Part shown: positions 1 through 64,000 of the stretch, in pieces
Layout of the letters: every line of letters starts with the position of its first letter
How positions within the stretch are numbered: position 1 is the first letter of the stretch
Source: a virus
Length of the DNA stretch: 64,000 bases
Virus record (IMG/VR): IMGVR_UViG_3300050014_001197
Span: 64,001 to 128,000 of that record
Direction: 5' to 3' (one strand)
Position numbers and translations under genes: made by a program
Notes under the pieces: model-generated
Seen by the model: only the letters and a program-made list of their open reading frames with translations
What the model was told of the DNA's origin: nothing
The model's database searches: none

Positions 1-1145
1 TCGGAAAATCCAGAATTGATGGTTTCCCAATGTTTAAAACAGGTACATTTAGTGGTGGAGCAGGTAACTTAGCCGATGTATTTGATGGAACAGCTTCAAT
101 GACTGTTTATACAGATTCATCTGTATTTGCAATTGCAAGTTATCCTACACTTATATCTACATTGGAGGATCAGGTTCAAGGATTTGCTGGTGCTGGTCAA
201 ACAGACGCTGGTAAATGGGATGGAACTTTCGTAAGTGGAACTACTCTTTATGAACCAATGGAAAGAGGAGTTGGTGAAATGGAATATCCAAGAGCACTTG
301 GCCTCCAGCTATTCACTAAATTTGTTCAGGTTGGAACATATCAGGTATCAGTTTCTGTAACCCAGGAACAGATTCAAGACCTTAACAAACAATGGGGTAT
401 TGATGTTATAGCAATGGTAGAAAACGCTGGTATCAACGAAATCAGCCAGAGCATTAACAAACACATCCTTTCAAGACTATTTGGTCTAGGATGGAAAAAC
501 CACATTGCAGCTAATAATGTTGAAGGTATTAACCTTAACATGAACTGCGTATCAACGGGTTCTCTTACATCAGCTGCTTATGCTTATCCTAATGGAGATA
601 CAGCTTTCTCAACAGAATCAATGACAATTCCAGGTTTCGCAACTTACGCTTCAGTCGTTGGAGCTACATTCGAAAACCAAGATACTCTTATCAAGAGAGT
701 TATGGCTCAGATTCTTGCTGCTGGTAATGTTGTTATGCAAAGAGGTAGAAGAGGTCCTGCTAACTTTATAGTTACAAACCTTAAACTTGCTACCGCTCTT
801 CAGAGCAATGCACAGTACACATTTAGCCCAATAGCTAATACTTTCAACCAGAACAATGGTTCACTTTATCCACTAGGTACTATCGCTGGTATGACCCTTT
901 ATGTAGATCCTAACATGATCTATTCTGACACAAGAGTACTTGTAGGAAGAAAAGGTTCATCTGACGAACCAGGTGTTATATTCTGCCCATATTTAATGGC
1001 TGAATCAGTTAAGCTTATCACAGAAGGAACTGGTGCTCCTAAGGTTATCATCAAAACAAGATATGCTCTTGTAGATGCTGGATGGCATCCTGAAACGCAA
1101 TATCTCACACTTTTCATCAACACAAATTCTGGTGGACTTATTTAA
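1..1145 (+). CDS. Major capsid protein, T4 gp23-like (C-terminal ~380 aa; the ORF is open to the window edge and its 5' end lies upstream)
   Basis: No in-frame stop between nt 3 and the ATG at 30. Segments align to T4 gp23: RGRRGPANFIVTNLKLATALQS vs TGRGEGNFIIASRNVVNVLASVD; GVIFCPYLMAE...PKVIIKTRYALVD vs AGIYYAPYVALT...PVMGFKTRYGIGIN. G/A/T/S-rich composition and GC-richer codons fit a highly expressed structural gene. A strong terminator follows. Confidence 0.85.
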   Translation, partial: GKSRIDGFPMFKTGTFSGGAGNLADVFDGTASMTVYTDSSVFAIASYPTLISTLEDQVQGFAGAGQTDAGKWDGTFVSGTTLYEPMERGVGEMEYPRALGLQLFTKFVQVGTYQVSVSVTQEQIQDLNKQWGIDVIAMVENAGINEISQSINKHILSRLFGLGWKNHIAANNVEGINLNMNCVSTGSLTSAAYAYPNGDTAFSTESMTIPGFATYASVVGATFENQDTLIKRVMAQILAAGNVVMQRGRRGPANFIVTNLKLATALQSNAQYTFSPIANTFNQNNGSLYPLGTIAGMTLYVDPNMIYSDTRVLVGRKGSSDEPGVIFCPYLMAESVKLITEGTGAPKVIIKTRYALVDAGWHPETQYLTLFINTNSGGLI

Positions 1146-1165
1146 TAAGTAATCAGATATAAAAT

Positions 1166-1196
1166 AAAAAGAGGATCGAAATGATCCTCTTTTTTG
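1166..1196 (+). terminator. Rho-independent terminator after the capsid gene
   Basis: Stem AAGAGGATC / GATCCTCTT, loop GAAAT, then TTTTTTG. Confidence 0.8.
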
Positions 1197-1236
1197 TGTT
1201 GAATAACCAGATATTTTTAATTTCTTTGTATGAATA

Positions 1237-1244
1237 TATAAATA
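1237..1244 (+). promoter_or_regulatory. T4-type late promoter-like TATAAATA, 28 nt upstream of the ATG at 1273
   Basis: Exact TATAAATA octamer. The element has a T4 gp23 homologue, so a gp55-type late sigma is plausible. The octamer is expected several times by chance in AT-rich DNA, so this is weak on its own. Confidence 0.3.
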
Positions 1245-1272
1245 AAGAATAAAAGTAAAATAATTTTTAGAT

Positions 1273-1896
1273 ATGGAACTTATAGATCCTAATTTTTCGA
1301 TGGTTTCAGGAAATATGACCTCCAATAATTATGGTGGAAATATTGATAATTTTAAGAATATTGTTACTGCTGTAAATGCTCAACTTATTAAAATTGACAC
1401 TAGTGGTAATATTGGATTAAGCATTGCTTATATAGATGCTTCATTAGCACCTTTTGCAACTAATGCTTCAATAGGGATTGCTAATTTTCTACACGAAGCT
1501 TCTTTAGGCAATGACTTTGTATGGAACGGAACATTTCTTGAAGTAAGCATAGCTAGTATTTCGGATGCTGTAACTAAAGAATATGTAGATGCTTCAATTG
1601 CTGTATTTACCACTAATGTTTCAGTAGGATTAAAATTTGTAAATACGGATGCTTCTATTGTTGCTCTTCAGACAGCAGATAAAACATTTGCAACTAATGC
1701 TTCAGTTGGATTAAAATTCATAAATTCGGATGCTTCAATAGGGGTAAGAATAAGATTTATCCCTGGTGCTGGGGCAGGTCTGAGAGATGCAAGTTTAGCA
1801 GTTTATGATATGACGGCAGTTGATACATCATTATATCTTAAAGTTGCAGCAGGAACTTTTTATCAATGGAAACTTACAGCAGGTTCATTAGGATAA
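1273..1896 (+). CDS. Repeat-containing fibre/decoration-like structural protein
   Basis: Directly downstream of the capsid gene. Tandem ~25-aa repeats DASIAxFTTNASVGLKFVNxDASI, also visible as tandem DNA repeats at 1436-1760. Flanked by terminators. Confidence 0.45.
   Translation: MELIDPNFSMVSGNMTSNNYGGNIDNFKNIVTAVNAQLIKIDTSGNIGLSIAYIDASLAPFATNASIGIANFLHEASLGNDFVWNGTFLEVSIASISDAVTKEYVDASIAVFTTNVSVGLKFVNTDASIVALQTADKTFATNASVGLKFINSDASIGVRIRFIPGAGAGLRDASLAVYDMTAVDTSLYLKVAAGTFYQWKLTAGSLG
1436..1760. repeat. Tandem in-frame ~75-nt coding repeats (at least 4 units) inside the fibre-like gene
   Basis: Repeated gatgcttca...actaatgcttca(g/a)t(a/t)gg(a/g)tt(a/g) blocks. Confidence 0.6.
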
Positions 1897-1902
1897 ATAA
1901 TC

Positions 1903-1930
1903 TAAAAGGGCTTAAATAAAGCCCTTTTTC
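1903..1930. terminator. Bidirectional rho-independent terminator between convergent genes
   Basis: Stem AAAGGGCTT / AAGCCCTTT, with an A-run upstream and TTTTTC downstream. Confidence 0.75.
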
Positions 1931-1934
1931 TTTG

Positions 1935-2570
1935 TTATAGATTTTGAAATTCTGTTAGAATTCTTTTTTTCCAATAGGTCATATAGAGTTGTTCGGTATT
2001 TTCTGAAACCAGTTGATCCAATAGTTCCTGTGTAATTTCTTCCCAACTATTTACTTGAATAATAGATAAATTATAATCTCTATAAATTCTGTGTTTTAGA
2101 ACAATTGGAATACAGCCTAAATAAAGAGCTTCCCATAATCGATGAGTATCAACTCCATTTCCCGGAGGACAAATAACATATTTATGATGAGACATATTTT
2201 CGCAATATTGTTCAAAAGAAAGTTTTTCTTCCCAGTAATAAGGAACTTTTATTTTTTCTAGTATTTTCTTTCTATAATCATTTGTTAACCCCCAATTACA
2301 ATAAATTCCAGATTTAAGATTTGATTTTAATTTTTCAATATTTTGAAAAAACCATTGATGATTTGTAAATTTTCCTTTAGAACCTCCAGTATGATTTTCT
2401 AATCCAATGGGAATAGAAATAAGATTAGGATCGTCATAAGTTGCATTTTGAGCATACCATTTTTTTATACATGACGGTTTTAATGAAAATCTTGCAATAT
2501 TTAATGGAAGATCCGACATATGAGAGATGAGAATATATTTTCGTCCGGATACTCTGATGTAATTAAACAA
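1935..2570 (-). CDS. Putative glycosyltransferase
   Basis: First gene of the minus-strand glycosylation cluster. C-terminal RLWEALYLGCIPIV resembles the exostosin/GT-B C-terminal acceptor motif. No stronger match by eye. Confidence 0.3.
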   Translation of the reverse strand: MFNYIRVSGRKYILISHMSDLPLNIARFSLKPSCIKKWYAQNATYDDPNLISIPIGLENHTGGSKGKFTNHQWFFQNIEKLKSNLKSGIYCNWGLTNDYRKKILEKIKVPYYWEEKLSFEQYCENMSHHKYVICPPGNGVDTHRLWEALYLGCIPIVLKHRIYRDYNLSIIQVNSWEEITQELLDQLVSENTEQLYMTYWKKRILTEFQNL

Positions 2571-2693
2571 AATATCTAAAAAATCAGTTTTACAATAAAT
2601 TATTGAATTTTTTCGAAATAATTCAGCAGATAATTCGTTTCGATCTCTATCTATTTATTTTAAAATTAGCTATTTCGGAAAAGGAATTTCCAT

Positions 2694-3299
2694 TTATAAA
2701 ATTGTACATACTTCGCAAATTAAAAAGCCATTTCGATCTTTTAGATTATCATCTAATATTTTAAATTTATCGGGATTTTCTAAAATAAATTTTCTAGTTT
2801 GAGTATGTTTATTAGAAATTGTATCATCTAAAACTATAAATTTGCATTTTTTCCATAATTTATTAAATTCAATATAACCTGAGAATTCTCCTCCATCAAT
2901 AATATATAAATCTATTTTTTCTGGTAATTGATCCAAAACATATGGAGAGGTTTTAATCCATCCAAGATCTTCTTTTAACCAATTTTTAAGAGTATCATTT
3001 TCAAGAATATTCATCTTCGGGGCTAATTCTTGATATGTTACAATTGTTCCGTGAATAATTTTAAAGGATGAAGGTAAAAATACTAAATTTACTTTTGCTT
3101 CTCCAATTCGGATTAAATTACATTCTAAAGACCAAACTTCTTTTTTAGTACCAATAACTGCATCGTAAATACATTTTGTAGAACCCATTCCATTCCAGGT
3201 TCCTATTTCAACAATGGTCTTTACTTCTAGAAGTCTAGATAATTCATAAATTTTTTCTCCAAGTATGGATCCCCTATTAATTTGTCCTATCCTATCCAT
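2694..3299 (-). CDS. Class I SAM-dependent methyltransferase (Methyltransf_24/TylF-CmcI-like)
   Basis: Motif I-like IVEIGTWNGMGST and an acidic post-motif (IIDGGEFSG), paralogous to the methyltransferases at 6152 and 7501. Confidence 0.5.
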   Translation of the reverse strand: MDRIGQINRGSILGEKIYELSRLLEVKTIVEIGTWNGMGSTKCIYDAVIGTKKEVWSLECNLIRIGEAKVNLVFLPSSFKIIHGTIVTYQELAPKMNILENDTLKNWLKEDLGWIKTSPYVLDQLPEKIDLYIIDGGEFSGYIEFNKLWKKCKFIVLDDTISNKHTQTRKFILENPDKFKILDDNLKDRNGFLICEVCTIL

Positions 3300-3302
3300 A
3301 TC

Positions 3303-4004
3303 TTAGTTTTTAATTTCAATTGTTTGTCCTACGAAAGTTCCATCGGGATTACGAACCCTAAATAATTTTTCATTTCCAGTTATTCTCAGTTCTTTGAGAT
3401 TCGCAATGTGAGCTATATGGGTATTAACAATTCTTGGCCAAATATACTTCCATAAGAATGGTTGATCAGTGTTAAAGAATTTCCCTCGGGGCTTGTAAAT
3501 ATCCTGAAAAGTTAAACTCCCAATATATTCATTTAACATATTATCGTATTGAAATTTTATCTTATCAATAAATTTTGAAGTAGCCCCCCACATTCCTCCG
3601 CATATTTGAAAATTATGAACTGCATTATCTCTCATAATATGAAATTCTTTGCCACTTTCTTCCCATTCTTTTACAGCATCAGCTTCTCTTGGATTTAATC
3701 TTGAATCGGTATCGCGTACGATGAATCTTTCAATGGAATCATCTTTAAGAGGCTCAAATCTCCAGAAGAGACCATAGCATCCATCGGATTTATTCATCAT
3801 TATTATTTCAGCACCGTCACGTTTCATATATTCAACGATATTTTTGGGAACCGTTTCATCTAAGTAAAACCTACACGTCCAACCTGAGTAATATTTAGAT
3901 GCTAATAGGAGATTCTCGTAAGCTGCCTCAACATACTTGGGGGTTTTACCCCAAATAGAAAAAGATATTATTTTATTCATAATTAAACAGCTAATACTTT
4001 CCAA
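3303..4004 (-). CDS. Putative DxD glycosyltransferase
   Basis: N-terminal IISFSIWG and VRDTDSRL (DxD-like). Sits inside the glycosylation cluster. Confidence 0.35.
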   Translation of the reverse strand: MESISCLIMNKIISFSIWGKTPKYVEAAYENLLLASKYYSGWTCRFYLDETVPKNIVEYMKRDGAEIIMMNKSDGCYGLFWRFEPLKDDSIERFIVRDTDSRLNPREADAVKEWEESGKEFHIMRDNAVHNFQICGGMWGATSKFIDKIKFQYDNMLNEYIGSLTFQDIYKPRGKFFNTDQPFLWKYIWPRIVNTHIAHIANLKELRITGNEKLFRVRNPDGTFVGQTIEIKN

Positions 4005-4693
4005 TTTAATTTAGTTGTAGGAGTTCCTCCTTCTCCCACTAAATGAATTTTTACATATTTATGAAAAAATAAATTCTCGTCATTTCTTAATTTTATGCAA
4101 TCGATTAAATTAAAAAAAGAAGAATCTATACAATGAATTTCTTTTGCTCTTTCAATCGCATAAAGAAAATTAAAAATGCTTATATCAGATCTAGTGGGTC
4201 TTATTATTTTAATATTTTTGGGAAGTTTATCTTTCAGGATTGGGCGATCTTTATCATCATGAACAAAGATATATTCTTCATTTTTCTTTAAATCTAATTC
4301 ATTAAAATATACATTTTTTTCTGCTTCGCAATTTCTTTCAACATAAAAACGATTCCATTTATCCTCAAAGTTGACATTAGCCATTTTATAAAATATTTGA
4401 TCGAATCTACCTAGCGGATCTCTTTGTAACTCCTCGTGTAATTTAGTATGGCCAATAATTAGATAGTTATTAGTTGGATTAATTTGCATGAATTGATGAA
4501 TATCCGAATCATCCATTAATATAATGGCAATTTTTGCATTATCCCTAAACATATGCATAACATTTTTAGCATTTTTGGGTTTAACAAATAAATATACTCG
4601 ATCATACATATCAGCATAAACTCTAGTCAATCCATTGCAAATAATTTGATCCCCCATACCTAAATGTTCATATATGTATATTGAGTTTTTCAC
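3983..4693 (-). CDS. Hypothetical protein in glycosylation cluster (possible glycosyltransferase)
   Basis: ORF only. No recognisable motif beyond its context. Confidence 0.25.
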   Translation of the reverse strand: MKNSIYIYEHLGMGDQIICNGLTRVYADMYDRVYLFVKPKNAKNVMHMFRDNAKIAIILMDDSDIHQFMQINPTNNYLIIGHTKLHEELQRDPLGRFDQIFYKMANVNFEDKWNRFYVERNCEAEKNVYFNELDLKKNEEYIFVHDDKDRPILKDKLPKNIKIIRPTRSDISIFNFLYAIERAKEIHCIDSSFFNLIDCIKLRNDENLFFHKYVKIHLVGEGGTPTTKLNWKVLAV

Positions 4694-5520
4694 TTTATAT
4701 ATGGTTTTGAATAAATATTCATGGATTCTTCTTCTCTTGGATCATTGTTAAAAATCTTATTTGTATTATAACATTCTAGATTAATATTCACTATCATACT
4801 AGTTTGAGATAAATTGGAAGTTCCTTTTACCAAAAATTTACAGCGAGCAAGAGCCTCCATATCTAGTATAGCTTCCAATCCTTTTATATAGCCAGATTGT
4901 TCTTTCATGTGATGATGTATGGAAATATTTCCGGATCCCCTTATTCTTGTTGTTGGAATAATTAGATTTCCATATCTTTTGATATAAAGACTATACATAT
5001 CAGCATCATCGGTAGCTAAATATATTTTATTATAAGAATTTTCAGATAATGCTTTGTCTATAACGGTAAATACTTTTTTATCATCTACCGGCCATAATCG
5101 TTTATCACTTTCGGTATATCGATCTGTTTTTCGAATATGCAAACCTAAAATAGAATTATAGTCATTGAAATATGATAATGTTTTATTAAGTATTTTTTTT
5201 GTTATCTCATTATAATGAATATATTTTGTGTATATTTCATGTAAGGTTTGGCGAATATTCATGCCAGGATATAAATCCAAAACTTGCGGCATATCTTTTG
5301 CATAAAGATACTCGATGTTTCCCTCGATGAGATCTATTTGCTGATAATAATATTCCCATACATTTGGACCTTTTATTTGATCCCAGTATAAATTAAATCT
5401 TTGCGGTAAAAAAACTCCTACCTTTTCTCCTTTAAGCTCTTTCCATTTACGCAAATCTCTAAGTACATGCCATGTTAAAACAGCGTAAAATCCGCTAAGG
5501 TCTCCAGTGATTACTTTCAT
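4690..5520 (-). CDS. Fucosyltransferase-like protein (GT11/GT23/GT65 superfamily)
   Basis: LGLHIRKTDRYTE matches the HxRRxD motif of alpha-1,2/alpha-1,6/O-fucosyltransferases. Confidence 0.45.
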   Translation of the reverse strand: MKVITGDLSGFYAVLTWHVLRDLRKWKELKGEKVGVFLPQRFNLYWDQIKGPNVWEYYYQQIDLIEGNIEYLYAKDMPQVLDLYPGMNIRQTLHEIYTKYIHYNEITKKILNKTLSYFNDYNSILGLHIRKTDRYTESDKRLWPVDDKKVFTVIDKALSENSYNKIYLATDDADMYSLYIKRYGNLIIPTTRIRGSGNISIHHHMKEQSGYIKGLEAILDMEALARCKFLVKGTSNLSQTSMIVNINLECYNTNKIFNNDPREEESMNIYSKPYIK

Positions 5521-6155
5521 TTTGTCCAGTATTTATAAGCATTAGAATAAGGGGCTCCGTGAATACCAAACGGAACAATATTTTCATCAATTATTTCTTC
5601 TTGACTAAAAGATAAAGCCATCTTTACAGAAGGGTATTTTAAGTTGGATTCCGTGTTTAATTTATTTGAATAGTATCCATCCTCATTAAAAACTAATGGA
5701 AGAGGAATCAACAGATATTTTTTACTAACAAATTCAGCTAAACTTTTGCTTCTTAAACAAAAACCCCCATTTCCTATGCCGGGGTTATTATTTTTATCTC
5801 TCATGACTAAGTCCTGCCATGGAGCTCCTATATAATCATAATTTAACCATTTATCATTCCATAATTCCGGATGAATAATATATCCATCAGGTTGAACAAT
5901 AATAAAATGAGGGGTATTTATATAACGATGAAGTTCTTTTATACAAAAAAGATTTAGATCTGCTAAACTATTTAAAGATCGGGATTTTCGTATTTCATGA
6001 ATAGAATGGGTAATGGGTTTATCCGTTATAAGCATAGATTTTTTAAATTGAAAATGACCATCTATGGTTTGTAATGTATCATCTAAAATTTTAATCATAG
6101 ACTCAACTTTAGGACCCATATTTATTGCAAGTAAAGTTACATCAAGAATTTTCAT
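5517..6155 (-). CDS. Hypothetical protein (glycosylation cluster)
   Basis: ORF only. Overlaps the start and stop of its neighbours by 4 nt, the usual operon-style coupling. Confidence 0.3.
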   Translation of the reverse strand: MKILDVTLLAINMGPKVESMIKILDDTLQTIDGHFQFKKSMLITDKPITHSIHEIRKSRSLNSLADLNLFCIKELHRYINTPHFIIVQPDGYIIHPELWNDKWLNYDYIGAPWQDLVMRDKNNNPGIGNGGFCLRSKSLAEFVSKKYLLIPLPLVFNEDGYYSNKLNTESNLKYPSVKMALSFSQEEIIDENIVPFGIHGAPYSNAYKYWTK

Positions 6156-6817
6156 GGTTTATAAATTCCGATACCACAGCTAATAGAATATACAAATTCA
6201 TGTATTTTTTTAGAAGGATCTAATTCATTCCAGAATTTCTTGACTCCCAAATCTTTATTTACAATATCGTGAAATATTAAAAATCCATTAGAATTTAAAA
6301 TTTTTAATGAATTTTCATAATCTTTTTTAACACCCTCATATCTATGATCAGCATCTATAAAAATAATATCATAAGTGTTAGTTCTGCCAAGATTAAAAAA
6401 ATCATCTGTAAAATAATTAAAATATTGGACTTCAATATTTTTAACTTTTTTAAGATATTCTACTTTATTTTGTATTGAAAAAGGCTGATCTGAAAATCCC
6501 TGAGCATTTCTCTGATAATCACAATTATCTACAGCATGACAAATTTTTATATCAGGTTGAAATAAAGAACATAATAAAAAAGATCCTCCTTGTCCTACCC
6601 CCAATTCTAAATATGATTTAGCTTTAGTCTCTTTGAGAAATAATAATAGCCTTGCATATTCTTCGGGATTCTGTTGAAGCTGTAAATTATCTTTTCCCCC
6701 TACTATTCCCGTCAATCCTCCGCCAGTAGTAGGATTAGATAAGCCAGCTGAAAATCTTATATAAAAGATTAATTCTGCTAAAGAATAAGATAACAATTCT
6801 TCGATACTTGTAGTCAT
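6152..6817 (-). CDS. Class I SAM-dependent O-methyltransferase
   Basis: LELGVGQGGSFL (motif I), DIIFIDADH...GFLIFHDI (post-I and motif IV-like). Confidence 0.6.
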   Translation of the reverse strand: MTTSIEELLSYSLAELIFYIRFSAGLSNPTTGGGLTGIVGGKDNLQLQQNPEEYARLLLFLKETKAKSYLELGVGQGGSFLLCSLFQPDIKICHAVDNCDYQRNAQGFSDQPFSIQNKVEYLKKVKNIEVQYFNYFTDDFFNLGRTNTYDIIFIDADHRYEGVKKDYENSLKILNSNGFLIFHDIVNKDLGVKKFWNELDPSKKIHEFVYSISCGIGIYKP

Positions 6818-6827
6818 TTTTATAAAT

Positions 6828-7496
6828 TTATAAGGTTTCTTGATAATATTGCATAGTATCTATTCTTGCTCTAAATTGTCCATCAATATCAGAAAGATCT
6901 GCTATTTGAAATGCAGTTAATGGCAAAAATGTATAGGATCTTAGAGTTTTATTAAGTATAATATCATTAACAGCATCATCTACTGTAGTATTAAACTTGA
7001 GCATTTCATCTGCTACTTTTTTTATTCCTGTTTCTTTAACTATATAAGCATGAGTGCAATCTGTAAAAGAAGAAGTCCAAACATGATCTGAAATCTTCTT
7101 CATTTCTGTAGGTCTTCTAATTGCTCCCCCAATAAAAAGATGTTCCCAATCTAAATTTTCTACTTCTTTTTCATAAATTTCCATTCGCTGATTAAAATCC
7201 TTTGAAAGAACAACATCATCCTCAAGCATTAAAACTTTTTTATATCCTAGAGATTTAGCCATCTTTAATCCGGCAATATGAGAAAATGCGCATGCTGCAA
7301 CATTCATATTCATTGTAGTCCAAGAAAAATAATTCCTTTTGGACGGGGTTATTTTTATATTAGCTATTAACTTTCCATCAAAAGCAGGATAAATTAAAAG
7401 ATTTTGAACTCCTCTTTTTTTGAGATGATCAATAACTCTTTTTGCTCTATCCTCTCTTCTTTCAAGATTGATTAAAATTGCAACATCGTAAAGCAT
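6828..7496 (-). CDS. GT25 family glycosyltransferase
   Basis: MLYDVAILINLERREDRAKR is the typical GT25 N-terminus (I-x-V-I-N-L-x-x-R-x-D-R). The ORF can be read up to 7625 but would then overlap the upstream gene by 125 nt, so the internal Met at 7496 is preferred. Confidence 0.55.
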   Translation of the reverse strand: MLYDVAILINLERREDRAKRVIDHLKKRGVQNLLIYPAFDGKLIANIKITPSKRNYFSWTTMNMNVAACAFSHIAGLKMAKSLGYKKVLMLEDDVVLSKDFNQRMEIYEKEVENLDWEHLFIGGAIRRPTEMKKISDHVWTSSFTDCTHAYIVKETGIKKVADEMLKFNTTVDDAVNDIILNKTLRSYTFLPLTAFQIADLSDIDGQFRARIDTMQYYQETL

Positions 7497-7500
7497 ATTT

Positions 7501-8043
7501 TTATTTATAAAATATCCAACATCCCCCAAGATATGATTGAGCTCCAAAAGAAAAATATTCATCAACAGCTTGATGAACTCCGCAGGAGGGTTCGTTATAA
7601 TCATGGCCTGCAATAATACCTCCATTTTTAATTTTAGGGAACCAGAGTTTTAAATCTGCTTTAATTCCGGAATATTCATGATCTCCATCTATAAAAAGAA
7701 AATCAATAGATTCATCTTTAAAATCCTTATGAAGTATTTTGCTATCTCCTCTAAGGGGTTGAATATAGGATTTAACTGGTTCGATATTTTTTGTAAACAC
7801 TTCATAAAGTGTTCCTGCTTTTGTATCTGGTTCATTTTCGTATCCGCATTCTCCATTGAAAAGATCAACTGTATAAAAGAGTATTTTCTTACCGGATTCT
7901 TTTATTTTTTCAGCCATATAAATGGCAGATCTTCCTTTCCAAGTTCCTATTTCAATAAAAGTCGAACCATTGCTAAATTTCTGAACCATGTTACTATAAA
8001 GAATCTGAAAGGTAAAAGACCCTTCTACATTTTCCCAATACAT
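7501..8043 (-). CDS. Class I SAM-dependent methyltransferase (Methyltransf_24-like)
   Basis: FIEIGTWKGRSAIYMA, FLFIDGDHEYSGIKADL, GGIIAGHDY. Confidence 0.55.
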   Translation of the reverse strand: MYWENVEGSFTFQILYSNMVQKFSNGSTFIEIGTWKGRSAIYMAEKIKESGKKILFYTVDLFNGECGYENEPDTKAGTLYEVFTKNIEPVKSYIQPLRGDSKILHKDFKDESIDFLFIDGDHEYSGIKADLKLWFPKIKNGGIIAGHDYNEPSCGVHQAVDEYFSFGAQSYLGGCWIFYK

Positions 8044-8047
8044 ATTT

Positions 8048-8902
8048 TTATTTTTTAACTATTTCAACTAACCATTCTTCAAAGTTGGATAAATTCCACT
8101 CCAAGCTATGTTTTTGTTCATCTGTAAATACAGGTTCTTCGTAAAAAGCTTTAAATCTCTCTGGGTTTTGATCCATTTTTTGTACAACATCAGGAAATCT
8201 CCCTCTTGTAACATCGATAAAAGCTCCTTTGTTCCAATCTTCTCCAACTCTTGGATCCCCGCAATATATTGGCATTGCACCTGCAAGAAAAGCATCCATA
8301 AGTTTTTCTGTACAATAATATCTATATGGCGTATTTTCATAAGCCATCATGAATTTATGAGGACGTTTCAAAAAGAATTCATCCTTAGCATCCCTCCAAT
8401 ATCTTCCTTCAGAGGCTTTTTGTAAAGCAAAATCATTTGTCAAGCATCGTCCATAAGATTTTATAGATTTATATTGGCTCAATTGCTGAAAAGCCGAATT
8501 TCTCATAAAATTAGAAGGATTCGAAACCGTAAATGCACACCATTGTTCAAACTGTTCTTCTTTCCGGTTCAATCGATTATAAAGTCTTTCTCTTAGCTCG
8601 GGTTTTAGTAAAATATAAACTTGCCATAGAGGTAATCTATAATTAGTTGTAGAATGAGGATCAAAACTAATACTATAATTAGTTTGAAATTGAGAAGGTC
8701 TCCAATTTTCTGCAAGTATTAAAACTTTCTTGCATTTATATTTCGGTGCTTCAACCATCTTATTAAAAATAGAATGAAATAAAACATCGGGATGCTCCTT
8801 ATCCAAAACTACTTCGAAATGGTTTTTAAGAATAGGACTTATAAAATCTTCATCTTTCCACTCAGGCCAAAAATCGGCAAACCATATTTTTAACTTATCC
8901 AT
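8048..8902 (-). CDS. GT10 alpha-1,3-fucosyltransferase-like protein
   Basis: FMMAYENTPYRYYCTEKLMDAF matches the GT10 signature F-x-L-x-F-E-N-S-x-x-x-x-Y-x-T-E-K. Confidence 0.6.
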   Translation of the reverse strand: MDKLKIWFADFWPEWKDEDFISPILKNHFEVVLDKEHPDVLFHSIFNKMVEAPKYKCKKVLILAENWRPSQFQTNYSISFDPHSTTNYRLPLWQVYILLKPELRERLYNRLNRKEEQFEQWCAFTVSNPSNFMRNSAFQQLSQYKSIKSYGRCLTNDFALQKASEGRYWRDAKDEFFLKRPHKFMMAYENTPYRYYCTEKLMDAFLAGAMPIYCGDPRVGEDWNKGAFIDVTRGRFPDVVQKMDQNPERFKAFYEEPVFTDEQKHSLEWNLSNFEEWLVEIVKK

Positions 8903-9339
8903 GGAAGAGGTTTTATTTGTTGCTGTAATGTTTCATTTTTTCCTTTTAAATATGCTGCATATTCTCTTGGAGTTTCAAATCCTGTTTTTTCTAGATGTTC
9001 TTTAGTCTTTTGCTTTTGCTCTTCTTTTTCTTTACGCCATTTTAAACCATCTTCAGTAACAACTTCTTTGACGTTTTTTCCATCGTGGATGACATACCAA
9101 TCATCGAAACATTGTTCTTTCTTATCATCAATCCACACAAATTGTCGAGTATACCAGTAAGTTTTTCCCCAACAATCACACCCTTGATCCTCATGCTCTT
9201 CAAACACAAGTTTGCAATCTTGAACTTTTTCAATTATTTCCTCTTTCATTCTTCGGGTACTACAATCCAGCATATAATATAAAATAATATAAACGGAAAT
9301 CCTGTAAATAGTGTTCCCAATACAAAAATAATTCTCCAT
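8890..9339 (-). CDS. Hypothetical protein
   Basis: ORF in the operon. Cys/His-rich (DCKLVFEEHEDQGCDCWGK). Confidence 0.3.
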   Translation of the reverse strand: MENYFCIGNTIYRISVYIILYYMLDCSTRRMKEEIIEKVQDCKLVFEEHEDQGCDCWGKTYWYTRQFVWIDDKKEQCFDDWYVIHDGKNVKEVVTEDGLKWRKEKEEQKQKTKEHLEKTGFETPREYAAYLKGKNETLQQQIKPLPWIS

Positions 9340-9437
9340 AATACTGGATCCATATTTGTATAACTACCAATACCTGCGCAAACACCAGCAATAGGGCCAT
9401 TTCCTAATCTAAATAATTTATTCATAGTTTTTTTCAT
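9246..9437 (-). CDS. PspC-domain small membrane protein
   Basis: GVCAGIGSYTNMDPVLWRIIFVL matches the PspC domain (G-x-C-A-G-L-A...D-P-T-L-V-R-L-L-F-V-L) and is followed by a TM helix. Overlaps the neighbouring ORFs; coding is supported by the motif. Confidence 0.5.
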   Translation of the reverse strand: MKKTMNKLFRLGNGPIAGVCAGIGSYTNMDPVLWRIIFVLGTLFTGFPFILFYIICWIVVPEE

Positions 9438-10152
9438 CGATTCCTAGCATGAATATATTTCCACCTCCAACCATTGGGGTTTGTCCATAATTCTTATTTT
9501 CCCCTCTTATATTCGATGTAAGCTCTTTTGTTGGAATTACAAGAGGAGGTGTTGCAATATAGAAATTAAATCCTAAATTTGTCATCATAAACAATGTAAT
9601 ACTATCTGCAATCATTGGCTGAGCATCTGCAATTGCAATATATCTTTCCATTGATCCGCGATTCATCCCATACGCAAGAATTGACCAAGAAGCAAATCCT
9701 TTTACCCATCTTGGCTTAACTCGAGTATTTTCGGGTTGAAACGCAGACATATAGGAATATAAAAGAATTCCATCTGCATCTTCTGGAATAGTATCCATAT
9801 ATTTCGGAAGCAGGGTTTCCCAATTCTTGGAAAATGCGCAATCATCTTCAAATATAAAAAGACTTTTAACTCCTTCAAGCAAAGCTGTTTTAATTACATG
9901 ATAATGAGATTGTAATGCTCCGAGTTCATTTGGAAAAGCAGGATTAAACCGAACTTTCCTACCATCTGGAGAATTATATTTTACGTTATAAGGTTCTATA
10001 AGAGCTTTTGCATATCCTGGAATAACAGGACGAAAGAATTCTGCTTCAATATCATGAGTTTCAAATTGAAAATGCATATAATCAAATTTGTCTTCTCGTT
10101 CTTTTAAAGATATACAAACTACTTTTTCGTATTTTTCATTAATTAAGCTCAT
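9418..10152 (-). CDS. GT25-like glycosyltransferase
   Basis: VVCISLKEREDKFDYM at the N-terminus (GT25-like) and FIFEDDCAF (DxD). Confidence 0.5.
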   Translation of the reverse strand: MSLINEKYEKVVCISLKEREDKFDYMHFQFETHDIEAEFFRPVIPGYAKALIEPYNVKYNSPDGRKVRFNPAFPNELGALQSHYHVIKTALLEGVKSLFIFEDDCAFSKNWETLLPKYMDTIPEDADGILLYSYMSAFQPENTRVKPRWVKGFASWSILAYGMNRGSMERYIAIADAQPMIADSITLFMMTNLGFNFYIATPPLVIPTKELTSNIRGENKNYGQTPMVGGGNIFMLGIDEKNYE

Positions 10153-10502
10153 ATATGTAATATGTTTTTGATAACTTCCGGATATTTATCCAGGATTCTT
10201 TGTTCAAGCCAATAACAATAAGAAGCTTCATAGATATTTTGAATCCCCCATTGATAATATTTTCTACGTCCACTTTTATAATAGGATTTCTTTTTTGCTT
10301 GATAAATCGGAGCATGATGATTTTGAAATTGATATGCTCGCTGAATCCACCGGGGATTTCCAGCATGTTCTTCTAACCATTGACCATATTCTGAAGTTGG
10401 ATGTCCATGGTTTAAAACTTTTTGCATCCAATAATCATAAGACCACATTGGCAAACTACCAGTGTCCATATGAAAAGCAAATCTTAAATCTGTTTCTGTC
10501 AT
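10149..10502 (-). CDS. Hypothetical protein (first gene of the minus-strand glycosylation operon)
   Basis: ORF only. Confidence 0.3.
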   Translation of the reverse strand: MTETDLRFAFHMDTGSLPMWSYDYWMQKVLNHGHPTSEYGQWLEEHAGNPRWIQRAYQFQNHHAPIYQAKKKSYYKSGRRKYYQWGIQNIYEASYCYWLEQRILDKYPEVIKNILHI

Positions 10503-10583
10503 ATTTTAAATATTATAATTTCTAATAAAATCATCTATGTTATTGTGTTTGGATATTATATCAGCAAATTTAAAATAGTTTCA

Positions 10584-10610
10584 CAAAAAAAGGAGAAATT
10601 TCTCCTTTTA
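10584..10610 (-). terminator. Rho-independent terminator (minus strand) downstream of 10608..11057
   Basis: Palindrome GGAGAAATTTCTCC followed on the minus strand by TTTTTTTG. Confidence 0.65.
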
Positions 10611-11057
10611 ATACATTTGAACATCATATAGTAATCCATCTAGCATTTCTTTAAACCAATTTGGATCGGGTTCAAATTTTTCCATGAATATAATATAATT
10701 TCCAATCACATCATCTATATCAATATAATTATTATCTTCTCTTACTTTGAAAATAAGATTTTTTACAAATATTCTAGCTTCCGGATTAGAATAGAAACTC
10801 CTATCTGTTCGTTTATCTGCTTCATCAAAATGTTTATTAAATGCACTACTTAATTCTTTTCCGGCTTTTGGATCTTCTTTTCTTCCAGTTGTCCAACGAG
10901 AAAGTTCTTCCAAATCAGATTTTGTTTTTTCCAATTCCTCCTGGCCTATACCAGCTTCAAGTAATCTTTTTTGGACAACATCGGACATCCCTATCCTCAT
11001 ATTTTTAAGAGGGTCTTCACCCCCTCTTTGAAATTCTATAGATTCTTTTACGATCAT
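10608..11057 (-). CDS. Leader-motif family protein (N-terminal MIVKESIEFQRGGEDPLKNMRIGM)
   Basis: Member of the ESLNFERG leader family at the far left of the window. Confidence 0.6.
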   Translation of the reverse strand: MIVKESIEFQRGGEDPLKNMRIGMSDVVQKRLLEAGIGQEELEKTKSDLEELSRWTTGRKEDPKAGKELSSAFNKHFDEADKRTDRSFYSNPEARIFVKNLIFKVREDNNYIDIDDVIGNYIIFMEKFEPDPNWFKEMLDGLLYDVQMY

Positions 11058-12025
11058 TATGCTTTTTTGAGGAAAATATCGAGTTTACCTTTTCGTTCTT
11101 CTCTTTGTTTTTCCTTAGCTTTATTTTCAGCTTCAGCATGTTTATCTTCCTGAACTTGTTTAAATTTAGCTATTTGTTCTTTCATAGAGGATTTAAAGGA
11201 ATTTTCAAAGAAATCAGTAAATTGTTTTATAACTGATGGATTATCAGTTCTGTAAACTTCTTCTCTTTCGCTTCCACTCATATCAAATACTGCAAAAAAT
11301 TCTTTTGTTTCAGGTTTGGATTCAAAATCTTCGTCCTCTGGGGTTTCTTTTTCACCCTCTGGAGTTTCTTCTCCAGCAAGTTCTTCACCTTCTGGGGTTA
11401 CTTCATCACCAAGTTCTTCTGGAGCTACTTCACCTTCTGGTTCAGCAAATTCAGGAGTTTCTTCTTCCCCACCTAATTCAGGTTGATCAAAGGTATCTTT
11501 TTCTTCCTCGGGTTTTTCATCCAATTCTAGATCTAAACCTTCTTCTTCATTAAGGCTTTCTTTAATTTCTTTTTCTTCAGGTTCTTCTGGTTCCTTTTTT
11601 TCTTCTTCTGAAGTTTCAGATTCTTCGTGTTCTTCACCCTCTTCTTTTTCTTCACCCTCTTTTTCTTTGTCCACTGCTTCAATTTGAGCATTAATTTCTT
11701 CTTCACTCAAAGCTTCATCAGGAAGATTAAGAACTCCAACTACATAGTCGCTATCGAAAAGTTTATAAAGAGAACCTCCTTCATCAAATTTATCTTTAGC
11801 CTCTTGATTTTCTTGCCAAAATTCTTTATATTTAATAATTTTATCCCCTGCAGCAGATTTAAATCTTTCAAGATTATCCTGAAGTTTCTTAATTACATCA
11901 AGTCCCTCTGTTTCTTCTTCAGATTTCATCTTTTTCTCATCGACAGGTTCTTCTTTCTTAGCTTCTAGAACTGAGAAAAATTGCCAATCGAGATATTGGC
12001 CTAAGGATTCTTTTACATGTTTCAT
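11057..12025 (-). CDS. Extremely acidic Glu-rich protein
   Basis: Long runs such as EEKEEGEEHEESETSEEEKKEPEEPEEKE. Candidate DNA-mimic or internal head protein. Confidence 0.5.
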   Translation of the reverse strand: MKHVKESLGQYLDWQFFSVLEAKKEEPVDEKKMKSEEETEGLDVIKKLQDNLERFKSAAGDKIIKYKEFWQENQEAKDKFDEGGSLYKLFDSDYVVGVLNLPDEALSEEEINAQIEAVDKEKEGEEKEEGEEHEESETSEEEKKEPEEPEEKEIKESLNEEEGLDLELDEKPEEEKDTFDQPELGGEEETPEFAEPEGEVAPEELGDEVTPEGEELAGEETPEGEKETPEDEDFESKPETKEFFAVFDMSGSEREEVYRTDNPSVIKQFTDFFENSFKSSMKEQIAKFKQVQEDKHAEAENKAKEKQREERKGKLDIFLKKA

Positions 12026-12110
12026 ATTGGATTATTATAATTTAACTTCAATTTATTTTATATATCTGTTCTTCTTCAAAGAGGATATATATAAAAAACT
12101 CTTTACAAAT

Positions 12111-12905
12111 ATGAAATATTCTCAATTTTTGGAATTTGGCAAATTACTTGAAGCTAATAAAGCTGATATAAATTCCTGGAAAACTTCTGATATTGAATTA
12201 ATCAAAGAAGCTGATGAACCTGCTAAAGATCTTGATACCCTAGATACTAAGAAACCTGCTAAAGGAACTGGCTGGATAACTAAAAAAGGAAGAATGAGAA
12301 AATCACTTAATAAGCAAGCTAAAAAATTGATGGATGGTATTAATCAAAATGTAGCTAATAAATTTTTAAAACCAATTAAAGATTTAAAGATACAAGTTTA
12401 TAAAAAGATGGCTGAAGTTGGAAAAGGAAAACAGCCAAAAGAAATTGTAGCTGCTCTTAAAGTAGATCTTCAAAATATTCAAAAGACCCAAACTAGACAA
12501 ATGGATCAAATTTTAAAATATGCTCAAAATGCTATCGATATTAATACTAAAAAAATTACTGCTGCTATTGAGAAAAAAGGGTTAAAAGAAACTAATACTG
12601 CTGAACTTCAAACATATTGGGGGCTTTTAACTACTCAAATAACAATGAACCTTTTGCAAAAGATAAATGTGCAGGATGATAATACTATTGGCGAAGTTAT
12701 AAAAGATGCAGATATTCTTAAAGCCGCTAAACAGATCAATGCTGCTTTAAACAAACCTCAAAAGAAAAAAGAAACTGAATTAAAAGCTCAGATTGAAAAA
12801 CTCAAAGGGGAAATTAAAGCAAAGGATGACGAAGAAGCCAAAACAGAAAAACCTGCTGAAGAAACAAAACCCGCTGAGGAAGTAAAAACAGAAGAAGTTA
12901 AATAA
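12111..12905 (+). CDS. Lys/Ala/Glu-rich basic protein with KPAEE C-terminal repeats
   Basis: The ORF opens at 12027, but its first 28 codons are AT-rich low-complexity and would leave no room for a promoter between divergent genes. The Met at 12111 (MKYSQFLEF...) is preferred. Confidence 0.45.
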   Translation: MKYSQFLEFGKLLEANKADINSWKTSDIELIKEADEPAKDLDTLDTKKPAKGTGWITKKGRMRKSLNKQAKKLMDGINQNVANKFLKPIKDLKIQVYKKMAEVGKGKQPKEIVAALKVDLQNIQKTQTRQMDQILKYAQNAIDINTKKITAAIEKKGLKETNTAELQTYWGLLTTQITMNLLQKINVQDDNTIGEVIKDADILKAAKQINAALNKPQKKKETELKAQIEKLKGEIKAKDDEEAKTEKPAEETKPAEEVKTEEVK

Positions 12906-12907
12906 TT

Positions 12908-14602
12908 ATGGATTTATTAAACTTAATTGCCGAAAAAGAATTAGATGAGATCATTTCTAAAGAATATGGGGATGGAAATCTTCTATTAGAAAAAGATGAT
13001 GATTCTGCATTGACTACTCCTTTTAATAGAATGCTTTCATTTCCTGCTCGTGCTATTCGCTATAGAAAAGCAAAAAATATTATGATTCGCTATTCTAAGA
13101 AAATTATTACTAGAGTTGAAAGAATCATTAGAAAGTTTGAAGGGGAATTAGATAAATCTATTACTCAAATTACTGAAAAAGGAAAAGATCTAGAATTACA
13201 ACTTCAAAAAGCTAAATCGTCTAATGACGAAACAGAAGTAAGAGCCGTCGTAAATCAGCAAAAGAAATTTAAATCTGAAGTTGAAAAAAATCAGGAAGCT
13301 CGAATTCAGCATCTTCAGCAATCTATTGATAATCTCATTCAAGCTTATACTGCTGGAATTCACAAAAGAATTGAGCAACCTGGATATGTTCTTAAAGTAG
13401 AGCTTTCTGATAAGGGGCAAGCTGATCTTAAATTCCTATGGGAAGAATATGTTTCCAAGATTAAACAGCAAACTTATGAAAAACTCATCAAAATCATTAA
13501 CAATAAACATGTTAAGGGTTTAGAAAAAATGATTGCTCGTCTTGAAGTTGAAATTGAGGATGCTGAAGATAGAAGATATAAAAACAAAAGATCCCGGGAT
13601 GTATTAGCTAGAGAAGAAAAACAAACAGTAAAACAAAAGCTTGAACAACCAAAAACAGATTTTGAAAAACTTGTTGCTTATTTGGATGATGAACTTAAAA
13701 ATTTCGGGGATGGTCTGGAAGATGAGTATACAATATCTGTTGATGAAGGTGGGGAATCCAAAGTCTATAATATTACTTTTGCTTTTGATATGGATTCTGA
13801 AACCATAGAGGTTACTTATTACGAAGAAGATTCAGAAATTCCTATTCGAAAAGAAGAAATTAAAAATACTTCAGATGCTGATCATATTATAGAAGATATT
13901 GAAGCTGCAAATGAAATAGGATCTAATGATAAAAAAGAAAAATTTGGAGAAAAACTTTTAAAAGAGCTTGCTTCTAAATTAGAGATTCTTCTTAAAAATC
14001 CTTCAAGAGATACTCGTAAAAAAATAGGGGATGAATTAATTGATGCTTATAGAAATAATCCTAAAGCTTTTTCAGAAAAAGCAATTGAAATTCTTTTAGA
14101 GGATCCCGATATTTATAGAGAAAAAATTAAAGCAATAGAAAGAGGGATATCCAATCCTTCTTTAATCGATCTTCTTGTTCAATTAGGAAAGGAACTTAAA
14201 GGAGGACCTTCTATAGATCCAGTAAAGGAACTTGAAAAAGCTGAGAAAGTTTTTACAGAATTTGATGAAATTCTTCTTAGCCAAGCAAAAGATAGAAGTC
14301 TTTCTGAAAATGATTGGGAATTAATGCTTTCCGATATAATTTTTGCTACAAGCAATAATATGGTATCTTCTATCGAAAGATTTGTTAAACTACCGGGTAT
14401 TTCTAAGGAAAAGAAAATTAAAGCACTTTCTAATGCAAAGAGAGTAATCAAGCTTCTTAAATATGCTGCTGCTAAAGATCCCAAGAGTAAATCTGCAGAA
14501 GTTATTAATAAAATTAAAAAATATCTCGGCTCAGATTCTGTTGAAAATATATTACTTGAGTCTTTTGTTTCTTTTAAACTATACAATAAACTTTATTCAT
14601 AA
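12908..14602 (+). CDS. Large coiled-coil K/E-rich protein
   Basis: 564 aa, heptad-rich, no catalytic motif. Confidence 0.45.
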   Translation: MDLLNLIAEKELDEIISKEYGDGNLLLEKDDDSALTTPFNRMLSFPARAIRYRKAKNIMIRYSKKIITRVERIIRKFEGELDKSITQITEKGKDLELQLQKAKSSNDETEVRAVVNQQKKFKSEVEKNQEARIQHLQQSIDNLIQAYTAGIHKRIEQPGYVLKVELSDKGQADLKFLWEEYVSKIKQQTYEKLIKIINNKHVKGLEKMIARLEVEIEDAEDRRYKNKRSRDVLAREEKQTVKQKLEQPKTDFEKLVAYLDDELKNFGDGLEDEYTISVDEGGESKVYNITFAFDMDSETIEVTYYEEDSEIPIRKEEIKNTSDADHIIEDIEAANEIGSNDKKEKFGEKLLKELASKLEILLKNPSRDTRKKIGDELIDAYRNNPKAFSEKAIEILLEDPDIYREKIKAIERGISNPSLIDLLVQLGKELKGGPSIDPVKELEKAEKVFTEFDEILLSQAKDRSLSENDWELMLSDIIFATSNNMVSSIERFVKLPGISKEKKIKALSNAKRVIKLLKYAAAKDPKSKSAEVINKIKKYLGSDSVENILLESFVSFKLYNKLYS

Positions 14603-14604
14603 AT

Positions 14605-15309
14605 ATGTCCGGAACAAAAATTATATCATTAGAGGAGTTTGAAAAAAAACTTAATGAGGATTTTTACAATCCATTTGATGAAGAAGATAAATTTAAGAAA
14701 AAAGAACCCCAACAGGTAAAAGATTTTGGGGGATTTTTTAAACTTAAAAAGGAATCTTTTAATCTGGGAAGAGTAGAATATTCTAAACGTCCCGGTGGGG
14801 ATTATACTATTATGGGAAAAACTCAATTTGCCAAAGGGGAAGTTGTAGAAATTTGCCCGGTAGTTCTTGTTGGGGAAATTGCTAAAACCATTGAAAAAGT
14901 TAAGGATCTTATTTTTGAACTTGATAAAAATAAGGGTCAATGGGGTCTTGTTTTAGGATATGGCTCTCTTTATAGGCATTCGGATAAACCTAATTTAGAT
15001 TATGCTTATAATCCAAAAAGTCGACAAATGTATTTTATAACAAATCGTCCTATTAGTATGCACCAAGAACTTACTATTAACTACGGATCTGATTATTGGG
15101 CAGAAAGAACAAACTTTAATACAGTTGCTGAAATACCAGGTGCTAATCAAGGACTTGAACCAGCTCCAAAACCTGAGAATGAAAGTGCAGTACAACCAAA
15201 TTCTACTGATATAGATGCAAATGCAACTAAAATGGCTTTTGGACAACCAAATGCAACTCAGAATCCAGCGGTATCGGGGATACCCATTCAAGGTATAGGA
15301 CAACAATAA
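14605..15309 (+). CDS. SET-domain protein lysine methyltransferase
   Basis: LYRHSDKPNLDYAY (N-H-S-C-x-P-N-type motif) and ELTINYG (E-L-x-x-x-Y), with an upstream GEVVEICPVVLV beta-strand region. Confidence 0.7.
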   Translation: MSGTKIISLEEFEKKLNEDFYNPFDEEDKFKKKEPQQVKDFGGFFKLKKESFNLGRVEYSKRPGGDYTIMGKTQFAKGEVVEICPVVLVGEIAKTIEKVKDLIFELDKNKGQWGLVLGYGSLYRHSDKPNLDYAYNPKSRQMYFITNRPISMHQELTINYGSDYWAERTNFNTVAEIPGANQGLEPAPKPENESAVQPNSTDIDANATKMAFGQPNATQNPAVSGIPIQGIGQQ

Positions 15310-15318
15310 ATTCTTAAT

Positions 15319-15690
15319 ATGACAGACATTAAACAAATAAAAATTTCTCTTATGGAAACTCGAGGGGAAGTAGATCCTTCTACTGGAAAGAATGATTATA
15401 TTATAAAAACGTCGGGATCTTTTCAATTTAACGCATATGTAGAAAAAACTGAAGCAAACGAAAAAGATAGATTACAAATTCTTAAAGAAGCTTCTCAATT
15501 AATCTATCAGGATCTTATAGAAAAAACGAAAGATGAATTTGATAGTGTTGGAGTTTGGCTTACAGTAGGAGAAAAAGATTATGAAAATTCTATGACTATA
15601 TCAGCCTTAGAAGGAATTCAACAATATGGGGAAAAAGGAATTATTCCAATTTTCGAGCTAATTAAAATGTCTATTCCAATCAATGAGTGA
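15319..15690 (+). CDS. Hypothetical protein
   Basis: ORF only. Confidence 0.35.
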   Translation: MTDIKQIKISLMETRGEVDPSTGKNDYIIKTSGSFQFNAYVEKTEANEKDRLQILKEASQLIYQDLIEKTKDEFDSVGVWLTVGEKDYENSMTISALEGIQQYGEKGIIPIFELIKMSIPINE

Positions 15691-16420
15691 TATTGGTCTT
15701 AGAGATGAATTATATATGGTTGATCCTGAGGGTAAACTTGAGAAGATGGATCCGAATACCCATCATCTTGAATATCTTATGAACTTTTTTCCTGATGAAG
15801 AAGATTATAATGAAGATTTTTGGGATACAATCTTTGATGGCGGATGGATTAGAATTGAGTTAAAAGAAAATTCTCGAAATGGATGGGATCTTGCTGTAAA
15901 TGGCAAAAGTCTTTATAAGATGAAAGCTATCGTTAGAGATAAATTTCTTGAAAGATTAAAAAGAGGAGAAAATAAAGTTCATATTGAAGAGTGGACGGGT
16001 ATTGGAATGAATCCTACTAAGAATTTTTATCTTCCGATGCAAAAGGAAGAATTTTATGATTTCATTTTAGAAAAACTCCAAGCAAAATTTGTTTATGAAT
16101 CTCTTGATTTTGAAAGAGGATTAGAGTCTAAAGCATCAATGGGCATTGGTAAAAAAGCTCAACTTAAAAAATTGGACCAAGAAACAGATTGGGGATTTGA
16201 AATCCCTGCTGTTTTTGATAGAGTTATGTGGGATATTATTAATTATAATAATCATTTGATTAAAATTACTAAAGTATCTGGTTCAGATGGAATTGGTTAC
16301 TATATGGCTCTTAATAATTCAGGAGAACCTTATAATAGTACCCCTCCGGTGTATCCTACTCCAGAAGAAGCTCTAGATTGGGAACAAAAATATTTAGATC
16401 AATATGATATGGGACTTTAA
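15683..16420 (+). CDS. Hypothetical protein with an internal leader motif (ESLDFERGLESKASMGIGKK)
   Basis: Motif at residues ~130-150. Confidence 0.45.
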   Translation: MSDIGLRDELYMVDPEGKLEKMDPNTHHLEYLMNFFPDEEDYNEDFWDTIFDGGWIRIELKENSRNGWDLAVNGKSLYKMKAIVRDKFLERLKRGENKVHIEEWTGIGMNPTKNFYLPMQKEEFYDFILEKLQAKFVYESLDFERGLESKASMGIGKKAQLKKLDQETDWGFEIPAVFDRVMWDIINYNNHLIKITKVSGSDGIGYYMALNNSGEPYNSTPPVYPTPEEALDWEQKYLDQYDMGL

Positions 16421-16437
16421 AACTAGTCCCTTTTTTA
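16411..16437 (+). terminator. Rho-independent terminator
   Basis: GGGACTTTAAAACTAGTCCC followed by TTTTTTAG. Overlaps the stop codon. Confidence 0.7.
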
Positions 16438-16472
16438 GTCATATAAAGATCTATAATATATTAAAATAAATT

Positions 16473-16685
16473 ATGAATCAATTAACAGATAAAGAAAAAG
16501 CTGAACTTAAGTTCCATCTTATTGGGGTTATGGATAAATTTCTTGAAGATGAAACTAAAGAAGATAATAATATTGGATGGATTCCAAATAATCTTGAAAA
16601 ATATATGGCAGATGCAGCATTTGCTGTACTTGAAAGCATAAATCAGTTAAATTATTTTTTAGATAAAGAAGAAATAATAAAATAA
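16473..16685 (+). CDS. Hypothetical small protein
   Basis: ORF. Confidence 0.3.
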   Translation: MNQLTDKEKAELKFHLIGVMDKFLEDETKEDNNIGWIPNNLEKYMADAAFAVLESINQLNYFLDKEEIIK

Positions 16686-16691
16686 ATTAAT

Positions 16692-16973
16692 ATGGAAGGA
16701 ATAGTATTACCAGCAGTTATTACTTACATCCAAAGTAAAAAAATTGGGGATCTTATCTATAGACAAGATCTCATAAAATTAAATGGAAGATGGACGGGAG
16801 CTTCTACCGCAGATAATTATAGAAATTATCTTACACATGCAGGATACTTAAGAACAAAATACTCTGGGGCATATGAATACATGAAAAAAATTCCAAAAAA
16901 TATGTCATATGCTCAATTAGTAAAAGAAGCATATCCTGAATCAGAATGGACCCAAAAATATAAAATAATATGA
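16692..16973 (+). CDS. Hypothetical small protein
   Basis: ORF. Confidence 0.3.
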   Translation: MEGIVLPAVITYIQSKKIGDLIYRQDLIKLNGRWTGASTADNYRNYLTHAGYLRTKYSGAYEYMKKIPKNMSYAQLVKEAYPESEWTQKYKII

Positions 16974-17656
16974 CAACAAAATTGCCAAAATCAAGAAAAG
17001 AGCTTATAGAGCTTATGGAAGGATATGCAACAGCTATTCAATGTGATCCTGAATATTCCGGCAGAAATGCAGAAAATTTTCTTAAATATAAAGAAGATCC
17101 TAAGATTGAATATAAAGAACCGATTAAACCTAAACTTATCCCAGTTAAATCAAATCATTTAACAACTGATCATAATGACCCTAAATTAAAAGAAGGTCAA
17201 AAAAATGAAACCGGACAACATGAAATTTATTTAGTTCTTTCAGAAGAAGAAAGAGCAAAAGGATTTGTTCGCCCTGTAAGAAATTCTTATATCCATGTTG
17301 GTAGGATACACAATTATGCGGGCATAGATAAAATGCTTACAGAAGAAGAAAAACAAGAATTTCATGAAAAATATCCGGAAGATAAAAATAAGAAATATGT
17401 AGCAATTCTAGGTATAAATGGAACTGATGGGAAACATCTTGGAGGAGCTTATGTAACTCAAAAAGAATTTGATGCTTGGAGATTGGGCAATAAACTTGGC
17501 GGTTGTGGAACTACAACGACTATGGGAAATGCGCTTTCTGAAACATATGCAAGAAATCCAAAATTTTATGGAGCAACATTTTGCTGTGGCTGCAATAAAC
17601 ATTTACCAGTTGAGGAATTTGTGTGGGAAGGAACAGATAAATTAGTAGGATCCTAA
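16970..17656 (+). CDS. Hypothetical protein (Cys-rich C-terminus GGCGTTTT...FCCGCNKH)
   Basis: ORF. Confidence 0.35.
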   Translation: MTTKLPKSRKELIELMEGYATAIQCDPEYSGRNAENFLKYKEDPKIEYKEPIKPKLIPVKSNHLTTDHNDPKLKEGQKNETGQHEIYLVLSEEERAKGFVRPVRNSYIHVGRIHNYAGIDKMLTEEEKQEFHEKYPEDKNKKYVAILGINGTDGKHLGGAYVTQKEFDAWRLGNKLGGCGTTTTMGNALSETYARNPKFYGATFCCGCNKHLPVEEFVWEGTDKLVGS

Positions 17657-17729
17657 ATATTTTTCTTATTGAATCAAAACTTTTTAAGATTTAATACGTA
17701 AAACATATAAACATTTAATACATAATCTA

Positions 17730-18662
17730 ATGATTTGCATTGACGGACCAGATGGAGGAGGTAAAAGTTTCTTGGTAGAATATATTAAGTCCCATTCTCA
17801 AATTCCGGTGGTTAAACCATTTTATCCTAAACAAAATCAGCTTAGTTATTATCTTCATTCCCCAGCTCATTATGCTCCTTTTTATCTTGAAAGATATTAC
17901 ACGAGCGAGCTCGTATACCCTCAATTTAAAGAAGGAAGGGATCAAATGCAACCTTGGCATCAATATCTTATTGAAGCAGGTTTAATGCCATTTGCTCCAG
18001 TTATTCTCTACCTTCGCCCTACCAAAGAAACCATATTAAAAAATATCCATGTTCGTGGGGATGATTATGTGAAAATTGAAGAAATTGATCAAATGATCCA
18101 TTTCTATGATGCTGTCATGGAAGATACTTATGTTCCGGTTTTTACTTATGACTATAAGCAAAATAATATTGATACTATACTTAAAGTCATAGAAGATATT
18201 CATCGAATGAGACAGGAAAAAGCTGTCAGACTTCAAAAATTTCTTTCTACAGGAAATTATTACGAAGAAGGATGCATTATGTTTATTGGGGATATGCCAA
18301 GTAATTATTCAATTGGTAAAGGATTTGTTCGTGCATTCTCAAGTAATACTGGATCTTCAGAATTTTTTCATCATTGCTTATTTGATGCCGGGGTTTATCC
18401 TACTAAGCAAATGCCATATTTTACAAATTGGAATAAATGTGAAGGCAACAGAGAATTAAATGCCAAAGCACTAAAAGAAGAATATGAAATAATTAAACCT
18501 CGAAAAGTTATTTGTTTGGGGAAAGAGGTTCGAGAACAAGTTGGCTTTGGAGAAACTATTTATCATCCTGCTTATATAAAACGCTTTAAGAAAGTTCAAT
18601 ATAATGAATATATTCAGCAATTAAAAGAAATTATGGATTATCCAATAAAAGAAATAAAATAA
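17730..18662 (+). CDS. Fusion of a P-loop dNMP/thymidylate-kinase-like domain and a UDG-superfamily domain
   Basis: N-terminal ICIDGPDGGGKSF matches the thymidylate kinase E-G-x-D-G-x-G-K-S/T-T P-loop. The C-terminal domain has MFIGDMPS (the G-E-A-P-G-like motif A of family 4/5 UDGs) and YHPAYIKR (the H-P-S/A motif B). Confidence 0.45.
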   Translation: MICIDGPDGGGKSFLVEYIKSHSQIPVVKPFYPKQNQLSYYLHSPAHYAPFYLERYYTSELVYPQFKEGRDQMQPWHQYLIEAGLMPFAPVILYLRPTKETILKNIHVRGDDYVKIEEIDQMIHFYDAVMEDTYVPVFTYDYKQNNIDTILKVIEDIHRMRQEKAVRLQKFLSTGNYYEEGCIMFIGDMPSNYSIGKGFVRAFSSNTGSSEFFHHCLFDAGVYPTKQMPYFTNWNKCEGNRELNAKALKEEYEIIKPRKVICLGKEVREQVGFGETIYHPAYIKRFKKVQYNEYIQQLKEIMDYPIKEIK

Positions 18663-18664
18663 GA

Positions 18665-19423
18665 ATGAATACACGTGATGAATTAAGAAAAGCTTTCGAG
18701 ACCTTAAAAAGCAAAGGAGAAATTGTAACTTCAGAAAAATGGCAAGCTACCACTCCTCCTGACGCTCTTTTTGAAATCATTAATTATAATTTCAAAATTA
18801 CTAAAATGCCAGAAAGCCAGGATGAACTCAAAAGAGAAACAAAATGCGATTATCCTTGGTCTGAAGATCATTTTCAAGAAAGGATTGCTGGGGAACCAAC
18901 AAATCCTGGAGTTGAATATCTAAATTGGCCTTATTATACTCCAGAAAAACATGATGGGGTTTTCCGAGCTGAAGGGGAACACTTTTTCTCTCATACTTAT
19001 CAAGAAAGATTTTGGCCAGATAAAACTCTCAAAGGAACTGGCAAAATGGGATATAACTTTGGGGATTTTAATGATTTAATTACAAGATTAAAAAATGATC
19101 CAGGGGGGAGACAGGCTTTTTATGCTATTTGGCATCCTCAAGATTCTGCAGAAAATGGGGTTCGCCTACCCTGTACAATTGGTTATCATTTTTTAATACG
19201 ACGAGGAAAATTGAATATGACTTATCTTATTCGAAGTTGCGATATTCGTCGTCATTTTAAAAATGATATGTATATGAGTATTAGACTTGGCCAATATGTT
19301 AGGGATCAGGTTGATAAAGAGCTTAAAATGGGGGAATTCTTTTGCTGGCTTGGAAGTCTCCATTGCTGGGATGGTGAAAAACTAATGTTAGACTCAGATA
19401 TACAAAAATTCGATACTTTTTAA
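18665..19423 (+). CDS. Thymidylate synthase (ThyA)-family pyrimidine methylase/hydroxymethylase homologue
   Basis: GRQAFYAIWHPQD matches R-R-x-I-x-S-A-W-N-P-x-D, and LPCTIGYHFLIRRGKLNMTYLIRSCDIRR matches L-P-P-C-H...K-L-S-C-Q-L-Y-Q-R-S. The active-site His and Asn neighbourhood diverges (PCT instead of PCH). Confidence 0.6.
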   Translation: MNTRDELRKAFETLKSKGEIVTSEKWQATTPPDALFEIINYNFKITKMPESQDELKRETKCDYPWSEDHFQERIAGEPTNPGVEYLNWPYYTPEKHDGVFRAEGEHFFSHTYQERFWPDKTLKGTGKMGYNFGDFNDLITRLKNDPGGRQAFYAIWHPQDSAENGVRLPCTIGYHFLIRRGKLNMTYLIRSCDIRRHFKNDMYMSIRLGQYVRDQVDKELKMGEFFCWLGSLHCWDGEKLMLDSDIQKFDTF

Positions 19424-19424
19424 T

Positions 19425-19682
19425 ATGAGTAGAGTTAAATATGAAAATTTTGAAAAAGGGGAAACTCGAGAGCAAAAGGCCTTTGAGGTAAAACTTGGGA
19501 AAATTATTTTGGTAGAAGATATAACTCTCGGTGGATATACTGCTTTTTTTAAACCAGATTATGGAATTATTAGCCAGGGAGAAACAAAAGAAACAGCAAT
19601 AATTAATCTTTTGGATACTTTTAATACAACCCTAATAACAGATAACATAAAATTAAATATAAAGAAAATTTTGCCAAAATGA
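19425..19682 (+). CDS. Hypothetical protein
   Basis: ORF. Confidence 0.3.
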   Translation: MSRVKYENFEKGETREQKAFEVKLGKIILVEDITLGGYTAFFKPDYGIISQGETKETAIINLLDTFNTTLITDNIKLNIKKILPK

Positions 19683-20362
19683 CAGCACAATACGGAACAA
19701 AGGATTTAATGAGAATCCTGGATATTCAGAAAAAATCCGATGGGGATCTTTATGAAGCTTTTAAATTAGCTGTTCGAATGGCCGGCGAAATAGAAGAACC
19801 AGGTAAAGCTTTAGCTCGAGGATATGCATCCATAGAAGTTTATAAGAGTCTTTATTCTCCTATTGCAGGAGTATTTTTTACAAGAGCTTGCGATTTAAGT
19901 GGGGAAAATGATATTCGAAATATTCGAATAATGGCATCAATGAATTCTGTAGGAGATGATGAAGAAGCTATTGAAGTCGCATTTAGCAGAATTCCTATTG
20001 AAAAACAACCTGCAAGTCGAAGACCAGTAGAAGCTCGTGATACAGCATATAATTCTAATAAAATAGGGTATTCTAGTATTACTTCTTTAGCTAAAATCAA
20101 TGTTGTAAAAGGAACAGGTCCAGGATTTGACTTAAAAATTATGAAAAACGGAACTGTAGAAGTTTGGAAAAATCCCGAGCAAAAAATTCGTCTTATTTAT
20201 ACTGGTAGTTCAGTTCCTCTTTCGGGAATACATGATCAGAAAGATTTCAAATTTGATGGAAAAAGAGAAACCTGGACAATGGTTGATTATATAGAGGTTT
20301 ATAATATGATGAATTTACAACCTTTATATGGTACGTCTATAACAGGATTTATGTACAATTAA
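19679..20362 (+). CDS. Hypothetical protein, paralogue of 42914..43732
   Basis: Shared N-terminal G-x-K-D-L-x-R, EPGKALARGYASIEVY vs DPGKAQARAEAAIEVF, and a shared C-terminal beta-rich segment. Confidence 0.4.
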   Translation: MTAQYGTKDLMRILDIQKKSDGDLYEAFKLAVRMAGEIEEPGKALARGYASIEVYKSLYSPIAGVFFTRACDLSGENDIRNIRIMASMNSVGDDEEAIEVAFSRIPIEKQPASRRPVEARDTAYNSNKIGYSSITSLAKINVVKGTGPGFDLKIMKNGTVEVWKNPEQKIRLIYTGSSVPLSGIHDQKDFKFDGKRETWTMVDYIEVYNMMNLQPLYGTSITGFMYN

Positions 20363-20372
20363 TAACTAAATA

Positions 20373-21500
20373 ATGGCTGAACCAAAACATTTAAATTTAA
20401 TTCCGATTGATCATATAGTTCAATCAAGACCTAATATTCCAAGCGATTATCATTGTACTTGTCCATATTGCCAAAATTTTATGGGAGAGATTTATAATGT
20501 TGAAAATGACAAATATTATAGCAACCGTATTCGTAGAGGATATTATATTGATCAAGCTGGGGATCATTTAGATGCTGGTCATATTATTGGATATAAATGG
20601 GCTGTTCAGAATCTTTGCCCAAAAGGGGGATTTGTTTTTGATCCAACCGTAGGGACTGGAACAGCTATTATTGAAGCTATTCTTAATGGAAGAAATGGAA
20701 TTGGAATAGAACTTGAATATCCTGAGGTTGCTCAAAAGAATATTGATAATCAATGGAATTTAAATCGTGTTCCACCTGGGGTAACCTCTTATTTTCGTCA
20801 AGGAGATGCTACGAAACTTGATGAATATTTCAAGGAATGGGGATTCAAAGAACCTTTCTTAGATCTTATCATTAATGGAACTCCTTATCCGAAAATTTCA
20901 GGTAAAAGCTCTGATGCACCAGAAAGAAAAAATCTTGCCACAAAAGTAGATAAGAGTTTTGATTACATGCATGAAGATAATATAGGCTTGACCAAGGGAA
21001 ATGCCTATCATGATCTTGTGAAAACTATGTATACAAAAGCCATTAGATTTCTTAAACCTGGTGGATATTTTGTTATCATTATAAAAGATCTTGTTCAGAA
21101 TAAAGAACCCTATCTTTTACATAAAGAAATTATAGATATTGTTATAGAAAATAATCCGGATATGGTTCCATATGGATTCTTTCTTCATAAGCATATTCCC
21201 ACAACTATGTTCATTAATACTTATCTTAAGAGATTTCCCGGGATTCAGATTCCTCTTTATCAAGCAGGAATCGTTTTAAGAAAGAGAGGAAATTTTTTAG
21301 ATCCTGGATATCCTGTTGAATATCCCAAGGTTATAAGAGAAATTAATCCTTTAGATAAAAAAATTAATCCTATAAAAAAATCAGTTCCGATTGCCGAATT
21401 ACATGATCTTGGATATCAAGCAGGATTAAGGGAGGGTTATAATGAAGCCATAAAGGATTTTATGGAATTTTTAAAAAAAACCAAAAAGTGGAATTATTAA
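20373..21500 (+). CDS. ParB-N-domain / DNA (N6-adenine or N4-cytosine) methyltransferase fusion
   Basis: LNLIPIDHIVQSRPN (ParB/Srx-like), FVFDPTVGTGTA (motif I) and a downstream NGTPYP (DPPY-like motif IV). Confidence 0.55.
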   Translation: MAEPKHLNLIPIDHIVQSRPNIPSDYHCTCPYCQNFMGEIYNVENDKYYSNRIRRGYYIDQAGDHLDAGHIIGYKWAVQNLCPKGGFVFDPTVGTGTAIIEAILNGRNGIGIELEYPEVAQKNIDNQWNLNRVPPGVTSYFRQGDATKLDEYFKEWGFKEPFLDLIINGTPYPKISGKSSDAPERKNLATKVDKSFDYMHEDNIGLTKGNAYHDLVKTMYTKAIRFLKPGGYFVIIIKDLVQNKEPYLLHKEIIDIVIENNPDMVPYGFFLHKHIPTTMFINTYLKRFPGIQIPLYQAGIVLRKRGNFLDPGYPVEYPKVIREINPLDKKINPIKKSVPIAELHDLGYQAGLREGYNEAIKDFMEFLKKTKKWNY

Positions 21501-21511
21501 AATAAATCAAA

Positions 21512-21844
21512 ATGGAAAAAGAAAGGATTGAACAATCTCTTCTGAAAATGGGATACAGGGAACTCAAACAAGGAATTTGGGCTAAACCTGTTGCATTCCA
21601 TTTATTTTTATTTGAGATGGATAAAATGTTATGGACTAATTTCTTCAGAGGAACAGAAAATACAATGTGTATTTGGAATACCGAAACTTATAAAGAAGAT
21701 GATTATAAGATAAAAGATAGTAATATTTCTGCTTTCTTATCGTTTTTAAAATATACAGAACAATATACGAGAATTGACACAAGAAATGTAGATTCGGAAT
21801 TTGAGTTTTTTACGGAAAAAGAAATATATAAACAACTTTTATAA
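21512..21844 (+). CDS. Hypothetical protein
   Basis: ORF. Confidence 0.3.
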   Translation: MEKERIEQSLLKMGYRELKQGIWAKPVAFHLFLFEMDKMLWTNFFRGTENTMCIWNTETYKEDDYKIKDSNISAFLSFLKYTEQYTRIDTRNVDSEFEFFTEKEIYKQLL

Positions 21845-21845
21845 T

Positions 21846-23204
21846 ATGTGTGGGATTATTATAAGTCCGGACAGAAACAAAATTGATTCGATAAAGCATC
21901 GAGGAATACAATTTACATCTATAGAAAAAGATGGATGGGTTTATGGTCATCATAGACTTCCTATTCAAACTCTCAAAGAAGATAAATGGTTTCAACCAAT
22001 TAATTTGCATGATGGATTTCTTCTTTTTAATGGGGAGATTTTTAACTGTAATGAAATCACTGGAGAGGAATGGGAAAATGATTCCCAATATCTTCAAGAT
22101 TTTTTCGATAATGACGAACCAATAGAAAAGAAGCTCAAAGAAATAAACAAATGGGATGGATTCTGGAGTATCGTTATCGTTAGAAAAAATAAAGTTATTA
22201 TCTTTACAGATCCTCTTGGTAAAAAACAGCTTTATATTAATAAGATAACTGGAGAAGTATCCAGCGAAGTTAAGGGATTAAGCAATTCCAAAATCATTGA
22301 TCCCATTTTCATAAGCATCGTCAATAAATGGGGATACAATACAGATAATAGAACTCTTTATGAAGATGTTCAGAGAATAATGCCTAACAGCATTTATATT
22401 TGGGAAAAAGGAAGAAATATAGCACCTCGAATTATCGAAAATTATTTTGATTGGAATAGCAATGTACCTCTTGATTCCATTCATGATCTTATTGAAAAAT
22501 CTGTTCAAAGAAGATTACTTACTAAAAAATATAAAGTATCTACATTATTTTCAGCAGGATTAGATAGTATGATTATTCTTTATTTCTTAAAGAAATTTGG
22601 AGCAGATGTCAATATCTATTCTATCAATAATGCTGAAGACGGAGTGTTTGTTCAATCAATCCAGAATAAATGGGGGTTAGATATAAATTATCTTGATGTT
22701 AAACCCGAAGAACTTTCATTAGTTGAAAAAATGAGAATTTATGATATAAATGATTCGATGATCGACCTTGGATCAGTAATTCCTCAATATTATCTTTTCA
22801 AAGACATTAAAGATAAAATTGTTTTAACTGGCGATGGAGCAGATGAGCTCTTTGGGGGATATAGAAGAATAAGTGAATATGATTCTCAAAAGAGTGATGT
22901 ATTCCAAGAACTTCCTTTCTATCATATGATTAGAATCGATCGTATGAGTATGAATTTTACAATTGAATGCAGGAATCCATTTTTAGGACACGATGTTGTA
23001 AGAGCAGCTTTACAATTGCCCTATTCGGAAAGAACTCATAAAAAGATTCTTAAAGATGAATTCAAAGGATTAATTCCGGATGAAATAATTGAAAGAAAGA
23101 AAAATCCTTTAAAAATCAGTCAGATACGAGAAAATGAAACAAAATATAGAAGAGAATTAATCGAAAATTATATTAATTGGAAAAAAATAAATGGAAGCAA
23201 ATAA
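21846..23204 (+). CDS. Asparagine synthetase (AsnB)-like glutamine amidotransferase
   Basis: The N-terminal MCGI (Cys2 Ntn nucleophile) sets the start at 21846, although the ORF opens at 21801. The PP-loop SAGLDSMII matches S-G-G-L-D-S. Confidence 0.6.
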   Translation: MCGIIISPDRNKIDSIKHRGIQFTSIEKDGWVYGHHRLPIQTLKEDKWFQPINLHDGFLLFNGEIFNCNEITGEEWENDSQYLQDFFDNDEPIEKKLKEINKWDGFWSIVIVRKNKVIIFTDPLGKKQLYINKITGEVSSEVKGLSNSKIIDPIFISIVNKWGYNTDNRTLYEDVQRIMPNSIYIWEKGRNIAPRIIENYFDWNSNVPLDSIHDLIEKSVQRRLLTKKYKVSTLFSAGLDSMIILYFLKKFGADVNIYSINNAEDGVFVQSIQNKWGLDINYLDVKPEELSLVEKMRIYDINDSMIDLGSVIPQYYLFKDIKDKIVLTGDGADELFGGYRRISEYDSQKSDVFQELPFYHMIRIDRMSMNFTIECRNPFLGHDVVRAALQLPYSERTHKKILKDEFKGLIPDEIIERKKNPLKISQIRENETKYRRELIENYINWKKINGSK

Positions 23205-23634
23205 AAATTCTATTATGTCTTTTGAAGATCGGTTGCAAAGAGGAATGGAAGCTACTGATCATACAAAAAAGTATTTTGAAGAAAAAGGATATAAATGTGA
23301 AAATGTTATCTCTCCTGTTCTTTGGATAGTTGCTAAATGGCATGGCAACATTCTAGCAACTGTAGATTTAATTTTAGGAGATCTTATTCTTGATGATCGG
23401 ATTTTAATTGATGTGAAAAAAAATTACATATCTTTAAAATCTATTCAAAAATTTCAAGGAGATTATTTTTTTATTTGGAATTCTTCATTACAGGAATGTC
23501 TTATTTTTGAACCTATATACTTGAGATTACTAGAAATAAATTTCCCTGTTACTTTACCTTCTGGAGATCCTGGTCTTTCCTTTGAACAATTAACTAAATT
23601 AGAATATAAAAGAATTGAGGATTTTAAACTTTAA
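23191..23634 (+). CDS. Hypothetical protein (possible PD-(D/E)xK-like nuclease fold: VDLILGD...IDVKK)
   Basis: Weak motif only. Confidence 0.25.
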   Translation: MEANKNSIMSFEDRLQRGMEATDHTKKYFEEKGYKCENVISPVLWIVAKWHGNILATVDLILGDLILDDRILIDVKKNYISLKSIQKFQGDYFFIWNSSLQECLIFEPIYLRLLEINFPVTLPSGDPGLSFEQLTKLEYKRIEDFKL

Positions 23635-23637
23635 AAA

Positions 23638-24192
23638 ATGAAAGAATTAACTCAAGCTGAAATAACCACAAAATGGGGTCCTATGCTAGAACAACTAGGA
23701 ATTCGCCGGATGTATATTGATAAGGTAAGCCAATATGCTCACCATCATGCTACATTAGATACCCTAGCTCTTCCAATAAAAGGGGATCCTTTAAGAATTA
23801 ATAGCGTTCAAGAAATTGATTTGGGTAAAGTTGAAACATCTACTTTGCCTATAGCTATCAATATTTTAAAAAATATCAGTGATTTATCAAAAGTAAGATT
23901 TATCAAGAAAGATGATCCGGATTATTTCAAAATCGTAGCTCATGAATTCATTTTGCCAGTAACACAAGACGATATATTTAAGTTGAAATATAATTCTTCA
24001 CCTATAATTTATCTTGAAGATTCTCTAGTTAAAAAAGCTGCAGATGATTTTAATGCAATGATTTCTTCTGATTGGTATATTACTTTTTATTTAGTAGTTC
24101 AATCAATTGGAGTAATATCTTTGGGAATACAGCCCCCTCAAATATTTTTAAAATCCGAATACTTTTTCGAAAAAGAACCATCTCAGATTTAA
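23638..24192 (+). CDS. Hypothetical protein
   Basis: ORF. Confidence 0.3.
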   Translation: MKELTQAEITTKWGPMLEQLGIRRMYIDKVSQYAHHHATLDTLALPIKGDPLRINSVQEIDLGKVETSTLPIAINILKNISDLSKVRFIKKDDPDYFKIVAHEFILPVTQDDIFKLKYNSSPIIYLEDSLVKKAADDFNAMISSDWYITFYLVVQSIGVISLGIQPPQIFLKSEYFFEKEPSQI

Positions 24193-24234
24193 AACTTCGT
24201 TAAAAATTTTACATATAATATAAAAATTAGGATC

Positions 24235-24612
24235 ATGGACATAATAAAGGATTGGACAAATAAGGAAGTTAAGATAACAGATATTCGCAAACTTTCTGAA
24301 TTTTACATATTTACAATAGATACTGGAGAAGTTGGTCCTCTTCTTGTCAAGAGTAATATTTTTGAAGAAAGATTAAAAACATATTTTCTTAAAGAAGCTC
24401 ATAGGGTTACAAGAGAAGAAATCTTAGGGGTAAGATGGAATATGTATATTACAAGAGGACGTTATATTAAAATTCAATCTCCCGAAGCTTTTCAAATTTT
24501 TGAAATGGATCCAAATAAGTATTACGTTTCTTATTTGGAAATTTCCGGTCCTCTAGGAACAATTGTTTCAGTATATAAAGATAAAGATAGAGATAAAAAA
24601 ATTGTAAATTAA
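24235..24612 (+). CDS. Hypothetical protein
   Basis: ORF. Confidence 0.3.
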   Translation: MDIIKDWTNKEVKITDIRKLSEFYIFTIDTGEVGPLLVKSNIFEERLKTYFLKEAHRVTREEILGVRWNMYITRGRYIKIQSPEAFQIFEMDPNKYYVSYLEISGPLGTIVSVYKDKDRDKKIVN

Positions 24613-24622
24613 ACTAAATAAT

Positions 24623-24916
24623 ATGAACATAAGAGATCAAAGAGCTGCACAACTTGATGGAGCAGCACAAGACAGAATTCAGATGAAGGTAACTTCTGAT
24701 ATGATTAGAAACTCTAAATCAATAACATGTGAATGCGGAGGAATGCTTTTTCAAGAAAAGATTTTCTTTAAAATTCTTTCTGCCCTAATTTCTCCAAGTG
24801 GAAAAGAAGAAACAATTCCTATGCCGGTTTTTGTTTGTACAAACTGTGGAAAAGTTCCTAGTATTTTCGATGCACAGAATATTTTACCCGAAGAAATACG
24901 GGCAAAATCACTTTAA
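24623..24916 (+). CDS. Small zinc-ribbon protein
   Basis: CxC...CxxC (TCECGG...CTNCGK). Confidence 0.35.
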   Translation: MNIRDQRAAQLDGAAQDRIQMKVTSDMIRNSKSITCECGGMLFQEKIFFKILSALISPSGKEETIPMPVFVCTNCGKVPSIFDAQNILPEEIRAKSL

Positions 24917-25107
24917 TAATCTAGTCTGTAAGTTTCAGAATCGAAGGCTTAATTTTCATTAGTAGGTATGCGGACTAAGGATGAGAAGGATACCGCCGGA
25001 TAAGCAAAGAGTAAAGAGTAAACCGTAATATAAATCTCCGATGGTATGCTTATGGTAAAGACGCTTAAAAATCCTAAAGCGCTAACGTGTCAACAGTTGC
25101 TGAAACA
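24917..25107 (+). ncRNA. Possible small structured RNA (GC-richer intergenic element ending in a terminator)
   Basis: ~190 nt with no ORF and locally elevated GC (e.g. ggtatgcggactaaggatgagaaggataccgccggataagc), ending in an intrinsic terminator. No tRNA T-arm or anticodon-arm pattern found. Confidence 0.2.
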
Positions 25108-25130
25108 GGGTAGGGCTTCGGCCCTTTTTG
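25108..25130 (+). terminator. Rho-independent terminator
   Basis: GGGC-TTCG-GCCC hairpin followed by TTTTTG. Confidence 0.7.
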
Positions 25131-25162
25131 TTAAAATTTATTAACTTTAAATATTTAAAAAC

Positions 25163-25372
25163 ATGGATGAAAAAAATTATTACAAAGCCCAAATCAAAGA
25201 GGATTTTGAAGATGCAAAAGGAAGACTTAAAAAAAGATCCGAATCCTATATTGTTGAAGCAATAAGCCCAACTGATGTTGAAGCAAAAATTGCTAAGCAT
25301 ATGGAAGGAAGTGTTACAGACTATACCATTTCTTCAATTGTTGTCACAAATATTGTTGACATTTTAAGATAA
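25163..25372 (+). CDS. Hypothetical small protein
   Basis: ORF. Confidence 0.3.
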   Translation: MDEKNYYKAQIKEDFEDAKGRLKKRSESYIVEAISPTDVEAKIAKHMEGSVTDYTISSIVVTNIVDILR

Positions 25373-25435
25373 TTTTCAGGGCCCTATTAATTTTAGTTGG
25401 ATAAATAATATAATCCAACTAAAATTAATATAATT

Positions 25436-25801
25436 ATGAGTGTAATAAAATATGACAGATCGAAATTTGTTTTTTCAGAAACATTTAATAACGCAACTGG
25501 AAAAACTTCTGGATCTGGATTTATAGGGGTAATACTTGGAATAATTGCTGGTGCTGGAATGATAGCAGGAACAGTAGGATATTTTTGCGAAGTTCCGAAT
25601 ACTCTAGAATATCTTGGAGTAATTTTAAAATTGGTTTTAGCTTCAACAATATTACTTGGGGTAAGAAGATTATCTGGAGATATTAATAGCAAAAGTATAG
25701 CAGATGCTGATGCAACTGTAACAGAGACAGTTATAAAAGCTGAAATTACAGAAGTAAAAGCAGTAGATATTGCAGAAGAAAAAGATGAAAATAAAGAGTA
25801 A
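25436..25801 (+). CDS. Small membrane protein with two TM helices (holin-like topology)
   Basis: GFIGVILGIIAGAGMIAGTVGYF and LGVILKLVLASTILLGV. Preferred over the antisense ORF 25393..25809 because neighbouring genes are all on the + strand. Confidence 0.35.
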   Translation: MSVIKYDRSKFVFSETFNNATGKTSGSGFIGVILGIIAGAGMIAGTVGYFCEVPNTLEYLGVILKLVLASTILLGVRRLSGDINSKSIADADATVTETVIKAEITEVKAVDIAEEKDENKE

Positions 25802-26130
25802 TGCCTCACATATATGATTTTTCTAAATTAATTATTGTCCAAGAAATGGGGGTACATCCCAAGGGATGGGTTGAACCTCTTTTTGTAGAATATGGAATGG
25901 GGATTCACGGAACAATCCCTTCGTATTTTTGGAGGGTTAAAGGAACAAAGCATACATTTGTTATTCCGGTAATGAGGATGAATTTTTTAAGCTCGGGCAA
26001 TTATGAAATGCATTTTAATGAAGCTCTTGAATCTTTTCGGGAGGATTATGTCGACTGGTCAAAACAAGGATGGAACACCGAATGGAGTGAAGAGTACAGA
26101 AATGACTTCTCAAAGTATATCTCCTTATAA
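25801..26130 (+). CDS. Hypothetical protein
   Basis: ORF. Confidence 0.3.
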   Translation: MPHIYDFSKLIIVQEMGVHPKGWVEPLFVEYGMGIHGTIPSYFWRVKGTKHTFVIPVMRMNFLSSGNYEMHFNEALESFREDYVDWSKQGWNTEWSEEYRNDFSKYISL

Positions 26131-26364
26131 GATAAAGGTGAAAGAAGTTAAAATAAAAAAAATAGAAATCAAAAATTAAGATGAATATAATTTGCAAAAT
26201 TTTTGGTCATAAATGGGATGAAACAGATAAATACGAGCAAGATTGTAAGAGAAAACATTGTATTGCTTTTAGAACATTGTTTGAAAAACCCTATCCAAAA
26301 ATCGGAGAGTCTAAATATGATTGGGAAATAATTGATTTCAATAAAAAGTTAAAACTAAAATAAA

Positions 26365-27138
26365 ATGGCAGAGAATATAAGATACTTCCAATATTTAGCT
26401 GGACCCCGTAATGGTGATGTAGTAATATTTGATAAAATTGAAGAAGAAGATGGAATAATTTTTATATGTTTTAGAGATGGTTCTAGATGTAACGAACAAT
26501 TGATTATTCCGCTAAATAGTACTAATTATACCAGCGAATTAATGGCTGAAGTTGATAGTCCTTCTAATCTTTGGTCTATAAAGGAAGAATGGGTTGGAAG
26601 GCAAGAAGAAAAATGGGTATGGCAAGATGAAAGTAATCATGGTGAGAATAAAGTTTGTGTTCAACCCTTTGAACCGGGAAAACGAAAACTTACTCCTGTT
26701 CCTCCAAGACCGACAAAATCAAAATTTGGTCAAATAAATATGTTTAACACGATTCCCCCTCAATCTAATGCTTCATCTGTCTCCGATACAAAAACTCAGC
26801 AGCAAGCATCTGGCAAGGTAGAGACAAGTAATTCTGGGGACCCTGTCTGGATAATGTGCGAAAAAGCGAAAAAGTTTGATCAATATATTGAGATGACTCT
26901 AGAAATCTCTCTCCCTAAGCAATCATTATATAATGTTGCAAAGGAAAGCTTCGAAGATGGAGGGACAAAAGTTATTGAATATATAATTCACAGCTTAGAT
27001 GATAAACTATTAAAGGAAAGTTTAAAACGAGCTCTTTTAGAAGCTTATGATCCTAGTTGGAAGGATCCAAATTCAGATCTTCCTTATGAAGTTGAAGCAC
27101 CGGTAATAGGGGAATCTCAAATAGTGAAAGAAAAATAA
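26365..27138 (+). CDS. Hypothetical protein
   Basis: ORF. Confidence 0.3.
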   Translation: MAENIRYFQYLAGPRNGDVVIFDKIEEEDGIIFICFRDGSRCNEQLIIPLNSTNYTSELMAEVDSPSNLWSIKEEWVGRQEEKWVWQDESNHGENKVCVQPFEPGKRKLTPVPPRPTKSKFGQINMFNTIPPQSNASSVSDTKTQQQASGKVETSNSGDPVWIMCEKAKKFDQYIEMTLEISLPKQSLYNVAKESFEDGGTKVIEYIIHSLDDKLLKESLKRALLEAYDPSWKDPNSDLPYEVEAPVIGESQIVKEK

Positions 27139-27147
27139 ATTTTTATA

Positions 27148-27681
27148 ATGGAAGAAGAACCTAAAAAGAAACTTATTGTTCAAGGAGAATATGAAGATGT
27201 CTTTGAAATAGATGGCCATTATTATCTCCAAGATAAAAAAGATAAAGTTGCAGTAATTCCTTTTACAATATCTTCTGAAGGATTAATTGATAAGATCGGA
27301 GTTGTACAAGACTGGAATTATATAGAGGAAGAAGAAGTTTTAACTCTTCTTAATGATTATGTTTCTTCTGATGATTCAACGGATCTAGTTGCTGCTAATA
27401 GAGTTCTTTTTGAAACTACAAAAATCAATGTTAAAGCTGCAAAAGATTGGATGTATCTTGGTGCTGTTTATAGTAATCTAACCTCGGATTCCCCTATTAA
27501 ACTTTATGCAGTTGATATAAGTAATTTAAGAATTCAGGAAGAAGCTGAAGTAACCCCCCAGAAGAAAAAATTTAAATTAATGGATGCTTCTTCAGTTATT
27601 AGAACTGATGAAATCCTTTTCTTGGCAGCGTATTTTAGGTTGTTCAACGTTTTCTACGTAAAAAGTCTTAGCAAAAAATGA
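27148..27681 (+). CDS. Hypothetical protein
   Basis: ORF. Confidence 0.3.
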   Translation: MEEEPKKKLIVQGEYEDVFEIDGHYYLQDKKDKVAVIPFTISSEGLIDKIGVVQDWNYIEEEEVLTLLNDYVSSDDSTDLVAANRVLFETTKINVKAAKDWMYLGAVYSNLTSDSPIKLYAVDISNLRIQEEAEVTPQKKKFKLMDASSVIRTDEILFLAAYFRLFNVFYVKSLSKK

Positions 27682-27913
27682 AAAAGGAAAATCTAAATGA
27701 ACCACCAGTTGCAGGCTATATTGCGTATTATCTAAAATCTGGAGTTCCAATTAAAGAAGGGGAAATAACAAAATTACCTTTAACTATAAGTTCAAAAATA
27801 ATTCCATCTAAATTAAAAAAGAAATTTTTAGAAACATTTAATCAAGATGGAAAAGGTAATATTCCATCTGAAGAAGAATTAAAATATTTTTTAAATCTTA
27901 ATACATAAATTCT

Positions 27914-28195
27914 ATGAACAGACGCGAAAGAAAAGCCATGGAAAAAAAACTTGGTCTTGTTAAATACAGAAAATCATTACCCTTGAATCAGCGATTCGAA
28001 ATGATACGACAAAATATCATTGAAGGTAAAAAAATGCAAAACAAACTCAAAGAAGATATAAGAGTTAAAGATAATGCTAAAGTTGATGCTGAAATAAATC
28101 AAAAAGTAGCAGACAGAGCATTGGATTTAATGATGAAGGAGGATATGGATTATTACTCAGCTACGGAACTTGCGAAAAAGGAGTTTTCTAAATAA
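27914..28195 (+). CDS. Hypothetical protein
   Basis: ORF. Confidence 0.3.
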   Translation: MNRRERKAMEKKLGLVKYRKSLPLNQRFEMIRQNIIEGKKMQNKLKEDIRVKDNAKVDAEINQKVADRALDLMMKEDMDYYSATELAKKEFSK

Positions 28196-28197
28196 TC

Positions 28198-28632
28198 ATG
28201 AAGTTTTATATAACAGTTGAGGGTTTACCAAAATTAAAGCGGGCTTTTTTAAATCTGAAATTATATTCAATTGTCAGTGTTCCTGAAATTTTATCGGACT
28301 TAGGATATACTTATTCTACAATAGATGAATATGGGGCTTTCATAATCAATCAAAAGATTATGAATATGATTGACAATTATGCCAAATCCAAAAGAATTAG
28401 AGGGATTTTTTATTCTAATCCAAATCTTAATAGAGACATTATAGAAAATCTTTTTACAGAATTAGAACCCTGTGAGAAAATATCAGATTTAGTTCTTCTA
28501 GATGATAAATATGTCTCAAAACTTGAAGAATATTATGATTTATTTGAGGAAATAATTTTCTTTCCCTCAGTCAAGAAGGTTCGTCTTATCGAATGTAAAC
28601 CCATACAGGAGAAATTAAATTGGAAAGTCTAA
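28198..28632 (+). CDS. Hypothetical protein
   Basis: ORF. Confidence 0.3.
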   Translation: MKFYITVEGLPKLKRAFLNLKLYSIVSVPEILSDLGYTYSTIDEYGAFIINQKIMNMIDNYAKSKRIRGIFYSNPNLNRDIIENLFTELEPCEKISDLVLLDDKYVSKLEEYYDLFEEIIFFPSVKKVRLIECKPIQEKLNWKV

Positions 28633-28656
28633 CCCACAAGGTTAGACTTTTTTATT
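28626..28656 (+). terminator. Rho-independent terminator
   Basis: AGTCTAACC-CACAA-GGTTAGACT followed by TTTTTTATTT. Overlaps the stop codon. Confidence 0.75.
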
Positions 28657-28681
28657 TCTCGAATATATAAAATAAAATTAT

Positions 28682-31036
28682 ATGGCAGAAGTGGTCACAA
28701 ATAATAGCAAAATTGATCAATTAGTTGACAGAGCTTTAAAATCTATTGAAAATGCTCTTGAGTTTACAGATTATTATGCTACCAATGAATGTTTTCGTAT
28801 ACAGGTTAATACTCTTTTTAATGAATTAATCACAGGAGATGGTTTTTTCAGCAAAGATATTCAACCTGACGGATTGCATCATATTCATCCAATTGCTGCT
28901 GCAAGAATTTATAAAGAAGCTCTTGATAGAGCAAAACAATTTCTTGGGAATTGTTTAAGAGAGCAATATACTAAAACTGTAAATGATACAGTGTCTTCTA
29001 AAGTTCCTTTAACCGATTTTGATGGTAAACCCTTAGAAGGATCTGCTGTAGGTCCATTTGATAAAAGACTTCAAAGATTATTTGAAGTTGAAAATGGAAA
29101 TTCTTTAATCACTCCTTATGATACTAGATTTCGACAAGTATCAACTACTGGATATCTTATTTCTGATTCTAAAGTGCAAGAAGCTCAGATAGCTGAACAA
29201 GGAGATATTATTTCTGCTTTAGCACAAAGAAGAGAACAGCTTAAAAAGGATGATTTTTATATAGGACCTCCTTCTCTTATAAATCTTTATGCTATTACTC
29301 GTCTTTATGGAAGTAAAGGGGGAAATTATCTTATCAATCAAAAAGGCCAAAGAAAATGGTATGAATTAGACGAAACATCTGAAGACGATTTGGGATTCAG
29401 TCTTAACCCAACTACATCTTCAATTATATCTTGGGGAAAAGGGGATCCTTATGGAAGAACCCCTTATCAATTTAGTGATTTTGTTTTTTGTAAATATTGG
29501 AATATTGTACCAAATAACCGAATGATAACTCTTCGAAGATATGCAGCTCCTATTGTAGATAACTTAAAATTCCCAGGTATGGATGGTCTTGCTGATATGG
29601 GATCAGCTGCATCTCAATCTGATGCGTCAGCTGGTTTAACTGCTCATTCAAACGATGGAGGTCAGGATCAAGGTTCAGGAAAAAAAGTTGCTTTTCCTCC
29701 AATGGCTTCAGCTATAACTTATTTTGGAGAGGAAACCGGAAACTCCTTAAGCTCTATTCTTAAATTTACTGCTGGATTAAATTGGGGCGAAGTTCAAGCA
29801 AAAGTATTTGAGGTTCAATCCCAAGCAGATCCTGATATGGCAGCTGGTCCTGCTGGTCTTTTTGGCGGATTAACTAAATTTGCTAAAATGCTTAATATTG
29901 CTAGCGGTAATTTTGATCAAAAAGCAATCCTTAATAAAGGAAATTTGCCCCCGGATCCTTATTCAAACGGGCCTTATGAAAATAGAATTATTGGTCCTGT
30001 AAATAGAATTGATACTGTTAAGAAAAGAGAAGCAGGATTAAAATATGATAATAAAATTTCTATTGTTTTTGAGTATGCTGCCAGACCAATTGGGGGAATA
30101 AATACAAAAGCAGTTTTATTAGATATACTTTCTAACTTCCTGATTATAGGAACTGCTTCAGCTATGTTCTGGGGAGGCCAGCATAGATTTATGGCAAATC
30201 CGCAACAATATCCATTTATGGGTGGAGATGAGGGTGCTCAAAAATGGTACCGAGGAGATGCTATTGGATGGGGTCAATCTTCTATAGAGAGTTTTTCCAA
30301 TAAATTTGCAGAGGCTGGATCCGAAATTGCTAAATTAGCTGAAGGAGTTTTTAATGCGATTTTAGGCAAGGGAAATATGGATATTAAAAGTTTATTAACA
30401 GGAAATAATGTTGCTGGTAAAATTATTCGTGCAAAATCTGCAGAAAAATCAGAAGGAACTATTCCATATTTAACGGGTTTAAAAGCTCTTCTTATTGGAG
30501 AACCGGTTGGGGAATGGCATGTTACAATAGGTAATCCTTTAAATCCTATAGCAATGATTGGAAACCTTATTTGCGATAGTATTGAAGTAGAACTTGGAGA
30601 TGAACTTGGCCCTGATGATTTTCCACTTGATATAAAAGTTACAGTTAATCTAGATCATGGAATGATTCGTGATAAAGATGCTATTCAAAGTATTTTCAAC
30701 AGAGGTATGGGTCGTATATATGATCTTCCTGATTCTTTTACCAGTACTGGAGATTATGAAACAAAAGTAGATAAGGTTACCGGAAATCAATCTGCTACAG
30801 GAACTACCCCAAATTTTGCCGGAGGAACTTTTATTGCTGATTCTAGAACAACGGGGGGTAAGGTTGGCAAATCAGCTATTATAGAAAATAAATTAGCTGG
30901 AGCAGTTAGTGTTTGGAATCGAGAAAAATTCACAGCAGTTTCTGCAAATCAAGATTTATCTTTTACAGGAAATACAGTACTAAACAGAAGTGCTTATAGA
31001 TCTGCTAATTGGGTAATGCTAAAATCACTTAAGTAA
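28682..31036 (+). CDS. Large virion structural protein (tail/baseplate module; sheath-sized)
   Basis: 784 aa, the first gene of the + strand structural block that contains the gpV-like hub. No confident family assignment. Confidence 0.4.
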   Translation: MAEVVTNNSKIDQLVDRALKSIENALEFTDYYATNECFRIQVNTLFNELITGDGFFSKDIQPDGLHHIHPIAAARIYKEALDRAKQFLGNCLREQYTKTVNDTVSSKVPLTDFDGKPLEGSAVGPFDKRLQRLFEVENGNSLITPYDTRFRQVSTTGYLISDSKVQEAQIAEQGDIISALAQRREQLKKDDFYIGPPSLINLYAITRLYGSKGGNYLINQKGQRKWYELDETSEDDLGFSLNPTTSSIISWGKGDPYGRTPYQFSDFVFCKYWNIVPNNRMITLRRYAAPIVDNLKFPGMDGLADMGSAASQSDASAGLTAHSNDGGQDQGSGKKVAFPPMASAITYFGEETGNSLSSILKFTAGLNWGEVQAKVFEVQSQADPDMAAGPAGLFGGLTKFAKMLNIASGNFDQKAILNKGNLPPDPYSNGPYENRIIGPVNRIDTVKKREAGLKYDNKISIVFEYAARPIGGINTKAVLLDILSNFLIIGTASAMFWGGQHRFMANPQQYPFMGGDEGAQKWYRGDAIGWGQSSIESFSNKFAEAGSEIAKLAEGVFNAILGKGNMDIKSLLTGNNVAGKIIRAKSAEKSEGTIPYLTGLKALLIGEPVGEWHVTIGNPLNPIAMIGNLICDSIEVELGDELGPDDFPLDIKVTVNLDHGMIRDKDAIQSIFNRGMGRIYDLPDSFTSTGDYETKVDKVTGNQSATGTTPNFAGGTFIADSRTTGGKVGKSAIIENKLAGAVSVWNREKFTAVSANQDLSFTGNTVLNRSAYRSANWVMLKSLK

Positions 31037-31037
31037 T

Positions 31038-31622
31038 ATGTTTTTAAATTCAATAGATAAGAAACCATTATTAGTTAAAGATGATGGATTGGTTATAAGA
31101 GATTTAACCCAATCTATGTTTACTTTTAAGACTAATAATTATATTAGTTATCAAGCTTATAAAGTGCCAACAGAATATGCTATGAGACCAGATTTAATTT
31201 CTCAATCGGTTTATAATAATACTCTTCAAGCAGAATTTATTCTTAAATATAACGGTATTAGTAATGCTTTTTCAATTAGTCCTGGAGATATAATTCTTAT
31301 CCCCGATTTAAATTCAGCGCAGGATAATATTAGAAAAGAAGGAGAGGGTGCAGATTCTCCAGAAAATAAAATCAGGTTATCATATAAGTATCTTGATCCA
31401 ACTAAAGCCCCGTCAAAAGATAAAATTGCTATTAATTTTGAAGATAGAAATCTTAAAGAAGGGGCTTTACCCCCAAATATTGCTGAAGAAGGAGCACAAC
31501 AAATTGTTCATAGAAACGGAAGAGTTTACTTTGGAGAGGGTGTTAGTGAAAGTGCATGTTTAAAAAACGGAATGAGCTCCAGTGAATTTTTAACCACGAT
31601 TATAAAAAGTAAAAAAGTATAA
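31038..31622 (+). CDS. Hypothetical structural-module protein
   Basis: ORF coupled to its neighbours. Confidence 0.3.
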   Translation: MFLNSIDKKPLLVKDDGLVIRDLTQSMFTFKTNNYISYQAYKVPTEYAMRPDLISQSVYNNTLQAEFILKYNGISNAFSISPGDIILIPDLNSAQDNIRKEGEGADSPENKIRLSYKYLDPTKAPSKDKIAINFEDRNLKEGALPPNIAEEGAQQIVHRNGRVYFGEGVSESACLKNGMSSSEFLTTIIKSKKV

Positions 31623-33214
31623 TGGCAGATTACACTTTTAATCCATCTGGAAGTTTGAATGCTCCTAGACAATCAAACAGCAATGATTCAGGTAAAGAAA
31701 AATATAGAATTTATAATGTTTTCAAACCCTCGATTGTCTTGGATGAAATGTCTTTACAAGAAACTAATCCAGGGGGAAAAACACAAAGAATAGAAGACAA
31801 AACTTCTCTAGAATTTCCATTTATTAAAATAAATGATTATATAGTTGCTAAGGGAGAAATAGATTATTTTCAAATAGATTCTACAAGAAGACTTCCGACA
31901 ATAATTTTAACTCTTAGTTTTGCAAATGATAAATTTTTTACTAAAGAAATGCCTAAGGATGGAGATATTATCTCTGTAGCAATTACAAACAAATCGGATC
32001 TTCTTATTCCTATTAGAAATGATTATGTAATAACTGGAGCAAGTCCTCTTAAGAAAAGTACTACTATTAAAGAAGGAAATATGGTTACTTTCTTTGGCGA
32101 ATTATTTATACCCGGATTATCTGGTTTTAGAGGATCTTCAGCATTTAAAATGACTACTATGGATGCTTTAAAATCTATAGCAAAAAGTTTAAATCTCGGA
32201 TTTAATACTAATGAAGAAAATACGGATGATAAACAAATGTGGTTTATTTCTACAGCTTTTGATCTTTCGATTGAAGAAATTGCTTCAAGAGCGTGGAAAG
32301 ATGAAAATAGTTTTTTTGATTGGTGGATAGATGTTTATTATAATTTTAATTTTGTAAATGTTCAAAAACAACTTCTTTCCTCAGAAGATGAAATTGATAT
32401 TGCCGCTTCTTTAGGAAATGTCCCTACAGAATTTTATTGGGGAAAATCGACAGATAAAACAATAGAGACTCCAAAAGTATTTTCTAATTTTCACGGATAT
32501 AGAACAACTAGCTTTTATATTACGGATTGGAAACCGATTAACAGATCAACTGCAATAACTTATGATTATGGAACATCTGTTCAAGCATGTTTTTTTGAAC
32601 ACAATAAAGTTATTTATGAAGATCCTAGTAAAACAAAATATTGGTCTTTTAAAATAGAACCCGCTTATGATCCCGAAAAAGTAAATTCCCATATTCTTTT
32701 GAGAGGAAGAGCTCATTGGGATGCATCTCTTAACTCAAAGACCGAACCAGCAAAAGCAAATTATAATTATCTGGACTTATATAATATTTCGCCATGGTTA
32801 GGAATTCAATATACAATTTCAAATCCAAATGACGATAATAGTAAATGGACAGGTAATCATCACAGAAATTATGCTAGGTCTCAAATACAAAATATTCTCA
32901 ATAGGGTTGAACTTGAAAAACTTACTGTAGAAGTTTCGGTTCAGGGAACAAATTTAAACATTATTAAAGGAGATAAAGTCCCAATAGTTCTTATTCAAAA
33001 AGATAGAGTTGAAAATCTTTTAGTTAGCAAGGATTTTATAGCAGATGCAGCTCTCGAATTTTTCTATACAGGGTGGTATTATGTCAAGGGATTTACTTTA
33101 TCGTGGTTAAGAAATGATACGCAAGTTTATTCTCAATTTTCCCAAACCTTTATGCTATCTCGAAGAGAATGGCCTTCACCAATTCCAGTGCAACCAGTAA
33201 AGAAAAAAGCATAA
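31622..33214 (+). CDS. Virion structural protein (tail/baseplate module)
   Basis: 530 aa ORF, translationally coupled. Confidence 0.35.
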   Translation: MADYTFNPSGSLNAPRQSNSNDSGKEKYRIYNVFKPSIVLDEMSLQETNPGGKTQRIEDKTSLEFPFIKINDYIVAKGEIDYFQIDSTRRLPTIILTLSFANDKFFTKEMPKDGDIISVAITNKSDLLIPIRNDYVITGASPLKKSTTIKEGNMVTFFGELFIPGLSGFRGSSAFKMTTMDALKSIAKSLNLGFNTNEENTDDKQMWFISTAFDLSIEEIASRAWKDENSFFDWWIDVYYNFNFVNVQKQLLSSEDEIDIAASLGNVPTEFYWGKSTDKTIETPKVFSNFHGYRTTSFYITDWKPINRSTAITYDYGTSVQACFFEHNKVIYEDPSKTKYWSFKIEPAYDPEKVNSHILLRGRAHWDASLNSKTEPAKANYNYLDLYNISPWLGIQYTISNPNDDNSKWTGNHHRNYARSQIQNILNRVELEKLTVEVSVQGTNLNIIKGDKVPIVLIQKDRVENLLVSKDFIADAALEFFYTGWYYVKGFTLSWLRNDTQVYSQFSQTFMLSRREWPSPIPVQPVKKKA

Positions 33215-33236
33215 TAAATAAAAAAATAATAGATCG

Positions 33237-35567
33237 ATGCCAACTTTAGCTCAAAATATATTTCAATCATTTAGATCTACTGGATCAATTTTTACAGGGG
33301 ATGCTATTTCTGGTGGTAAATTATCAAAAACTTTTGATGAACCAACCTATCTAACTTTTCGTGTTGGATTTCGTTCAGCTAATACAAGCTTAGAATTAAC
33401 TAATTATGATAAAATGCCTCATCCTCTTTTCGAATTATACAAAGAAGATGATATTAATGCTAGGAATTTTTATTCGACGAGACAATTTCTAAGAGACGCT
33501 AATGAATTTGGTCGTGAACAAATGCTTTTGGATTTCATCGAAAAATGGAATACTCTTCAAAATAATTATCAATATTATTTTCAAAATATTTCGGGCATTG
33601 ACTCCCTATTAAAAATTGACCCAAAAAGAGGTATTCGTGTTTCAAAAGATGGCAAGGTTACTATGAAAATGCTTGAAGGCCTTGATTTGAGGGTAACCCA
33701 TCTCTTAAATTTATATCGTAAGATTGCCTGGGATGATGTTTATCAAAGATGGATTCTTCCAGATATGATGAGATATTTTATGATGGATATTTATATTACT
33801 GAATTTAGAATTTTCCATCAATCAAATCTAAAAATAAATTCTCAAACTCAATCTAGTGATAAAATTTATCCTCCAAAACAAACTGCTGTTCAAAAATATT
33901 TACCAGAACTTTCAAATCCTTCGGGAAAATATCAAAGTTCTGAAGTTCCCGAAATGATTCTTACAGCGATGGATGATTTGATGCCAACTTATGTTCTTCA
34001 TTGTGAAAGATGTGAAATAGATATAACTTCTTTAAACACTCACTTCAATGATTTAAATGTTAGTGAACCATCAATGACAGAAGTAAGCTTTGATATTAAA
34101 GTAGGAACACTTACAGAAGAATATAGAAATCCCCTTTTAGATTATTATTACACGGATCGAATTATAAATGGTTTAGAAAGGACTCGAGAATTTTCTTTGG
34201 CCGCTGGTGAAGCTCTTCCTATCATATCAGGGTTGGGAATAGGATTAATTCCTGCTATGGAAAATATTCCATATACTCCTTCAAAAATTTCGGGAAATAC
34301 TAATGCCCGTCCATTTATAAATCCCGATGTGGATTATGGACAAAAAGGATCTCATATATCGGGAAAACCTTTTATTGAATCCGGGGGATCAGGCCAATCA
34401 AATCTTTTAAATGCCTCACAAGCTATACAACCGCCAACTTGGATTGGAAATACTTTAACTTTTGGAAAAGCATTTGCAGAAAATCTTCTTGAAACAACTA
34501 TTAGTAAAGGAAAAATAACAAAAATTCCGGGATTGGGAGTTTCTTTCGGCGAAGCTCTTGCAGCTATTCAAAGTAAGAATGTTTTTACAGTATTTGGTTT
34601 AGTTCGTCAAGCAATGACTCAAAGACTTTCAGCCACAATGCCTTCTCAAGAATTAGAGGGAGATATAATTGATGGAGCATTTAGAGCTTTTGTTTCAAAA
34701 ATGTCCAAATCAAAAGCTACTGATGCTGAAGGTATGGAATTAACTAGAGCTGCAAATCAGGTTTTAAGTGATAGAGGAATCTGGGAACAAATTAAAGATA
34801 TGTCTAAAGCAACTGATTTAATTTCTCAAGCATTAGGTGAGATTAATATAGGTAAACCTCTAGAAAATAAAAATGCATTAAAATTAAATACAGAGGCACT
34901 TACCAATGGAGATAGATCGCTAGCAACAGATCTTGGCACCCTTAAATTAGTAGGGGGTCCTTTAGTTTATAATGGAATTCTTACAAGTACATCTACTTCT
35001 GGATCCATTGATAATAAAGGCGTAACAAGAACAAAATTAGGATCCACAGAAGGGGAAGTTCAAAATGGGGAATTTGCAGGGACCAGTTCAACTATAGAAG
35101 GACAATTACAACCAGTAGAATTTTTAGGATCAAAACCCAATACAGGAATTGAAGAAGGAGGATTAAATACTATTCCTCCGAGTGCTGCTACTTCTAAAGA
35201 TGGATTGCAGCCAGCAGAATTTTCAGGATCAAAACCTAAAATAGGAATTCAGGATGGAGGATTTACTACGATTGTTCCTAGCTTAGCTACTTCTAAAAAA
35301 GATATTTTAGAAAAAGGAGCATTTATAGGATCTTCTTCAAAGGCAGGAATTACAGAAGGAGGATTAAATACTTCTGATCCAGGACAAGCAACAAAAGGAG
35401 AAATAGAAAATGCAAAATATCTTTTTGGCAATGTATCAAAAAAACAAGGAATAACTCAAAAAGCTATTGAAAGGCGAAAACCCGGAGAAGCAACAGATGA
35501 TACAAAGCTTCAACCAATACCTAGACCGGATAAAGGAAATATAAATAAACCTATAAATGAAAGCTAA
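33237..35567 (+). CDS. Large virion structural protein with C-terminal ~35-aa tandem repeats
   Basis: Repeats EGQLQPVEFLGSKPNTGIEEGGLNTIPPSAATSK / DGLQPAEFSGSKPKIGIQDGGFTTIVPSLATSK / GAFIGSSSKAGITEGGLNTSDPGQATK. Confidence 0.4.
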   Translation: MPTLAQNIFQSFRSTGSIFTGDAISGGKLSKTFDEPTYLTFRVGFRSANTSLELTNYDKMPHPLFELYKEDDINARNFYSTRQFLRDANEFGREQMLLDFIEKWNTLQNNYQYYFQNISGIDSLLKIDPKRGIRVSKDGKVTMKMLEGLDLRVTHLLNLYRKIAWDDVYQRWILPDMMRYFMMDIYITEFRIFHQSNLKINSQTQSSDKIYPPKQTAVQKYLPELSNPSGKYQSSEVPEMILTAMDDLMPTYVLHCERCEIDITSLNTHFNDLNVSEPSMTEVSFDIKVGTLTEEYRNPLLDYYYTDRIINGLERTREFSLAAGEALPIISGLGIGLIPAMENIPYTPSKISGNTNARPFINPDVDYGQKGSHISGKPFIESGGSGQSNLLNASQAIQPPTWIGNTLTFGKAFAENLLETTISKGKITKIPGLGVSFGEALAAIQSKNVFTVFGLVRQAMTQRLSATMPSQELEGDIIDGAFRAFVSKMSKSKATDAEGMELTRAANQVLSDRGIWEQIKDMSKATDLISQALGEINIGKPLENKNALKLNTEALTNGDRSLATDLGTLKLVGGPLVYNGILTSTSTSGSIDNKGVTRTKLGSTEGEVQNGEFAGTSSTIEGQLQPVEFLGSKPNTGIEEGGLNTIPPSAATSKDGLQPAEFSGSKPKIGIQDGGFTTIVPSLATSKKDILEKGAFIGSSSKAGITEGGLNTSDPGQATKGEIENAKYLFGNVSKKQGITQKAIERRKPGEATDDTKLQPIPRPDKGNINKPINES
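35090..35400. repeat. Three tandem ~105-nt coding repeats
   Basis: Seen in the translation of 33237..35567. Confidence 0.5.
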
Positions 35568-35868
35568 GTTTGTATTTGAAAGTATTAATTTTGAACGTGG
35601 ATTAGATCCAATAACTGCTATGGGAATAGGCAAGGAGTGGACTCCTGAAGATTTAATTAATATTTATAAAGAATTATTAATTATAACTATACAAACAGAA
35701 TACAGAAAACCTTTTATTAAAGAAGTTAATGATTTTATCCCTCGTAGATATAAACCAGATGTTGGATGGGGAAATTTAGATACTCCTATGTTTATTTTAG
35801 ATGAAGATGAATTTGAAAACATAAAAAATATACTTCTTAAATATTATAATCGAATAAAGAAGAAATGA
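35557..35868 (+). CDS. Leader-motif family small protein (MKAKFVFESINFERGLDPITAMGIGKE)
   Basis: Family motif at the N-terminus. Confidence 0.55.
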   Translation: MKAKFVFESINFERGLDPITAMGIGKEWTPEDLINIYKELLIITIQTEYRKPFIKEVNDFIPRRYKPDVGWGNLDTPMFILDEDEFENIKNILLKYYNRIKKK

Positions 35869-36641
35869 TACCAGATGGCCTACATTTAACGTTTAAAGAT
35901 CTTCATGACAATGATTGGCTTGGAGTTATCACGAACAATATTGATCCAACTTTTTCAGGTCGATGCCAAATTCGTGTGTATAGGTTAATGGATAATCTTA
36001 ATGCAGCAGATCTTCCCTGGGCTGTACCAATCAACTCTACAATTTTTGCAGGAGACGGAGCAGGATCATTATCAATTCCTAAGATAGGCCAGATAGTCCG
36101 TATCCAGTTTAACAATGGAGATATTTACTCGCCTGAATATACAACTATTCAAAATATAGATACGCAATTAATACAAAGGATCAAGGATGATTACGATGGA
36201 ACACATGTTTTACTTTATGATCCCGATGAAGAATTAACGGCCATTTATCAAAGAGGCAGTGGATTTCAAATATTTTATAGAGGAAGTTTTGTTCAGATTT
36301 CTCCAGATAGTATGATTACAATTCAACATGCTAATCAGGATTCTATGATTCAACTTGATGGGGATAAATTAAATATTGTAACAAAGAATGAAGTTAATGT
36401 TTCTGCTTCAGCTAAAGTTTCTATTAATGCTGATGAAGTTATAGCAAGTGGAAACCAAATAACAAAATTGGGACCAGGCCCCTATTATCATGCAGTTTTA
36501 GCAGAAGTTTTATTTCCTTTATTACAAACTATGGCAACAGCAATAGATTCCAAAGCTCCTTTTACTCCTGGAGTAAATGTGGGGTTGGTTCAGCAAGCAA
36601 AACAAGCAGCTACCTCAACTAATGTTTTAGTTTCAAAATGA
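35865..36641 (+). CDS. Baseplate hub/spike protein, gpV / gp5-N-terminal OB-fold-like
   Basis: LGVITNNIDPTFSGRCQIRVYRLMD...LPWAVPINSTIFAGDGAGSLSIPKIGQIVRIQFNNGDIYSPEYT parallels the gpV/VgrG OB-domain GVVxDNxDPxxLGRVKVRxP...WARVxxPxAG...GxxxxPxVGDEVLVxFxxGDxxxPxVLG. Confidence 0.55.
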   Translation: MIPDGLHLTFKDLHDNDWLGVITNNIDPTFSGRCQIRVYRLMDNLNAADLPWAVPINSTIFAGDGAGSLSIPKIGQIVRIQFNNGDIYSPEYTTIQNIDTQLIQRIKDDYDGTHVLLYDPDEELTAIYQRGSGFQIFYRGSFVQISPDSMITIQHANQDSMIQLDGDKLNIVTKNEVNVSASAKVSINADEVIASGNQITKLGPGPYYHAVLAEVLFPLLQTMATAIDSKAPFTPGVNVGLVQQAKQAATSTNVLVSK

Positions 36642-38047
36642 TAGTTAAAGAAAACATAAATTTCGAAAGAGGATTAGATCCTAAATCCTCCATGAAAATT
36701 GGTCTCCCTACAAAAATTAAAAATGGATTGTGGGGTCTTTATCATGAAAGAGGAACAGGTTCTATTAATTTAATGGAGAGATTTGATCGTGTTTGGCTTA
36801 GAGTAGAAGATTATGGCACTGATTCAGAGATATTTAGAAAGAATGTTTACAAAAATTTTGGAACAGAATTCTTTAGCGATATTGATCAAAGAAATAATTC
36901 TCTTAAAAAAGGAGGATGGACTTTTCATCTTGTCATTAAACCAGAATATCACCAGATATTTAAAAATGCTTTTACGCCAGATGGGCTTATCAAAGAATCG
37001 TTAAATTTTGAGAGAGGACAGAATCCGAGAGAAATCCTAAAATTGGGTCTCCCTACAAAAATTAAAAAAGGAATATGGGGGCTTTCAAGTGAAAGGGGAG
37101 TTTCCACCATTAATATTTCGGGGAATAGAGATTGTGCGTGGTTAGATGTTACAGATTATATTGATAATGAAAAACTTTTCTTAAATTATGTTAAGAAAAA
37201 TTTCGGAAGTGACTTTTTTAGTGATATAGAAATAAAACCTATTCAGAAAAAACTATCAAGAATAAAAGGAAGATCCTGGAGAACTGAACATAAATTAATT
37301 ATTAAATCAGAATATCAGCAATTTTTTAAAAATGCTTTCACACCGGATGGACTTATTAAAGAATCATTAAATTTTGAAAGAGGACAAGATCCAAAAGATG
37401 CTATGTCTATTGGAAGAGTGGAGGAAAGAAAACAAAAATTAATTGCAGAAATTACAGAATATGATCCAGAATCCTGGAGTGGTAGTTCTGTCTTATCAGA
37501 TTATATACGGAATGCATTGAGCCCTCATCATTTTGGCTCTCGGTCATGGGATCTTTCGACTTTAGAAGAAGCCTCTACAGAAGAACTTCGGCATGCTTTA
37601 GAATATCTCAAAAAGTGGGAAAGAATTGAAAAGAAACAAGCAGAGCAAAGATTAAAAAGATATAATAATGAATCCCTGGATTTCGAGAGAGGACAAGAAC
37701 CGAAAAAAGCTATGAATATAGGCTGGGGAGGTTTTCTTATAAAAAATATACAAGGACTTGAACACGAAGGATATACTTACGATATAAACAATAAAGAAAT
37801 AGCTGAAATTATTAGGAAAAATATTCCAGAAATAAATGATAATGAGTTAAGCAGATTTTTTGCTGATACTTTGGATGATATTCTTGATCATATTTCGGCA
37901 ATTGATTTCAGAAAAAAAGATTACAAAAATATTACATGGTATATTAAAGATCAAATTGCATCCCAATCTAGATACTGGATGTCTATACATAGTGATTCAG
38001 CTATGAGACAGATAATGAGAAACTCTGGAATGAATGTCAATTTCTAA
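36638..38047 (+). CDS. Leader-motif family protein with four tandem motif-initiated modules
   Basis: MIVKENINFERGLDPKSSMKIG; IKESLNFERGQNPREILKLG; IKESLNFERGQDPKDAMSIG; ESLDFERGQEPKKAMNIG. Modules 1 and 2 are ~120-aa near-duplicates (LPTKIK.G.WGL..ERG...IN...). Confidence 0.6.
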   Translation: MIVKENINFERGLDPKSSMKIGLPTKIKNGLWGLYHERGTGSINLMERFDRVWLRVEDYGTDSEIFRKNVYKNFGTEFFSDIDQRNNSLKKGGWTFHLVIKPEYHQIFKNAFTPDGLIKESLNFERGQNPREILKLGLPTKIKKGIWGLSSERGVSTINISGNRDCAWLDVTDYIDNEKLFLNYVKKNFGSDFFSDIEIKPIQKKLSRIKGRSWRTEHKLIIKSEYQQFFKNAFTPDGLIKESLNFERGQDPKDAMSIGRVEERKQKLIAEITEYDPESWSGSSVLSDYIRNALSPHHFGSRSWDLSTLEEASTEELRHALEYLKKWERIEKKQAEQRLKRYNNESLDFERGQEPKKAMNIGWGGFLIKNIQGLEHEGYTYDINNKEIAEIIRKNIPEINDNELSRFFADTLDDILDHISAIDFRKKDYKNITWYIKDQIASQSRYWMSIHSDSAMRQIMRNSGMNVNF

Positions 38048-38056
38048 ATCAATCTC

Positions 38057-41000
38057 ATGGGTCTTAAAGAAAAATTAATAAAAGAAGCTTTTGGAAAGCT
38101 TCAATCATCAATCGAGAAATTTAAAGGGTTTTTAAAGAAACCCGCTGTTCTTCTCGCTTTAAAGCTTGCTGCTTTTATTCTACTTAATAAAATTCTTGAT
38201 GAACTTAAAAAACAAATTGGTAAAAACATTACGGATGATGAAGCGTTAAATTATGTTAAAAATCATAGAGATCTCCAAAAGCTTTTAGGAGAGATCGGAA
38301 ATGATATTGATGAATCCGATCTAAATGAAATTGTTCTCGCTTGCGAAAATTCAGATTTTTATGCTCAGGAATTCGATAATTTTCTTAAATCATTAGGAGA
38401 TAAGGATCTTTTCGCTGAAGACTATATTAATCTTTTTAATAATTCGGACGAATTTGATAATAAGGTTTCTAATTCATCTAAGGTATACCAAGCTGCTTAT
38501 AGAATAGCTGGAATAGCTCCGTGGCTTTTTCTAACATATGTTATAGTTTTAAAAATAAAGGATTTTCTAAATCAAAACGAAACACCTTCTCCTCATAGAG
38601 GAAAATATCTACAAAGACTTATTCGAAGTGTTTCTTCAATACTAAGTCAAGAAAGGTTAGAGACTAATAAAAGAAAAGAGATTCAAGCTCTTATAGGATC
38701 TTTTAAAATAATGGATGCTGTTATTTCTGGGGTTTTACTTGCCTCCCTAATTTATGTTACAAATAGAAAAAAGCTACAGAGCACTGCTTTAAATTCCTTT
38801 CAAGAAATTACTTTATCTCAAATATGTGAACCTACCCCAAATCCGAGTGATATAGAAATTATTCCACAACTTTTTGCAGAACAAATAATTTCTTGTCCTG
38901 TGGATATTGATGATAATCTTGTTCCCCATTTTCCAATGGAGGAAAAAAATATTTCCTGCGAAATTGTACAAAATCAAGATACTTCAATTATAGAAGGTTC
39001 CCAACCTGATATTGCTACAAAAGCTCTATTTCAAAATAATTCAAGTACCAATTTAAATATTCTTGTTAAAGCAGGGGATACTCTCAGCGTTAATGTTCCT
39101 ATGGCAACTTATGATGGAAATAAGATTTATTCTAGTGTAAATGGAATTGTTGAATTGGTTGAACCCAATAAAATTTATGTTCAGAATATTTCAGATCCAA
39201 ATCAGACATATTTAGAAGAAACTATAAACAAATTAAATGAAGCTTATAAAGAACAAAATGATACAAAATTTTTTATGAGTGAATTTTATTTGCCTACCAT
39301 TTATCCTGTAATGCTTAAATATTCTCCACTCATAGATGGAAGCCTTTCTATTAAAGAATCATTGTCCTTAATTTATAAAATTGGAGGGGTTAAACAAAGA
39401 TGGGATGGAATTATAACAACTTTCTCCAAACAGAAAAAAAGTTGGGAAAAAAGAAATAAGGATATTGCAGGTAGTGATAAAGTAAAAGCAAAAGCCGAAG
39501 CAGAACAAATGGGAGATATTAAAATTGAATTGGATCAAAGCGAACAAATTCTTTTTAAATATCTTAAATCAGATGGCCAAAATGGAATAAATCAGGCTAA
39601 GATAACAAAGCCGGATGAAAAGGAATTTGAACTTATTGAATTTTATTTTTCTCTTGCTGCTCAGTTATCTTCTTATTTTGATAAGAACAATATTACCACA
39701 GCTTTTATAAATAAAATAGATGAATTTTTAAGGAATAGATTTTTTACTGACAAATATAGTGTTAAAAAGATTAAAGATAAAATTAATGCTTATTGTAAAG
39801 AACTCTCTGAAGGAACTTTCTTTTCTATTGATCCTAATTTTTATGATGTTCTTCGTCAAAAATGGGATGAAGCTAATGCTAAAGTCGGAACTCGTTTTAC
39901 AGCTGGAGAAAACTATTTATTAGATTTACAAAAAAATAATAAAAAGAAAATAGATAATGAAAAAATAACAATAAGAAATTATATTTTATTTTTATTTAAT
40001 TTTAGTATTGAGATAGACAAACTAGTTGAAACAAAATACTCCCCAAATAAAACAAAATGGGTAGAAACAGAATTAGAAGGAAACCAAATTGAGCAGTTTT
40101 TTACGGGTCTTTGGAAAAGATATAATGCACTTCCAGAAGAAATTGAAGTTCTCTTAAAGAACTTAGATAGTATTTCAAGTACTTTTGCTACATATTCTAT
40201 TGCAGTTATTAATGGCGAACAATATAGATTATATTCCATTGCAGATCAATCTTGTCAACCTCCTGATGAAGATGATCCTTATCTTTCTCCAAATACTAAA
40301 AAGAAATATGGGGATTTATCTTATTGGATGCGTTATTGTGCTTTTGCAACTTTAGCAAGTGTAGCTAATCCTGCAACAAGCTGGTCAACAGGTTTGCCCC
40401 CTCCGATTGGACCTACCCCTTTTCCAATCGTTTATATTCCGATTAGGGCTTTTGAAACTAATTGGGGATTTATTGTTGTAGGCCTTACTATTACAGGAAT
40501 CTATCCCTTCCCCTGGGCTTTATTTGTTAATTGGTCAACAGAACACCATGTTCCTCTAGCCGATCCTGCAACATTACTAAAGAAAGAAATAGAAGCATTA
40601 AAGAAAGCTTTAACCGATCAGTTATCTCAATTTAAAAAAGATCGATTAAAAACTTACTTAGATAAAGCAAAAGCAGATATTAAAGAAATTGAAAATAGAA
40701 TAATTAATTTGCAAAATCAAAAACGAGATTTGCAGACTAAAAAACCAAAAAGAGATCGTTCGGTGGATACTAAAGAAGATATACCAAGATATATGTCTGC
40801 TCTTTATTTATGGACAACTGATATGACAAGTTTGAGCGAACAAATTCTTATTGATAAAAAAGATAAAGTTCAATTCGAAATAAAATATAAAATAATTAAA
40901 GATGCTTATGCTGGATCTTCTATTGCTCAAAATCCGGATCCTAAAATACAAGCATTACAAAAAACACAGGATCAAATCGATAAGCAATTCGCTAAACTCG

Positions 41001-41410
41001 ATACTTTATTAGCTAATATGGATAAATTTTTAGCTCCTCTTCCTATTGCTACAAAACCCGAAACCGCTAATTTTGCCTTTACATTAAAGAACCCAAAACC
41101 TATAATCAAAATGGCTGCGGATATAGACCAAAATGTTAATTATGGTCCTTTGAATGCTATCATAGATAAATTTGAATTAAAGAATGAAGATTTGATGAAA
41201 TCGAATTACGGTCCTGCTTTATCCAAATCGTTTAATAATTTTAAAGCTTATAAGGCTGCTTTAAAAGCAGCAATGCCAACTATTATTCAATCGGATCCAT
41301 TTCCTAAGTGGGAAAATTTAAAGCCAAGTAATTTACCCTGGATGACTTTCTTATTAAAAGAATGGGCTCCAACCGGAAAAACCTGTTATGGATTTCCTGG
41401 TTTTCCGTAA
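38057..41410 (+). CDS. Very large tail protein, tape-measure-like
   Basis: 1117 aa with long coiled-coil stretches plus hydrophobic segments (AGIAPWLFLTYVIVLKI, and near the C-terminus PFPIVYIPIRAFETNWGFIVVGLTITGIYPFPWALFVNW), next to the hub gene. Confidence 0.35.
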   Translation: MGLKEKLIKEAFGKLQSSIEKFKGFLKKPAVLLALKLAAFILLNKILDELKKQIGKNITDDEALNYVKNHRDLQKLLGEIGNDIDESDLNEIVLACENSDFYAQEFDNFLKSLGDKDLFAEDYINLFNNSDEFDNKVSNSSKVYQAAYRIAGIAPWLFLTYVIVLKIKDFLNQNETPSPHRGKYLQRLIRSVSSILSQERLETNKRKEIQALIGSFKIMDAVISGVLLASLIYVTNRKKLQSTALNSFQEITLSQICEPTPNPSDIEIIPQLFAEQIISCPVDIDDNLVPHFPMEEKNISCEIVQNQDTSIIEGSQPDIATKALFQNNSSTNLNILVKAGDTLSVNVPMATYDGNKIYSSVNGIVELVEPNKIYVQNISDPNQTYLEETINKLNEAYKEQNDTKFFMSEFYLPTIYPVMLKYSPLIDGSLSIKESLSLIYKIGGVKQRWDGIITTFSKQKKSWEKRNKDIAGSDKVKAKAEAEQMGDIKIELDQSEQILFKYLKSDGQNGINQAKITKPDEKEFELIEFYFSLAAQLSSYFDKNNITTAFINKIDEFLRNRFFTDKYSVKKIKDKINAYCKELSEGTFFSIDPNFYDVLRQKWDEANAKVGTRFTAGENYLLDLQKNNKKKIDNEKITIRNYILFLFNFSIEIDKLVETKYSPNKTKWVETELEGNQIEQFFTGLWKRYNALPEEIEVLLKNLDSISSTFATYSIAVINGEQYRLYSIADQSCQPPDEDDPYLSPNTKKKYGDLSYWMRYCAFATLASVANPATSWSTGLPPPIGPTPFPIVYIPIRAFETNWGFIVVGLTITGIYPFPWALFVNWSTEHHVPLADPATLLKKEIEALKKALTDQLSQFKKDRLKTYLDKAKADIKEIENRIINLQNQKRDLQTKKPKRDRSVDTKEDIPRYMSALYLWTTDMTSLSEQILIDKKDKVQFEIKYKIIKDAYAGSSIAQNPDPKIQALQKTQDQIDKQFAKLDTLLANMDKFLAPLPIATKPETANFAFTLKNPKPIIKMAADIDQNVNYGPLNAIIDKFELKNEDLMKSNYGPALSKSFNNFKAYKAALKAAMPTIIQSDPFPKWENLKPSNLPWMTFLLKEWAPTGKTCYGFPGFP

Positions 41411-41506
41411 TCTTTTCCTAGCATGCCACCGTTGCCTATATAATTTATTTTTTATTTTGAAGTCTTTTTCGTATATTTGCAGTAGATAAATATAAAAAAC
41501 GAAGAG

Positions 41507-42244
41507 ATGAAAAAACTTGTTTGCGAATCCCTAGAGGAATTATATGGAACCGATCAACCTGAAATAGAATATTCAGGTGGTGAAAAAGCTGCTATATCAA
41601 GAGGTAATGATGTTATAACCAAACCACAACTAGCTGCGATGTATTTAGCTGCTAAAGATGCTATGGGAAGATCAGAAGATACTCGAGGTAGAGGCGATAG
41701 CGGAATGACACGTAATGCACTAAAAATGGGCAAAGAAGAGAATACAGATTTCCAAAAGCTATCTGCTCCAAGACTAGGAGATGTATTGGGTCTCAAACCT
41801 CGTACGGTTAGTTATACAATATCTAAATTTAGACTTTTATTACAAGGAAATCGTGAAGGAATCTTTGGCAATGATTTATATGATAAAATAATAAATGCGT
41901 TTGATGAATTTAAAGGAATGGAGGATCAAGGTCTTTCTGGAGAGTTATACTCATTAGCCAGCGAAGCTGTTAATATGGATGCAGGTACAGAGATATCCGA
42001 CAAATGGGCTGAAGAAACATCGGATCAAGGTAGAAAAACAAGAGAAAAAATTCAGAAAAGAAATGCGAAAATTATTCAAGCCACCTATGATTTATACAAT
42101 CAACTCAGAAGAGTTTTGGGTGAAAAAGCACCAAAGGCAGTTGTTAATAAACTTTCCACAGAATATAAGTTGTCCCCCGAGGATCTTCGCACAATAATTA
42201 AGACCAATCTTAAGAATGATCCAAATTTAGCCAGAAAATTTTAA
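41507..42244 (+). CDS. Hypothetical protein with a variant leader N-terminus (MKKLVCESLEELYG)
   Basis: The N-terminus is shared with 54100..54732 (MKKLVCESIEQLF) and resembles the family leader up to E-S-L. Confidence 0.4.
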   Translation: MKKLVCESLEELYGTDQPEIEYSGGEKAAISRGNDVITKPQLAAMYLAAKDAMGRSEDTRGRGDSGMTRNALKMGKEENTDFQKLSAPRLGDVLGLKPRTVSYTISKFRLLLQGNREGIFGNDLYDKIINAFDEFKGMEDQGLSGELYSLASEAVNMDAGTEISDKWAEETSDQGRKTREKIQKRNAKIIQATYDLYNQLRRVLGEKAPKAVVNKLSTEYKLSPEDLRTIIKTNLKNDPNLARKF

Positions 42245-42252
42245 GTAGAGGA

Positions 42253-42492
42253 ATGGGAATAATCAGGGAATCTTTAAATTTTGAACGTGGGCTTGAGCCA
42301 AAAACTTCCATGAATGTAGGTAAATCTCATCTTGATCAAGAAGTTATGGATGAAACTGATTGGGCAATTGATCTCGAAAAGCATTTATTTCTTTATGATA
42401 TTATTAAACTCATTAGAGATTACAGAGGTTATCCTATTCTTGTTCTGAAAAATAAACAGCAACTACCCCCGAAAAAGCTTTGGATAATCTAA
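42253..42492 (+). CDS. Leader-motif family protein, short (possibly decayed) tandem paralogue
   Basis: MGIIRESLNFERGLEPKTSMNVGK...ETDW...LIRDYRGYPILVL. Same architecture as 42480..42917 but lacks its C-terminal half. Confidence 0.4.
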   Translation: MGIIRESLNFERGLEPKTSMNVGKSHLDQEVMDETDWAIDLEKHLFLYDIIKLIRDYRGYPILVLKNKQQLPPKKLWII

Positions 42493-42917
42493 AAAGAAGT
42501 ATCGATAGCGAAATAGCAAAAGAAGATACTTCTCATAATGCATGGAAAGAGGAACAAAAAAAATTAAAAGAATCTTTGAATTTTGAAAGAGGATTAGAAC
42601 CTAAAAAATCTATGGGAATTGGATTAACAGTTCTTGATAAAAAAATTATTGAAGAAACTAATTGGAGTGAAAATCTTGACAATATTTTACAAGTAGCTGA
42701 CATTGTGAAACTAATTAGAAATTATCAAAATTATCCTATACTTATTATTAAATTTCGTCCTGAAAACTTTGCTGTTGGCCAAGAGCTTTATATAGGAATT
42801 TCTCCAGCAGATAAAACTGATATGGTTGAAACTGAGGAAATAGCTATCCATGATGCTAAAATAGATATAGAGAACTATTACATTCGAGAAAAATATAAAA
42901 AAACATTATACCCATGA
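42480..42917 (+). CDS. Leader-motif family protein
   Basis: ESLNFERGLEPKKSMGIGL...EETNW...LIRNYQNYPILIIK...YIGIS. Confidence 0.5.
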   Translation: MDNLKRSIDSEIAKEDTSHNAWKEEQKKLKESLNFERGLEPKKSMGIGLTVLDKKIIEETNWSENLDNILQVADIVKLIRNYQNYPILIIKFRPENFAVGQELYIGISPADKTDMVETEEIAIHDAKIDIENYYIREKYKKTLYP

Positions 42918-43732
42918 GAGCAAAATTTGTATTATTAAATGAAGGATTCGGACAGAAGGATCTTGTACGTATGACCGATATAAAAACCAAATCTGCAGGA
43001 AATCACGAGAAAGAACTTTCTTTAGCTAGAACTCAAGCAAATATTATTCAGGATCCTGGTAAAGCTCAAGCAAGAGCTGAAGCTGCTATAGAAGTATTTG
43101 GTGCGGGAAGTGATATATCTCAGATATTCCATGATAGAGCTGTTGATCTAGGTGGTTCTGGTGTAAGATCAAAAGCTTCGGCAGATGTTCTTGCTCCTGT
43201 AGTAGGACCTGTTGGAAAAGGAGAAAAGCTAGAAAGAAAATTTAAAACTCAATATCTTCTTCCATCTGAAAGAGTTGCTGGTGCTAATGCAGAAAAGCAA
43301 TCCGGTGGTGGCGGTGGATTTCAAAGAGGAAATTCTGAAATATTTAAAAATCTAGGAATAGGAAGATTTTCTGAAGCCGGTGCAACTGAAATCGGGGGAA
43401 AACGTTTAAGCAAAGGCTATATAGCTTCTATTGGTAGAGTTAATTTTGGAACAGGAGAATGCGAGTATTTTAATGTTCATGATATCTATAAAGGTAGTAC
43501 TGCTGAAATTTGGAAAGATTATAATGGACATTTTAAAGTAATATTTACTTCCGGAGATAAGCCTCTTGGAAAGCTTGAGGATTTTGCAGAATTTGTTAAT
43601 GATCAAACTATGAAATCTCTGAGCGGAGGTCGAGGTACGTCATGGACTCTTAAAGATTATGTCCCTGAATCTGAACTTAAAGAACTTATTAGAGTTTATG
43701 GAGGAAGTCTCCCAGGATATTGCTATAAATAA
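42914..43732 (+). CDS. Hypothetical protein, paralogue of 19679..20362
   Basis: See 19679..20362. Confidence 0.4.
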   Translation: MRAKFVLLNEGFGQKDLVRMTDIKTKSAGNHEKELSLARTQANIIQDPGKAQARAEAAIEVFGAGSDISQIFHDRAVDLGGSGVRSKASADVLAPVVGPVGKGEKLERKFKTQYLLPSERVAGANAEKQSGGGGGFQRGNSEIFKNLGIGRFSEAGATEIGGKRLSKGYIASIGRVNFGTGECEYFNVHDIYKGSTAEIWKDYNGHFKVIFTSGDKPLGKLEDFAEFVNDQTMKSLSGGRGTSWTLKDYVPESELKELIRVYGGSLPGYCYK

Positions 43733-43734
43733 TA

Positions 43735-45144
43735 ATGAAACTAGTTAGGGAAAATATTCATTTTGAACGTGGAATAGACCCCAAAAAATCTATGAGAATT
43801 GGTCTTGTCCAAAAATGGTTGTCTTTAAAAAAAGGGGATATTTTAAAAATAATAAAAGAATTTACAACCGATTCTCAACATGAAATTAGGGATGATTCCC
43901 GCTATCATATTTTTCCGAAAGGGTATTATCTTCAAATTAATACAGACTCTGAATTATATGATGATGGTTGTATCGGATTTACAGCTTATCTCGGAGATAA
44001 AAATACTCGAACTTCTGATGATATTTTTATCTGGGGAACTCCTCTTCAATTAGAAAACCTATTAGAATTAGTTCCGAGAATGCAAGAAGCTCAGTATTTT
44101 ACAAGAGGGGTAGAACCCAAAAAATCTATGACTATTGGTCAAACTTATTTAGACATAAAATTTATTGAAGAAACCGATTGGTGGGTAACTTATAATCCAA
44201 AAGAATATAAAATTATTGATTTAATAAAAGATTATAAAGGATTTCCAATATTACTTATGAGTTCAAAAGTTCCCCAAAAGGTAGAGGATGAGGGGGAAAC
44301 TTATTTTGCCGGGGAAACTTATTATATAGGAACTTCTGCATTTATAACAAAATTGGGGGGAGAGGTATCAAAAATTCCAGAAAAGGCTTTGGAAAAAGTC
44401 AAAAAGGCTATAGATGCTCATATTAATAAAACTAATGAGTCCCAAAATTTTGAAAGAGGACAGGATCCTAAAGATAGTATGAAAATAGGGAGAGTAGGAG
44501 AACGTGCTATTAAAAAGGTCCTAGATCTATTGGTTGAAATAAGAGGAGGGGAATATAAAATATCTAATGTTTTTCCTTATTCACTAGGTATTATCGAAGG
44601 AACATATTTTATGCCCCCGGGATATGATAAAATTTTTAGAGCAGATAATTTTTTTATTCGATATTATCCTGCTAAAGCATCCACAGAAATAGAAACCCAA
44701 GAAGATTATTTTTCTTATGGCTATCGTATTGAGGGAAAAATAATGAAAGAGAAAATTCTCGCAACTGCTGAAGAAGGATTAACAGAAATTCTTAAACAAT
44801 TAACTCCGTTACCACATGATCCAGTTCGGGAAGTTTATCACTTTCAAAGAGGAATGGAACCCAAAAAGTCTATGAGAATTGGAAAATATACTCAACCATA
44901 TAAAAAAGGGGATAGGGTAAAAGTTTGGATACCCAGTGAGAAAAGACTTGTAGAACTTAGAATAAATGAGGATGAGGACACAGATTCGAATGACAACCCA
45001 ATAACGAAAACCATGCTTTCAAATAAAAAACCTGCTTGGAAAGTTAGAAGAATTTGGGTTCGATATTTAGGAGAAATCCGAACAGCTAATTATGCCATTC
45101 AACCAGAAAATCCAGACGAAGATAGATGGATTATGCACCAATAA
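43735..45144 (+). CDS. Leader-motif family protein with four motif-initiated modules
   Basis: MKLVRENIHFERGIDPKKSMRIGL; YFTRGVEPKKSMTIGQ; QNFERGQDPKDSMKIGR; YHFQRGMEPKKSMRIGK. Confidence 0.6.
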   Translation: MKLVRENIHFERGIDPKKSMRIGLVQKWLSLKKGDILKIIKEFTTDSQHEIRDDSRYHIFPKGYYLQINTDSELYDDGCIGFTAYLGDKNTRTSDDIFIWGTPLQLENLLELVPRMQEAQYFTRGVEPKKSMTIGQTYLDIKFIEETDWWVTYNPKEYKIIDLIKDYKGFPILLMSSKVPQKVEDEGETYFAGETYYIGTSAFITKLGGEVSKIPEKALEKVKKAIDAHINKTNESQNFERGQDPKDSMKIGRVGERAIKKVLDLLVEIRGGEYKISNVFPYSLGIIEGTYFMPPGYDKIFRADNFFIRYYPAKASTEIETQEDYFSYGYRIEGKIMKEKILATAEEGLTEILKQLTPLPHDPVREVYHFQRGMEPKKSMRIGKYTQPYKKGDRVKVWIPSEKRLVELRINEDEDTDSNDNPITKTMLSNKKPAWKVRRIWVRYLGEIRTANYAIQPENPDEDRWIMHQ

Positions 45145-45145
45145 A

Positions 45146-45481
45146 TTACCACACGGATAATGGAATTCTTTTCCATCTTTTTGATTGTGGAATCCACACA
45201 TACAAATAATTTTCATCAACTGATATATGAGTTCTAGGATCTACTGGAAGACTCTCTGGCGGTAATTCCACTATTTCATCCTGTTTAGAAAAAGCAACAG
45301 CTGTAACATTTCTTTTAAATATATCTTCATCTAATTGTATTTGAATAATATTTCCGAGTTTTTCAATAGAAAGAATACCTGCTTTTCTCCATTCATTGGA
45401 ATCGACTGGTAAAAAAGTATTATTTGGATTTGCTTCTTCTATCCTATTTCCTTTATAAAATCTATCTTCCATAATTTTCAA
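45146..45481 (-). CDS. Hypothetical protein
   Basis: ORF. Confidence 0.3.
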   Translation of the reverse strand: MKIMEDRFYKGNRIEEANPNNTFLPVDSNEWRKAGILSIEKLGNIIQIQLDEDIFKRNVTAVAFSKQDEIVELPPESLPVDPRTHISVDENYLYVWIPQSKRWKRIPLSVW

Positions 45482-45935
45482 AATTTATTAAGGATTCTTT
45501 TACCAATTTGTTTTTTCCCCATTTATAATGATAGTTATCTTTTTTGTCAATAACATCTTTGTATTTTTCTTCATCCTCTTTTCCTTTGTTATTGGCTTTT
45601 CCCAAAACAGTAGATTTATATTTTCCATCACTGCTTTTTATCAATTCATTTATCTTCTTATTCATATAATATGCTGATGTAGATATAGAATTATAATCTG
45701 GTTTCCCTGTTATTAAGCTAATTCCGTTATCGAGTAATATAAATATAAGTTTTGGCCCATATCCCTTCCCTTTTTCAAATGCTTCAATATGTCTGATAAT
45801 TACATTCTTTTTATCTTTACTATCATTAGAAATCCCGGCTACTGGTTTTTTATTATTATATAAAATCCAAGATGGATATCCTTCTGAATAGCCTTTTCTC
45901 GGCCATTTTCCATATTTTAATTCCATATTTATCAA
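45462..45935 (-). CDS. Putative GNAT-family N-acetyltransferase
   Basis: IEAFEKGKGYGPKLIFILL resembles GNAT motif A (R/Q-x-x-G-x-G/A). Confidence 0.3.
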   Translation of the reverse strand: MINMELKYGKWPRKGYSEGYPSWILYNNKKPVAGISNDSKDKKNVIIRHIEAFEKGKGYGPKLIFILLDNGISLITGKPDYNSISTSAYYMNKKINELIKSSDGKYKSTVLGKANNKGKEDEEKYKDVIDKKDNYHYKWGKNKLVKESLINFENYGR

Positions 45936-46477
45936 TTATATGTGTGAGTTCCTAAAACTTCTGCTTTTAAATCCATTGACATTGCAAGAACTCTAATATC
46001 TTCTAAACATTCTTCTTCTGCACCTCCGCAAAGAATAGTTCGTTTTCCTTCCTTTTTCAATTTTTCGAATAATGCGAATAGTTTTTCTTCAAAAATAAAC
46101 CAGGGATGTATTCCTCCTACATAAAGAAACCACATACGTTTTGGTTCTTTTCCTGCAACAAATAATTCTCCAGATTCAAAATGAAATTTAAAACCTTCTT
46201 TTAAACCAGCTTTATCTTTTTCAGAAAAATCGTAATGCTCAACATCCTCTTCAGCCAATTCTCCTCCATATTCTTTACGAATTCGATCTAATTCATTTGG
46301 AAACTTAAAATCGGGAGTATTTACATCAACAGCATCCCATATTTGATAGACTTCGTCAAATTGTTCGCACAATTCAAATATTCCCTCAACATATTCATCT
46401 GAGACAGATTTGAAATGAACTTGAACATCAACTACAATTAAGACATCCATTATTGAACTTTTATTAATCCTTCCCAA
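45932..46477 (-). CDS. Isochorismatase/nicotinamidase-family hydrolase-like protein
   Basis: VLIVVDVQVHF resembles the A-L-L-V-I-D-M-Q-N-D-F motif of the cysteine-hydrolase family. Confidence 0.3.
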   Translation of the reverse strand: MGRINKSSIMDVLIVVDVQVHFKSVSDEYVEGIFELCEQFDEVYQIWDAVDVNTPDFKFPNELDRIRKEYGGELAEEDVEHYDFSEKDKAGLKEGFKFHFESGELFVAGKEPKRMWFLYVGGIHPWFIFEEKLFALFEKLKKEGKRTILCGGAEEECLEDIRVLAMSMDLKAEVLGTHTYN

Positions 46478-49400
46478 ATCTGGGTTTTTAAGTTGCCGTA
46501 TTTATCAAAGGATTCAACCTGAACGTCATAAGTTCCTATTTGATTAAAAATAAATGGAACGCTATCGTTAAATACTTTGAAGATAATCTGATTTGGATCG
46601 TGGTTTTTTACAGTCCACACATTATGCTGATCCAACATATAATTACTTACATCATATAAGGACTTAAATATAACAAGAGTGCTAGTATCTACTGTAATTG
46701 CTTCATTATATAAAAAGAAAGTTGAATTTACTAAATTATCTGAAGGATCGTACCATTGCTGATTTACATAATCCTGATCAAATAACATATTAATAACTAC
46801 AAATGTATTATCCAAGAAATATTCCTGACAATAACTATTCTTTAAATAGATTTTAAAATTATTTGCGATTTCAACAGCATGATCTGTTTCAATTGTAAAA
46901 TCTGAATAAGTTGAAAAAGCATGTTTAATTTTAATCGTATACTTGCTTGAATCAATAAAGAATTGAGGAATATTCTGATTAAATGTATGGGTCATTCCGG
47001 ATACATCTATAACTCTATAAGAAGATCCCCAGGAATATCCCGTACTTCCATCAGAAACTATAACTCCTACTAATTGGCCAGGTTCAAATTGATAATCAAT
47101 TACATCCAATATTAAATTAGAACCTATATTTTGAGCATTTGAAGTATTTCTATGAGTATTATTAAGAATATAAAGTTCTGAACTAGCATCTATTGTAATT
47201 TCAACAGGTATCTGATCCAAAATAGCTAATGTAGGTTGTGCAGATCCTGGATAAACTGAACTAGATGATGCAATATGAGCACTAGCTTCTAAAGTTAAAT
47301 GATATTTTCCCTTATCAAATTTAACAAGTTGAATATCATCTCCAGTGTAAAATTTCTGATAATCCGGATCAATTTCAATAGTAGAACCTGCTATATTTAC
47401 AACTCTTTCTGTTAAGTTTATAAATCTATTCAAAGAATCTGTTTCCGGAAGATCCTGAAAATAAGTAATCGAAGGAATAGTAATATAAGGATCTCCAGAT
47501 GGATCAAATTCAAGACTTAGTCCTTGTAAGGGAATATATTTATCAAATAGTGGAAAACGATTTGCAGAAATAAGAGCGCTCACATCATTTAAATTCATAA
47601 AAGTACTTACTTCATAAGTTAAATAATTAGAACTATCTACTAAAGAATAAATCCTTGGAAATTTTGTCCAAACTGGATGAGTATATTCCATTTGATTTGT
47701 AAAAATGTTATTAAACCCGTCCCATGCATAAAGTTCAATATGAAAATCCCCAGTATGATTTACTCTAAAAAGATAAACCTGGTTATCAACTACCTTTGCT
47801 ATAGAAGGATCCGAGCCTTGTGACCAATAATAAGCTGAAGGATCATAAATGTATAGAGGCATTCTTGGAGATCTATAAACAACATTTAAGGTAATTTTCT
47901 GCTCGCCTAAAGATGAATCATAATTCCAATTTATAGTAGTTTCTAAATTTTCAATTCCGGCTGTGCTTGGATCTGTTACCCAATCTTTAATTCCTAGGAT
48001 ACTAGAATCCATCATAATCTTGCCATCGATAATATCTAAGAAATATTTTTTATTTAAAGAAATAACATTATCTGAAGCATCTGTAAATTTATAATTTTCA
48101 AAACTTAATAAAGGAACTCTATAATTAGCATCAAATTCATAAATTAATTTTGAATTTGTATCAGGAACTAGATTTACATAATCAAAGGATTGCCAAACAT
48201 GAAATCCTGCAGAATTATCAATCCAATATCCTCCAGTGCAAGGATCCGAATAAATGGAATAAGCAATTGAGTCTTCCCAGATATCATTTGATGGATCCGC
48301 ATCCTTTAAATAAGCTTTCTCTAATAAAATATTTAAATTACTATTATCATAAAATTGAGAAGAAGTATCCAAAACATTGAAAAATCTTATTTCATTATCA
48401 TAAATCCATAATGGTTTTGTTACTAAGTTATTAGTAACAACTCCAGAATCTGTTTTTTCTACAGAAAGTTTCCATTGAATATCAAAAAGATCTACTAAAG
48501 GAAATTGAGCCGATGGACCAATAAAAATAGTTGAAGAATCTGATAAAAGAGCTGAAGTATCCGTAATATCGAAATATCCATAAGAAGGATTCCAAGCAAA
48601 TTTAATAAAATCTATTGCTCTCATAGGAAGATTTTGAACTGTAGATGATCTTAATTCTTCTAAAGTTAAAGCCATGCTAGCATCCCCAGCAACCAATTCT
48701 GTACTTTTAGCTAATACATATGGAGAAACAGATTGTCTATAATTTGATTCTATTCCTATATTTTGAGTAGCATAAATAAAATTCTGATATCTTTCAAAAT
48801 AAATACCTTCTCCTGTAATATCTGTAATACGGGCGTTTACCCCTATAATCCATCTTTCAAGCCATTGTTTAAGAGCATATAATTTAATAAGAATTTCATT
48901 TAGATTATAGCTATAACAATCTTCAGTTAATGGATTTCCCCATTCATCAATTTCTCCTGTTTCTCGGGTAAGACAATAAACCAGGGAAAGCTGATTTAAT
49001 TTTTTAAGATTTCTTCTTTCTTCGGGACTAAAATAAAGAATTGTTTTTGTTCTTTCTGCAGCATCATATGGAACTGTTAAAGACAATTTTGTTCTCTCTT
49101 TAACGTTTCTATACCATTCCTTGACACTTATATCATCATACCCCAGCCATTTAATAGCATTAATAAGAGCTTTATATGTTCCTATATAAGGCATGATTTT
49201 ATCATGCTCCAGAATCATATGCTTTGATTTTTGATTAAGAAGTTTCCAATCAGGAAGAGCTTCATTAATATCCGCTTCCTTAAATAAGATAGGAGTAGCT
49301 TTTGGGCTTGGTAATCCAAAATTAGTTATAAGGGTATCAAATCTTTCATCAGGCCCAATAGATTCAGCATTAATAAGAATTTCTGCAATGAGATAGTCTG

Positions 49401-50130
49401 TAGTTCCTACTCGATGATAAACTCGAAGTCTTCTTTCATAAACTCCTTCATTGTCTGAGCGGAATCCGATATTAATCATTAATCCAGAACTTACAATTCC
49501 TCGAGATACATCAACAACTAATTCATCTGACCAAGAAAGTAATTGCTCATGTTCATCAATTTCAAATAATTTAATTTCAGGATCTCCATCAGTAAAACGG
49601 AAAACCAAAATCGAATTATCCGGATCATTAGGACTAATAAAAAGCCCGGGAGAAGTTTCTTCGATAATAGTTAAGTGTTCAGTTTCCACAAGCCCCTGAG
49701 AAATAGGATTGAGGAAGATAGCTGAGCTGAAAGAAATAGAAGGATAAAGGAAAGAAACATCCGGTACTAACGTTATTAAAACGCTTTCTATAGCTTTAGA
49801 ATTGCCCGGATCGGGATTAAAAATCGACACATCCTTAAATCCAATAGAAACTTCAGAGGGGCTTAATAAGATATGAGTATAATCGGTAAAAGAGGAATTT
49901 AATTGAATCTGAGGATCTGTTTGTAATCCAGTATATCCCCAACCGCTATTTGTAATTTTTACACCGTTAATTCCCTTAATAATATAGTTACTTGGATCCG
50001 TTATAGCATATCCAGAAGCGCCAGTTGCATTCTGATTACTAGGTGTAAAAGTAAGAGGCAAATATGCATCAGCATATAGATTAAGCAGAGAGCCACTTTT
50101 ATCAAAAATCTTCCAATTCTGAATATTCAT
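46450..50130 (-). CDS. Giant baseplate/tail-fibre structural protein
   Basis: 1226 aa, directly downstream of the gp6-like and gp25-like baseplate genes. S/T/N/Y-rich, beta-rich composition. Confidence 0.45.
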   Translation of the reverse strand: MNIQNWKIFDKSGSLLNLYADAYLPLTFTPSNQNATGASGYAITDPSNYIIKGINGVKITNSGWGYTGLQTDPQIQLNSSFTDYTHILLSPSEVSIGFKDVSIFNPDPGNSKAIESVLITLVPDVSFLYPSISFSSAIFLNPISQGLVETEHLTIIEETSPGLFISPNDPDNSILVFRFTDGDPEIKLFEIDEHEQLLSWSDELVVDVSRGIVSSGLMINIGFRSDNEGVYERRLRVYHRVGTTDYLIAEILINAESIGPDERFDTLITNFGLPSPKATPILFKEADINEALPDWKLLNQKSKHMILEHDKIMPYIGTYKALINAIKWLGYDDISVKEWYRNVKERTKLSLTVPYDAAERTKTILYFSPEERRNLKKLNQLSLVYCLTRETGEIDEWGNPLTEDCYSYNLNEILIKLYALKQWLERWIIGVNARITDITGEGIYFERYQNFIYATQNIGIESNYRQSVSPYVLAKSTELVAGDASMALTLEELRSSTVQNLPMRAIDFIKFAWNPSYGYFDITDTSALLSDSSTIFIGPSAQFPLVDLFDIQWKLSVEKTDSGVVTNNLVTKPLWIYDNEIRFFNVLDTSSQFYDNSNLNILLEKAYLKDADPSNDIWEDSIAYSIYSDPCTGGYWIDNSAGFHVWQSFDYVNLVPDTNSKLIYEFDANYRVPLLSFENYKFTDASDNVISLNKKYFLDIIDGKIMMDSSILGIKDWVTDPSTAGIENLETTINWNYDSSLGEQKITLNVVYRSPRMPLYIYDPSAYYWSQGSDPSIAKVVDNQVYLFRVNHTGDFHIELYAWDGFNNIFTNQMEYTHPVWTKFPRIYSLVDSSNYLTYEVSTFMNLNDVSALISANRFPLFDKYIPLQGLSLEFDPSGDPYITIPSITYFQDLPETDSLNRFINLTERVVNIAGSTIEIDPDYQKFYTGDDIQLVKFDKGKYHLTLEASAHIASSSSVYPGSAQPTLAILDQIPVEITIDASSELYILNNTHRNTSNAQNIGSNLILDVIDYQFEPGQLVGVIVSDGSTGYSWGSSYRVIDVSGMTHTFNQNIPQFFIDSSKYTIKIKHAFSTYSDFTIETDHAVEIANNFKIYLKNSYCQEYFLDNTFVVINMLFDQDYVNQQWYDPSDNLVNSTFFLYNEAITVDTSTLVIFKSLYDVSNYMLDQHNVWTVKNHDPNQIIFKVFNDSVPFIFNQIGTYDVQVESFDKYGNLKTQIWEGLIKVQ

Positions 50131-50136
50131 AGATTA

Positions 50137-50433
50137 TTAATTAACGTTTACACTATCTTTATCATGTGCTATAGAAAAAGTCTTTTTAATATACTTAACT
50201 TGTTCCAAAATAAATGTGATCATTCCTTCAAGTTGAGCAAAAAGAGGTTTCTGTCTTGGATTTGCCCAAAGTTCCTGAGAAGTCATCTTTTGAAAAATTT
50301 TTCCTTGATATGGATATCCAAGATTTAAATAATTATCAGAAAGATGTTTTGCTGAATTCAGATAAGAAGATCTGACCCTAAATCTCTGACTTTTGCTACT
50401 TATAGCATTTTGTTTTTGAGTTAGATTTGCCAT
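50137..50433 (-). CDS. Small baseplate-module protein
   Basis: ORF coupled between the gp6-like gene and the giant protein. Confidence 0.3.
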   Translation of the reverse strand: MANLTQKQNAISSKSQRFRVRSSYLNSAKHLSDNYLNLGYPYQGKIFQKMTSQELWANPRQKPLFAQLEGMITFILEQVKYIKKTFSIAHDKDSVNVN

Positions 50434-52328
50434 TATAAACTAGATACAATATTTTTATTTTGATTACTATTGAAATTAACCGGAGTAATACCTCTTAGAT
50501 TAATATTCACAGTTGAAAGACGATCTTTAGCAACTGAGTCATCATAAGTAATTCCATTAGAACTTTCAAATCCACCACGAATAAGAGGATAAAGATCTTT
50601 AACAGTTACTTTATTATTAAAAGCATCTGAAACATATCTTTCAAGAAGAACGTCTCCGTAATCATCAATTCCATATCCATTTCCATAAATTTGGAAATTA
50701 TTTTTATCTGCATCAAACCAAACGGAGACAGAATCTACTCCATCAATCTGTTCAATAATTCTTACAATATCGGATTGAGGAATTCTATCTCTTCTAGTAT
50801 TTTTTAAGAAATAATCAGAAGTTTTTGAAATTATATCCTCCCTAATATTATTTAATTCATATCCTTCATAAATAATTAATACAACATTTAAAACAAACCT
50901 CGGATATTTAAGAGTCATAATAGCATTATCTACAGTGATAATTCTTTGACCACTTTCTTCGATTAAGTCCAGAATTCCTCTTTTTTCCAAATTAGTTAAT
51001 TGAAATGAATCTAATCCACATGAAAAATAATTCTGATTTGCTGGGATTCTTTGATTTACATCAGGAACCAAATAGAGATAAACCGTATTGTCATCTTTTT
51101 TCTGTTCATCAACCTGACCTTGCCAATAGGAAACTTGATTTTGAGCATTATCTAATTCTGTTTTCTTTGTAAGAGATTTAGATGAAGAAGCTCCAACTGT
51201 TGCTAAAAGTGTACGATATTGTTCTTGAATATTTTCAAAAGTAGTTTTAGCCTGATTATATTTATCGAGAGTAAATTTATCTTCGAAAGTTGCAAATCCC
51301 GGAATAGCATCTACAATAGTAAACATATTTAATTTACTTAAAAAGTAGATATAATTGTTTGGATTTGCTAAAACAAAACTTCTTGACATATGAGGAGCTA
51401 AGAGACGAGTTAAATAAACAGGTTCTTCTTGAGTTCCAAATAAAACGTCTTTTTGAATAGCTACTCTAAGTATTTTATTGAGATCGATTTCTTGGCTATT
51501 AAGAGAATATCCTTTTCCTTCAAATTTCCAATTAGTAGTGGTTTTGGCTTCAGCAGTTCTAATATTACCTGCTTCACCATCCGTTAAAAGATATTCGGCA
51601 AGAATAGTAGCTCCAAGAGGAGGAACTGACCCATTATAACCATTGCCAAAGAAAATATCAATGCCTCCAGTTTGACCAGTTTTTACCATTACACTTTCTT
51701 CTCTAAAATTCATATCAAGAATTGAATCTTTGCTTGCCCATTTTTTTCCATTTACGTAAATATTTACAAAGAAATTATCAATCATAGATCCCTTCTTAGC
51801 CTGAAAATTAAAACTTTGCAATGCATCCCCCGTTCCTGTTGCTTGCTGATATTCTAATTTACCCTGGACTATATTTACATCAACATAATTCGTAATTGAA
51901 CCTAAATCTAAACGAGTCTCATTTCCAGGAAGAGTTATTGTATATGTAAGCCCATTAAAAGTAGAAGTAAGTCTAGTATAATTAGGAATAACTGCTGTAT
52001 TTCCATAAATATCGAGTTTTTCTCCATTGTAATATAATCTAAGAGTTCCTCGTGCGGCTACCCCTCTAGAAGAATTATGACCTGTTAAAGATGCAAGACC
52101 TTTTACACTTTGGGATCTAGAAGCAGTTAAAATATTTAACTCTGTAATAGAATCTTCAACATAGTAAAGAATGACTCTTCCTAGATTCAAAAGAACCTGA
52201 AGAAGTTGCCCCATTGGGGATGCCATAGTAAAATACTGACCAGCATCATCATATGTTTGTTTTATGAAATTGATTGAATCTTGATAGAGTTCACTGAGCC
52301 TAATTCTTGCTACACGTATTATATTCAT
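50433..52328 (-). CDS. Baseplate wedge protein, gp6/gpJ-like
   Basis: 631 aa, immediately downstream of the gp25-like gene. This is the canonical W-J order, and the size is close to T4 gp6. Confidence 0.45.
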   Translation of the reverse strand: MNIIRVARIRLSELYQDSINFIKQTYDDAGQYFTMASPMGQLLQVLLNLGRVILYYVEDSITELNILTASRSQSVKGLASLTGHNSSRGVAARGTLRLYYNGEKLDIYGNTAVIPNYTRLTSTFNGLTYTITLPGNETRLDLGSITNYVDVNIVQGKLEYQQATGTGDALQSFNFQAKKGSMIDNFFVNIYVNGKKWASKDSILDMNFREESVMVKTGQTGGIDIFFGNGYNGSVPPLGATILAEYLLTDGEAGNIRTAEAKTTTNWKFEGKGYSLNSQEIDLNKILRVAIQKDVLFGTQEEPVYLTRLLAPHMSRSFVLANPNNYIYFLSKLNMFTIVDAIPGFATFEDKFTLDKYNQAKTTFENIQEQYRTLLATVGASSSKSLTKKTELDNAQNQVSYWQGQVDEQKKDDNTVYLYLVPDVNQRIPANQNYFSCGLDSFQLTNLEKRGILDLIEESGQRIITVDNAIMTLKYPRFVLNVVLIIYEGYELNNIREDIISKTSDYFLKNTRRDRIPQSDIVRIIEQIDGVDSVSVWFDADKNNFQIYGNGYGIDDYGDVLLERYVSDAFNNKVTVKDLYPLIRGGFESSNGITYDDSVAKDRLSTVNINLRGITPVNFNSNQNKNIVSSL

Positions 52329-52344
52329 AATTTATTTTTATATT

Positions 52345-52707
52345 TTACTTAACTAAGACCCCGATGGCTTTCTGATCATTTATATAAATATCAATGATAC
52401 AATAATCAAATCCATCAGCTTTGCCAAAAGAAACCGACGGCTGAATCTTATATTGGCTTGATTCAGAAATATAACTTTGTATTTGTTTTAATATCTTTTC
52501 TTCTAATTCTACCTTATTGACTCGAGTTTCAAAAATAAGATCTTCGATTCCTACACCAAAATTTATATCTCCGAAAACTTGTCCCTGTGTTGTTCCTAGT
52601 ATCATTCTGAGTTTCGCAATAATGCTTTCTATTGGATCCGTATGTTCGAAAACGGAATATTGATAATTAGGGTCTTCAGGGTTTCTGATGTATATTTCTT
52701 TAACCAT
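52345..52707 (-). CDS. Baseplate wedge protein, T4 gp25 / GPW-like
   Basis: RMILGTTQGQVFGDINFGVGIEDLIFE aligns with T4 gp25 LLGIITTRKGSRPFDPEFGCDLSDQLFE. LEEKILKQIQSYISESSQYKI aligns with TVERNIESAVRNYEPRI. 120 aa vs 132 aa in T4. Confidence 0.8.
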   Translation of the reverse strand: MVKEIYIRNPEDPNYQYSVFEHTDPIESIIAKLRMILGTTQGQVFGDINFGVGIEDLIFETRVNKVELEEKILKQIQSYISESSQYKIQPSVSFGKADGFDYCIIDIYINDQKAIGVLVK

Positions 52708-52716
52708 TACAGTTTT

Positions 52717-52724
52717 TATTTATA
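52717..52724 (-). promoter_or_regulatory. TATAAATA late-promoter-like octamer, 9 nt upstream of the gp25-like start
   Basis: Exact octamer on the minus strand. The very short leader is unusual. Confidence 0.25.
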
Positions 52725-52773
52725 TATCTTTATACTAACGAAAGACCAGAATATATAAAGAAAACTAGATCCA

Positions 52774-53583
52774 ATGTTTATTGCTGAATCCGTATATCCA
52801 TTTCTAAATGAGGAATTTCTTGCTCATGAAATTCTCAATGAACGTTTGGATATTAATTCTATTAAAGATAAAGTTAAAAAAGCTGCTATCATAGCATCCT
52901 TATTTCTATTAACAGCCAGTGATAAAGGATTTAAGGAACTTCCTTCAAAACAGGAAGTACAAAATACTCCTCTGGTTCTTCTTATGGCTAAAAATCCAGA
53001 ATTAACTAAATCTGAGGTAGATGAAAAATTTGATGATCTTTTTAATCTTTATTTTTGGAAAGAAAAGGAGCAAGGGACAAAACTCAATTATGATATTCTT
53101 CAAGACCCGCTAATCTTAAAAACTAGTAATAATGGTTTAAATTTTATACGAGGATATGAAAAGCTTTATCTAGAAGCTTATGAAATGGGAGATGGTATGA
53201 TAACCATTGGTTGGGGTCATGCTGAGCCCGTAGGCATCTCTAAATACGTTATAGGACAAAAAATATCTAAATATGAAGCTGAGAGACTTTTTAAAAAGGA
53301 CATTAAAAAGACTGAAGATGGAATAAGAAGACTTTTTAAAAAATGGATGGGTCAGGGATTAGTTGTTCAGATTTCTCAAAGTATGTGGGATTCTATGATT
53401 TCAATGGCATTTAATATGGGAGTAAATGGTCTAAGAGGATCTGATATAGTTCAAGCTTTAAAACAAGAAGATTATCTAACAGCAGCAGATAGTATTTTAA
53501 CTACGAATACTGATGATAAATTTCCTGGATTAGAACCAAGAAGAGAAGCTGAAAAGAAATTATTTTTGAAGGGATTAATTTAA
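52774..53583 (+). CDS. GH24 (T4-lysozyme-type) lysozyme with an N-terminal extension; tail-associated lysozyme or endolysin
   Basis: EKLYLEAYEMGDGMITIGWGH matches E-x(8)-D-x(5)-T-I-G-x-G-H of T4 lysozyme ([21 protein letters not shown]). Confidence 0.7.
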   Translation: MFIAESVYPFLNEEFLAHEILNERLDINSIKDKVKKAAIIASLFLLTASDKGFKELPSKQEVQNTPLVLLMAKNPELTKSEVDEKFDDLFNLYFWKEKEQGTKLNYDILQDPLILKTSNNGLNFIRGYEKLYLEAYEMGDGMITIGWGHAEPVGISKYVIGQKISKYEAERLFKKDIKKTEDGIRRLFKKWMGQGLVVQISQSMWDSMISMAFNMGVNGLRGSDIVQALKQEDYLTAADSILTTNTDDKFPGLEPRREAEKKLFLKGLI

Positions 53584-54095
53584 TGATATTTTTTCAGAAG
53601 CTTTTGAAATTTTTCATCAAAAATCCTTAGTGAAGAAGATTGAGAAGTTTGGAAAAAATCTTCTTTTATAGGTGGCTCATTTACAAAAATTGAGTTTCTA
53701 GTATTTAAAGTTTCTCCTTTAAGACTTATAACTTTTGCCCAATAAGTGCTACCAACTCCATTTTTTCGAAGCTCGTATTGATAATTACCAACTTTTGCGG
53801 AAGCAAATAAATTATCACCGGATCCACTAGTTAGTTCAGAATCTTCTTGAAATTGTATTTCGTATTTTTTTCGTAAGAATTCAATAATAATTAATTCAAT
53901 GACTTTCTTAAGCCCATCTATTTTATGTCTTATTGTCCCAAAAGTAAATTCATCATCAGGTGCTTGAAGATTTTTAATAATAGGGCCTAAATAATTATAA
54001 TCTCGACTTAAATTTCGAATTTTCTCATTGCCTATATTCATAGCATCCTTTGGATCTTGCCCTCTTTCAAAATTCAATCCTTCTCGTACTATCAT
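53580..54095 (-). CDS. Leader-motif family protein (MIVREGLNFERGQDPKDAMNIGN)
   Basis: N-terminal family motif. Confidence 0.55.
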   Translation of the reverse strand: MIVREGLNFERGQDPKDAMNIGNEKIRNLSRDYNYLGPIIKNLQAPDDEFTFGTIRHKIDGLKKVIELIIIEFLRKKYEIQFQEDSELTSGSGDNLFASAKVGNYQYELRKNGVGSTYWAKVISLKGETLNTRNSIFVNEPPIKEDFFQTSQSSSLRIFDEKFQKLLKKYH

Positions 54096-54099
54096 GATT

Positions 54100-54732
54100 C
54101 TAATATTTTAATTTTTTGAATCCTTCACTTGTAATTGAGGCCATTTGCCATGCTCTTTTTACTTGATAAGCTGGATCTTTAGAACCAAATCCCGGAGCAA
54201 CATGTTTTGCTTTGAATAAAGGAGATTTAATATGTTCCTGCCCAAAATCTTCTTCAGTTCTTTGTTCGCTTCTTTGATAATCTTTTACAGAAACTAATTC
54301 CGTTTTAAATCCATCTGGTCTTTTCTGATCTTTTAATTTCTGCCAATCCATATCTAATACTTCAATCTTCCATTTTTTACCTAAAATAGGCTGGCCAAGT
54401 TCTTTTTCAAGATCCGAAATAAGAAGCAAAAAATCTTCAGCATCCGGATATTCCCAAAAACTAATCATTTTTTTATTTAGCCATACTCTTCCTGAGAAAA
54501 ATCTTCCCTGTTTCCTAATCCCCTCTGGATGCGTTTGCCCTGCTGGTCCTAAAATAAAATTACCTTCTTCATCATACCAAAAAGGATGAGCGTCTTCATC
54601 TGTAAAATAAGGAGATTTAGATGGATCACTATTCACGGGTTCCCCAAATCTATTATAAGTAAGATTAGGAAGAGAAATCTCATCTGGGCTCTCAAATAAT
54701 TGTTCTATGGATTCGCAAACTAGCTTTTTCAT
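54100..54732 (-). CDS. Hypothetical protein with a variant leader N-terminus (MKKLVCESIEQLF)
   Basis: Shares its N-terminus with 41507..42244. Confidence 0.4.
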   Translation of the reverse strand: MKKLVCESIEQLFESPDEISLPNLTYNRFGEPVNSDPSKSPYFTDEDAHPFWYDEEGNFILGPAGQTHPEGIRKQGRFFSGRVWLNKKMISFWEYPDAEDFLLLISDLEKELGQPILGKKWKIEVLDMDWQKLKDQKRPDGFKTELVSVKDYQRSEQRTEEDFGQEHIKSPLFKAKHVAPGFGSKDPAYQVKRAWQMASITSEGFKKLKY

Positions 54733-55907
54733 TCCAAATCATCTAATTTATTAATGAGCGAATCATTTATATCTTCCATTGTCATATCTCCGCTATAACT
54801 TTGTGGAGGATTATATTCAATTTTATCTTCTCCGGTTGCTAGTGTAAATGATAAAAGTTTAATACCTTCAAAATCACAAGGAGCTACAAAAAATTCTTTG
54901 CTTTCATCATATTTAGCATCCCCAATATGATAATGCTTTTTAATAGCTCTTTGTAAATCCATATAAGCTTCAGATTCATCAGCAAGAGCTGTAGCTTCAC
55001 TATAAGCAAATCTAACAGCATCACAGAGATCTGATAGATCTTCATTTTCCTGAATTTCTTCTAAAAGATCATCTATTGTTTCCGTTTTATTCGGGTCTGC
55101 TCCCATTTCAATAGCTTTATCTTTTAGATCTTTTATAGCAGGGATTTGTTTTCCTTTTTGCAGAACTCTATTAATAGGCCATGCAAAATCCGTAATGTCT
55201 TTATATTCTCTTACGCCATAATCAAAATATTCATAAGAACCATCTCCAGATAAAACTGCTTCGATAAATTGCGAATTTACATCTCTTGAAGTTGTATCAA
55301 AATAATCTGCAAAATTACCCCAATCCTTAAAATAAAGAACATAACTATTTTCTGTAAATTTATATTTAAAATTATCATCTTTAAACGGAGCATAGGGAAT
55401 CCATTCAATTTCTCTATATGCTAATTCAAGATAATCATTTTCATCTAGATCCTTATTATATTCTGGTTTTGTAATAAGAAATTTGATCCATTTGTCTCTG
55501 GTTTCCCTGTCTAGCTCTTCTTCTCTTCCTTCATTTAATAAATATGAAATCCATAAAGATGGGCTTGAACTTGTTTTATCATCTAAAAAATTTCTAATAG
55601 TTTCTTCAATACCTATTCCAAGAGATTGCTTAGGAGTTAATCCTCTTTCGAAATCAAGGGATTCCCTAACTACCCCAGATTTAAAATGGCCATGATTAAG
55701 AAGAGCTTGAACCCAAAAATCCCGGGTTTCTTCTCCTAGCTGAGGGTCATTAAGTATATTTGGAATCCATTCTTCTGGAGAATCCCAGCCTTTTTCTTTT
55801 GCATACTCCCTAACTTTTTTAAGAAGACCGATTTCAAGAATTTTAATAAGTTCTAATTCTTGCCTATCCTCTCGATCGTAATCGATATATTCTTTTACCA
55901 AAGCCAT
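54729..55907 (-). CDS. Hypothetical protein with an internal leader motif (ESLDFERGLTPKQSLGIGIE)
   Basis: Motif at residues ~82-101. Confidence 0.45.
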   Translation of the reverse strand: MALVKEYIDYDREDRQELELIKILEIGLLKKVREYAKEKGWDSPEEWIPNILNDPQLGEETRDFWVQALLNHGHFKSGVVRESLDFERGLTPKQSLGIGIEETIRNFLDDKTSSSPSLWISYLLNEGREEELDRETRDKWIKFLITKPEYNKDLDENDYLELAYREIEWIPYAPFKDDNFKYKFTENSYVLYFKDWGNFADYFDTTSRDVNSQFIEAVLSGDGSYEYFDYGVREYKDITDFAWPINRVLQKGKQIPAIKDLKDKAIEMGADPNKTETIDDLLEEIQENEDLSDLCDAVRFAYSEATALADESEAYMDLQRAIKKHYHIGDAKYDESKEFFVAPCDFEGIKLLSFTLATGEDKIEYNPPQSYSGDMTMEDINDSLINKLDDLE

Positions 55908-56206
55908 TATTCATCAACTAATTTAAATCCAGTTTCTTCTTCTAATTGTTTTTCATATTTATAAAAAACATTATCTCTTATCTCTCTTGCATCTGATTCC
56001 CTTTGGCCATCATCCCCAGCTTCTTCATAAGCTTGTCGCATATCAACATTAATTTGTCTTATGAAATATTCCGCTTCTTTTTTATTTCTTAAAAACCCCT
56101 CAATTCGATAATCATTACATAATTTAAGAATAATTTTCCTACCTAGTTGTAAAGTATCTCTAGGATCTTTTCCTCTTTGAAAATCTATGGTTTCTTGAAC
56201 TATCAT
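55907..56206 (-). CDS. Leader-motif family small protein (MIVQETIDFQRGKDPRDTLQLGRK)
   Basis: N-terminal motif. Confidence 0.5.
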   Translation of the reverse strand: MIVQETIDFQRGKDPRDTLQLGRKIILKLCNDYRIEGFLRNKKEAEYFIRQINVDMRQAYEEAGDDGQRESDAREIRDNVFYKYEKQLEEETGFKLVDE

Positions 56207-56646
56207 ACAACAATACGACCGCCAACGTTACAGATTTTTTTGATTTCGTCAACAGTAAATTTATTTTCATTTTTCTTAATATAGAAATCCCCACTAACCT
56301 CTTCAGGACATCCATCAAGATTCACTAATTTATTCCCATCTACCATAAAATCACCCTTCACTATTTTTGGACATCCATTCATAGATTTTAAATAATTATC
56401 TCTTATAAAAAAATTTCCACTGCAAATATTAAATTGAATATCTTCTGGAATTTCATAAATAGCTTTATTTTGAGGAATAACCACTTCTTTTGTATCAATG
56501 GTCCACTCTGAATTGATCCTAGCTCGAGAAAAAGGAATATATTGCTTTAACCATATATCAATTTCCTTTTTCTTACCTAATGACAAAACTTCAGAGGGGT
56601 TTCTTCCCCTCTGAAATTCTAGTAAGCTTTCAAGAACAAGCTTCAT
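56203..56646 (-). CDS. Leader-motif family protein with C-terminal LRR-like GCP repeats
   Basis: MKLVLESLLEFQRGRNPSEVLSLGKK, then L-x-x-M-N-G-C-P-K-I-V-K-G-D-F / L-V-N-L-D-G-C-P-E-E-V-S-G-D-F repeats. Confidence 0.5.
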   Translation of the reverse strand: MKLVLESLLEFQRGRNPSEVLSLGKKKEIDIWLKQYIPFSRARINSEWTIDTKEVVIPQNKAIYEIPEDIQFNICSGNFFIRDNYLKSMNGCPKIVKGDFMVDGNKLVNLDGCPEEVSGDFYIKKNENKFTVDEIKKICNVGGRIVV

Positions 56647-56661
56647 ATATTAAGTTTTATT

Positions 56662-58281
56662 TTAGAAAATATCTTTGTATTTAACAATAAATCTATCTAC
56701 GCCTTCTTTGTATTTGTCTCTTCCTTCAACTTCACCAAGTTCTTCGTGAATATAAGGATGAATATCAATCATCATTTTTAATCCTCTTGTTGCAAGTGAA
56801 CCATTATCAAGACGAATAAGATATGTTACAAAGTTATTAAATTCATCTGGAGTAATATCTCTTCCCCTTGTTGATGTACAAACGAGAGAGATAAGAGCAT
56901 TAGCTTCTGACTGATCAAATCCTGAACCAGCTTTTTTAGGCATACGTGCCTTATCTGGGTGGGTAAGAACTTCTTTAATATCTTCTTTTTTGAATGATTC
57001 AAGAAGTCTTAGGAATGTCTGAAATTCTGTTGCAATATCCATACCAACATCAGAACCAACTACCTCAGTAATATCCTTATTGGTTACATTATAGCCTTCA
57101 TCTTTAGCATCTTGCATAAGAGCAGCTATATTATTTGAAGCAGCTTCCCATGAACGAGGAGATGCAAAGATACTCTTTTCCGGATCATCATCAAGAGTAT
57201 AGAAATATTCTTGATTAAATTCCAAGAAGTCAACAATACGAGAATCTATTGGACTTTTAGAAGGATCCGTTTTATTATATTCTTGCTTTTTACCTTTTTC
57301 CTGAGTTTTTTCTGGGGTTTCTCTTCCTTTAGTTGAAGCCCATTCTTTCCATCCTTTGAAATCAGGAATATAATTTATCTGGGAAAATCTATTTCCTAAA
57401 GCTGTTGAAAAGTTCTGAACGCTTTCTGAATCATCTCCTGCTCTATTAGATGCTGAAATAATTGACCATTTAGAACCTAAAATTGCATCACCAATTATTC
57501 TTTCATCGATAAGTTTCAAACAAGTATTTTGAACTGAACTAGGTGCACGAGAAAGTTCATCTAAGAAAAGAACCCCGCCATCGCCAAAATTAGCAATCTC
57601 ATCTCTTCTTTTATTTTCAGCTGCATCATCGCTTTTAATGTAAACAGGAAGCCAGGATTTAGGAATATCCCTTGCTTTAAGTTCATCATCTATTTTATAA
57701 GTTGCAGGAAGTGACCAATCATCAGGAGCCATTTTAGATGTTTGTACATCAATAAGTCTTCCTTGAGGATTTACTAATTCCAAAACAGATTTTACTATTT
57801 GTGTTTTTCCTATCCCAGGTGCTCCCCAAATCATAACAGGTTTAATTCTGGGATATTTAATACACATACGAACCCTTCTTTGAAATCCTTTTTTATCTAC
57901 ATTTGGTACATTTTTATCGGGATGATCAAGAGAGATTTTAGCCTCATTAACAACACTTTCTTGAACATTATTTCCTCCTCTTTTTTGAATAAGCATTTCT
58001 CTAGTAAGAGATCCTAATTGGGGGTTTACCTCAATATCTGATTTTGATGGAACATAAGAAATTCCTTTAAAAAGAGCGCCTTCTTTAACCAGGATACCAA
58101 TATTAACAGGAGCCATAGCTTCTGTAGTTGGTTTGCCTTGGAACATAAAAAAGAAGAGTTTTCCTATTTTTTGGAAAAATTTCTTAATAGCTCCCCCGAT
58201 TTTGCTAAATATAGCTTCATTTAATTCTCCCTGGTTAATTTGAAAATCCTGAAGGGATTCAAATACTAATTGTTTCTTCAT
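56662..58281 (-). CDS. MoxR-family AAA+ ATPase (AAA_5-like)
   Basis: Walker A MIWGAPGIGKTQIV, Walker B GVLFLDELSRAP, sensor-like region. N-terminus MKKQLVFESLQDFQ resembles the family leader. Confidence 0.6.
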   Translation of the reverse strand: MKKQLVFESLQDFQINQGELNEAIFSKIGGAIKKFFQKIGKLFFFMFQGKPTTEAMAPVNIGILVKEGALFKGISYVPSKSDIEVNPQLGSLTREMLIQKRGGNNVQESVVNEAKISLDHPDKNVPNVDKKGFQRRVRMCIKYPRIKPVMIWGAPGIGKTQIVKSVLELVNPQGRLIDVQTSKMAPDDWSLPATYKIDDELKARDIPKSWLPVYIKSDDAAENKRRDEIANFGDGGVLFLDELSRAPSSVQNTCLKLIDERIIGDAILGSKWSIISASNRAGDDSESVQNFSTALGNRFSQINYIPDFKGWKEWASTKGRETPEKTQEKGKKQEYNKTDPSKSPIDSRIVDFLEFNQEYFYTLDDDPEKSIFASPRSWEAASNNIAALMQDAKDEGYNVTNKDITEVVGSDVGMDIATEFQTFLRLLESFKKEDIKEVLTHPDKARMPKKAGSGFDQSEANALISLVCTSTRGRDITPDEFNNFVTYLIRLDNGSLATRGLKMMIDIHPYIHEELGEVEGRDKYKEGVDRFIVKYKDIF

Positions 58282-58300
58282 TGTAGTTCAAGTTTTATTT

Positions 58301-59020
58301 TTATACTTTATTTATCTTTTCTTTAAATCTTATTATTTCTTTGTCTGTTAATTCCTCTTGAGCTTTGTGATGATTAATTAAAAAATCTAAAATTGGTTTC
58401 CAAGCTTCTATTTGAGGACCCATTATTCCTACTTTACTTAATTTAGAAGCAACTAATTGTATGGATCTTTTAATCTTAACTCTTGGATCTTTTATTAATT
58501 CTTTTATAATAGCAATATATTGATTAGAAGCAGCTTCTAAAATAATATAATTGTCATTTAAAACTGTATTAGAATTCCTATCCAAGGATTCTTTACTATC
58601 GGCTGGATTAACTCTCGGATCCTCCATAAGTCTCTTAACAACTTCCAATTGATTATTTTTAACAGCTTGATATAAAGCTTCATTATGATTATCAGCAGGA
58701 TTTACCCTATCATCTTTTAAAAGAGCATCTACAGCTTCAACTGATCCTTTCATAGCAGCAATAGCAACAACAGCATTTTTTCGATATGCTGGATTAGCTG
58801 AAGGATCTGAAAGAAGAAGTTTAATAATATCGGCTCTTCCCATTAAAGCTGCTTTATAAAGAACTTCATTTTTATTTGCAGGATCTAATATCTGATGCCT
58901 TTGTTGAGGAATATTGCTTACTTCTTTTACAAAATCGCCAATAAGTTTTTCTCTGCCAATACCTATTTCGGCTTTGACATCACCCCCTCTTGTAAATCCT
59001 AAGGATTCTCTAACTATCAT
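58301..59020 (-). CDS. Leader-motif family ankyrin-repeat protein
   Basis: MIVRESLGFTRGGDVKAEIGIGRE, then ankyrin repeats (ALYQAVKNNQLEVVKRLMEDPRVNPAD...). Confidence 0.55.
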   Translation of the reverse strand: MIVRESLGFTRGGDVKAEIGIGREKLIGDFVKEVSNIPQQRHQILDPANKNEVLYKAALMGRADIIKLLLSDPSANPAYRKNAVVAIAAMKGSVEAVDALLKDDRVNPADNHNEALYQAVKNNQLEVVKRLMEDPRVNPADSKESLDRNSNTVLNDNYIILEAASNQYIAIIKELIKDPRVKIKRSIQLVASKLSKVGIMGPQIEAWKPILDFLINHHKAQEELTDKEIIRFKEKINKV

Positions 59021-59943
59021 AACTCCCCCGCTCCTTTGTAACTATTGAATTTTTTTATAGAAGATTCCTTCATATTAAAAATATTATCTCTAACCCTTTG
59101 ATTAGTTAAAAGTAATTGACACATTTTTATATTTTCATTAGACAAAGCAGCAGCTAAAGCCCAATTTGCTTTGCTTGCTGGATTTACTCTTTTATCATTT
59201 AATAGTAATTTTACAACCTCTAAATGCCCTTCTTTTGCTGCTCTTCTAATACAGAAATTTGTTTCGTCACTTTTATATCTTTTACCACTTTTTGTATTAT
59301 CGCCTGGGTTAACTATTGGGCTTGCTAATAATAATTTTACCAATTCTGCATCTCCTTGTTGACAAGCATTTTGAATAGGTTCGTTATAAGTATGATTCAA
59401 GTTTGTTGCTCCATTTTCAATCCCCCATATTTCTAATTCTCTTTCCCCTCGAGTGGATCCTAAAAGAAAAGCTTTATTTGCTCCAAGTTTTTTTGTTTCT
59501 TCAAGTGTTCTCTTTGAATCATACTGACGAAATTCATTAAAGGTAAAATCGTTTATCCATTTTGGATTACTCCATATATCTTCTGCTCTTCCTAAAACAA
59601 AAAATAAGTTTACCCAGAATCCAGCGTGATGCTCTAATTTATTTGGATTAAATGTTAAAACTTTATCCATAATTTCTTTTAGAATTTCACGAATAACAGA
59701 ATTTTTATTTTTATGCTCTTCAGCATATAATCTTAGAAATTTCTTTGTATCAATTCCATATAAATTATTTTCAGTTAACTGAGATAGAGATTGTGGGATT
59801 AAATCTTTATCTTTTACCGGATCCCAAGCAAATTCATTCCTTATTTTCTCTATAATTTGAAGAAAGAGTCCTGCTTTTCCTATTCTCATTGTTTCAATAG
59901 GATTTCCGCTTCGAGTGAAATTAATACTTTCCCTAACAATCAT
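59017..59943 (-). CDS. Leader-motif family ankyrin-repeat protein
   Basis: MIVRESINFTRSGNPIETMRIGKA, with C-terminal ankyrin repeats (IRRAAKEGHLEVVKLLLNDKRVNPAS). Confidence 0.55.
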   Translation of the reverse strand: MIVRESINFTRSGNPIETMRIGKAGLFLQIIEKIRNEFAWDPVKDKDLIPQSLSQLTENNLYGIDTKKFLRLYAEEHKNKNSVIREILKEIMDKVLTFNPNKLEHHAGFWVNLFFVLGRAEDIWSNPKWINDFTFNEFRQYDSKRTLEETKKLGANKAFLLGSTRGERELEIWGIENGATNLNHTYNEPIQNACQQGDAELVKLLLASPIVNPGDNTKSGKRYKSDETNFCIRRAAKEGHLEVVKLLLNDKRVNPASKANWALAAALSNENIKMCQLLLTNQRVRDNIFNMKESSIKKFNSYKGAGEL

Positions 59944-61700
59944 TATCCTAAATTAATTTGTTTACCAAATGGCTGTTTCCATCCTGGATTACCATAAATT
60001 ATCCAAATAAATTTATGAGCATAAGGTGGTTTCTTTGGATTAGGAGCACCCCCATCAGTCATAAATACCAATAGGGAAACTCGGTCTTTTAAATGTTCAT
60101 GAACCCAATCAAGAGCTTTCTGGAAGTCTGTTCCCCCTCCCCCGCTAATTCCTTTAGGAATATAAGGTTTTCCCATTCTTTTAATAGTTTGAACACTCTT
60201 ATCGTCAACCCCATCATCAAAGAAAGCAATAGTTATTTTGTTTACTCTTTTTGAAAAGATAATTTGATTTATTTCATTAATAATTTTATTAAGAGCTTCT
60301 TGACCCATAGATCCGGAAACGTCAACTAAGACGACTATATTTTCCATAGCATCTTGCTTATGCTTTTCTCCATAACGAAGATATTCTCCGCCTAGATGTT
60401 TTTTATTTCCAATTTTTTGATAAACCTCAGGGGAAAGTGCTGTCGCAACATATCTTCTAAAAAGATTTTTCCAGTTAACATCCCCTCTATGGAGACGATA
60501 AAGAGCTTTTACAAGGGATTCTCCCTTTCCCCGCCCTCTTCCTTTTTGTCCCTTTTCAGCACGGTCAAGCATCTTAGATCCTTCAACTCTCCATTTATCG
60601 GTTGGATTTTCATCAGGACCCATTTCTCCTTCACCGTATCCGCTAGCTTTAGCAATTTTCTTTCCCATTTCAGGAGAAATAATGCCGCCAGTTCCTGCAG
60701 GATCAAATTCTCCAGTTTGATCTAATGTTTCATCATATCCTTCATCACCAGCTCCCCCTACACCGCCACTATTATCTCCTTCACCTCCGCCTTCTCCTCC
60801 TTCACCTTCTCCTTCACCATCTCCCCCATCACTAATAGAAATTAATTCTTCTTGTTTATATCCTTCATTAATTAATCTAGGATAAATAAAAGCTTCATTA
60901 AGGGGATTTACTTCAAAAGTTCCATCTGCGTTAACAGCTGTAACAATTCCCTTTTGACCTGTAGCTTTAATTTTAACTTTGGAACCAACCGCTAAAGGCT
61001 GTTTTCCTCCCCCTTTTCCTTTTCCCCCTGGTTGTCCTTGACCTCCAGCTCCCCCGCCAGATCCTCCTTCTCCTTGATTTTGTCCTTGATTATTCTTTGA
61101 AGCTGGATTAGGTGGCATTTTGGGAATTGTTTTCTTAAGTTCGTCATAAATAACTTCAACGGGTATATTAAGCCACTTAGCATCATAAAGACCTCCAAGT
61201 TTTTTAACAAATTCTTCATCAAAATCATTTAAAGTATCAACGATAATATCATTTATTTCATAATCCCCTGCAATATTAAAAAGAGAAGCAGGTTTGCCGT
61301 CTGAAGTTTGAACTATAGCATTTCTAGTTTTCATTCTATCCATATGAAGAAGTACGCAATGCATAATCTCATGAACAAGAACAAATATTATTTGATTCCA
61401 GCTTAATTTATTAGCAAAGCTAGGATTAACAAAGAGACGAGTTCCATCAGTTGCCATAGTAGGAACTAACCATGTATAAATTGGAGTAAACTTATGAACA
61501 TAAGGAGCAAATAATTGGCTTTGAGAAACGATAGCAGTTTTAGCACTATCCATTTCGGTCTTTAAATGTCTCATGTCTATTTTAGTTCCATCTTTAGCAA
61601 ACACGTATCCATAATCCTCTATTTTAGCGGATTTCGGAATTTCTAATCCTCCCTTTGCTTCAGATATAAAATTTCTTAATTTAGGATAAAATTCTTTCAT
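59943..61700 (-). CDS. VWA-domain protein with an N-terminal HExxH metallopeptidase-like domain (DUF2201/CoxE-like partner of MoxR ATPases)
   Basis: VHEIMHCVLLH (HExxH), MIDAS motif VLVDVSGSMG, and two Gly-rich linkers. Confidence 0.55.
   Translation of the reverse strand: MKEFYPKLRNFISEAKGGLEIPKSAKIEDYGYVFAKDGTKIDMRHLKTEMDSAKTAIVSQSQLFAPYVHKFTPIYTWLVPTMATDGTRLFVNPSFANKLSWNQIIFVLVHEIMHCVLLHMDRMKTRNAIVQTSDGKPASLFNIAGDYEINDIIVDTLNDFDEEFVKKLGGLYDAKWLNIPVEVIYDELKKTIPKMPPNPASKNNQGQNQGEGGSGGGAGGQGQPGGKGKGGGKQPLAVGSKVKIKATGQKGIVTAVNADGTFEVNPLNEAFIYPRLINEGYKQEELISISDGGDGEGEGEGGEGGGEGDNSGGVGGAGDEGYDETLDQTGEFDPAGTGGIISPEMGKKIAKASGYGEGEMGPDENPTDKWRVEGSKMLDRAEKGQKGRGRGKGESLVKALYRLHRGDVNWKNLFRRYVATALSPEVYQKIGNKKHLGGEYLRYGEKHKQDAMENIVVLVDVSGSMGQEALNKIINEINQIIFSKRVNKITIAFFDDGVDDKSVQTIKRMGKPYIPKGISGGGGTDFQKALDWVHEHLKDRVSLLVFMTDGGAPNPKKPPYAHKFIWIIYGNPGWKQPFGKQINLG
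60745..60835. repeat. Low-complexity Gly/Glu-rich coding segment
   Basis: GGDGEGEGEGGEGGGEGDNSGGVGGAG. Confidence 0.5.
61005..61095. repeat. Low-complexity Gly/Gln-rich coding segment
   Basis: GQNQGEGGSGGGAGGQGQPGGKGKGGGK. Confidence 0.5.
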
Positions 61701-61720
61701 ATTTTTTATATTTTAATATT

Positions 61721-63694
61721 TTAATTCCAAATTGTTCCTTTTACTTTAACCCTTTTCCTAATCTCTGATTCTTTCCATTTTTTAGCTCCTGGTTGAGCTG
61801 AGTAAATACTAAAATCTCCATCTACTTCTTTTGGAAATCCTCTCAGATTTGTGAAAATATTATGAGCTACATAGAAACCTCCATATATTTTATTAAAATG
61901 AATAAAATAAGGGAAATTATTTATATGAGCTCCTACAAGATTTATATCTTCTAATACATCAATAGTTCCATCTTTATTTATTCTATATTCTATATAATGC
62001 TCATTAATTTCATCCTGATATATTCCATAGGACTTAAACCAATTTATTATTTGAGCATGAAATCCTAAATCCATAGCTTCCATAGGATCTTCGTTTCTTT
62101 GAAAATCCATAGATTCCTTTATCATATTATCATCAGACCAAATTATTCCGGATTTTACTTTACAAACTTTTATAACATCTTTTCGAGTAAAATGCCCGGG
62201 ATTCCCTTGACAAAGAAAATTTCCATCTATTCTTTTTGGCGCAAATTCTAAAGAGCTAAGTTGATTACCAAAGCATTTGAAATTCCCTTTAAGATCGGGA
62301 GTTTCAAGAACCTGTGTAGGACAACCTCTTAAAGTTTTTAAATTATTATCTGAAATATCAAAACCTCCACAAACTTTTCCAAATTGAATATACGGAGGAA
62401 GTTCTTCTATATCTTTATTTCTTAAAGAAACTACTAAATTAATTTCCGAAGGAATGTTTATAATAAGATCCTTGTCGATAATTGCATCCTCGTATAAATC
62501 TTGTTCCTTTAACCAAGTTTCGATAAGAGCTTTTTTACCGATGCCCATTGAACTTTTAGGCTCTATTCCTCTTTCAAAATTCAAAGATTCCTTAATCGGA
62601 TGTTTATCTAAATAAGCTTTTACCTCTTCTACAGCTTCTTTTGGAGTTTTATAATAATCAGATCTATAATCTGGAGCCATTGCAATGTATTTTTTTCCAT
62701 CTCCATCCCCGTCGCTTTTAGTTTTCATTATTAGGATGGGTTCTCCTCGAAATTTTTTGATTAATCCTAAAATATTAAAATTTTGATGAATAAGATCCTG
62801 AGGTAATTCCCATATAGTTTCTTCAATAATTTTTCTAGTAAGAACTTTATCTCCTATTTCCATAGCTTCTTTAGGATCTATTCCTCTTTCGAAATTCTGA
62901 ACTTCATTCATGCTTCTTGGGAGTAATTTGAATTTTTCTCTAAATTGTTTAGGAGTTCCTGCAAGATATCCAAATCTATCTTGTTCATTTTTTCCATTAT
63001 AATCTTCCATACTAGAAAAATAAATATATCGAAGAACCCATTCTTTTGTAGAAGCATTATCTAATTCTCGAACTTTTAAAATAGTTCCACCCGGGAAATA
63101 ACCATGAGCGTGCGATTCCGAAATTCTATCGTTTTTTATTCCTACCCCTTTTGGCACGTATATTATATCACCCTCTTGTAAAGTTTCCCATGTGGGTATT
63201 CCAATTTCCATAGCTTTTTTAGGATCCTGACCTCTTTGAAAATTAATACTTTCTTTAATAGATTCATTTTTTATATTTTCATATATTCTCATGACAGCCA
63301 AAATGATAGAACCATTTTCAAGTTCCTCCTCATATTTTTCAAAAACATCAGAATCTACTAGTTTTCTTGATTTTATAGATATTAAAGCACAATCTTTTTT
63401 CCCATGATATTTATCTGAATGAAATGGTTCAAAACTATAATAAGAAATAAATCTAATATAATCGCCATCAGATAAATTTATATAAAGTTCCGCATTGGTT
63501 TCATCAGTACTTCCTTCAATAGATAAAATTTTTACATCTCCATAGTGCCATTTTTTAGCTTTAGTTTTTTCTGACTCTTCCCATCCTTCAAGATCTCCAG
63601 AGAATTCAACATCAAAATGGAACATACCAATATCCATGGCAGTCATAGGATCCATTCCCCTCTCAAAGTTAATATTTTCGCTAACTAATTTCAT
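61721..63694 (-). CDS. Leader-motif family protein with five motif-initiated modules and LRR-like GCP repeats
   Basis: MKLVSENINFERGMDPMTAMDIGM; ESINFQRGQDPKKAMEIGIP; VQNFERGIDPKEAMEIGDK; ESLNFERGIEPKSSMGIGKK; ESMDFQRNEDPMEAMDLGF. Also L-K-T-L-R-G-C-P-T-Q-V and N-L-R-G-F-P-K-E-V-D-G-D-F repeats. Confidence 0.6.
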   Translation of the reverse strand: MKLVSENINFERGMDPMTAMDIGMFHFDVEFSGDLEGWEESEKTKAKKWHYGDVKILSIEGSTDETNAELYINLSDGDYIRFISYYSFEPFHSDKYHGKKDCALISIKSRKLVDSDVFEKYEEELENGSIILAVMRIYENIKNESIKESINFQRGQDPKKAMEIGIPTWETLQEGDIIYVPKGVGIKNDRISESHAHGYFPGGTILKVRELDNASTKEWVLRYIYFSSMEDYNGKNEQDRFGYLAGTPKQFREKFKLLPRSMNEVQNFERGIDPKEAMEIGDKVLTRKIIEETIWELPQDLIHQNFNILGLIKKFRGEPILIMKTKSDGDGDGKKYIAMAPDYRSDYYKTPKEAVEEVKAYLDKHPIKESLNFERGIEPKSSMGIGKKALIETWLKEQDLYEDAIIDKDLIINIPSEINLVVSLRNKDIEELPPYIQFGKVCGGFDISDNNLKTLRGCPTQVLETPDLKGNFKCFGNQLSSLEFAPKRIDGNFLCQGNPGHFTRKDVIKVCKVKSGIIWSDDNMIKESMDFQRNEDPMEAMDLGFHAQIINWFKSYGIYQDEINEHYIEYRINKDGTIDVLEDINLVGAHINNFPYFIHFNKIYGGFYVAHNIFTNLRGFPKEVDGDFSIYSAQPGAKKWKESEIRKRVKVKGTIWN

Positions 63695-63990
63695 ACATCC
63701 GAATCATCTGCTTCTACATCACCAACGACGTTACATTTTTGTCTAATATCGTGTTCCGTAAATCTCTTTTCATTTCCCATCACATAAGCATTCCTAACTA
63801 TTTTTCTAGGAAATCCTTCTAGAGAAGTTATTTTATTCATTTGGCAAGAAAAATATCCTATAACAAAAAGAGGAAATCTTTCTAAAGAAACTATACCACA
63901 ATCATCAACATCAAAATCTTTTGTAGATTTAAATTCGATATATTCTGGTAACTTACCATCTGGAAATAAATCTGGTCTTTGCTGATTCAT
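63691..63990 (-). CDS. Small LRR-like (GFP/GCP repeat) protein
   Basis: ITSLEGFPRKIVRNAYVMGNEKRFTEHDIRQKCNVVG parallels the C-termini of 56203..56646 and 61721..63694. Confidence 0.4.
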   Translation of the reverse strand: MNQQRPDLFPDGKLPEYIEFKSTKDFDVDDCGIVSLERFPLFVIGYFSCQMNKITSLEGFPRKIVRNAYVMGNEKRFTEHDIRQKCNVVGDVEADDSDV

Positions 63991-64000
63991 TGTAAATGGT

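Follow-up and report, generated by a model that had tools for sequence, protein, structure and literature searches.

A hypervariable island of glycosyltransferase and methyltransferase genes beside the capsid gene in a Lak-related huge phage, probably for a strain-specific sugar coat

We analysed a 64,000-nucleotide window of a viral record (IMG/VR IMGVR_UViG_3300050014_001197, positions 64,001 to 128,000), in which a gene island occupies positions 1935-10502, from the stop of its last open reading frame (1935) to the start of its first (10502). These bounds are exactly those given in a preliminary description of this DNA, which had reported ten co-directional glycosylation and methylation genes. 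The island is real and its single direction is confirmed, every ORF lying on the minus strand, although there are 14 tightly packed ORFs (g01-g14) instead of ten. Adjacent ORFs overlap by 4-20 nt or are separated by 2-10 nt, except at the junction before the last gene. For g06-g14, the only part of the island spanned by two public contigs that encode an identical GT10 protein, our gene model is reproduced by the gene calls of others on those contigs. The GC content of the island is like that of the remainder of the genome. The island and its flanks contain the following features.

30..1145, plus strand: gp23-family major capsid protein, the island's conserved left flank (Pfam Gp23, 6.8e-32)
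1166..1194, unstranded: terminator-like hairpin 3' of the capsid gene (12-pair stem, terminator scan)
1273..1896, plus strand: small repeat-containing fibre-like protein, 207 aa (motif counts)
1904..1928, unstranded: bidirectional terminator hairpin separating the convergent fibre gene from the island (terminator scan)
1935..2693, minus strand: g01, GT-B C-terminal domain protein, GT47/RXYLT1_C/GT10-C-like (Pfam Exostosin_GT47 4.1e-8, RXYLT1_C 2.8e-6)
2694..3299, minus strand: g02, divergent Methyltransf_24-like O-methyltransferase (family profile, moderate support)
3303..3980, minus strand: g03, putative GT-A fold glycosyltransferase, GT8-like clan, DxD motif RDTDSR (predicted structure)
3983..4693, minus strand: g04, putative compact GT-B protein like GT9 heptosyltransferases (predicted structure)
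4690..5520, minus strand: g05, GT23 (NodZ/FUT8-type) fucosyltransferase-like, motif HIRKTDRY (family profile)
5517..6155, minus strand: g06, DUF5672 protein, candidate transferase (Pfam DUF5672, 2.5e-22)
6152..6817, minus strand: g07, Methyltransf_24/O-methyltransferase (Methyltransf_24 1.8e-13, Methyltransf_3 3.3e-6)
6828..7496, minus strand: g08, GT25 glycosyltransferase (Glyco_transf_25, 1.5e-12)
7501..8043, minus strand: g09, Methyltransf_24/TylF-like O-methyltransferase (Methyltransf_24 3.6e-22, TylF 2.2e-5)
8048..8902, minus strand: g10, GT10 alpha-1,3/4-fucosyltransferase-like (FucT_N 7e-14, Glyco_transf_10 1.1e-12)
8890..9249, minus strand: g11, 119-aa protein, no assigned family (independent gene call, 119 aa)
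9246..9437, minus strand: g12, PspC-domain miniprotein, 63 aa, one hydrophobic segment (TIGR02978 3.9e-15; precomputed PF04024 match)
9418..10152, minus strand: g13, GT25 glycosyltransferase (Glyco_transf_25, 2.9e-10)
10149..10502, minus strand: g14, 117-aa protein, first gene of the operon, no assigned family (homologues in relatives)
10555..10609, minus strand: upstream boundary, hairpin and promoter-like site (RNA fold, promoter scan)

The capsid ORF matches positions 92-350 only of the Gp23 profile and is probably cut by the window start. Its product is 54% identical to Lak megaphage capsid proteins and 72-88% identical to those of about 34 IMG/VR contigs; past the capsid gene, no synteny was found between the window and the Lak megaphages. 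The phage had been called T4-like, which is true only in a loose sense: its capsid protein is of the gp23 family, but the nearest named relatives of that protein are in Lak megaphages. The phage is an uncultivated, Lak-related huge phage, not a classical T4 relative. Relatives of this phage reach 405 kb. The fibre-like protein contains five DAS[IL] motifs, three F[AT]TN[AV]S[IV]G motifs and six NxS/T sequons, and its sequon richness, already remarked on in the preliminary description, is borne out by an NxS/T density of 2.9%, the highest among 50 window ORFs (median 0.55%). Its family has common N- and C-termini and variable repeats, which are collagen-like in related loci L019 and L020; searches of Pfam, PHROG, NCBIfam and phage databases gave no match. 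We regard it as a candidate capsid decoration protein and glycan acceptor. The hairpin between this gene and the island folds at -13.5 and -14.1 kcal/mol (z -3.8 and -4.5). At the other end, a hairpin with a U-tract follows the preceding gene (10588-10609; -9.9 kcal/mol, z -2.4), and a promoter-like site at 10555-10584 has an extended -10 element with TG (match 10/12), such matches being not enriched over shuffles. The island is one transcription unit with hairpins at both bounds.

Up to eight island products are candidate glycosyltransferases (GT10, GT23, two GT25, a GT8-clan GT-A protein, a GT9-like GT-B protein, DUF5672 and a decaying GT47-like protein). For g10, both Pfam scores exceed the gathering score, and the protein matches H. 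pylori FucT 2nzw at 1.1e-11 with the ENxxP, SNPxxxxRN and YxTEK motifs aligned. At 284 aa it is a minimal catalytic unit, compared with 371-420 residues for the H. pylori FucT chains in the PDB, and related phages carry copies at 60-70% identity. Both GT25 proteins match procollagen galactosyltransferase 1 in the PDB (g08 at 8.3e-9, followed by Mimivirus R655 at 3e-4; g13 at 8.7e-6). The true start of g08 is 7496, not 7625, the independent gene call being 222 aa, and copies of g13 with 59-73% identity adjoin GT10 in related loci L003-L007. As a single sequence, g05 matches NodZ (8.8e-6) and FUT8_N_cat (9e-6), each under the Pfam gathering score; its family profile matches NodZ structure 2hhc at 1.7e-24 over almost its full length and FUT8 at 1.2e-18, and among 101 family members 85 match FUT8_N_cat and 77 match NodZ. 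Not one of the 101 matches GT11.

Pfam scans assigned neither g03 nor g04 to a family, and for both we turned to AlphaFold2 models and Foldseek. The g03 model (pLDDT 95.6) retrieves AgtA (3.5e-6), glycogenin, UGGT and the WrtF fucosyltransferase from the PDB and, as the best viral structure, a Mimivirus LCMiAC01 domain (2.6e-19, TMq 0.85, 32% identity); D90 and D92 are invariant, and the gene occurs in 14 loci (the window and 13 relatives). The g04 model (pLDDT 94.1) retrieves GT9 structure 3tov (7.6e-5), WaaF 1psw (TMq 0.62), WaaC and TibC from the PDB; the gene occurs in 13 loci (the window and 12 relatives), and Patescibacteria glycan clusters hold homologues at 31-39% identity. These models support g03 as a putative GT-A glycosyltransferase and g04 as a putative GT9-like GT-B enzyme. 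A PDB sequence search with g06 gave no match and hhalign showed no relation to the g03 family; in more distant phages, g06 is again found together with GT9-like and GT10 genes in one block. The N-terminus of g01 is broken by an in-frame TAG (2670-2672) and TAA (2655-2657), and the gene is therefore probably decaying or truncated. Its homologues (260-296 aa, in 12 related loci) have N-termini that align in frame across both stops.

Three products are SAM-dependent O-methyltransferases of the Methyltransf_24 type, two clear (g07 and g09) and one divergent (g02). An alternative start at 7989 gives g09 162 aa, as does the independent gene call. The g02 protein itself has no Pfam match; 18 of 40 family members match Methyltransf_24 weakly (best 6.7e-5), the family profile matches family-3 O-methyltransferase structures (3ntv at 0.0024), and the motif IDxxxIDGxxExSG is common to g02 and g09. 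The start of g11 overlaps the PspC stop codon (ATGA); its real start is probably 9249, not that of the mechanically longer 149-aa ORF overlapping the PspC ORF. A homologue of g11 in L017 is 72% identical, and homologues of g14 (35-40% identical) lie upstream of GT25-GT10 in L005 and L007, while Pfam, PHROG and NCBIfam searches gave no family match for either. The PspC gene has no homologue in the related loci and is lineage-specific. Apart from this tiny membrane protein, the island products are soluble cytoplasmic enzymes. The composition outlined in the preliminary description is thus largely upheld: fucosyltransferases, further glycosyltransferases and sugar-type O-methyltransferases are present, and its GT10 protein, two GT25 enzymes and PspC-domain membrane protein all agree with the profile matches above. 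Its other named families stand, except that the HIRKTDRY gene it called GT11-like is GT23 (NodZ/FUT8) at family level; the eight candidate glycosyltransferases are more than it listed, and of its three Methyltransf_24/TylF-like methyltransferases the third, g02, is weakly supported.

In 36 related loci, the slot that follows the capsid gene is likewise filled by a hypervariable block on the opposite strand. Counting the island of the window as well, these blocks encode 300 proteins, which fall into 107 clusters (54 singletons). In loci with both ends measurable, the capsid gene and the far flank lie 9.9 to 22.8 kb apart, with one contig at 25 kb or more. Several families recur across 12-14 loci, and sub-blocks such as GT25-GT10 are conserved. 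Island gene identities are discordant with capsid identities: the closest GT25 and g04 matches come from phages with capsid identity of only 74%, whereas phages with 84-88% capsid identity have few island genes in common with the window. Islands of the relatives also encode GDP_Man_Dehyd (6e-134), DegT (2e-61), GLF, UDPG dehydrogenase, FkbM, TylF and radical SAM proteins, and thus include GDP-mannose dehydratase, aminotransferases and FkbM/TylF methyltransferases; the 64-kb window encodes no GDP-fucose synthesis or other sugar-nucleotide genes. GIY-YIG/NUMOD3 endonucleases occur in 13 loci, and the slot also holds RuBisCO_large-like, DHBP synthase and peptide deformylase genes. A more distant clade (capsid identity ~40%) has no large island at the capsid-adjacent site.

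None of the 300 island proteins from the 36 related loci and the window has two or more predicted TM segments, compared with 62/603 in bacterial loci around g04 homologues and 9/307 among genes outside the islands in these phage loci. This rules out a self-contained surface-polysaccharide export locus and tips the balance towards a cytoplasmic acceptor, for instance a virion protein. Bacterial GT10, GT25 and GT9 proteins are classically LPS/LOS enzymes and are also soluble or peripheral, and the absence of membrane proteins is therefore compatible with lipid-linked acceptors as well.

While the enzyme composition in the earlier interpretation stands, its view that an island of this scale is out of the ordinary for a tailed phage goes too far. 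T4-like pelagimyophages and cyanomyophages have glycosyltransferase-rich hypervariable islands within the structural region, termed the 'host recognition cluster' (PMC7029224). As here, these are non-syntenic blocks between conserved structural genes of gp23-type capsid phages, rich in glycosyltransferases and deoxy-sugar genes, and in both cases they are known from genes with a putative target (PMC7029224). Those islands lie between VrlC and gp14, span 34-45 kb and carry tail-fibre genes, with GT8 dominant (PMC7029224), whereas the islands here are capsid-adjacent in Lak-related huge phages, span about 10 to at least 25 kb and carry GT10, GT23, GT25, GT9-like and O-methyltransferase genes and no recognisable tail fibres. 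A further precedent is glycosylation of the mycobacteriophage capsid and tail tube (Freeman et al. 2023, cited in PMC12619734), for which, likewise, the proposal is that glycosyltransferases of a tailed phage modify its capsid or tail proteins (see also PMC11256854). The cluster F1 mycobacteriophage Maravista, whose host is an actinobacterium, has two putative glycosyltransferases (PMC11256854), unlike the eight candidates and three methyltransferases in the hypervariable huge-phage locus.

The analogy with giant viruses gains support. Chlorovirus capsid protein is glycosylated in the cytoplasm by the virus's own glycosyltransferases, including fucosyltransferase and methyltransferase domains (PMC7826918). 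Chlorovirus and mimivirus capsid and fibril glycosylation resembles the present system in its own soluble glycosyltransferases, fucosyltransferase and sugar O-methyltransferase activities, GDP-sugar synthesis (here in relatives) and clade-specific content (PMC7826918, PMC9614988), and both g03, by its fold, and g08, by its match to R655, have mimivirus-like relatives. These are, however, eukaryotic viruses with experimentally determined glycans, whereas ours is a tailed bacterial phage known from genes alone, and its window carries no sugar-nucleotide genes of its own. Bacterial O-antigen and capsule loci and flagellin islands similarly have strain-variable glycosyltransferase, methyltransferase and nucleotide-sugar cassettes between conserved flanks. 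Flagellin glycosylation islands encode cytoplasmic enzymes beside the structural gene that they modify, and the phage island likewise adjoins a structural gene; in one Fibrobacterota MAG, g03-like, g04-like and MT24 genes lie directly upstream of flgB/flgC. O-antigen and CPS loci include an initiating transferase as well as Wzx/Wzy or ABC transporters, all of which are absent from the 300 phage island proteins. Seroconverting temperate phages (Gtr, Oac, Wzy-type) also use phage genes to alter a glycan, but do so with one to three genes, whose products are polytopic membrane proteins that act on O-antigen after its export.

We consider virion glycosylation the best reading of the island, tentatively, at a probability of about 0.45. 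Beyond the established gene content, boundaries, hypervariability and lack of polytopic membrane proteins, we infer the donor sugars, glycan type, acceptor and biological role. During infection, the island enzymes would draw on nucleotide sugars and SAM to assemble, stepwise, a short, branched, fucosylated and O-methylated oligosaccharide, a reasonable product for the island. GDP-fucose and UDP-hexoses would be supplied by the host in this phage, while several relatives encode a GDP-mannose dehydratase and an aminotransferase themselves. The acceptor would be accessible in the cytoplasm and would most likely be a virion surface protein, with the gp23-type capsid protein and the variable fibre-like protein between the capsid gene and the island as candidates. 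We count in favour of virion glycosylation the resemblance of both GT25s (g08 and g13) and of g03 to glycosyltransferases from giant viruses or from systems that glycosylate proteins, the minimal size of the GT10, the variable, sequon-rich fibre-like protein beside the island, the fixed slot with variable content, the lack of polytopic membrane proteins, and the chlorovirus and mycobacteriophage precedents. Against it, no protein-glycosylation initiator was recognised in the island (no GT41 NGT, no oligosaccharyltransferase), and GT10, GT25 and GT9 are the LPS/LOS-type families noted above. The distant clade without a large island and the lack of GDP-fucose synthesis genes in the window were also counted against it. 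The capsid-adjacent position may reflect just a permissive insertion hot-spot, homing endonucleases being frequent there.

The two functional readings offered in the preliminary description, virion glycosylation and host-glycan modification, still lead. The latter ranks second and is possible, if somewhat unlikely: soluble enzymes would modify the lipid-linked LPS core, O-unit or capsular repeat of the host on the cytoplasmic side of the inner membrane, host flippases and ligases would export the altered glycan, and the changed cell surface would block superinfection or progeny adsorption to lysing cells. Such remodelling fits the proximity of g10 to the H. pylori LPS Lewis-antigen FucT, the Pfam designation of GT25 as an 'LPS biosynthesis' family, the similarity of g04 to LPS heptosyltransferases, the g04, g03 and MT24 homologues in bacterial glycan clusters and the PspC-domain membrane miniprotein within the operon; SD-less genes (3/72) also suggest a Bacteroidota-type, LPS/CPS-rich host. 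The analogous pelagimyophage islands are read by their authors as host O-chain modification (PMC7029224). However, flippase-, polymerase-, ligase-, Gtr-, acyltransferase- or initiating-transferase-like polytopic proteins number 0/300 in the phage islands, while bacterial loci with homologous genes do carry them. Known seroconverting systems rely on such proteins and belong to temperate phages. Moreover, the PspC gene is not kept in relatives, many g04 homologues occur in Patescibacteria, which are without LPS, so that the g04 family is not bound to LPS, and a whole-surface change would presumably be slow relative to a lytic cycle.

Less probable still is an accessory 'moron' hot-spot, a slot that collects horizontally acquired sugar genes and homing endonucleases without a single coherent pathway and whose products hit assorted targets or are partly non-functional. 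The 54 singletons among 107 clusters, the GIY-YIG/NUMOD3 endonucleases, the unrelated RuBisCO_large-like, DHBP synthase and peptide deformylase genes, the in-frame stops in g01 and the lineage-specific PspC gene speak for it, but the gene content leans strongly towards a single theme (glycosyltransferases, sugar O-methyltransferases and nucleotide-sugar enzymes), the genes form one close-packed operon in which stops overlap starts, several families are shared by 12-14 loci, sub-blocks such as GT25-GT10 are conserved, and the GC content is that of the genome. DNA hypermodification, in which the glycosyltransferases and methyltransferases would put sugars on modified phage bases to evade restriction, we judge very improbable. 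Phage glycosyltransferases that glycosylate DNA are known (Pyle 2024, as cited in PMC12619734). A dTMP-kinase-like protein, a DNA methylase and an amidotransferase are encoded in the window 7-12 kb away, but these belong to a separate, divergent transcription unit, and neither the island Pfam scans nor the top families of the relatives gave a base hydroxymethylase or thymidylate-synthase-like match. The GT10, GT23, GT25, GT9-like, TylF/FkbM-type, GDP-mannose dehydratase and DegT families are glycan-building ones and, to our knowledge, the island families are not among the known DNA glucosyl- or arabinosyltransferases.

The island thus probably makes a sugar coat that is specific to the strain and is most likely carried by the virus particle, and with virion glycosylation progeny particles would acquire a lineage-specific glycan coat. 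The reshuffling of genes in a fixed capsid-adjacent slot is like that of a serotype locus and suggests that the glycan is under diversifying selection.

The locus beside the capsid gene is a hypervariable glycan-biosynthesis cassette that lacks polytopic membrane proteins and belongs to a Lak-related clade of huge phages. It spans exactly the interval first proposed for it, 1935-10502, with all ORFs on the minus strand, from a start codon at 10502 to a stop codon at 1935. The preliminary description placed ten genes in this interval, whereas we count 14 (g01 to g14, numbered from the 1935 end, so that g14 is the first gene of the operon and g01 the last). Eight encode candidate glycosyltransferases, and one appears to be decaying.

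Genes of the island, in operon order, and two neighbors on the opposite strand
10149-10502, minus strand: g14, 117 aa, no assigned family
9418-10152, minus strand: g13, Glyco_transf_25
9246-9437, minus strand: g12, 63 aa, PspC domain
8890-9249, minus strand: g11, 119 aa, no assigned family
8048-8902, minus strand: g10, FucT_N and Glyco_transf_10
7501-8043, minus strand: g09, Methyltransf_24
6828-7496, minus strand: g08, Glyco_transf_25
6152-6817, minus strand: g07, Methyltransf_24
5517-6155, minus strand: g06, DUF5672
4690-5520, minus strand: g05, GT23-type (NodZ/FUT8)
3983-4693, minus strand: g04, GT-B fold, GT9-like, from predicted structure
3303-3980, minus strand: g03, GT-A fold, GT8-like clan, from predicted structure
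2694-3299, minus strand: g02, divergent Methyltransf_24-like
1935-2693, minus strand: g01, interrupted, GT47/RXYLT1/GT10-C-like C-terminal domain
30-1145, plus strand: gp23-family capsid protein
1273-1896, plus strand: fib207, small repeat fibre-like protein, 207 aa

For g11 the mechanical ORF list gives 149 aa, in an ORF that the PspC ORF overlaps; translation probably begins at the ATG at 9249, where start and stop codons overlap as ATGA. Likewise, g08 starts at 7496 rather than at 7625 as in the mechanical ORF list. Two public contigs that encode an identical GT10 protein (Logan SRR35911552 and JGI 3300048762) provided independent gene calls, and these agree for g14 through g06 (117, 244, 63, 119, 284, 162, 222, 221 and 212 aa). 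Neighboring genes overlap by 4-20 nt or are separated by 2-10 nt. Two hairpins delimit the unit: one with a U-tract lies 3' of the gene preceding the island (10588-10609, -9.9 kcal/mol), and a strong bidirectional one (1904-1928, -13.5 and -14.1 kcal/mol) is common to the end of the island and the convergent fibre gene. The GC content of the island (29-33%) is like that of the rest of the window (29-36%), and the island therefore bears no mark of a recent foreign insert. In promoter searches, sigma-70-like sites were uninformative (66 observed, 69 expected), and the T4 late-promoter motif TATAAATA was not enriched (17 sites, 15.2 expected). No further glycan genes were found outside the island within the 64-kb window.

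The first of two fucosyltransferase-like proteins, g10, scores above the Pfam gathering thresholds for both Glyco_transf_10 (48.5 bits, cut-off 23.9) and FucT_N (52.5 bits, cut-off 27.2), and it is matched by the Helicobacter pylori alpha-1,3-fucosyltransferase 2nzw at 1.1e-11. The ENxxP, SNPxxxxRN and YxTEK segments are conserved, with LAENWRP, SNPSNFMRN and YCTEK of g10 aligned to GENESP, SNPNAPIRN and YVTEK of 2nzw. In g10, the alpha-1,3-fucosyltransferase motif (FxxxxENxxxxxYxTEK) and the nucleotide-binding Arg align to H. pylori FucT; the roles of the motif residues in that enzyme were reportedly described by Sun et al. in 2007. As judged from these alignments, g10 is a GT10 alpha-1,3/4-fucosyltransferase-like protein whose 284 aa represent the catalytic unit only, and the original GT10 call holds. 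Two patterns drawn from its GT10 alignment retrieved no relative from 185,579 species genomes.

The second, g05, had been described as GT11-like, and here our assignment differs. On its own, g05 scores 25.2 bits, just under the Pfam threshold, for NodZ and FUT8. Its family comprises 1,646 representatives at E<=0.001, and a profile built from 101 members matches NodZ 2hhc at 1.7e-24, over chain residues 6-306 of 330, and FUT8 at 1.2e-18. FUT8_N_cat is matched by 85 of the 101 members, while Glyco_transf_11 gives nothing for g05 at E<=0.1 and for none of the 101 at E<=0.001. We therefore assign g05 to the GT23-type fucosyltransferases and reject GT11. Within its HxRxxD motif, H128 and R130 are invariant and T132 and D133 nearly so.

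Both GT25 enzymes of the preliminary description were recovered, with Glyco_transf_25 scores of 48.3 bits for g08 and 40.8 bits for g13 against a cut-off of 24. The closest solved structure for each is the catalytic domain of human procollagen galactosyltransferase 1 (ColGalT1), a protein glycosyltransferase, at 8e-9 for g08 and 9e-6 for g13. The second-closest solved structure to g08 is Mimivirus R655 (3e-4), and a solved bacterial GT25 is matched by g13 only, at 0.5. A further candidate, g06, matches Pfam DUF5672 above the curated cut-off; the g03 family is unrelated to DUF5672 by hhalign.

Neither g03 nor g04 has a Pfam, PHROG or NCBIfam match, and among the unannotated island proteins searched against PHROGs, NCBIfam and PADLOC the sole match was the PspC protein. 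Since profiles from first, small alignments of the g02, g03 and g04 families also found nothing among PDB sequences, structure prediction was needed. The model places g03 (pLDDT 95.6) among GT-A folds, in the GT8-like clan; its DxD motif is invariant, and its nearest viral structures are a mimivirus-like protein domain (TMq 0.85, 32% identity) and an Aureococcus virus protein. The g04 model (pLDDT 94.1) is a compact GT-B fold nearest to GT9 heptosyltransferases. The g04 family is also common in metagenome-assembled genomes (MAGs) of Patescibacteria (CPR; loci L091-L136, e.g., L092:4121-9263 and L098:2847-13358). In those genomes it belongs to a conserved cassette that also includes homologues of two other families found in the phage islands (E1 alpha/beta-like) and an alcohol-dehydrogenase-like gene, often near Gmd and FkbM genes and, in L098, adjoining ABC-transporter genes. 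The glycan toolkits of phage and CPR have parts in common.

The last candidate, g01, has a GT47/RXYLT1/GT10-C-like C-terminal domain by Pfam, and its N-terminus is interrupted by in-frame TAG (2670-2672) and TAA (2655-2657) codons. The ancestral ATG at 2691-2693 abuts the g02 stop codon. Because homology to the N-termini of intact 260-296-aa homologues in related phages continues in frame across the two stops, g01 looks like a decaying or truncated gene that was recently inactivated or shortened.

Three Methyltransf_24/TylF-like methyltransferases had been proposed. Two are clear, with g09 at 79.7 bits and g07 at 51.7 bits against a Pfam Methyltransf_24 cut-off of 26.3. As for the third, g02, the protein itself does not match Methyltransf_24, 18 of 40 homologues do so weakly, the family profile finds the O-methyltransferase 3ntv at 0.0024, and the hhalign probability with g09 is 24%. 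We consider g02 to be probably a divergent Methyltransf_24-type O-methyltransferase. The PspC-domain protein, also noted previously, is g12, which matches TIGR02978 (3.9e-15, domain only, under the full-length cut-off) and has a precomputed PF04024 match. Related islands have no counterpart of g12, indicating that it is a lineage-specific addition and not a core component.

The designation of this phage as T4-like is true only in a broad sense, since its capsid protein is of the gp23 family. Searched against 50,697 phage records, the capsid protein is closest to that of the Prevotella Lak megaphages (54% identity); the window has no nucleotide similarity to any of these records, and within 20 kb on either side of the Lak-A2 and Lak-C1 capsid genes nothing but the capsid protein matches the window. 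TAG stops are rare (3 of 85 long ORFs), and a Lak-style recoding of TAG was rejected, as dropping TAG lengthens ORFs no more than dropping other stops does; the standard code was kept. The capsid-region gene order and TAG recoding by which a Lak megaphage is recognized are thus not those of the window. Approximately 34 IMG/VR contigs encode a capsid protein 72-88% identical to that of the window, among them one contig of 405 kb and one of 316 kb. A Shine-Dalgarno-like 4-mer precedes only 3 of 72 window genes, the upstream regions being A-rich and G-poor, a scarcity that would fit a Bacteroidota-type host. The capsid ORF (1-1145) is open to the window edge and its Pfam match begins at profile position 92; its N-terminal part, probably a propeptide, likely lies outside the window. 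Elsewhere, positions 56662-61700 (minus strand) encode an AAA-type ATPase (phrog_1297, 1.3e-48) and a DUF2201 metallopeptidase/VWA protein (8.7e-22 and 5.4e-17), with two genes of 239 and 308 aa between them. Most other large ORFs scanned, including those of 1117 and 1226 aa, had no family match.

The arrangement around the capsid gene recurs in almost every related contig, with a conserved ORF of approximately 780-816 aa on its 5' side and a block of opposite-strand ORFs encoding 200-400 aa on its 3' side. Across 37 loci (the window and 36 relatives), the proteins of at least 100 aa in these blocks number 300 and fall into 107 clusters, 54 of them singletons. Several of the window's families recur (g03 in 14 loci, g04 in 13, GT25 in 12, the g01 family in 12, GT10 in 6 and Methyltransf_24 in 6), in a patchy pattern discordant with phylogeny: phages at 84-88% capsid identity have few island genes in common, and the best matches of the GT25 proteins (80% and 73%) and of g04 (69-71%) are in phages with 74% capsid identity. 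The far flank is marked by an acidic protein (11057-12025). Measured from the capsid gene, this flank lies 9.9 kb away in the window and 13.1 kb away in L003; two further contigs give 22.8 kb and at least 25 kb. As in the hypervariable islands of the T4 superfamily, a non-syntenic block lies between conserved structural genes in related genomes. A more distant clade (approximately 40% capsid identity) has no large island; in a few of its members a DUF5672/GT9-like/GT10 block lies upstream of the capsid gene, separated from it by a small number of genes.

The relatives' islands encode a GDP-mannose 4,6-dehydratase (6e-134, nine loci), DegT aminotransferase, UDP-galactopyranose mutase (GLF), UDP-glucose dehydrogenase, nucleotidyltransferases, FkbM, TylF and radical-SAM enzymes, and GT2 and GT8-like proteins. 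They also gave unexpected Pfam matches, namely RuBisCO_large-like (1.9e-31), DHBP synthase (9.7e-76), peptide deformylase (5.5e-39), an E1 dehydrogenase component and DUF6165, and L017:14195-15172 encodes a second, divergent capsid paralogue (30% identity to that of the window) at the far end of the island. Homing endonucleases of the GIY-YIG/NUMOD3 type are encoded in 13 of the related islands (e.g., L039:16897-17613), and in several relatives large Cys-rich ORFs of 539-580 aa lie between the capsid and fibre genes (L015:11246-12988, L021:8038-9657, L023:1546-3228). These endonucleases and inserted ORFs indicate that the slot is a mobile-element hot-spot.

In a crude scan for predicted transmembrane segments, no protein among the 300 of the islands reached two, and only four had one. 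The same scan of bacterial loci around g04 homologues detected two or more segments in 62 of 603 proteins (49 with at least four), with ABC-transporter and polytopic proteins visible, and in 9 of 307 non-island proteins from the same phage loci. This comparison indicates that the islands are cassettes of soluble enzymes rather than self-contained loci for polysaccharide export. We accordingly rejected a self-contained surface-polysaccharide locus of the Wzx/Wzy or ABC type, which would combine an initiating phosphoglycosyltransferase with a polytopic flippase, polymerase or permease, and likewise a Gtr/Oac/Wzy seroconversion module, there being no polytopic glycosyl- or acyltransferase among the 300.

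The small fibre-like protein fib207 has degenerate repeats, visible in the protein only, as its gene has no tandem repeats at the DNA level. It has the highest NxS/T density in the window, in keeping with the sequon-rich fibre gene noted at the outset. Inspected by eye, neither its DAS[IL] nor its DTSL repeats conform to D-(S/T)-(A/I/L/V/M/T), the motif of Bacteroidota O-glycosylation. Relatives are encoded right after the capsid gene in four other loci (L016:12534-13196, L017:6974-7396, L019:4495-4932 and L020:11209-11646); the N-terminus (EKTNxxLTxDV) and C-terminus (DSSLYL..W) are common to the family, the central repeats are wholly different, and the relative in the 405-kb phage has collagen-like GxT/GxQ triplets. 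The family may be a variable head-decoration fibre. Looking for the tail-fibre or host-recognition genes that hypervariable islands of T4-superfamily phages contain, we saw beside the island only this small, fibre-like repeat protein, which has no database match.

The preliminary description had left two targets open, the virion and the host surface, and its interpretation is supported in part. The absence of polytopic proteins, the affinities of the enzymes to ColGalT1 and to giant viruses, and the features of fib207 lead us to favor an acceptor in the cytoplasm, and the candidate that readily suggests itself is a protein of the virion surface. We give virion glycosylation a probability of roughly 45%. 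The soluble, virus-encoded glycosyltransferases expected of an autonomous system are present, and virus-encoded nucleotide-sugar synthesis is absent from the 64-kb window and present in the relatives' islands (GDP_Man_Dehyd, DegT, GLF). Counting against glycosylation of the virion, the island has no recognizable initiating protein glycosyltransferase, and bacterial GT10, GT25 and GT9 proteins are soluble or peripheral enzymes that act on lipopolysaccharide. The closest described phenomenon also points the other way: T4-like pelagimyophages and cyanomyophages carry a hypervariable, glycosyltransferase-rich island in their structural region, which in the pelagimyophages was read as modifying the host O-chain (PMC7029224). 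Remodelling of host glycans would draw on the same soluble enzymes, and with the rejection of export and seroconversion modules we regard it as rather unlikely, though second in rank to the virion reading.

That the slot is also a homing-endonuclease hot-spot counts against the virion reading too, and with the many singleton clusters it would suit an accessory hot-spot with no coherent function; the recurrence of the same glycosyltransferase families across loci stands beside this, and we consider such an explanation improbable. Glycosylation of DNA is the least credible. A cluster at 16970-23204 (plus strand) encoding a dTMP-kinase-like protein (phrog_761, 2.8e-18), an N6/N4 DNA methylase (1.2e-8) and an asparagine-synthase-like amidotransferase (7e-34) may be linked to DNA modification, but it is unrelated to the island operon.

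For virion glycosylation, the best mechanistic analogues are chloroviruses, which glycosylate their capsid in the cytoplasm with virus-encoded enzymes that include one fucosyltransferase and one 2-O-methyltransferase domain (PMC7826918), and mycobacteriophages, whose virion glycosylation is cited in PMC12619734 and PMC11256854. The logic of the present locus is like that of bacterial serotype loci and flagellin glycosylation islands. A Fibrobacterota MAG has a cluster (L118:1263-10433) of GT9, GT2, GT2, epimerase, g03-like, GT1-like, g04-like and Methyltransf_24 genes immediately upstream of flgB and flgC, which encode parts of the flagellar rod. The arrangement is reminiscent of a flagellar glycosylation island, although one instance is no proof. 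Large phages with glycosyltransferase-rich islands are already known, and the Lak-sister "moraphages" have glycosyltransferase orthogroups in their core (PMC12619734). Within an incomplete coverage of the literature, we found no paper on this locus in Lak-related phages, and the clade-wide pattern and giant-virus links are worth following up.

Whichever target is correct, the locus offers compact soluble enzymes for biochemistry, including a 284-aa GT10, a 276-aa GT23 and two glycosyltransferase families without a Pfam model (g03 and g04), and the slot after the capsid gene is a simple genomic marker for surveying how glycans vary among uncultivated huge phages. Should the host envelope be the target, a lytic huge phage would have a large, membrane-protein-free means of rewriting host surface glycans. 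Should the particle carry the glycan, huge phages would be added to the viruses that produce a glycan coat of their own, alongside chloroviruses, mimiviruses and some mycobacteriophages, and the hypervariability of the locus would point to an unrecognized selective pressure on phage surfaces, with grazers, particle-sensing host defences, adhesion to mucus or particles and avoidance of dead-end adsorption as candidates. Tentatively, and with some doubt, we propose that this Lak-related clade carries a capsid-adjacent "serotype locus", a hypervariable and purely cytoplasmic enzyme cassette that has components in common with giant viruses and Patescibacteria and would coat the capsid or head fibres with lineage-specific fucosylated and methylated glycans. 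Were this true, giant-virus-style autonomous virion glycosylation would be a feature of bacterial viruses as well, and the phage particle surface would be under strong diversifying selection.

Follow-up and report, generated by a model that had tools for sequence, protein, structure and literature searches.

A candidate pre-replicative cytosine-modification cassette in a large T4-like phage

Phage T4 modifies cytosine before replication through its dCMP hydroxymethylase gp42, an enzyme of the thymidylate synthase (TS) fold, and the dNMP kinase gp1, while phage Xp12 uses a TS homolog that makes 5-methyl-dCMP. The T4 hydroxymethylase has no C-terminal tail (PMC6400193); its signature is an Asp or Glu three residues before the Cys together with S/T-x-Y, and the T4 D145N mutant is inactive. 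Replacement of Asn177 by Asp in this family goes with a preference for dCMP (PMC13326640, PMC8670742, bioRxiv 10.1101/2024.12.05.627091), and the neighborhood of dCMP deaminase, TS(N177D) and PolA has been reported at 70% in modified-cytosine metavirome contigs vs. 6%. Uracil-DNA glycosylase (UDG) domains also occur fused to phage PolA, and that of phiLo is experimentally active (bioRxiv 10.1101/2025.03.26.645540).

We analyzed 64,000 nucleotides of the IMG/VR virus record IMGVR_UViG_3300050014_001197 (its positions 64,001 to 128,000, here called the window), which make up about half of a 132,831-base contig. The window holds a gene set of a large T4-like phage that most likely yields cytosine in a chemically altered form, as a building block of phage DNA. 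The best explanation, to which the sequences give about an even chance, is a pre-replicative cytosine-modification cassette that follows the logic of T4 (gp42 and gp1) and Xp12 with unusual parts. Its members would be a TS-like enzyme and a fusion of dNMP kinase and UDG domains, probably with an AsnB-like partner. Folds, motifs, residue signatures and gene associations are what the analysis established; the substrates, the product and all catalytic steps are inferred. These genes and those around them are:

16970..17656, + strand, lineage-specific gene with a Cys-rich C-terminus (sub-threshold KilA-N match only)
17730..18239, + strand, YorR/thymidylate-kinase-like dNMP kinase domain, residues 1 to ~170 (P-loop GPDGGGKS, E54-R55-Y56, lid R109-G110-D111)
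18243..18662, + strand, family-4-type UDG domain (motif A G187-D188-M-P190-S; N233 in FTNWNK; motif B H279-P280)
18665..19423, + strand, TS-fold enzyme of a predicted cytosine-type subclass (Pfam, PDB profile search, AlphaFold model, residue signature)
19425..20362, + strand, two genes (products of 85 aa and 227 aa), after the TS-like gene and before the methyltransferase
20373..21500, + strand, SAM-dependent amino-methyltransferase-like protein (N6_N4_Mtase 35.7 bits, residues 78-115 only)
21846..23204, + strand, compact AsnB-family glutamine amidotransferase/adenylating enzyme, 452 aa (Cys2 nucleophile, SAGLDS PP-loop, GDGADELFGGY)

The reading frames and motifs quoted in an initial annotation of this span all exist where it had placed them, apart from the start of the AsnB-like gene, which is the ATG at 21846 rather than 21801 and gives a protein that begins MCG. 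That annotation had opened its module at 16970; the gene at 16970-17656 belongs to no family, was not found in the related contigs L002, L004 and L007, and is not part of the cassette.

The product of 18665-19423 is a TS family member, as first annotated: it matches Pfam Thymidylat_synt (E=5.5e-9), and its AlphaFold model (pLDDT 88) covers the whole E. coli TS fold with a TM of 0.69 over ~248 columns (Foldseek). C170 is the nucleophile, and R190/S191 and D193, the folate Asp, complete a set that is invariant in the TS-like family (equivalents of ThyA Cys146, Arg166/Ser167 and folate Asp169). The suggestion that the active site is otherwise divergent was borne out. In an ungapped alignment D201 occupies the Asn177 position of E. 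coli ThyA, and this Asp is invariant in 34 family members; R167, likewise an invariant Arg, stands at the position of Leu143, three residues before the Cys; Thr replaces His147; and residues 110-112 form the triad H110-T111-Y112. There is no C-terminal tail, with 19 residues beyond the His207 equivalent (12-21 in the family, whereas E. coli has 57 and Xp12 63). Asn177, which in ThyA reads uracil O4/N3, the hydrophobic Leu143, and the tail, which seals the site for hydride transfer, are all missing. The top PDB matches of the family profile are the CMP hydroxymethylase MilA (1e-9) and the N229D mutant of L. casei TS, and all the best matches (these two and 9iqu/9iqc) have Asp at the Asn177 position. 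Profile methods align the protein to TS over residues 113-245 only, for which reason equivalents of Arg21 and Glu58 were not located. Two controls read as published, the dUMP hydroxymethylase M6 gp58 as D143/N177 and the Xp12 5mdCMP synthase as N143/D177.

Judged by these residues the enzyme is of the cytosine type, not the uracil type, the Asp at the Asn177 position marking cytosine specificity, and its residue combination fits no characterized class, whether makers of dTMP, 5hmdU, 5mdC, 5hmdC or 5hodC. The proposed likeness to dUMP/dCMP hydroxymethylases holds for the cytosine-type Asp and the absent tail; it fails for the uracil type and for the T4 signature, which the Arg and the H-T-Y triad do not match. 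We found no experimental study of any member of the subclass in the searchable literature. Its cultured carriers include mycobacteriophage Muddy, Gordonia phages and Serratia phages, and for such phages, Muddy and many Gordonia phages among them, modified DNA is unreported in that literature, which counts against the cassette reading.

From the retained and substituted residues we infer a chemistry in which Cys170 would attack C6 of dCMP while Asp201 reads the N3/N4 edge of cytosine, and a one-carbon unit would be passed from methylene-tetrahydrofolate onto C5 using Asp193. Capture of the intermediate by water or another nucleophile seems more likely than its reduction; we would rank 5-hydroxymethyl-dCMP first among the possible products, 5-methyl-dCMP second and something new third. 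Since the TS homolog is no ordinary thymidylate synthase, a noncanonical pyrimidine in the DNA is reasonable to predict.

An unlikely but still appreciable alternative is ordinary nucleotide metabolism serving canonical DNA, in which the TS-like enzyme would feed dTMP synthesis, either directly or from dCMP through 5-methyl-dCMP and deamination, alongside a thymidylate kinase, a repair UDG and an auxiliary asparagine synthetase. The depositors' annotations read thymidylate synthase and thymidylate kinase; the Muddy gene is accompanied by genes for thymidylate kinase, dUTPase and PolA; dCMP deaminase is the commonest neighbor of the TS-like family (25 of 33 clusters); and Xp12 obtains thymidine by deaminating 5-methyl-dC nucleotides. 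By the same route, however, 5mC enters Xp12 DNA, and neither the invariant Asp in place of Asn177 nor the missing tail is a feature of dUMP methylases. Because ThyX is also present on contig L027 and two paralogs of the TS-like enzyme occur on L013, the enzyme is probably not the source of dTMP. Against the cassette, no gene for dCTPase, dCMP deaminase or DHFR was found in the 64-kb window, about half of the contig.

The adjoining gene, 17730-18662, does encode the kinase::UDG fusion that had been proposed. Its N-terminal domain matches the dNK and thymidylate kinase families and, in PDB, YorR (2axp, E=8e-8), with the P-loop, (D/E)R motif, lid Arg and fold of thymidylate-kinase/YorR-like dNMP kinases. 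Residues 183-297 match Pfam UDG above its curated cut-off (E=6e-6) and show the family-4 fold, motif A G-(E/D)-x-P, the uracil-recognition Asn (N233) and motif B H-P; residues catalytic in the phiLo PolA UDG domain are kept. The four-cysteine Fe-S set was not found in this domain, whose sole Cys, C237, is not conserved in the family. The fusion belongs to a large family: 121 diverse fusion proteins share the catalytic motifs of the two domains, and a cytosine-type TS homolog adjoins in every lineage checked. Wherever a TS homolog was found beside a gene for a kinase or a kinase-UDG fusion, it had Asp177; these cases come from several lineages, namely the window's relatives, phage G, DSL-LC01, L017, L018 and L019. 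Other phages that carry this cassette have the UDG domain joined to PolA rather than to the kinase; L013 and L008 have UDG::PolA plus a separate kinase, and DSL-LC01 has kinase::UDG plus a short PolA. A YorR/thymidylate-kinase-like kinase is also listed, together with the TS homolog, among the genes of known cytosine-hypermodification clusters (DLP3 gp78, RB69 gp45, RL38J1 gp214). In the cassette the kinase domain would convert the modified dNMP to the diphosphate, to be taken further by host NDP kinase and phage polymerase, and the UDG domain may be an active glycosylase removing dU from replicating phage DNA. The UDG::PolA fusion would link the replisome both to the supply of nucleotides and to the exclusion of uracil.

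The initial annotation had instead pictured the UDG fold as flipping a 5-hydroxymethyl-pyrimidine out of DNA for phosphorylation by the fused kinase, in the manner of the 5-hydroxymethyl-dU DNA kinase (5-HMUDK) of thymidine-hypermodifying phages, with transfer and amidation to follow. A kinase joined to a base-flipping fold is suggestive, and 5-HMUDK fusions with other hypermodification enzymes occur in metaviromes (PMC8989533), yet we regard this mechanism as very improbable. The 5-HMUDK of M6, gp54, is dissimilar to the fusion protein (no BLASTP match at E<=10); M6 gp51, gp52, gp53 and gp54 gave nothing significant in the window (all E>0.1), and the M6 aGPT-Pplase/AADT, PLP and radical-SAM enzymes have no match there. 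The kinase domain has the motifs and fold of dNMP kinases, the residues for glycosylase catalysis are intact in the UDG domain, and a cytosine-type TS homolog would not make 5-hmdU, which likewise tells against a thymidine-hypermodification pathway. The initial annotation is thus partly supported: the domains it named are real, ParB excepted, and its mechanism mostly does not stand.

The AsnB-type assignment of 21846-23204 was confirmed by matches to Pfam Asn_synthase (7e-34) and GATase_7, to human ASNS (8e-11) and to E. coli AsnB (1e-8), along with the MCG N-terminus and the SAGLDS PP-loop; TIGR01536 scores 174 bits, under its cut-off of 267, and the protein has 452 aa vs. 553 aa in E. coli AsnB. 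That this gene belongs with the TS homolog was also supported. A search with the AsnB-like protein gave 80 IMG/VR loci, of which 53 have a TS homolog within 7 kb, and all 53 are of the Arg(-3)/Asp177/short-tail class, these association counts being descriptive, with similarity-ranked, partly redundant loci and no phylogenetic correction. Clustering of the AsnB-like proteins leaves 8 of 12 clusters with a TS homolog nearby and 4 without, and both gene orders occur. When the search starts from the TS-like set, the AsnB-like gene is less than 2 kb away and on the same strand in 30/30 cases. It is anti-correlated with dCMP deaminase, whose position it takes (80 loci: AsnB only 23, deaminase only 40, both 7, neither 10). 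In Muddy no AsnB-like gene was found within 5 kb of the TS homolog. Overall, the AsnB-like gene seems linked to the TS homolog and recurs as a partner of that subclass. Within the cassette, it may act at the same pyrimidine-nucleotide node by ATP- and glutamine-dependent amination or amidation, replacing or opposing the dCMP deaminase that other lineages have in this position.

Under ordinary metabolism the gene would supply free-standing asparagine synthesis. Its best matches are true asparagine synthetases, and the window proteins contain 6.1% Asn in a genome of ~31% G+C; against this stand its tight placement in all 30 cases of the TS-like set and the occurrence of the same pairing in phages of ~49% G+C. 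It is conceivable, though doubtful, that the TS-like and AsnB-like enzymes catalyze two successive steps toward a new cytosine derivative and hypermodified virion DNA, either by aminating or amidating a C5 substituent or by aminating the ring, which would reverse the dCMP deaminase reaction. The uniform subclass of the 53 TS homologs, the 8 of 12 clusters in both orders, the exchange with the deaminase, and an active site (Arg143 with H-T-Y) unlike any class of known product all agree with this. PP-loop enzymes such as GMP synthetase, TilS and QueC adenylate ring carbonyls or carboxylates, which are then aminated. AsnB-type enzymes normally need a carboxylate, however, and one-carbon transfer to C5 gives none. 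We consider it improbable that the tail-less Arg143/Asp177 TS and its compact partner constitute an undescribed two-enzyme route, to a C5 derivative or with the AsnB-like enzyme as an ATP-driven pyrimidine-nucleotide aminase; if they did, this phage and many others would carry the product in their virion DNA.

In such a two-step pathway the product might be modified further by the conserved methyltransferase and by the window's glycosyltransferase island. Upstream, at 8-15 kb, are eight genes of glycan synthesis, and the glycosyltransferase families are GT10, GT25, GT47 and NodZ-like. Such families typically serve the glycosylation of glycans or proteins, however, the island adjoins the capsid gene, and both it and the methyltransferase are linked to the cassette within this lineage only. 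The 20373-21500 protein is conserved in related contigs at 68-78% identity. It had been described as a ParB-N DNA methyltransferase; it is amino-methyltransferase-like, its target may be DNA or RNA, and its N6_N4_Mtase match spans a 38-residue motif-I stretch; there are also weak TIGR01177/Trm14 matches, with a Trm14-like motif order and a noncanonical 'NGTPY'. We rejected the ParB-N fusion, as no ParB family match was found in Pfam, PHROGs or NCBIfam and the motif-I region alone matches N6_N4_Mtase. The 85-aa and 227-aa proteins match no family in the same three collections; among relatives the larger occurs in L004 only and the smaller in none, and these variable genes are probably outside the cassette. 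Restriction targets, which had been thought to be missing, are not depleted in the window: GATC occurs 288 times vs. 295 expected, and for six-base palindromes the median of observed over expected is 0.94.

Compared with the described systems, the cassette resembles in logic that of T4, where gp42 has the TS fold with its Cys nucleophile and folate Asp, an Asp in place of Asn177 and no tail, and an adjacent or cognate dNMP kinase moves the new dNMP toward the dNTP pool. It departs from T4 in its invariant Arg167 and H110-T111-Y112, in a kinase that is YorR/thymidylate-kinase-like and UDG-fused rather than gp1-like, and in having no dCTPase in the window. The Xp12 5-methyl-dCMP synthase is likewise an Asp177 cytosine-type TS homolog, but it has Asn143, the full 63-residue tail and DHFR next door, whereas the window has Arg143, no tail, neither deaminase nor DHFR, and an AsnB-like gene instead; Xp12 employs a 5mC-selective deaminase, and the window's TS family is elsewhere mostly beside dCMP deaminase and PolA. 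The SP15-like phages YerA41 and phiLo modify thymidine and have an active UDG fused to PolA, while here the cassette appears cytosine-type and the UDG has a dNMP kinase as its fusion partner. Thymidine hypermodification in M6, ViI, SP10 and PhiW-14 also starts with a TS homolog and involves a P-loop kinase, but M6 gp58 is D143/N177 (uracil-type) vs. R143/D177 here, and the M6 5-HMUDK, transferase, PLP and radical-SAM enzymes have no match in the window. The D169N diagnostic of RB69 gp48-type enzymes is absent, Asp193 being retained in all members of the family; with the RB69/DLP3 5-hydroxy-dCMP synthase clusters the window nevertheless shares the pairing of a cytosine-type TS with a YorR/thymidylate-kinase-like 'nucleotide kinase'.

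The closely spaced run of plus-strand genes at 16473-23204 holds a cassette whose best-supported reading is pre-replicative cytosine modification; we infer the functions from folds, residues and neighbourhoods. The window (G+C about 31%) is about half of a contig of 132,831 bases, which is that of a T4-like myovirus since a Gp23-type capsid, a gp6-like baseplate wedge, a gp5-like OB domain and lysozyme were found. The sequence reached beyond the window on one side held structural genes only; a dCTPase, a deaminase or a second TS may lie elsewhere in the half of the contig outside the window. Megablast of the region against cultured phages found no close relative. The run lies downstream of a terminator-like hairpin, possibly where the transcription unit of the cassette begins; a promoter scan was without signal (36 sites, 38 expected). 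The features are as follows:

1935-10152, minus strand: glycan-synthesis genes (GT47/exostosin-like, NodZ/FUT8-like fucosyltransferase, DUF5672, two Methyltransf_24, two GT25, GT10)
14605-15309: SET-domain protein (PF00856, 1.9e-9), a few genes upstream of the cassette
16411-16430, plus strand: terminator-like hairpin (GGGACT...AGTCCC then a T-run), directly 3' of the gene at 15683-16420
17730-18662, plus strand: kinase-UDG fusion, with a thymidylate-kinase/deoxynucleoside-kinase-like N-terminus and a Pfam UDG domain
18665-19423, plus strand: TS-like gene, matching Thymidylat_synt
20373-21500, plus strand: methyltransferase, with the motif-I stretch of N6/N4 methyltransferases only
21846-23204, plus strand: AsnB-like gene, with ATG at 21846 and a protein beginning MCGII

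Family searches assigned no family to 16970-17656, 19425-19682, 19679-20362 or 21512-21844. All motifs quoted in the initial annotation were found in the region, but the ParB-N domain that it placed on the methyltransferase did not appear in family searches, and the avoidance of restriction sites that it suggested is absent from the window. The SET-domain protein is 63-83% identical to those of two relatives (L002 and L004). Elsewhere on the minus strand, 56662-61700 includes a MoxR/AAA_5-type ATPase (56662-58281), two ankyrin-repeat proteins (58301-59020 and 59017-59943), and a 585-aa protein matching the PHROG 'HNH endonuclease' family phrog_1314 (1.6e-60).

The TS-like protein is a member of a distinct family. 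Its best matches in cultured phages (30-37% identity) are all labelled 'thymidylate synthase' and come from mycobacteriophage Muddy, many Gordonia phages, and Serratia, Yersinia, Brevundimonas and Pseudomonas phages; more than 100 clusters come from metagenomes. For the subclass we counted 131 records of cultured phages and, in IMG/VR, at least 287 loci; its cultured carriers include Gordonia phage Vine, Serratia phage Tlacuache and Pseudomonas phage PMBT14. Among the residues invariant in a 34-member alignment are C170, R190, S191, D193 and D201, equivalent in E. coli ThyA to Cys146, Arg166, Ser167, Asp169 and, without a gap, Asn177. The top PDB matches of the family profile were the MilA CMP hydroxymethylase, the L. 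casei N229D mutant and the 9iqu/9iqc enzymes, each of which carries Asp in place of Asn177, in register with our family. Three residues before the catalytic-motif Cys, the Leu143 position is an invariant Arg; the His147 position, after the Cys, is Thr or Ser; the Tyr94 equivalent lies within an invariant H-T-Y; and the tail after the His207 equivalent is only 12-21 residues. Profile-profile alignment to TS covered residues 113-245 only, leaving the N-terminal half unaligned and equivalents of Arg21 and Glu58 not located, while the AlphaFold model (pLDDT 88) matches both the E. coli TS and the MilA fold over their full extent (TM 0.69).

According to published product rules, Asn177 specifies a uracil and Asp a cytosine substrate (PMC13326640, PMC8670742, bioRxiv 10.1101/2024.12.05.627091); at position 143, Leu is associated with methylation and Asp/Glu with hydroxymethylation, the T4 mutant D145N has no activity, an S/T-x-Y motif belongs to the hydroxymethylase signature, and the C-terminal tail that seals the TS site for hydride transfer is missing from T4 dCMP hydroxymethylase (PMC6400193). 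The 5-hydroxy-dCMP synthases are marked by D169N. Control residues at positions 143/177 in our own alignment agree with these rules: L/N in E. coli, D/N in the dUMP hydroxymethylase M6 gp58, and N/D with full tail in the Xp12 5mdCMP synthase; phage G gp319 and the TS of DSL-LC01 are D/D. Judged by its residues, the family in the window is cytosine-type, R/D and tail-less, and fits no class of known product; the combination is new and lies outside the published prediction rules. Because the tail is missing and the pocket is polar, capture of the methylene intermediate by water (yielding 5hmdCMP) is favoured, and the T4 mechanism is made less likely by the lack of the acidic residue. A 5-hydroxy-dCMP synthase was rejected on the retained D169. 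Immediately 3' of the TS-like gene in two relatives is a mini-protein of 71-73 aa with a biotin/lipoyl-attachment domain (L004, 12957-13178; L007, 7770-7985), accompanied in L004 by a nucleoside 2-deoxyribosyltransferase-like gene. Biotin-dependent carboxylation, prompted by the mini-protein, was set aside, as the window has no gene for it; the 2-deoxyribosyltransferase-like gene is missing there too.

The 'thymidylate synthase' annotation is, on these residues, probably wrong for the whole family. This includes Muddy gp46 (KF024728.2, 4980-5753), so annotated, which has Asp at Asn177, Arg at Leu143 and no C-terminal tail. Service as a thymidylate source is unlikely, since one contig (L027) also carries ThyX and another (L013) has two R/D paralogues. 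The latter, a 58.5-kb marine phage contig, encodes these different Arg143/Asp177 enzymes at 2496-3386 and 10001-10735, along with a C5 DNA methyltransferase, a dCMP deaminase, a dUTPase/DCD-like gene and UDG::PolA. A serious rival to cytosine modification is that the cassette serves ordinary nucleotide metabolism in a phage with canonical DNA; for the cultured carriers of the TS-like enzyme, including Muddy, PMBT14 and actinobacteriophages, the searchable literature reports no modified DNA.

Both domains of the kinase-UDG fusion look catalytically competent, as judged from motif residues kept across 121 fusions. This domain arrangement is no rarity: a profile run against 1.84 billion representatives gave 337 matches at E<=1e-10, and 121 of the best 148 of these were full-length fusions. 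The kinase domain has a P-loop, a lid Arg and E-R-Y as its form of the thymidylate-kinase DRY motif, and the AlphaFold model of the fusion is confident (pLDDT 92). The phiLo and YerA41 polymerases remove dU in front of the replication fork, with catalytic residues E53, P55 and H178 (bioRxiv 10.1101/2025.03.26.645540); the equivalents in the fusion are D188 (Asp/Glu in the family), P190 and H279. The uracil-recognition Asn of family 4 is N233 (FTNWNK), and the Fe-S cysteines are absent from the UDG domain. Conservation among the 121 was 119 for K12, 121 for R55, 114 for G187, 108 for D/E188, 82 for N233 and 112 for H279-P280.

The initial annotation had instead proposed thymidine hypermodification, with the fusion acting as a DNA kinase. 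That model conflicts with the cytosine-type TS homologue; moreover the kinase domain had no BLASTP similarity to the 5-hmdU DNA kinase M6 gp54 even at E<=10, and none of the M6 partner enzymes (transferase, PLP and radical-SAM) was matched significantly in the window. It is the least supported of the readings weighed.

Homologues of the AsnB-like gene are almost absent from cultured phages, and its protein resembles a short asparagine synthetase, which taken alone would point to an unrelated gene; gene context across lineages, however, links it to the TS-like gene. In an unrelated siphovirus-like lineage (L025, L027), an AsnB-like gene 47-50% identical to ours lies less than 1 kb downstream of an R/D tail-less TS, the pair being flanked by dUTPases. 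In 53 of the 80 IMG/VR loci that the AsnB-like family retrieved, a TS homologue lies no more than 7 kb away, and all 53 TS homologues are R/D with short tail; the pairing occurs in 8 of 12 AsnB clusters (70% identity), in both gene orders, the other four, in T4-like contigs, having no TS homologue nearby. The reciprocal set was 80 loci retrieved with the TS-like family (33 clusters at 60% identity), in which the neighbours were deaminase (25/33 clusters), kinase (12/33) and the AsnB-like gene (7/33). By locus, the AsnB-like gene occurs alone in 23, deaminase alone in 40, both in 7 and neither in 10, an odds ratio of 0.076 that is descriptive only, as the loci are not independent; the association counts of both sets come from similarity-ranked, redundant loci. 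Lying without exception on the strand of the TS-like gene and at a median 806 nt downstream of it, the AsnB-like gene sits in the slot held elsewhere by dCMP deaminase, and the two rarely co-occur. Median G+C in the TS-like set is 31% for the AsnB flavour and 42% for the deaminase flavour. Asparagine supply for an AT-rich genome, considered as a role of the AsnB-like gene, is weakened by the AsnB/TS-like pairs of the AsnB set, whose median G+C is 49%. The searchable literature held nothing specific on TS/AsnB pairing.

Under the cytosine-modification reading, the TS-like enzyme would make a C5-substituted dCMP, which the kinase domain would carry towards the triphosphate; the fused UDG would exclude uracil from replicating DNA, and the AsnB-like enzyme would act at the same pyrimidine node in an ATP- and glutamine-dependent step. 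The anti-correlation of the AsnB-like gene with dCMP deaminase indicates that it may mark a hitherto unrecognised reaction in phage pyrimidine metabolism. Should the product be a modified cytosine, this widespread and probably mis-annotated 'thymidylate synthase' subclass would mark phages with non-canonical DNA, the therapeutic mycobacteriophage Muddy included, and such DNA would bear on sequencing, engineering, host range and the evasion of restriction and CRISPR. Because its residues fall outside the published product rules, the active site lends itself directly to the assay by co-expression and LC-MS that specialist laboratories already run (PMC13326640, bioRxiv 10.1101/2024.12.05.627091).

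Close relatives (L002, L004, L007, L014-L016) retain the fusion, TS-like, methyltransferase and AsnB-like genes. The TS-like gene adjoins the fusion in the window and L002, and the AsnB-like gene in L004, L007 and L029-L031. Identity to L002 is 88% for the TS-like protein and 63% for the fusion, a pattern reversed for L004 (64% and 80%); these mosaic identities, with the different gene position in L004 and L007, suggest that the TS-like gene has been exchanged separately from the genes around it. In relatives, a gene for an NDP-sugar epimerase/dehydratase directly precedes the kinase-UDG gene. In the window a dense glycan-synthesis island (1935-10152), whose Methyltransf_24 genes are sugar-O-methyltransferase-like and whose GT10 is an alpha-1,3-fucosyltransferase, adjoins the Gp23-type capsid gene (30-1145). 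Its role could be to glycosylate the capsid or the DNA, or to modify the host surface.

Similar neighbourhoods occur in known phages. Bacillus phage G (L009, 3826-9562) has its fusion, gp315, beside an alpha-glucosyltransferase, a dCMP deaminase and a D/D-type TS. In Actinomycetia phage DSL-LC01 (L010, 5995-8329) the order is fusion, D/D-type TS, deaminase and then a short PolA, and a 305-kb contig (L019) has the first three in that order. The phage G and DSL-LC01 TS homologues bear the full T4-type dCMP-hydroxymethylase signature (Asp143/Asp177), and the alpha-glucosyltransferase together with a nearby sugar-nucleotidyltransferase suggests that phage G DNA contains glucosyl-hmC. In contigs with a free-standing kinase (L008, L013, L017, L018), it is PolA that carries the UDG domain, at its N-terminus. 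Kinase::UDG and UDG::PolA resemble a Rosetta-stone pair that connects dNTP supply, uracil exclusion and the replisome. Every TS homologue adjoining these kinases has Asp177. A neighbourhood of deaminase, TS(N177D) and PolA is reportedly strongly enriched in modified-cytosine metavirome contigs, 5mdC being made by 5 of 7 such TS homologues, and the cytosine-hypermodification clusters of DLP3, RB69 and RL38J1 likewise list a YorR/thymidylate-kinase-like kinase with the TS homologue.

What the first reader, a model, noticed from the sequence alone, without database searches (positions are those of the whole stretch)
35557..63990. Multicopy family sharing a conserved 22-aa N-terminal leader (MIVRESLNFERGxDPKxAMxIG): at least 24 copies in at least 17 ORFs
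Seen directly in the translations. The peptide M-I-V-[RK]-E-S-[LI]-[ND]-F-[EQT]-R-G-x-[DEN]-P-[KR]-x-[SA]-[ML]-x-[IL]-G occupies residues 1-22 of ORFs 10608, 35557, 36638, 42253, 43735, 53580, 55907, 56203, 58301, 59017 and 61721. It recurs internally at module boundaries, 4 times in 36638..38047, 4 times in 43735..45144 and 5 times in 61721..63694. It also sits inside 15683..16420 and 54729..55907.

The downstream domains are unrelated to each other (ankyrin repeats, LRR-like GCP repeats, an ETDW...LIKxYxGxPIL module, unknown folds). Such a positionally fixed N-terminal peptide on heterogeneous cargo domains is the pattern of a targeting or processing signal. T4 internal proteins carry a ~10-residue capsid-targeting sequence ending in Glu that the prohead protease removes, and the first ten residues here (MIVRESLNFE, then RG) end in Glu at the same position. 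Encapsulin cargo peptides also show a similar ...S-M/L-x-I-G core.

Alternative: the motif is the first beta-strand or helix of a new ~110-aa repeat domain. The DNA-level 25-30-mers (aattttgaaagaggacaagatcc and variants) could also drive recombination and cargo shuffling. Either way this looks like an undescribed phage protein family or system.
Basis: partly seen in the sequence, partly recalled or inferred. Interest (0 to 1): 0.88.

Follow-up and report, generated by a model that had tools for sequence, protein, structure and literature searches.

The report
Shared address-tag peptide on phage proteins
A huge uncultured T4-like phage puts the same disordered 20-residue peptide at the start of dozens of unrelated small protein domains, and between them in multi-domain chains, most likely as a sorting and cutting tag that no database yet describes.

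Summary
The window holds 24 copies of [IVL]-x-E-S-[LI]-N-F-E-R-G-x-D-P-K-x-[SA]-M-x-I-G. They lie in 14 ORFs, not 17 or more. A 15th ORF runs off the right edge.

The peptide is neither a fold element nor a DNA element. AlphaFold places all 9 modelled copies in low-confidence linkers between folded domains. Conservation begins and ends abruptly. Codon sharing matches ordinary codon bias.

A leader profile finds 1,663 protein clusters in metagenomes, with up to 12 copies per protein. There are only two exact DNA-pattern matches in cellular genomes and none in cultured phages.

Two results point to recognition by a partner. A sister lineage uses a different version of the tag on homologous cargo domains. 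The leading Φ-x-E is present at every internal junction but missing from 23% of true N-termini.

Relatives encode a T4 gp21-type prohead protease and a gp23 capsid protein, and both carry conserved Φ-x-E-S/A sites.

Best reading (about 0.4): a cutting site plus docking peptide loads ankyrin, LRR, GNAT and unknown domains into the prohead, as T4's capsid-targeting sequence does. The main rival partner is the MoxR/VWA-peptidase pair encoded in the same gene string.

The parts
10608..11057 (-). 149-aa single-module protein. Leader at residues 1-23 (10989..11057), with a one-residue insertion (FQRGGEDP).
   Evidence: HMM E 2.4e-6; sequence
15683..16420 (+). 245-aa protein: a conserved 134-aa leaderless N-domain, then a leader (16085..16150), then an ETDW-type module.
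   Evidence: the same architecture occurs in P0045, P0057 and P0063
35557..35868 (+). 103-aa single-module protein. Leader at 35566..35631 (MKAKFVFESINFERG...). It overlaps the end of the 776-aa upstream gene by 11 nt.
36638..38047 (+). 469-aa four-module protein. Leaders at 36638, 36983, 37349 and 37658 (66 nt each). Its start overlaps (ATGA) the stop of the OB-fold baseplate-spike gene 35865..36641.
   Evidence: AlphaFold puts all four leaders in segments with pLDDT below 50
42253..42917 (+). A two-module gene broken by an out-of-frame deletion of about 25 codons. It reads as ORFs 42253..42492 (leader at 42256) and 42480..42917 (leader at 42558).
   Evidence: DNA and alignment to P0025 module 1: TPEKALDNLKRSID continues in the +2 frame
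43735..45144 (+). 469-aa four-module protein. Leaders at 43738, 44074, 44425 and 44818.
53580..54095 (-). 171-aa single-module protein. Leader at 54030..54095.
   Evidence: 70% identical ortholog in L001
54100..54732 (-). 210-aa protein with the partial ('lite') N-terminus MKKLVCESIEQLF. It is a paralog of 41507..42244 (MKKLVCESLEEL).
54729..55907 (-). 392-aa protein with a degenerate leader at the N-terminus (MALVKEYIDYDRE...EIG) and a full leader at residues 79-100 (55611..55676).
55907..56206 (-). 99-aa single-module protein. Leader at 56141..56206.
56203..56646 (-). 147-aa leader plus LRR module. Leader at 56575..56640.
56662..58281 (-). MoxR-type AAA+ ATPase (AAA_5), in the same string of co-oriented genes. 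It has a diverged or 'lite' leader at its N-terminus (MKKQLVFESLQDFQ...SKIGG).
58301..59020 (-). 239-aa leader plus ankyrin repeats. Leader at 58955..59020 (variant FTRGGDVKAEIGIG).
59017..59943 (-). 308-aa leader plus ankyrin repeats. Leader at 59878..59943.
59943..61700 (-). DUF2201 protein: a zincin-like peptidase domain (HEIMH at residue 110) plus a VWA domain with an intact MIDAS motif (DVSGS 460-464). It carries no leader and sits inside the leader-gene string. It is a candidate partner.
61721..63694 (-). 657-aa five-module protein. Leaders at 63626..63691, 63200..63265, 62852..62917, 62537..62602 and 62063..62128. Modules 4 and 5 have the LRR fold.
63691..64000 (-). The 3' part of a 155-aa gene that runs off the window. 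The first in-frame ATG is at 63990, but the L001 ortholog, which starts with a leader followed by an LRR-type body, shows that the gene begins beyond 64000.

Best explanation
The peptide is a short linear signal read by another protein. It has two parts.

Part 1, Φ-x-E-[S] (positions 3-6), is a junction element. It is most likely the P3-P1 site of the phage's T4 gp21-type (Peptidase_S77) prohead protease, which cuts after Glu.

Part 2, [LI]-N-F-E-R-G-x-D-P-K-x-[SA]-M-x-I-G, is a docking peptide that works at or near a free N-terminus.

Proposed mechanism: each small cargo domain (about 100-140 aa; ankyrin, LRR, GNAT, and mostly unknown folds) carries the tag. The tag docks the cargo onto a component of the assembling prohead, either the scaffold/protease core or the inner capsid surface. 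Multi-module proteins enter as beads on a string. The protease then cuts after each junction Glu and releases the individual domains, which stay in the head and are ejected with the DNA to act on the next host. In T4, the internal proteins and Alt behave this way.

Shown here: the motif, its disorder, its sharp edges, its concerted evolution within lineages, the difference in Glu requirement between internal and N-terminal copies, its position inside head and tail gene strings, and the presence of the protease and of similar Φ-x-E-S sites in head proteins.

Inferred, not shown: the cleavage, the binding partner, packaging and ejection.
For: 1. Linear motif. Across 540 copies, information content rises from about 0.3 bits to 2-4 bits at position 3 and falls back after G22. 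E5, F9, R11 and G22 are 99-100% conserved.
2. Disorder. All 5 leaders of the 61721 protein lie in segments with pLDDT below 50, between domains scoring 85-95. All 4 leaders of the 36638 protein do the same, in a weaker model.
3. Peptide-level selection. Same-codon pairs number 1,390 against 1,317 expected from codon usage.
4. Concerted evolution. A sister lineage whose capsid protein is 81% identical uses ...Φ-N-E-K-F-T-E-E-S-D-P-I-x-D-M-G-I-G. Type-B loci hold 0 canonical type-A leaders among 48 leader-like matches, and type-A loci hold 0 type-B among 298. Yet 16 of 37 type-B cargo bodies have type-A homologs.
5. Junction asymmetry. The Glu is present in 81 of 81 second-or-later copies but in only 98 of 127 first copies. 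Twenty-five proteins start M-[ND]-F-x-R-G (Fisher p = 1.7e-7). In the protein set, all but one of 525 internal copies have a Glu in this stretch. Eleven N-terminal copies have a stop codon fewer than 8 codons upstream of F9.
6. Both versions of the tag begin their conserved block with Φ-x-E.
7. Protease context. A Peptidase_S77 protease fused to a long C-terminal region lies directly upstream of a Gp23-type capsid gene in 22 relatives. It carries conserved V-N-E-S/G, L-N-E-S, L-K-E-S/N and Φ-K-E-S sites. The capsid protein has a conserved HALNE|A(A/E)MGG. T4 gp21 cuts after L/I-x-E, and T4 internal proteins carry 10-19-aa N-terminal targeting propeptides (PMC9026906).
8. Gene position. Leader genes overlap or abut baseplate genes in the window. 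They follow the capsid gene in L097 and precede the protease gene in L086.
Against: - There are no virion or proteomic data. No cultured phage carries the tag.
- The conserved docking part lies downstream of the proposed cut, so it would remain on the mature protein. That is the reverse of the T4 capsid-targeting sequence.
- Twenty conserved residues are far more than a gp21-type site needs, and nothing identifies the receptor.
- About 15% of internal copies have K, A, N or R rather than an aliphatic residue at P3.
- The Glu asymmetry would fit any Glu-dependent junction function, not only cleavage.
- Leader genes are not consistently next to head genes. In the window they sit among tail and baseplate genes and around a MoxR/VWA-peptidase pair.
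- Late transcription is inferred from gene packing only. T4-type late promoter motifs are not enriched.
Confidence: 0.4

Rival explanations
1. The tag is the handle for the phage's own MoxR AAA+ / VWA-zincin pair (56662..58281 and 59943..61700). The VWA MIDAS site would bind an acidic residue of the tag (E5, E10 or D14; R-G-x-D resembles integrin-type ligands). The HExxH domain would cut the junctions, and MoxR would remodel or load the cargo. The destination is unknown.
For: - Both genes sit inside a string of 11 closely packed, co-oriented genes (>64000..53580). The other nine start with a full or lite leader, and the order is conserved in L001.
- HEIMH and the MIDAS residues DxSxS...T...D are intact and invariant in 5 orthologs.
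- MoxR itself starts with a diverged leader.
- The concerted evolution and the junction-Glu asymmetry fit any dedicated recogniser.
Against: - The conserved synteny comes from close relatives only (74-82% identity), so it may be inherited gene order.
- More distant phages with a related VWA protein (L173, L176) have no leader-like genes within 8 kb.
- No homolog was recovered from the type-B 405-kb phage, although the search patterns were narrow.
- Glu at P1 is the hallmark of gp21-family proteases, not of zincins (established knowledge).
Confidence: 0.2
2. The tag is an uncut docking peptide (a β-strand added to a partner's sheet, plus a short helix). It plugs many small binding domains, singly or as beads on a string, onto one structural scaffold outside the head, such as the baseplate, tail or fibres, or into a cytoplasmic assembly.
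For: - Leader genes are embedded in baseplate and tail gene strings in the window and in relatives.
- Ankyrin and LRR domains are binding modules.
- The tag is disordered on its own, as fold-on-binding motifs are.
- The tag version is lineage-specific.
Against: - This reading does not explain why the Φ-x-E part is obligatory at internal junctions but dispensable at N-termini.
- Known phage anchor regions for tail fibres and spikes are folded domains, not 20-residue peptides (established knowledge).
Confidence: 0.15
3. The tag binds a conserved host protein (a hub such as a chaperone, protease adaptor or secretion component), so each cargo is brought to that host machine.
For: It is a disordered, sharply bounded motif on mixed cargo. 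The cargo resembles effector domains.
Against: - Two clearly different tag versions occur in phages whose capsid proteins are 81% identical. That fits a partner that co-evolves with the phage better than a conserved host hub.
- The motif gave only two exact DNA-pattern matches in one genome for each of 185,579 species.
- Up to 12 copies in one chain is unusual for hub-binding motifs.
Confidence: 0.1
4. The motif is the first structural element of a repeated ~110-aa domain, or it is kept alike by DNA-level recombination or gene conversion between cassettes.
For: Copies are spaced about 121 aa apart. Words of 15-24 nt are shared between copies.
Against: - Module bodies fall into 93 unrelated BLAST clusters that include ankyrin, LRR and GNAT folds.
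- The leaders are modelled outside the folded domains.
- Synonymous sites are no more alike than codon bias predicts, and mean nucleotide identity is 59%.
Confidence: 0.04

Closest known systems
T4 capsid-targeting sequences (CTS) of internal proteins IPI, IPII, IPIII and Alt, removed by the prohead protease gp21
   Same: A short N-terminal peptide is shared by otherwise unrelated small proteins in a T4-type phage. There is a Glu-containing Φ-x-E site. The clade encodes a gp21-type (S77) protease and a gp23-type capsid protein. The cargo is a diverse, fast-changing, accessory set (PMC9026906).
   Different: - There is no evident sequence relationship. The comparison is from memory of the T4 CTS; no alignment was run.
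- The tag is 20 residues, not about 10.
- The conserved part lies after the candidate cut, not before it, so the tag would be kept.
- It is repeated up to 12 times inside single proteins.
- Lineage-specific versions exist.
- Packaging is not demonstrated.
Multiply cleaved head and inner-body proteins of giant phages (phiKZ, 201phi2-1, SPN3US)
   Same: Many paralogous head proteins are cut after Glu at short motifs (S/A-x-E), at several sites per protein, by a gp21 homolog. The products are ejected into the host (PMC9026906).
   Different: Those proteins share no common 20-residue tag, and their propeptides are removed rather than kept. The phage here is T4-like (gp13, gp23 and baseplate-wedge homologs), not phiKZ-like.
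Family 1 encapsulin cargo targeting peptides (for example SGSLNIGSLK and GSLGIGSLR)
   Same: A short disordered peptide on mixed cargo binds the inside of an HK97-fold shell. S-L-x-I-G resembles the tag's [SA]-[ML]-x-I-G (PMC10960027).
   Different: Encapsulin peptides are C-terminal and present once per protein. The second half of their motif (S-L-K/R) has no counterpart, because positions 23-26 of the tag are unconserved. Only five residues are shared, and binding to gp23 is untested.
MoxR AAA+ / VWA adaptor pairs (for example CbbQ-CbbO, NorQ-NorD, RavA-ViaA)
   Same: An AAA_5 ATPase and a MIDAS-VWA protein are encoded side by side, and in known pairs the VWA adaptor recognises an acidic residue on the client (established knowledge).
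   Different: Here the VWA protein carries an N-terminal HExxH domain, and the pair sits among about ten tagged genes. No client is known for phage versions.

Membership tests
T4-type capsid-targeting sequence / internal (ejected) head proteins | Short peptide at the extreme N-terminus of otherwise unrelated proteins | tested here: met
   In 165 of 208 ORFs the first copy lies within 10 aa of the start. Eleven window ORFs have it at residues 1-9. Unlike T4, it also occurs internally.
T4-type capsid-targeting sequence / internal (ejected) head proteins | Peptide ends in an L/I-x-E site, so it is removed by the prohead protease | tested here: inconclusive
Φ-x-E is present (Φ3 96%, E5 about 100%), but it lies at the start of the conserved block, not the end. 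Cleavage itself is not testable here.
T4-type capsid-targeting sequence / internal (ejected) head proteins | Genome encodes a gp21-family protease and a gp23-type capsid protein | tested here: met
   Peptidase_S77 (E 2.4e-15) and Gp23 (E 1.2e-38) in L086. Protease homologs lie upstream of the capsid gene in 22 relatives, including those whose capsid protein is 84% identical to the window's. The window holds only the 3' part of the capsid gene.
T4-type capsid-targeting sequence / internal (ejected) head proteins | Proteins are present in the virion and ejected into the host | not testable with these tools
   The phage is uncultured, and no tagged protein is found in cultured phages.
T4-type capsid-targeting sequence / internal (ejected) head proteins | Sequence similarity to T4 internal-protein propeptides | not tested
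   T4 sequences were not compared with tools. From memory (MKTYQEFIAE) there is no similarity beyond the acidic residues.
Encapsulin Family 1 targeting peptide | C-terminal location, one per cargo | tested here: not met
   The tag is N-terminal or internal, with up to 12 per protein.
Encapsulin Family 1 targeting peptide | Consensus G-S-L-x-I-G-S-L-[KR], with three hydrophobic anchors and a terminal basic residue | tested here: not met
   Only [SA]-[ML]-x-I-G matches. Positions 23-26 carry about 0.4-0.5 bits of information (PMC10960027).
Tandem-repeat globular domain family (the motif as a core element of the fold) | Modules are homologous to one another and the motif is part of the folded domain | tested here: not met
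   93 BLAST clusters among 301 modules. All nine modelled leaders have pLDDT below 50 and lie outside the domains.
MoxR / VWA client system | AAA_5 ATPase next to a VWA protein with an intact MIDAS motif | tested here: met
   AAA_5 E 4e-10; DUF2201 plus VWA_2; DVSGS...GGGGT...TDGG conserved.
MoxR / VWA client system | The tagged proteins are the clients | not testable with these tools
   The only evidence is shared gene order in close relatives. Distant VWA homologs have no tagged neighbours.
Known curated protein families (Pfam, PHROGs, PDB) | The leader or leader-bearing proteins match a described family | tested here: not met
   Pfam finds only ankyrin on 2 of 10 proteins. PHROGs finds nothing for 10 of 10. 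The leader profile against PDB finds nothing. No paper contains the motif strings.

The most novel reading that the evidence does not exclude
Huge T4-like phages run a dedicated protein-sorting system. A lineage-specific 16-residue N-terminal address tag, preceded by a Glu junction, lets them load dozens of interchangeable effector domains, encoded singly or as chains of up to 12 modules, into one destination and cut them apart there. If the receptor is not the head core but the MoxR/VWA-peptidase pair or another unknown partner, this would be a new kind of phage tag-and-receptor system rather than a T4 capsid-targeting variant.
Probability: 0.35. Interest if true: 0.85.

Novelty: new variant of a known kind. 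Interest (0 to 1): 0.72.

Why it matters
The tag marks at least 1,663 protein clusters that carry no annotation. It gives a one-line rule for splitting them into roughly 120-aa functional units. That would provide a catalogue of candidate delivered effectors (ankyrin, LRR, GNAT and about 90 unknown module types) from uncultured phages with contigs up to 405 kb.

If the sorting model holds, three things follow:
- It would show how very large phages scale up the T4 internal-protein strategy.
- It would explain the beads-on-a-string proteins.
- It would offer a compact, portable tag for loading foreign proteins into large capsids.

The two tag versions provide a natural experiment for finding the receptor by co-variation.

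Tried and rejected
- **Megablast of 25 kb against cultured phages:** only a 68-bp match to Lak phages.
- **tblastn of the 5-module protein against cultured phages:** only the LRR modules match, no leader.
- **tRNA scan:** none.
- **The search for related loci with the 32-column leader alignment:** It was replaced by degenerate DNA patterns.
- **T4 late-promoter motif TATAAATA:** 17 matches against 15 expected, so no promoter argument is made. Two copies lie just upstream of leader genes 35557 and 43735.
- **Guilt by association across 69 loci:** recovers only shared gene order with the baseplate region.
- **Extending the DUF2201 family to the type-B lineage:** failed. Distant homologs have no tagged neighbours.
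- **Module charge:** heterogeneous (median pI 5.9, with 25% above 8.5), so there is no T4-like rule of basic internal proteins.
- **Self-cleavage at D-P:** considered and set aside, because D14 is only 73-80% Asp, with Glu and Asn tolerated.
- **2A-like ribosome skipping:** set aside, because there is no NPGP.
- **Internal translation starts:** set aside, because internal copies lack start codons.


Full report
**1. The observation**

A 22-position HMM built from regex-selected seeds finds 24 copies of the peptide in the six-frame translation of the window (E 1e-13 to 2e-3). Nothing better than E 0.3 appears in any non-coding frame. The core DNA pattern occurs 16 times against 0.04 expected.

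The copies lie in 14 ORFs:
- N-terminal in 10608-, 35557+, 36638+, 42253+, 43735+, 53580-, 55907-, 56203-, 58301-, 59017- and 61721-.
- Repeated four, four and five times in 36638, 43735 and 61721.
- Internal in 15683, 42480 and 54729.

ORF 63691..63990 is the tail of a 155-aa gene that runs off the window. Its L001 ortholog starts with the leader. ORFs 42253 and 42480 are one two-module gene broken by an out-of-frame deletion.

**2. The setting**

The window is 31.6% G+C and 98% coding, with many overlapping start and stop codons. It encodes:
- the 3' part of a gp23-type capsid gene (30..1145),
- a baseplate wedge protein (50433..52328),
- an OB-fold spike protein (35865..36641),
- a lysozyme-domain protein (52774..53583),
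- a MoxR AAA+ ATPase (56662..58281),
- a DUF2201 zincin/VWA protein (59943..61700).

Relatives found through the capsid protein (70-85% identity) lie on contigs up to 405 kb. They carry a Peptidase_S77 (T4 gp21-type) protease, fused to about 600 further residues, directly upstream of the capsid gene. The neck protein gp13 lies just beyond the window's right end. This is a very large, uncultured T4-like myovirus. No cultured phage is similar.

**3. How widespread the tag is**

A profile of the 24 window copies, searched against 1.84 billion representative proteins, finds 1,663 proteins at E <= 1e-3, 490 at <= 1e-10 and 76 at <= 1e-30. The richest has 12 copies in 1,511 aa.

The exact DNA pattern for NFERGxDPK hits 69 stretches of IMG/VR viral contigs. 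It hits only 2 contigs among one genome for each of 185,579 bacterial and archaeal species.

In those viral loci, 208 ORFs carry 303 copies. The first copy is within 10 aa of the start in 165 of the 208, and successive copies are a median 121 aa apart.

Pfam, PHROGs, PDB and the paper library hold nothing for the leader.

**4. What kind of element it is**

*(a) Sharp edges.* Across 540 copies the information content is about 0.3 bits up to position 2. It then jumps: Φ3 96%, E5 100%, S6 76%, F9 100%, R11 99%, G12 89%, D14 73%, P15 96%, K16 74%, M/L19 93%, I21 77%, G22 99%. It falls back to about 0.4 bits at position 23.

AlphaFold models of the five-module protein (mean pLDDT 73.8) and of a four-module protein (mean 56.4) place all nine leaders in segments below pLDDT 50, between the folded domains. 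The only structure predicted is a four-residue helix over [SA]-M-x-I.

*(c) Not a DNA element.* Among copy pairs with the same amino acid, 1,390 use the same codon against 1,317 expected from codon usage. Mean nucleotide identity is 59% and the longest shared word is 24 nt.

**5. Two results point to a partner that reads the peptide**

*Lineage-specific versions.* The 405-kb phage and its kin, whose capsid protein is 81% identical to the window's, use ...Φ-N-E-K-F-T-E-E-S-D-P-I-x-D-M-G-I-G. This is two residues longer between N8 and F9, again N-terminal and at module junctions. Type-B loci contain 0 canonical type-A leaders among 48 leader-like matches. Type-A loci contain 0 type-B among 298. 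Yet 16 of 37 type-B module bodies have type-A homologs at E < 1e-5, up to 50% identical. The tag has therefore changed in concert across many paralogs while the cargo families were retained. That is expected if all copies must fit one lineage-encoded receptor.

*Junction asymmetry.* A regex that ignores positions 1-8 was used to find copies without bias. The Glu is present in 81 of 81 second-or-later copies in an ORF, but in only 98 of 127 first copies. Twenty-five proteins begin directly M-[ND]-F-x-R-G (Fisher p = 1.7e-7). In 11 cases a stop codon lies fewer than 8 codons upstream of F9, so these truncated leaders are not start-calling artefacts. The protein set agrees: 506 of 525 internal copies have Glu exactly four residues before F9, and all but one of the rest have it displaced by a residue or two. 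About 14 of 141 N-terminal copies lack it altogether. In both tag versions the conserved block opens with Φ-x-E.

So the leader has two parts. A Glu junction element is needed only when there is polypeptide upstream. The tag proper, N-F-E-R-G-x-D-P-K-x-x-M-x-I-G, is sufficient at a free N-terminus.

**6. Most likely mechanism**

T4 gp21 cuts after L/I-x-E. T4 internal proteins carry 10-19-residue N-terminal capsid-targeting propeptides, and related phages carry varied proteins with similar sequences (PMC9026906).

This clade has the same protease family. Its capsid protein keeps a conserved ...H-A-L-N-E|A-(A/E)-M-G-G near residue 43. From memory, this parallels T4 gp23's ...L-T-E|A-E-I-G-G. 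The protease-scaffold protein keeps V-N-E-S/G just after the protease domain, followed by L-N-E-S, L-K-E-S/N and Φ-K-E-S sites. These have the same Φ-[KN]-E-S shape as the leader junction.

Leader genes are packed against baseplate genes in the window. They follow the capsid gene in L097 and precede the protease gene in L086. Six further window proteins open with Φ-x-E-[SN]-Φ, including the MoxR ATPase and the lysozyme-domain protein, against 0.4 expected (p = 4e-6). One of the six, 26365 (MAENIRY), looks like a chance match to the pattern.

My proposal is that the tag docks cargo into the assembling prohead. The S77 protease would then cut after each junction Glu, freeing small domains of about 12-15 kDa and narrow solenoids. 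These would be retained in the head and ejected with the DNA. I put this at about 0.4.

The more general statement is that this is a targeting or processing signal read by another protein, and neither a fold element nor a DNA element. I put that at about 0.85.

**7. What does not fit, and the rivals**

- The conserved part lies after the candidate cut and would stay on the mature protein, unlike the T4 sequence.
- Twenty residues exceed what a protease site needs.
- P3 is not aliphatic in about 15% of internal copies.
- Nothing shows packaging.

The strongest rival partner is the MoxR / DUF2201-VWA pair. It sits inside a string of 11 closely packed, co-oriented genes, the other nine of which carry a full or partial leader. 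The order is conserved in L001, and HEIMH and the MIDAS residues are intact. That evidence comes only from close relatives, and distant homologs have no tagged neighbours.

Two other readings remain possible but explain fewer observations: an uncut docking role on the tail or baseplate, and binding to a host hub protein.

The encapsulin resemblance is five residues. The position is wrong and the second half of the encapsulin motif is missing.

**8. Verdict**

The finding is real and large. It is undescribed in Pfam, PHROGs, PDB and the searchable literature. It is best filed as a new variant of the T4-type head-targeting and processing idea. It differs from T4 in having two parts, being retained, being repeated inside multi-module chains, and existing in lineage-specific versions. 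The receptor and the destination are still to be shown.

Noticed in passing
window 42253..42917: A two-module leader gene is split by an out-of-frame deletion of about 25 codons relative to P0025 module 1. The downstream half has no proper start codon, so this is probably a decaying copy.
   Followed up: yes
window 1935..10152 (- strand): A dense block of glycosyltransferase and methyltransferase genes lies next to the capsid gene: GT25, GT10/FucT, NodZ/FUT8-like, GT47-like, DUF5672 and Methyltransf_24. This is seen through the identical genes on L003. It may reflect virion or cell-surface glycan modification.
   Followed up: no
window 29453..29520 (inside ORF 28682..31036): A 68-bp stretch is 87% identical to all nine Prevotella Lak megaphage genomes. 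It is the only DNA match to any deposited phage. The 784-aa protein has no Pfam, PHROG or PDB match.
   Followed up: partly
L086 6916..9261 and 21 homologs (L075-L108): The prohead protease is a 780-815-aa fusion of an S77 domain with a long C-terminal, probably scaffold-like, region. It has four clade-conserved Φ-x-E-S sites.
   Followed up: partly
L086 5048..6225; L157-L168: A second version of the leader (type B, ...NEKFTEESDPIxDMGIG) occurs in the 405-kb phage lineage. Two such genes sit directly upstream of the protease gene, where T4 has the core-protein genes 67 and 68 (T4 gene order from memory).
   Followed up: yes
window 41507..42244, 54100..54732, 11057..12025, 52774..53583, 56662..58281: These proteins lack the full tag but open with M-K-x-Φ-x-E-S-Φ. 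They include the MoxR ATPase and a lysozyme-domain protein. Including one likely chance match (26365), six such starts are observed against 0.4 expected.
   Followed up: partly
window 35540..35547 and 43724..43731: TATAAATA lies 4-17 nt upstream of the start codons of two leader genes. It also lies upstream of 1273 and 52707. The motif is not enriched in the window overall (17 against 15 expected).
   Followed up: partly
L097 11145..11894 (- strand); L001 7308..8048 and 8780..9469; L004 8486..9151: GIY-YIG homing-endonuclease-like genes are inserted between structural genes and leader genes in relatives. One lies between the capsid gene and a run of leader genes.
   Followed up: no
window 59943..61700, residues ~200-330: The DUF2201 protein carries two Gly/Gln/Glu-rich low-complexity stretches. 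They flank a small conserved segment (VGSKVKIKATGEKGVVTAVNPDGTYEV), between the peptidase and VWA domains.
   Followed up: no
window 21801..23204: A glutamine-dependent asparagine synthase gene (Asn_synthase plus GATase_7) lies in the phage genome.
   Followed up: no
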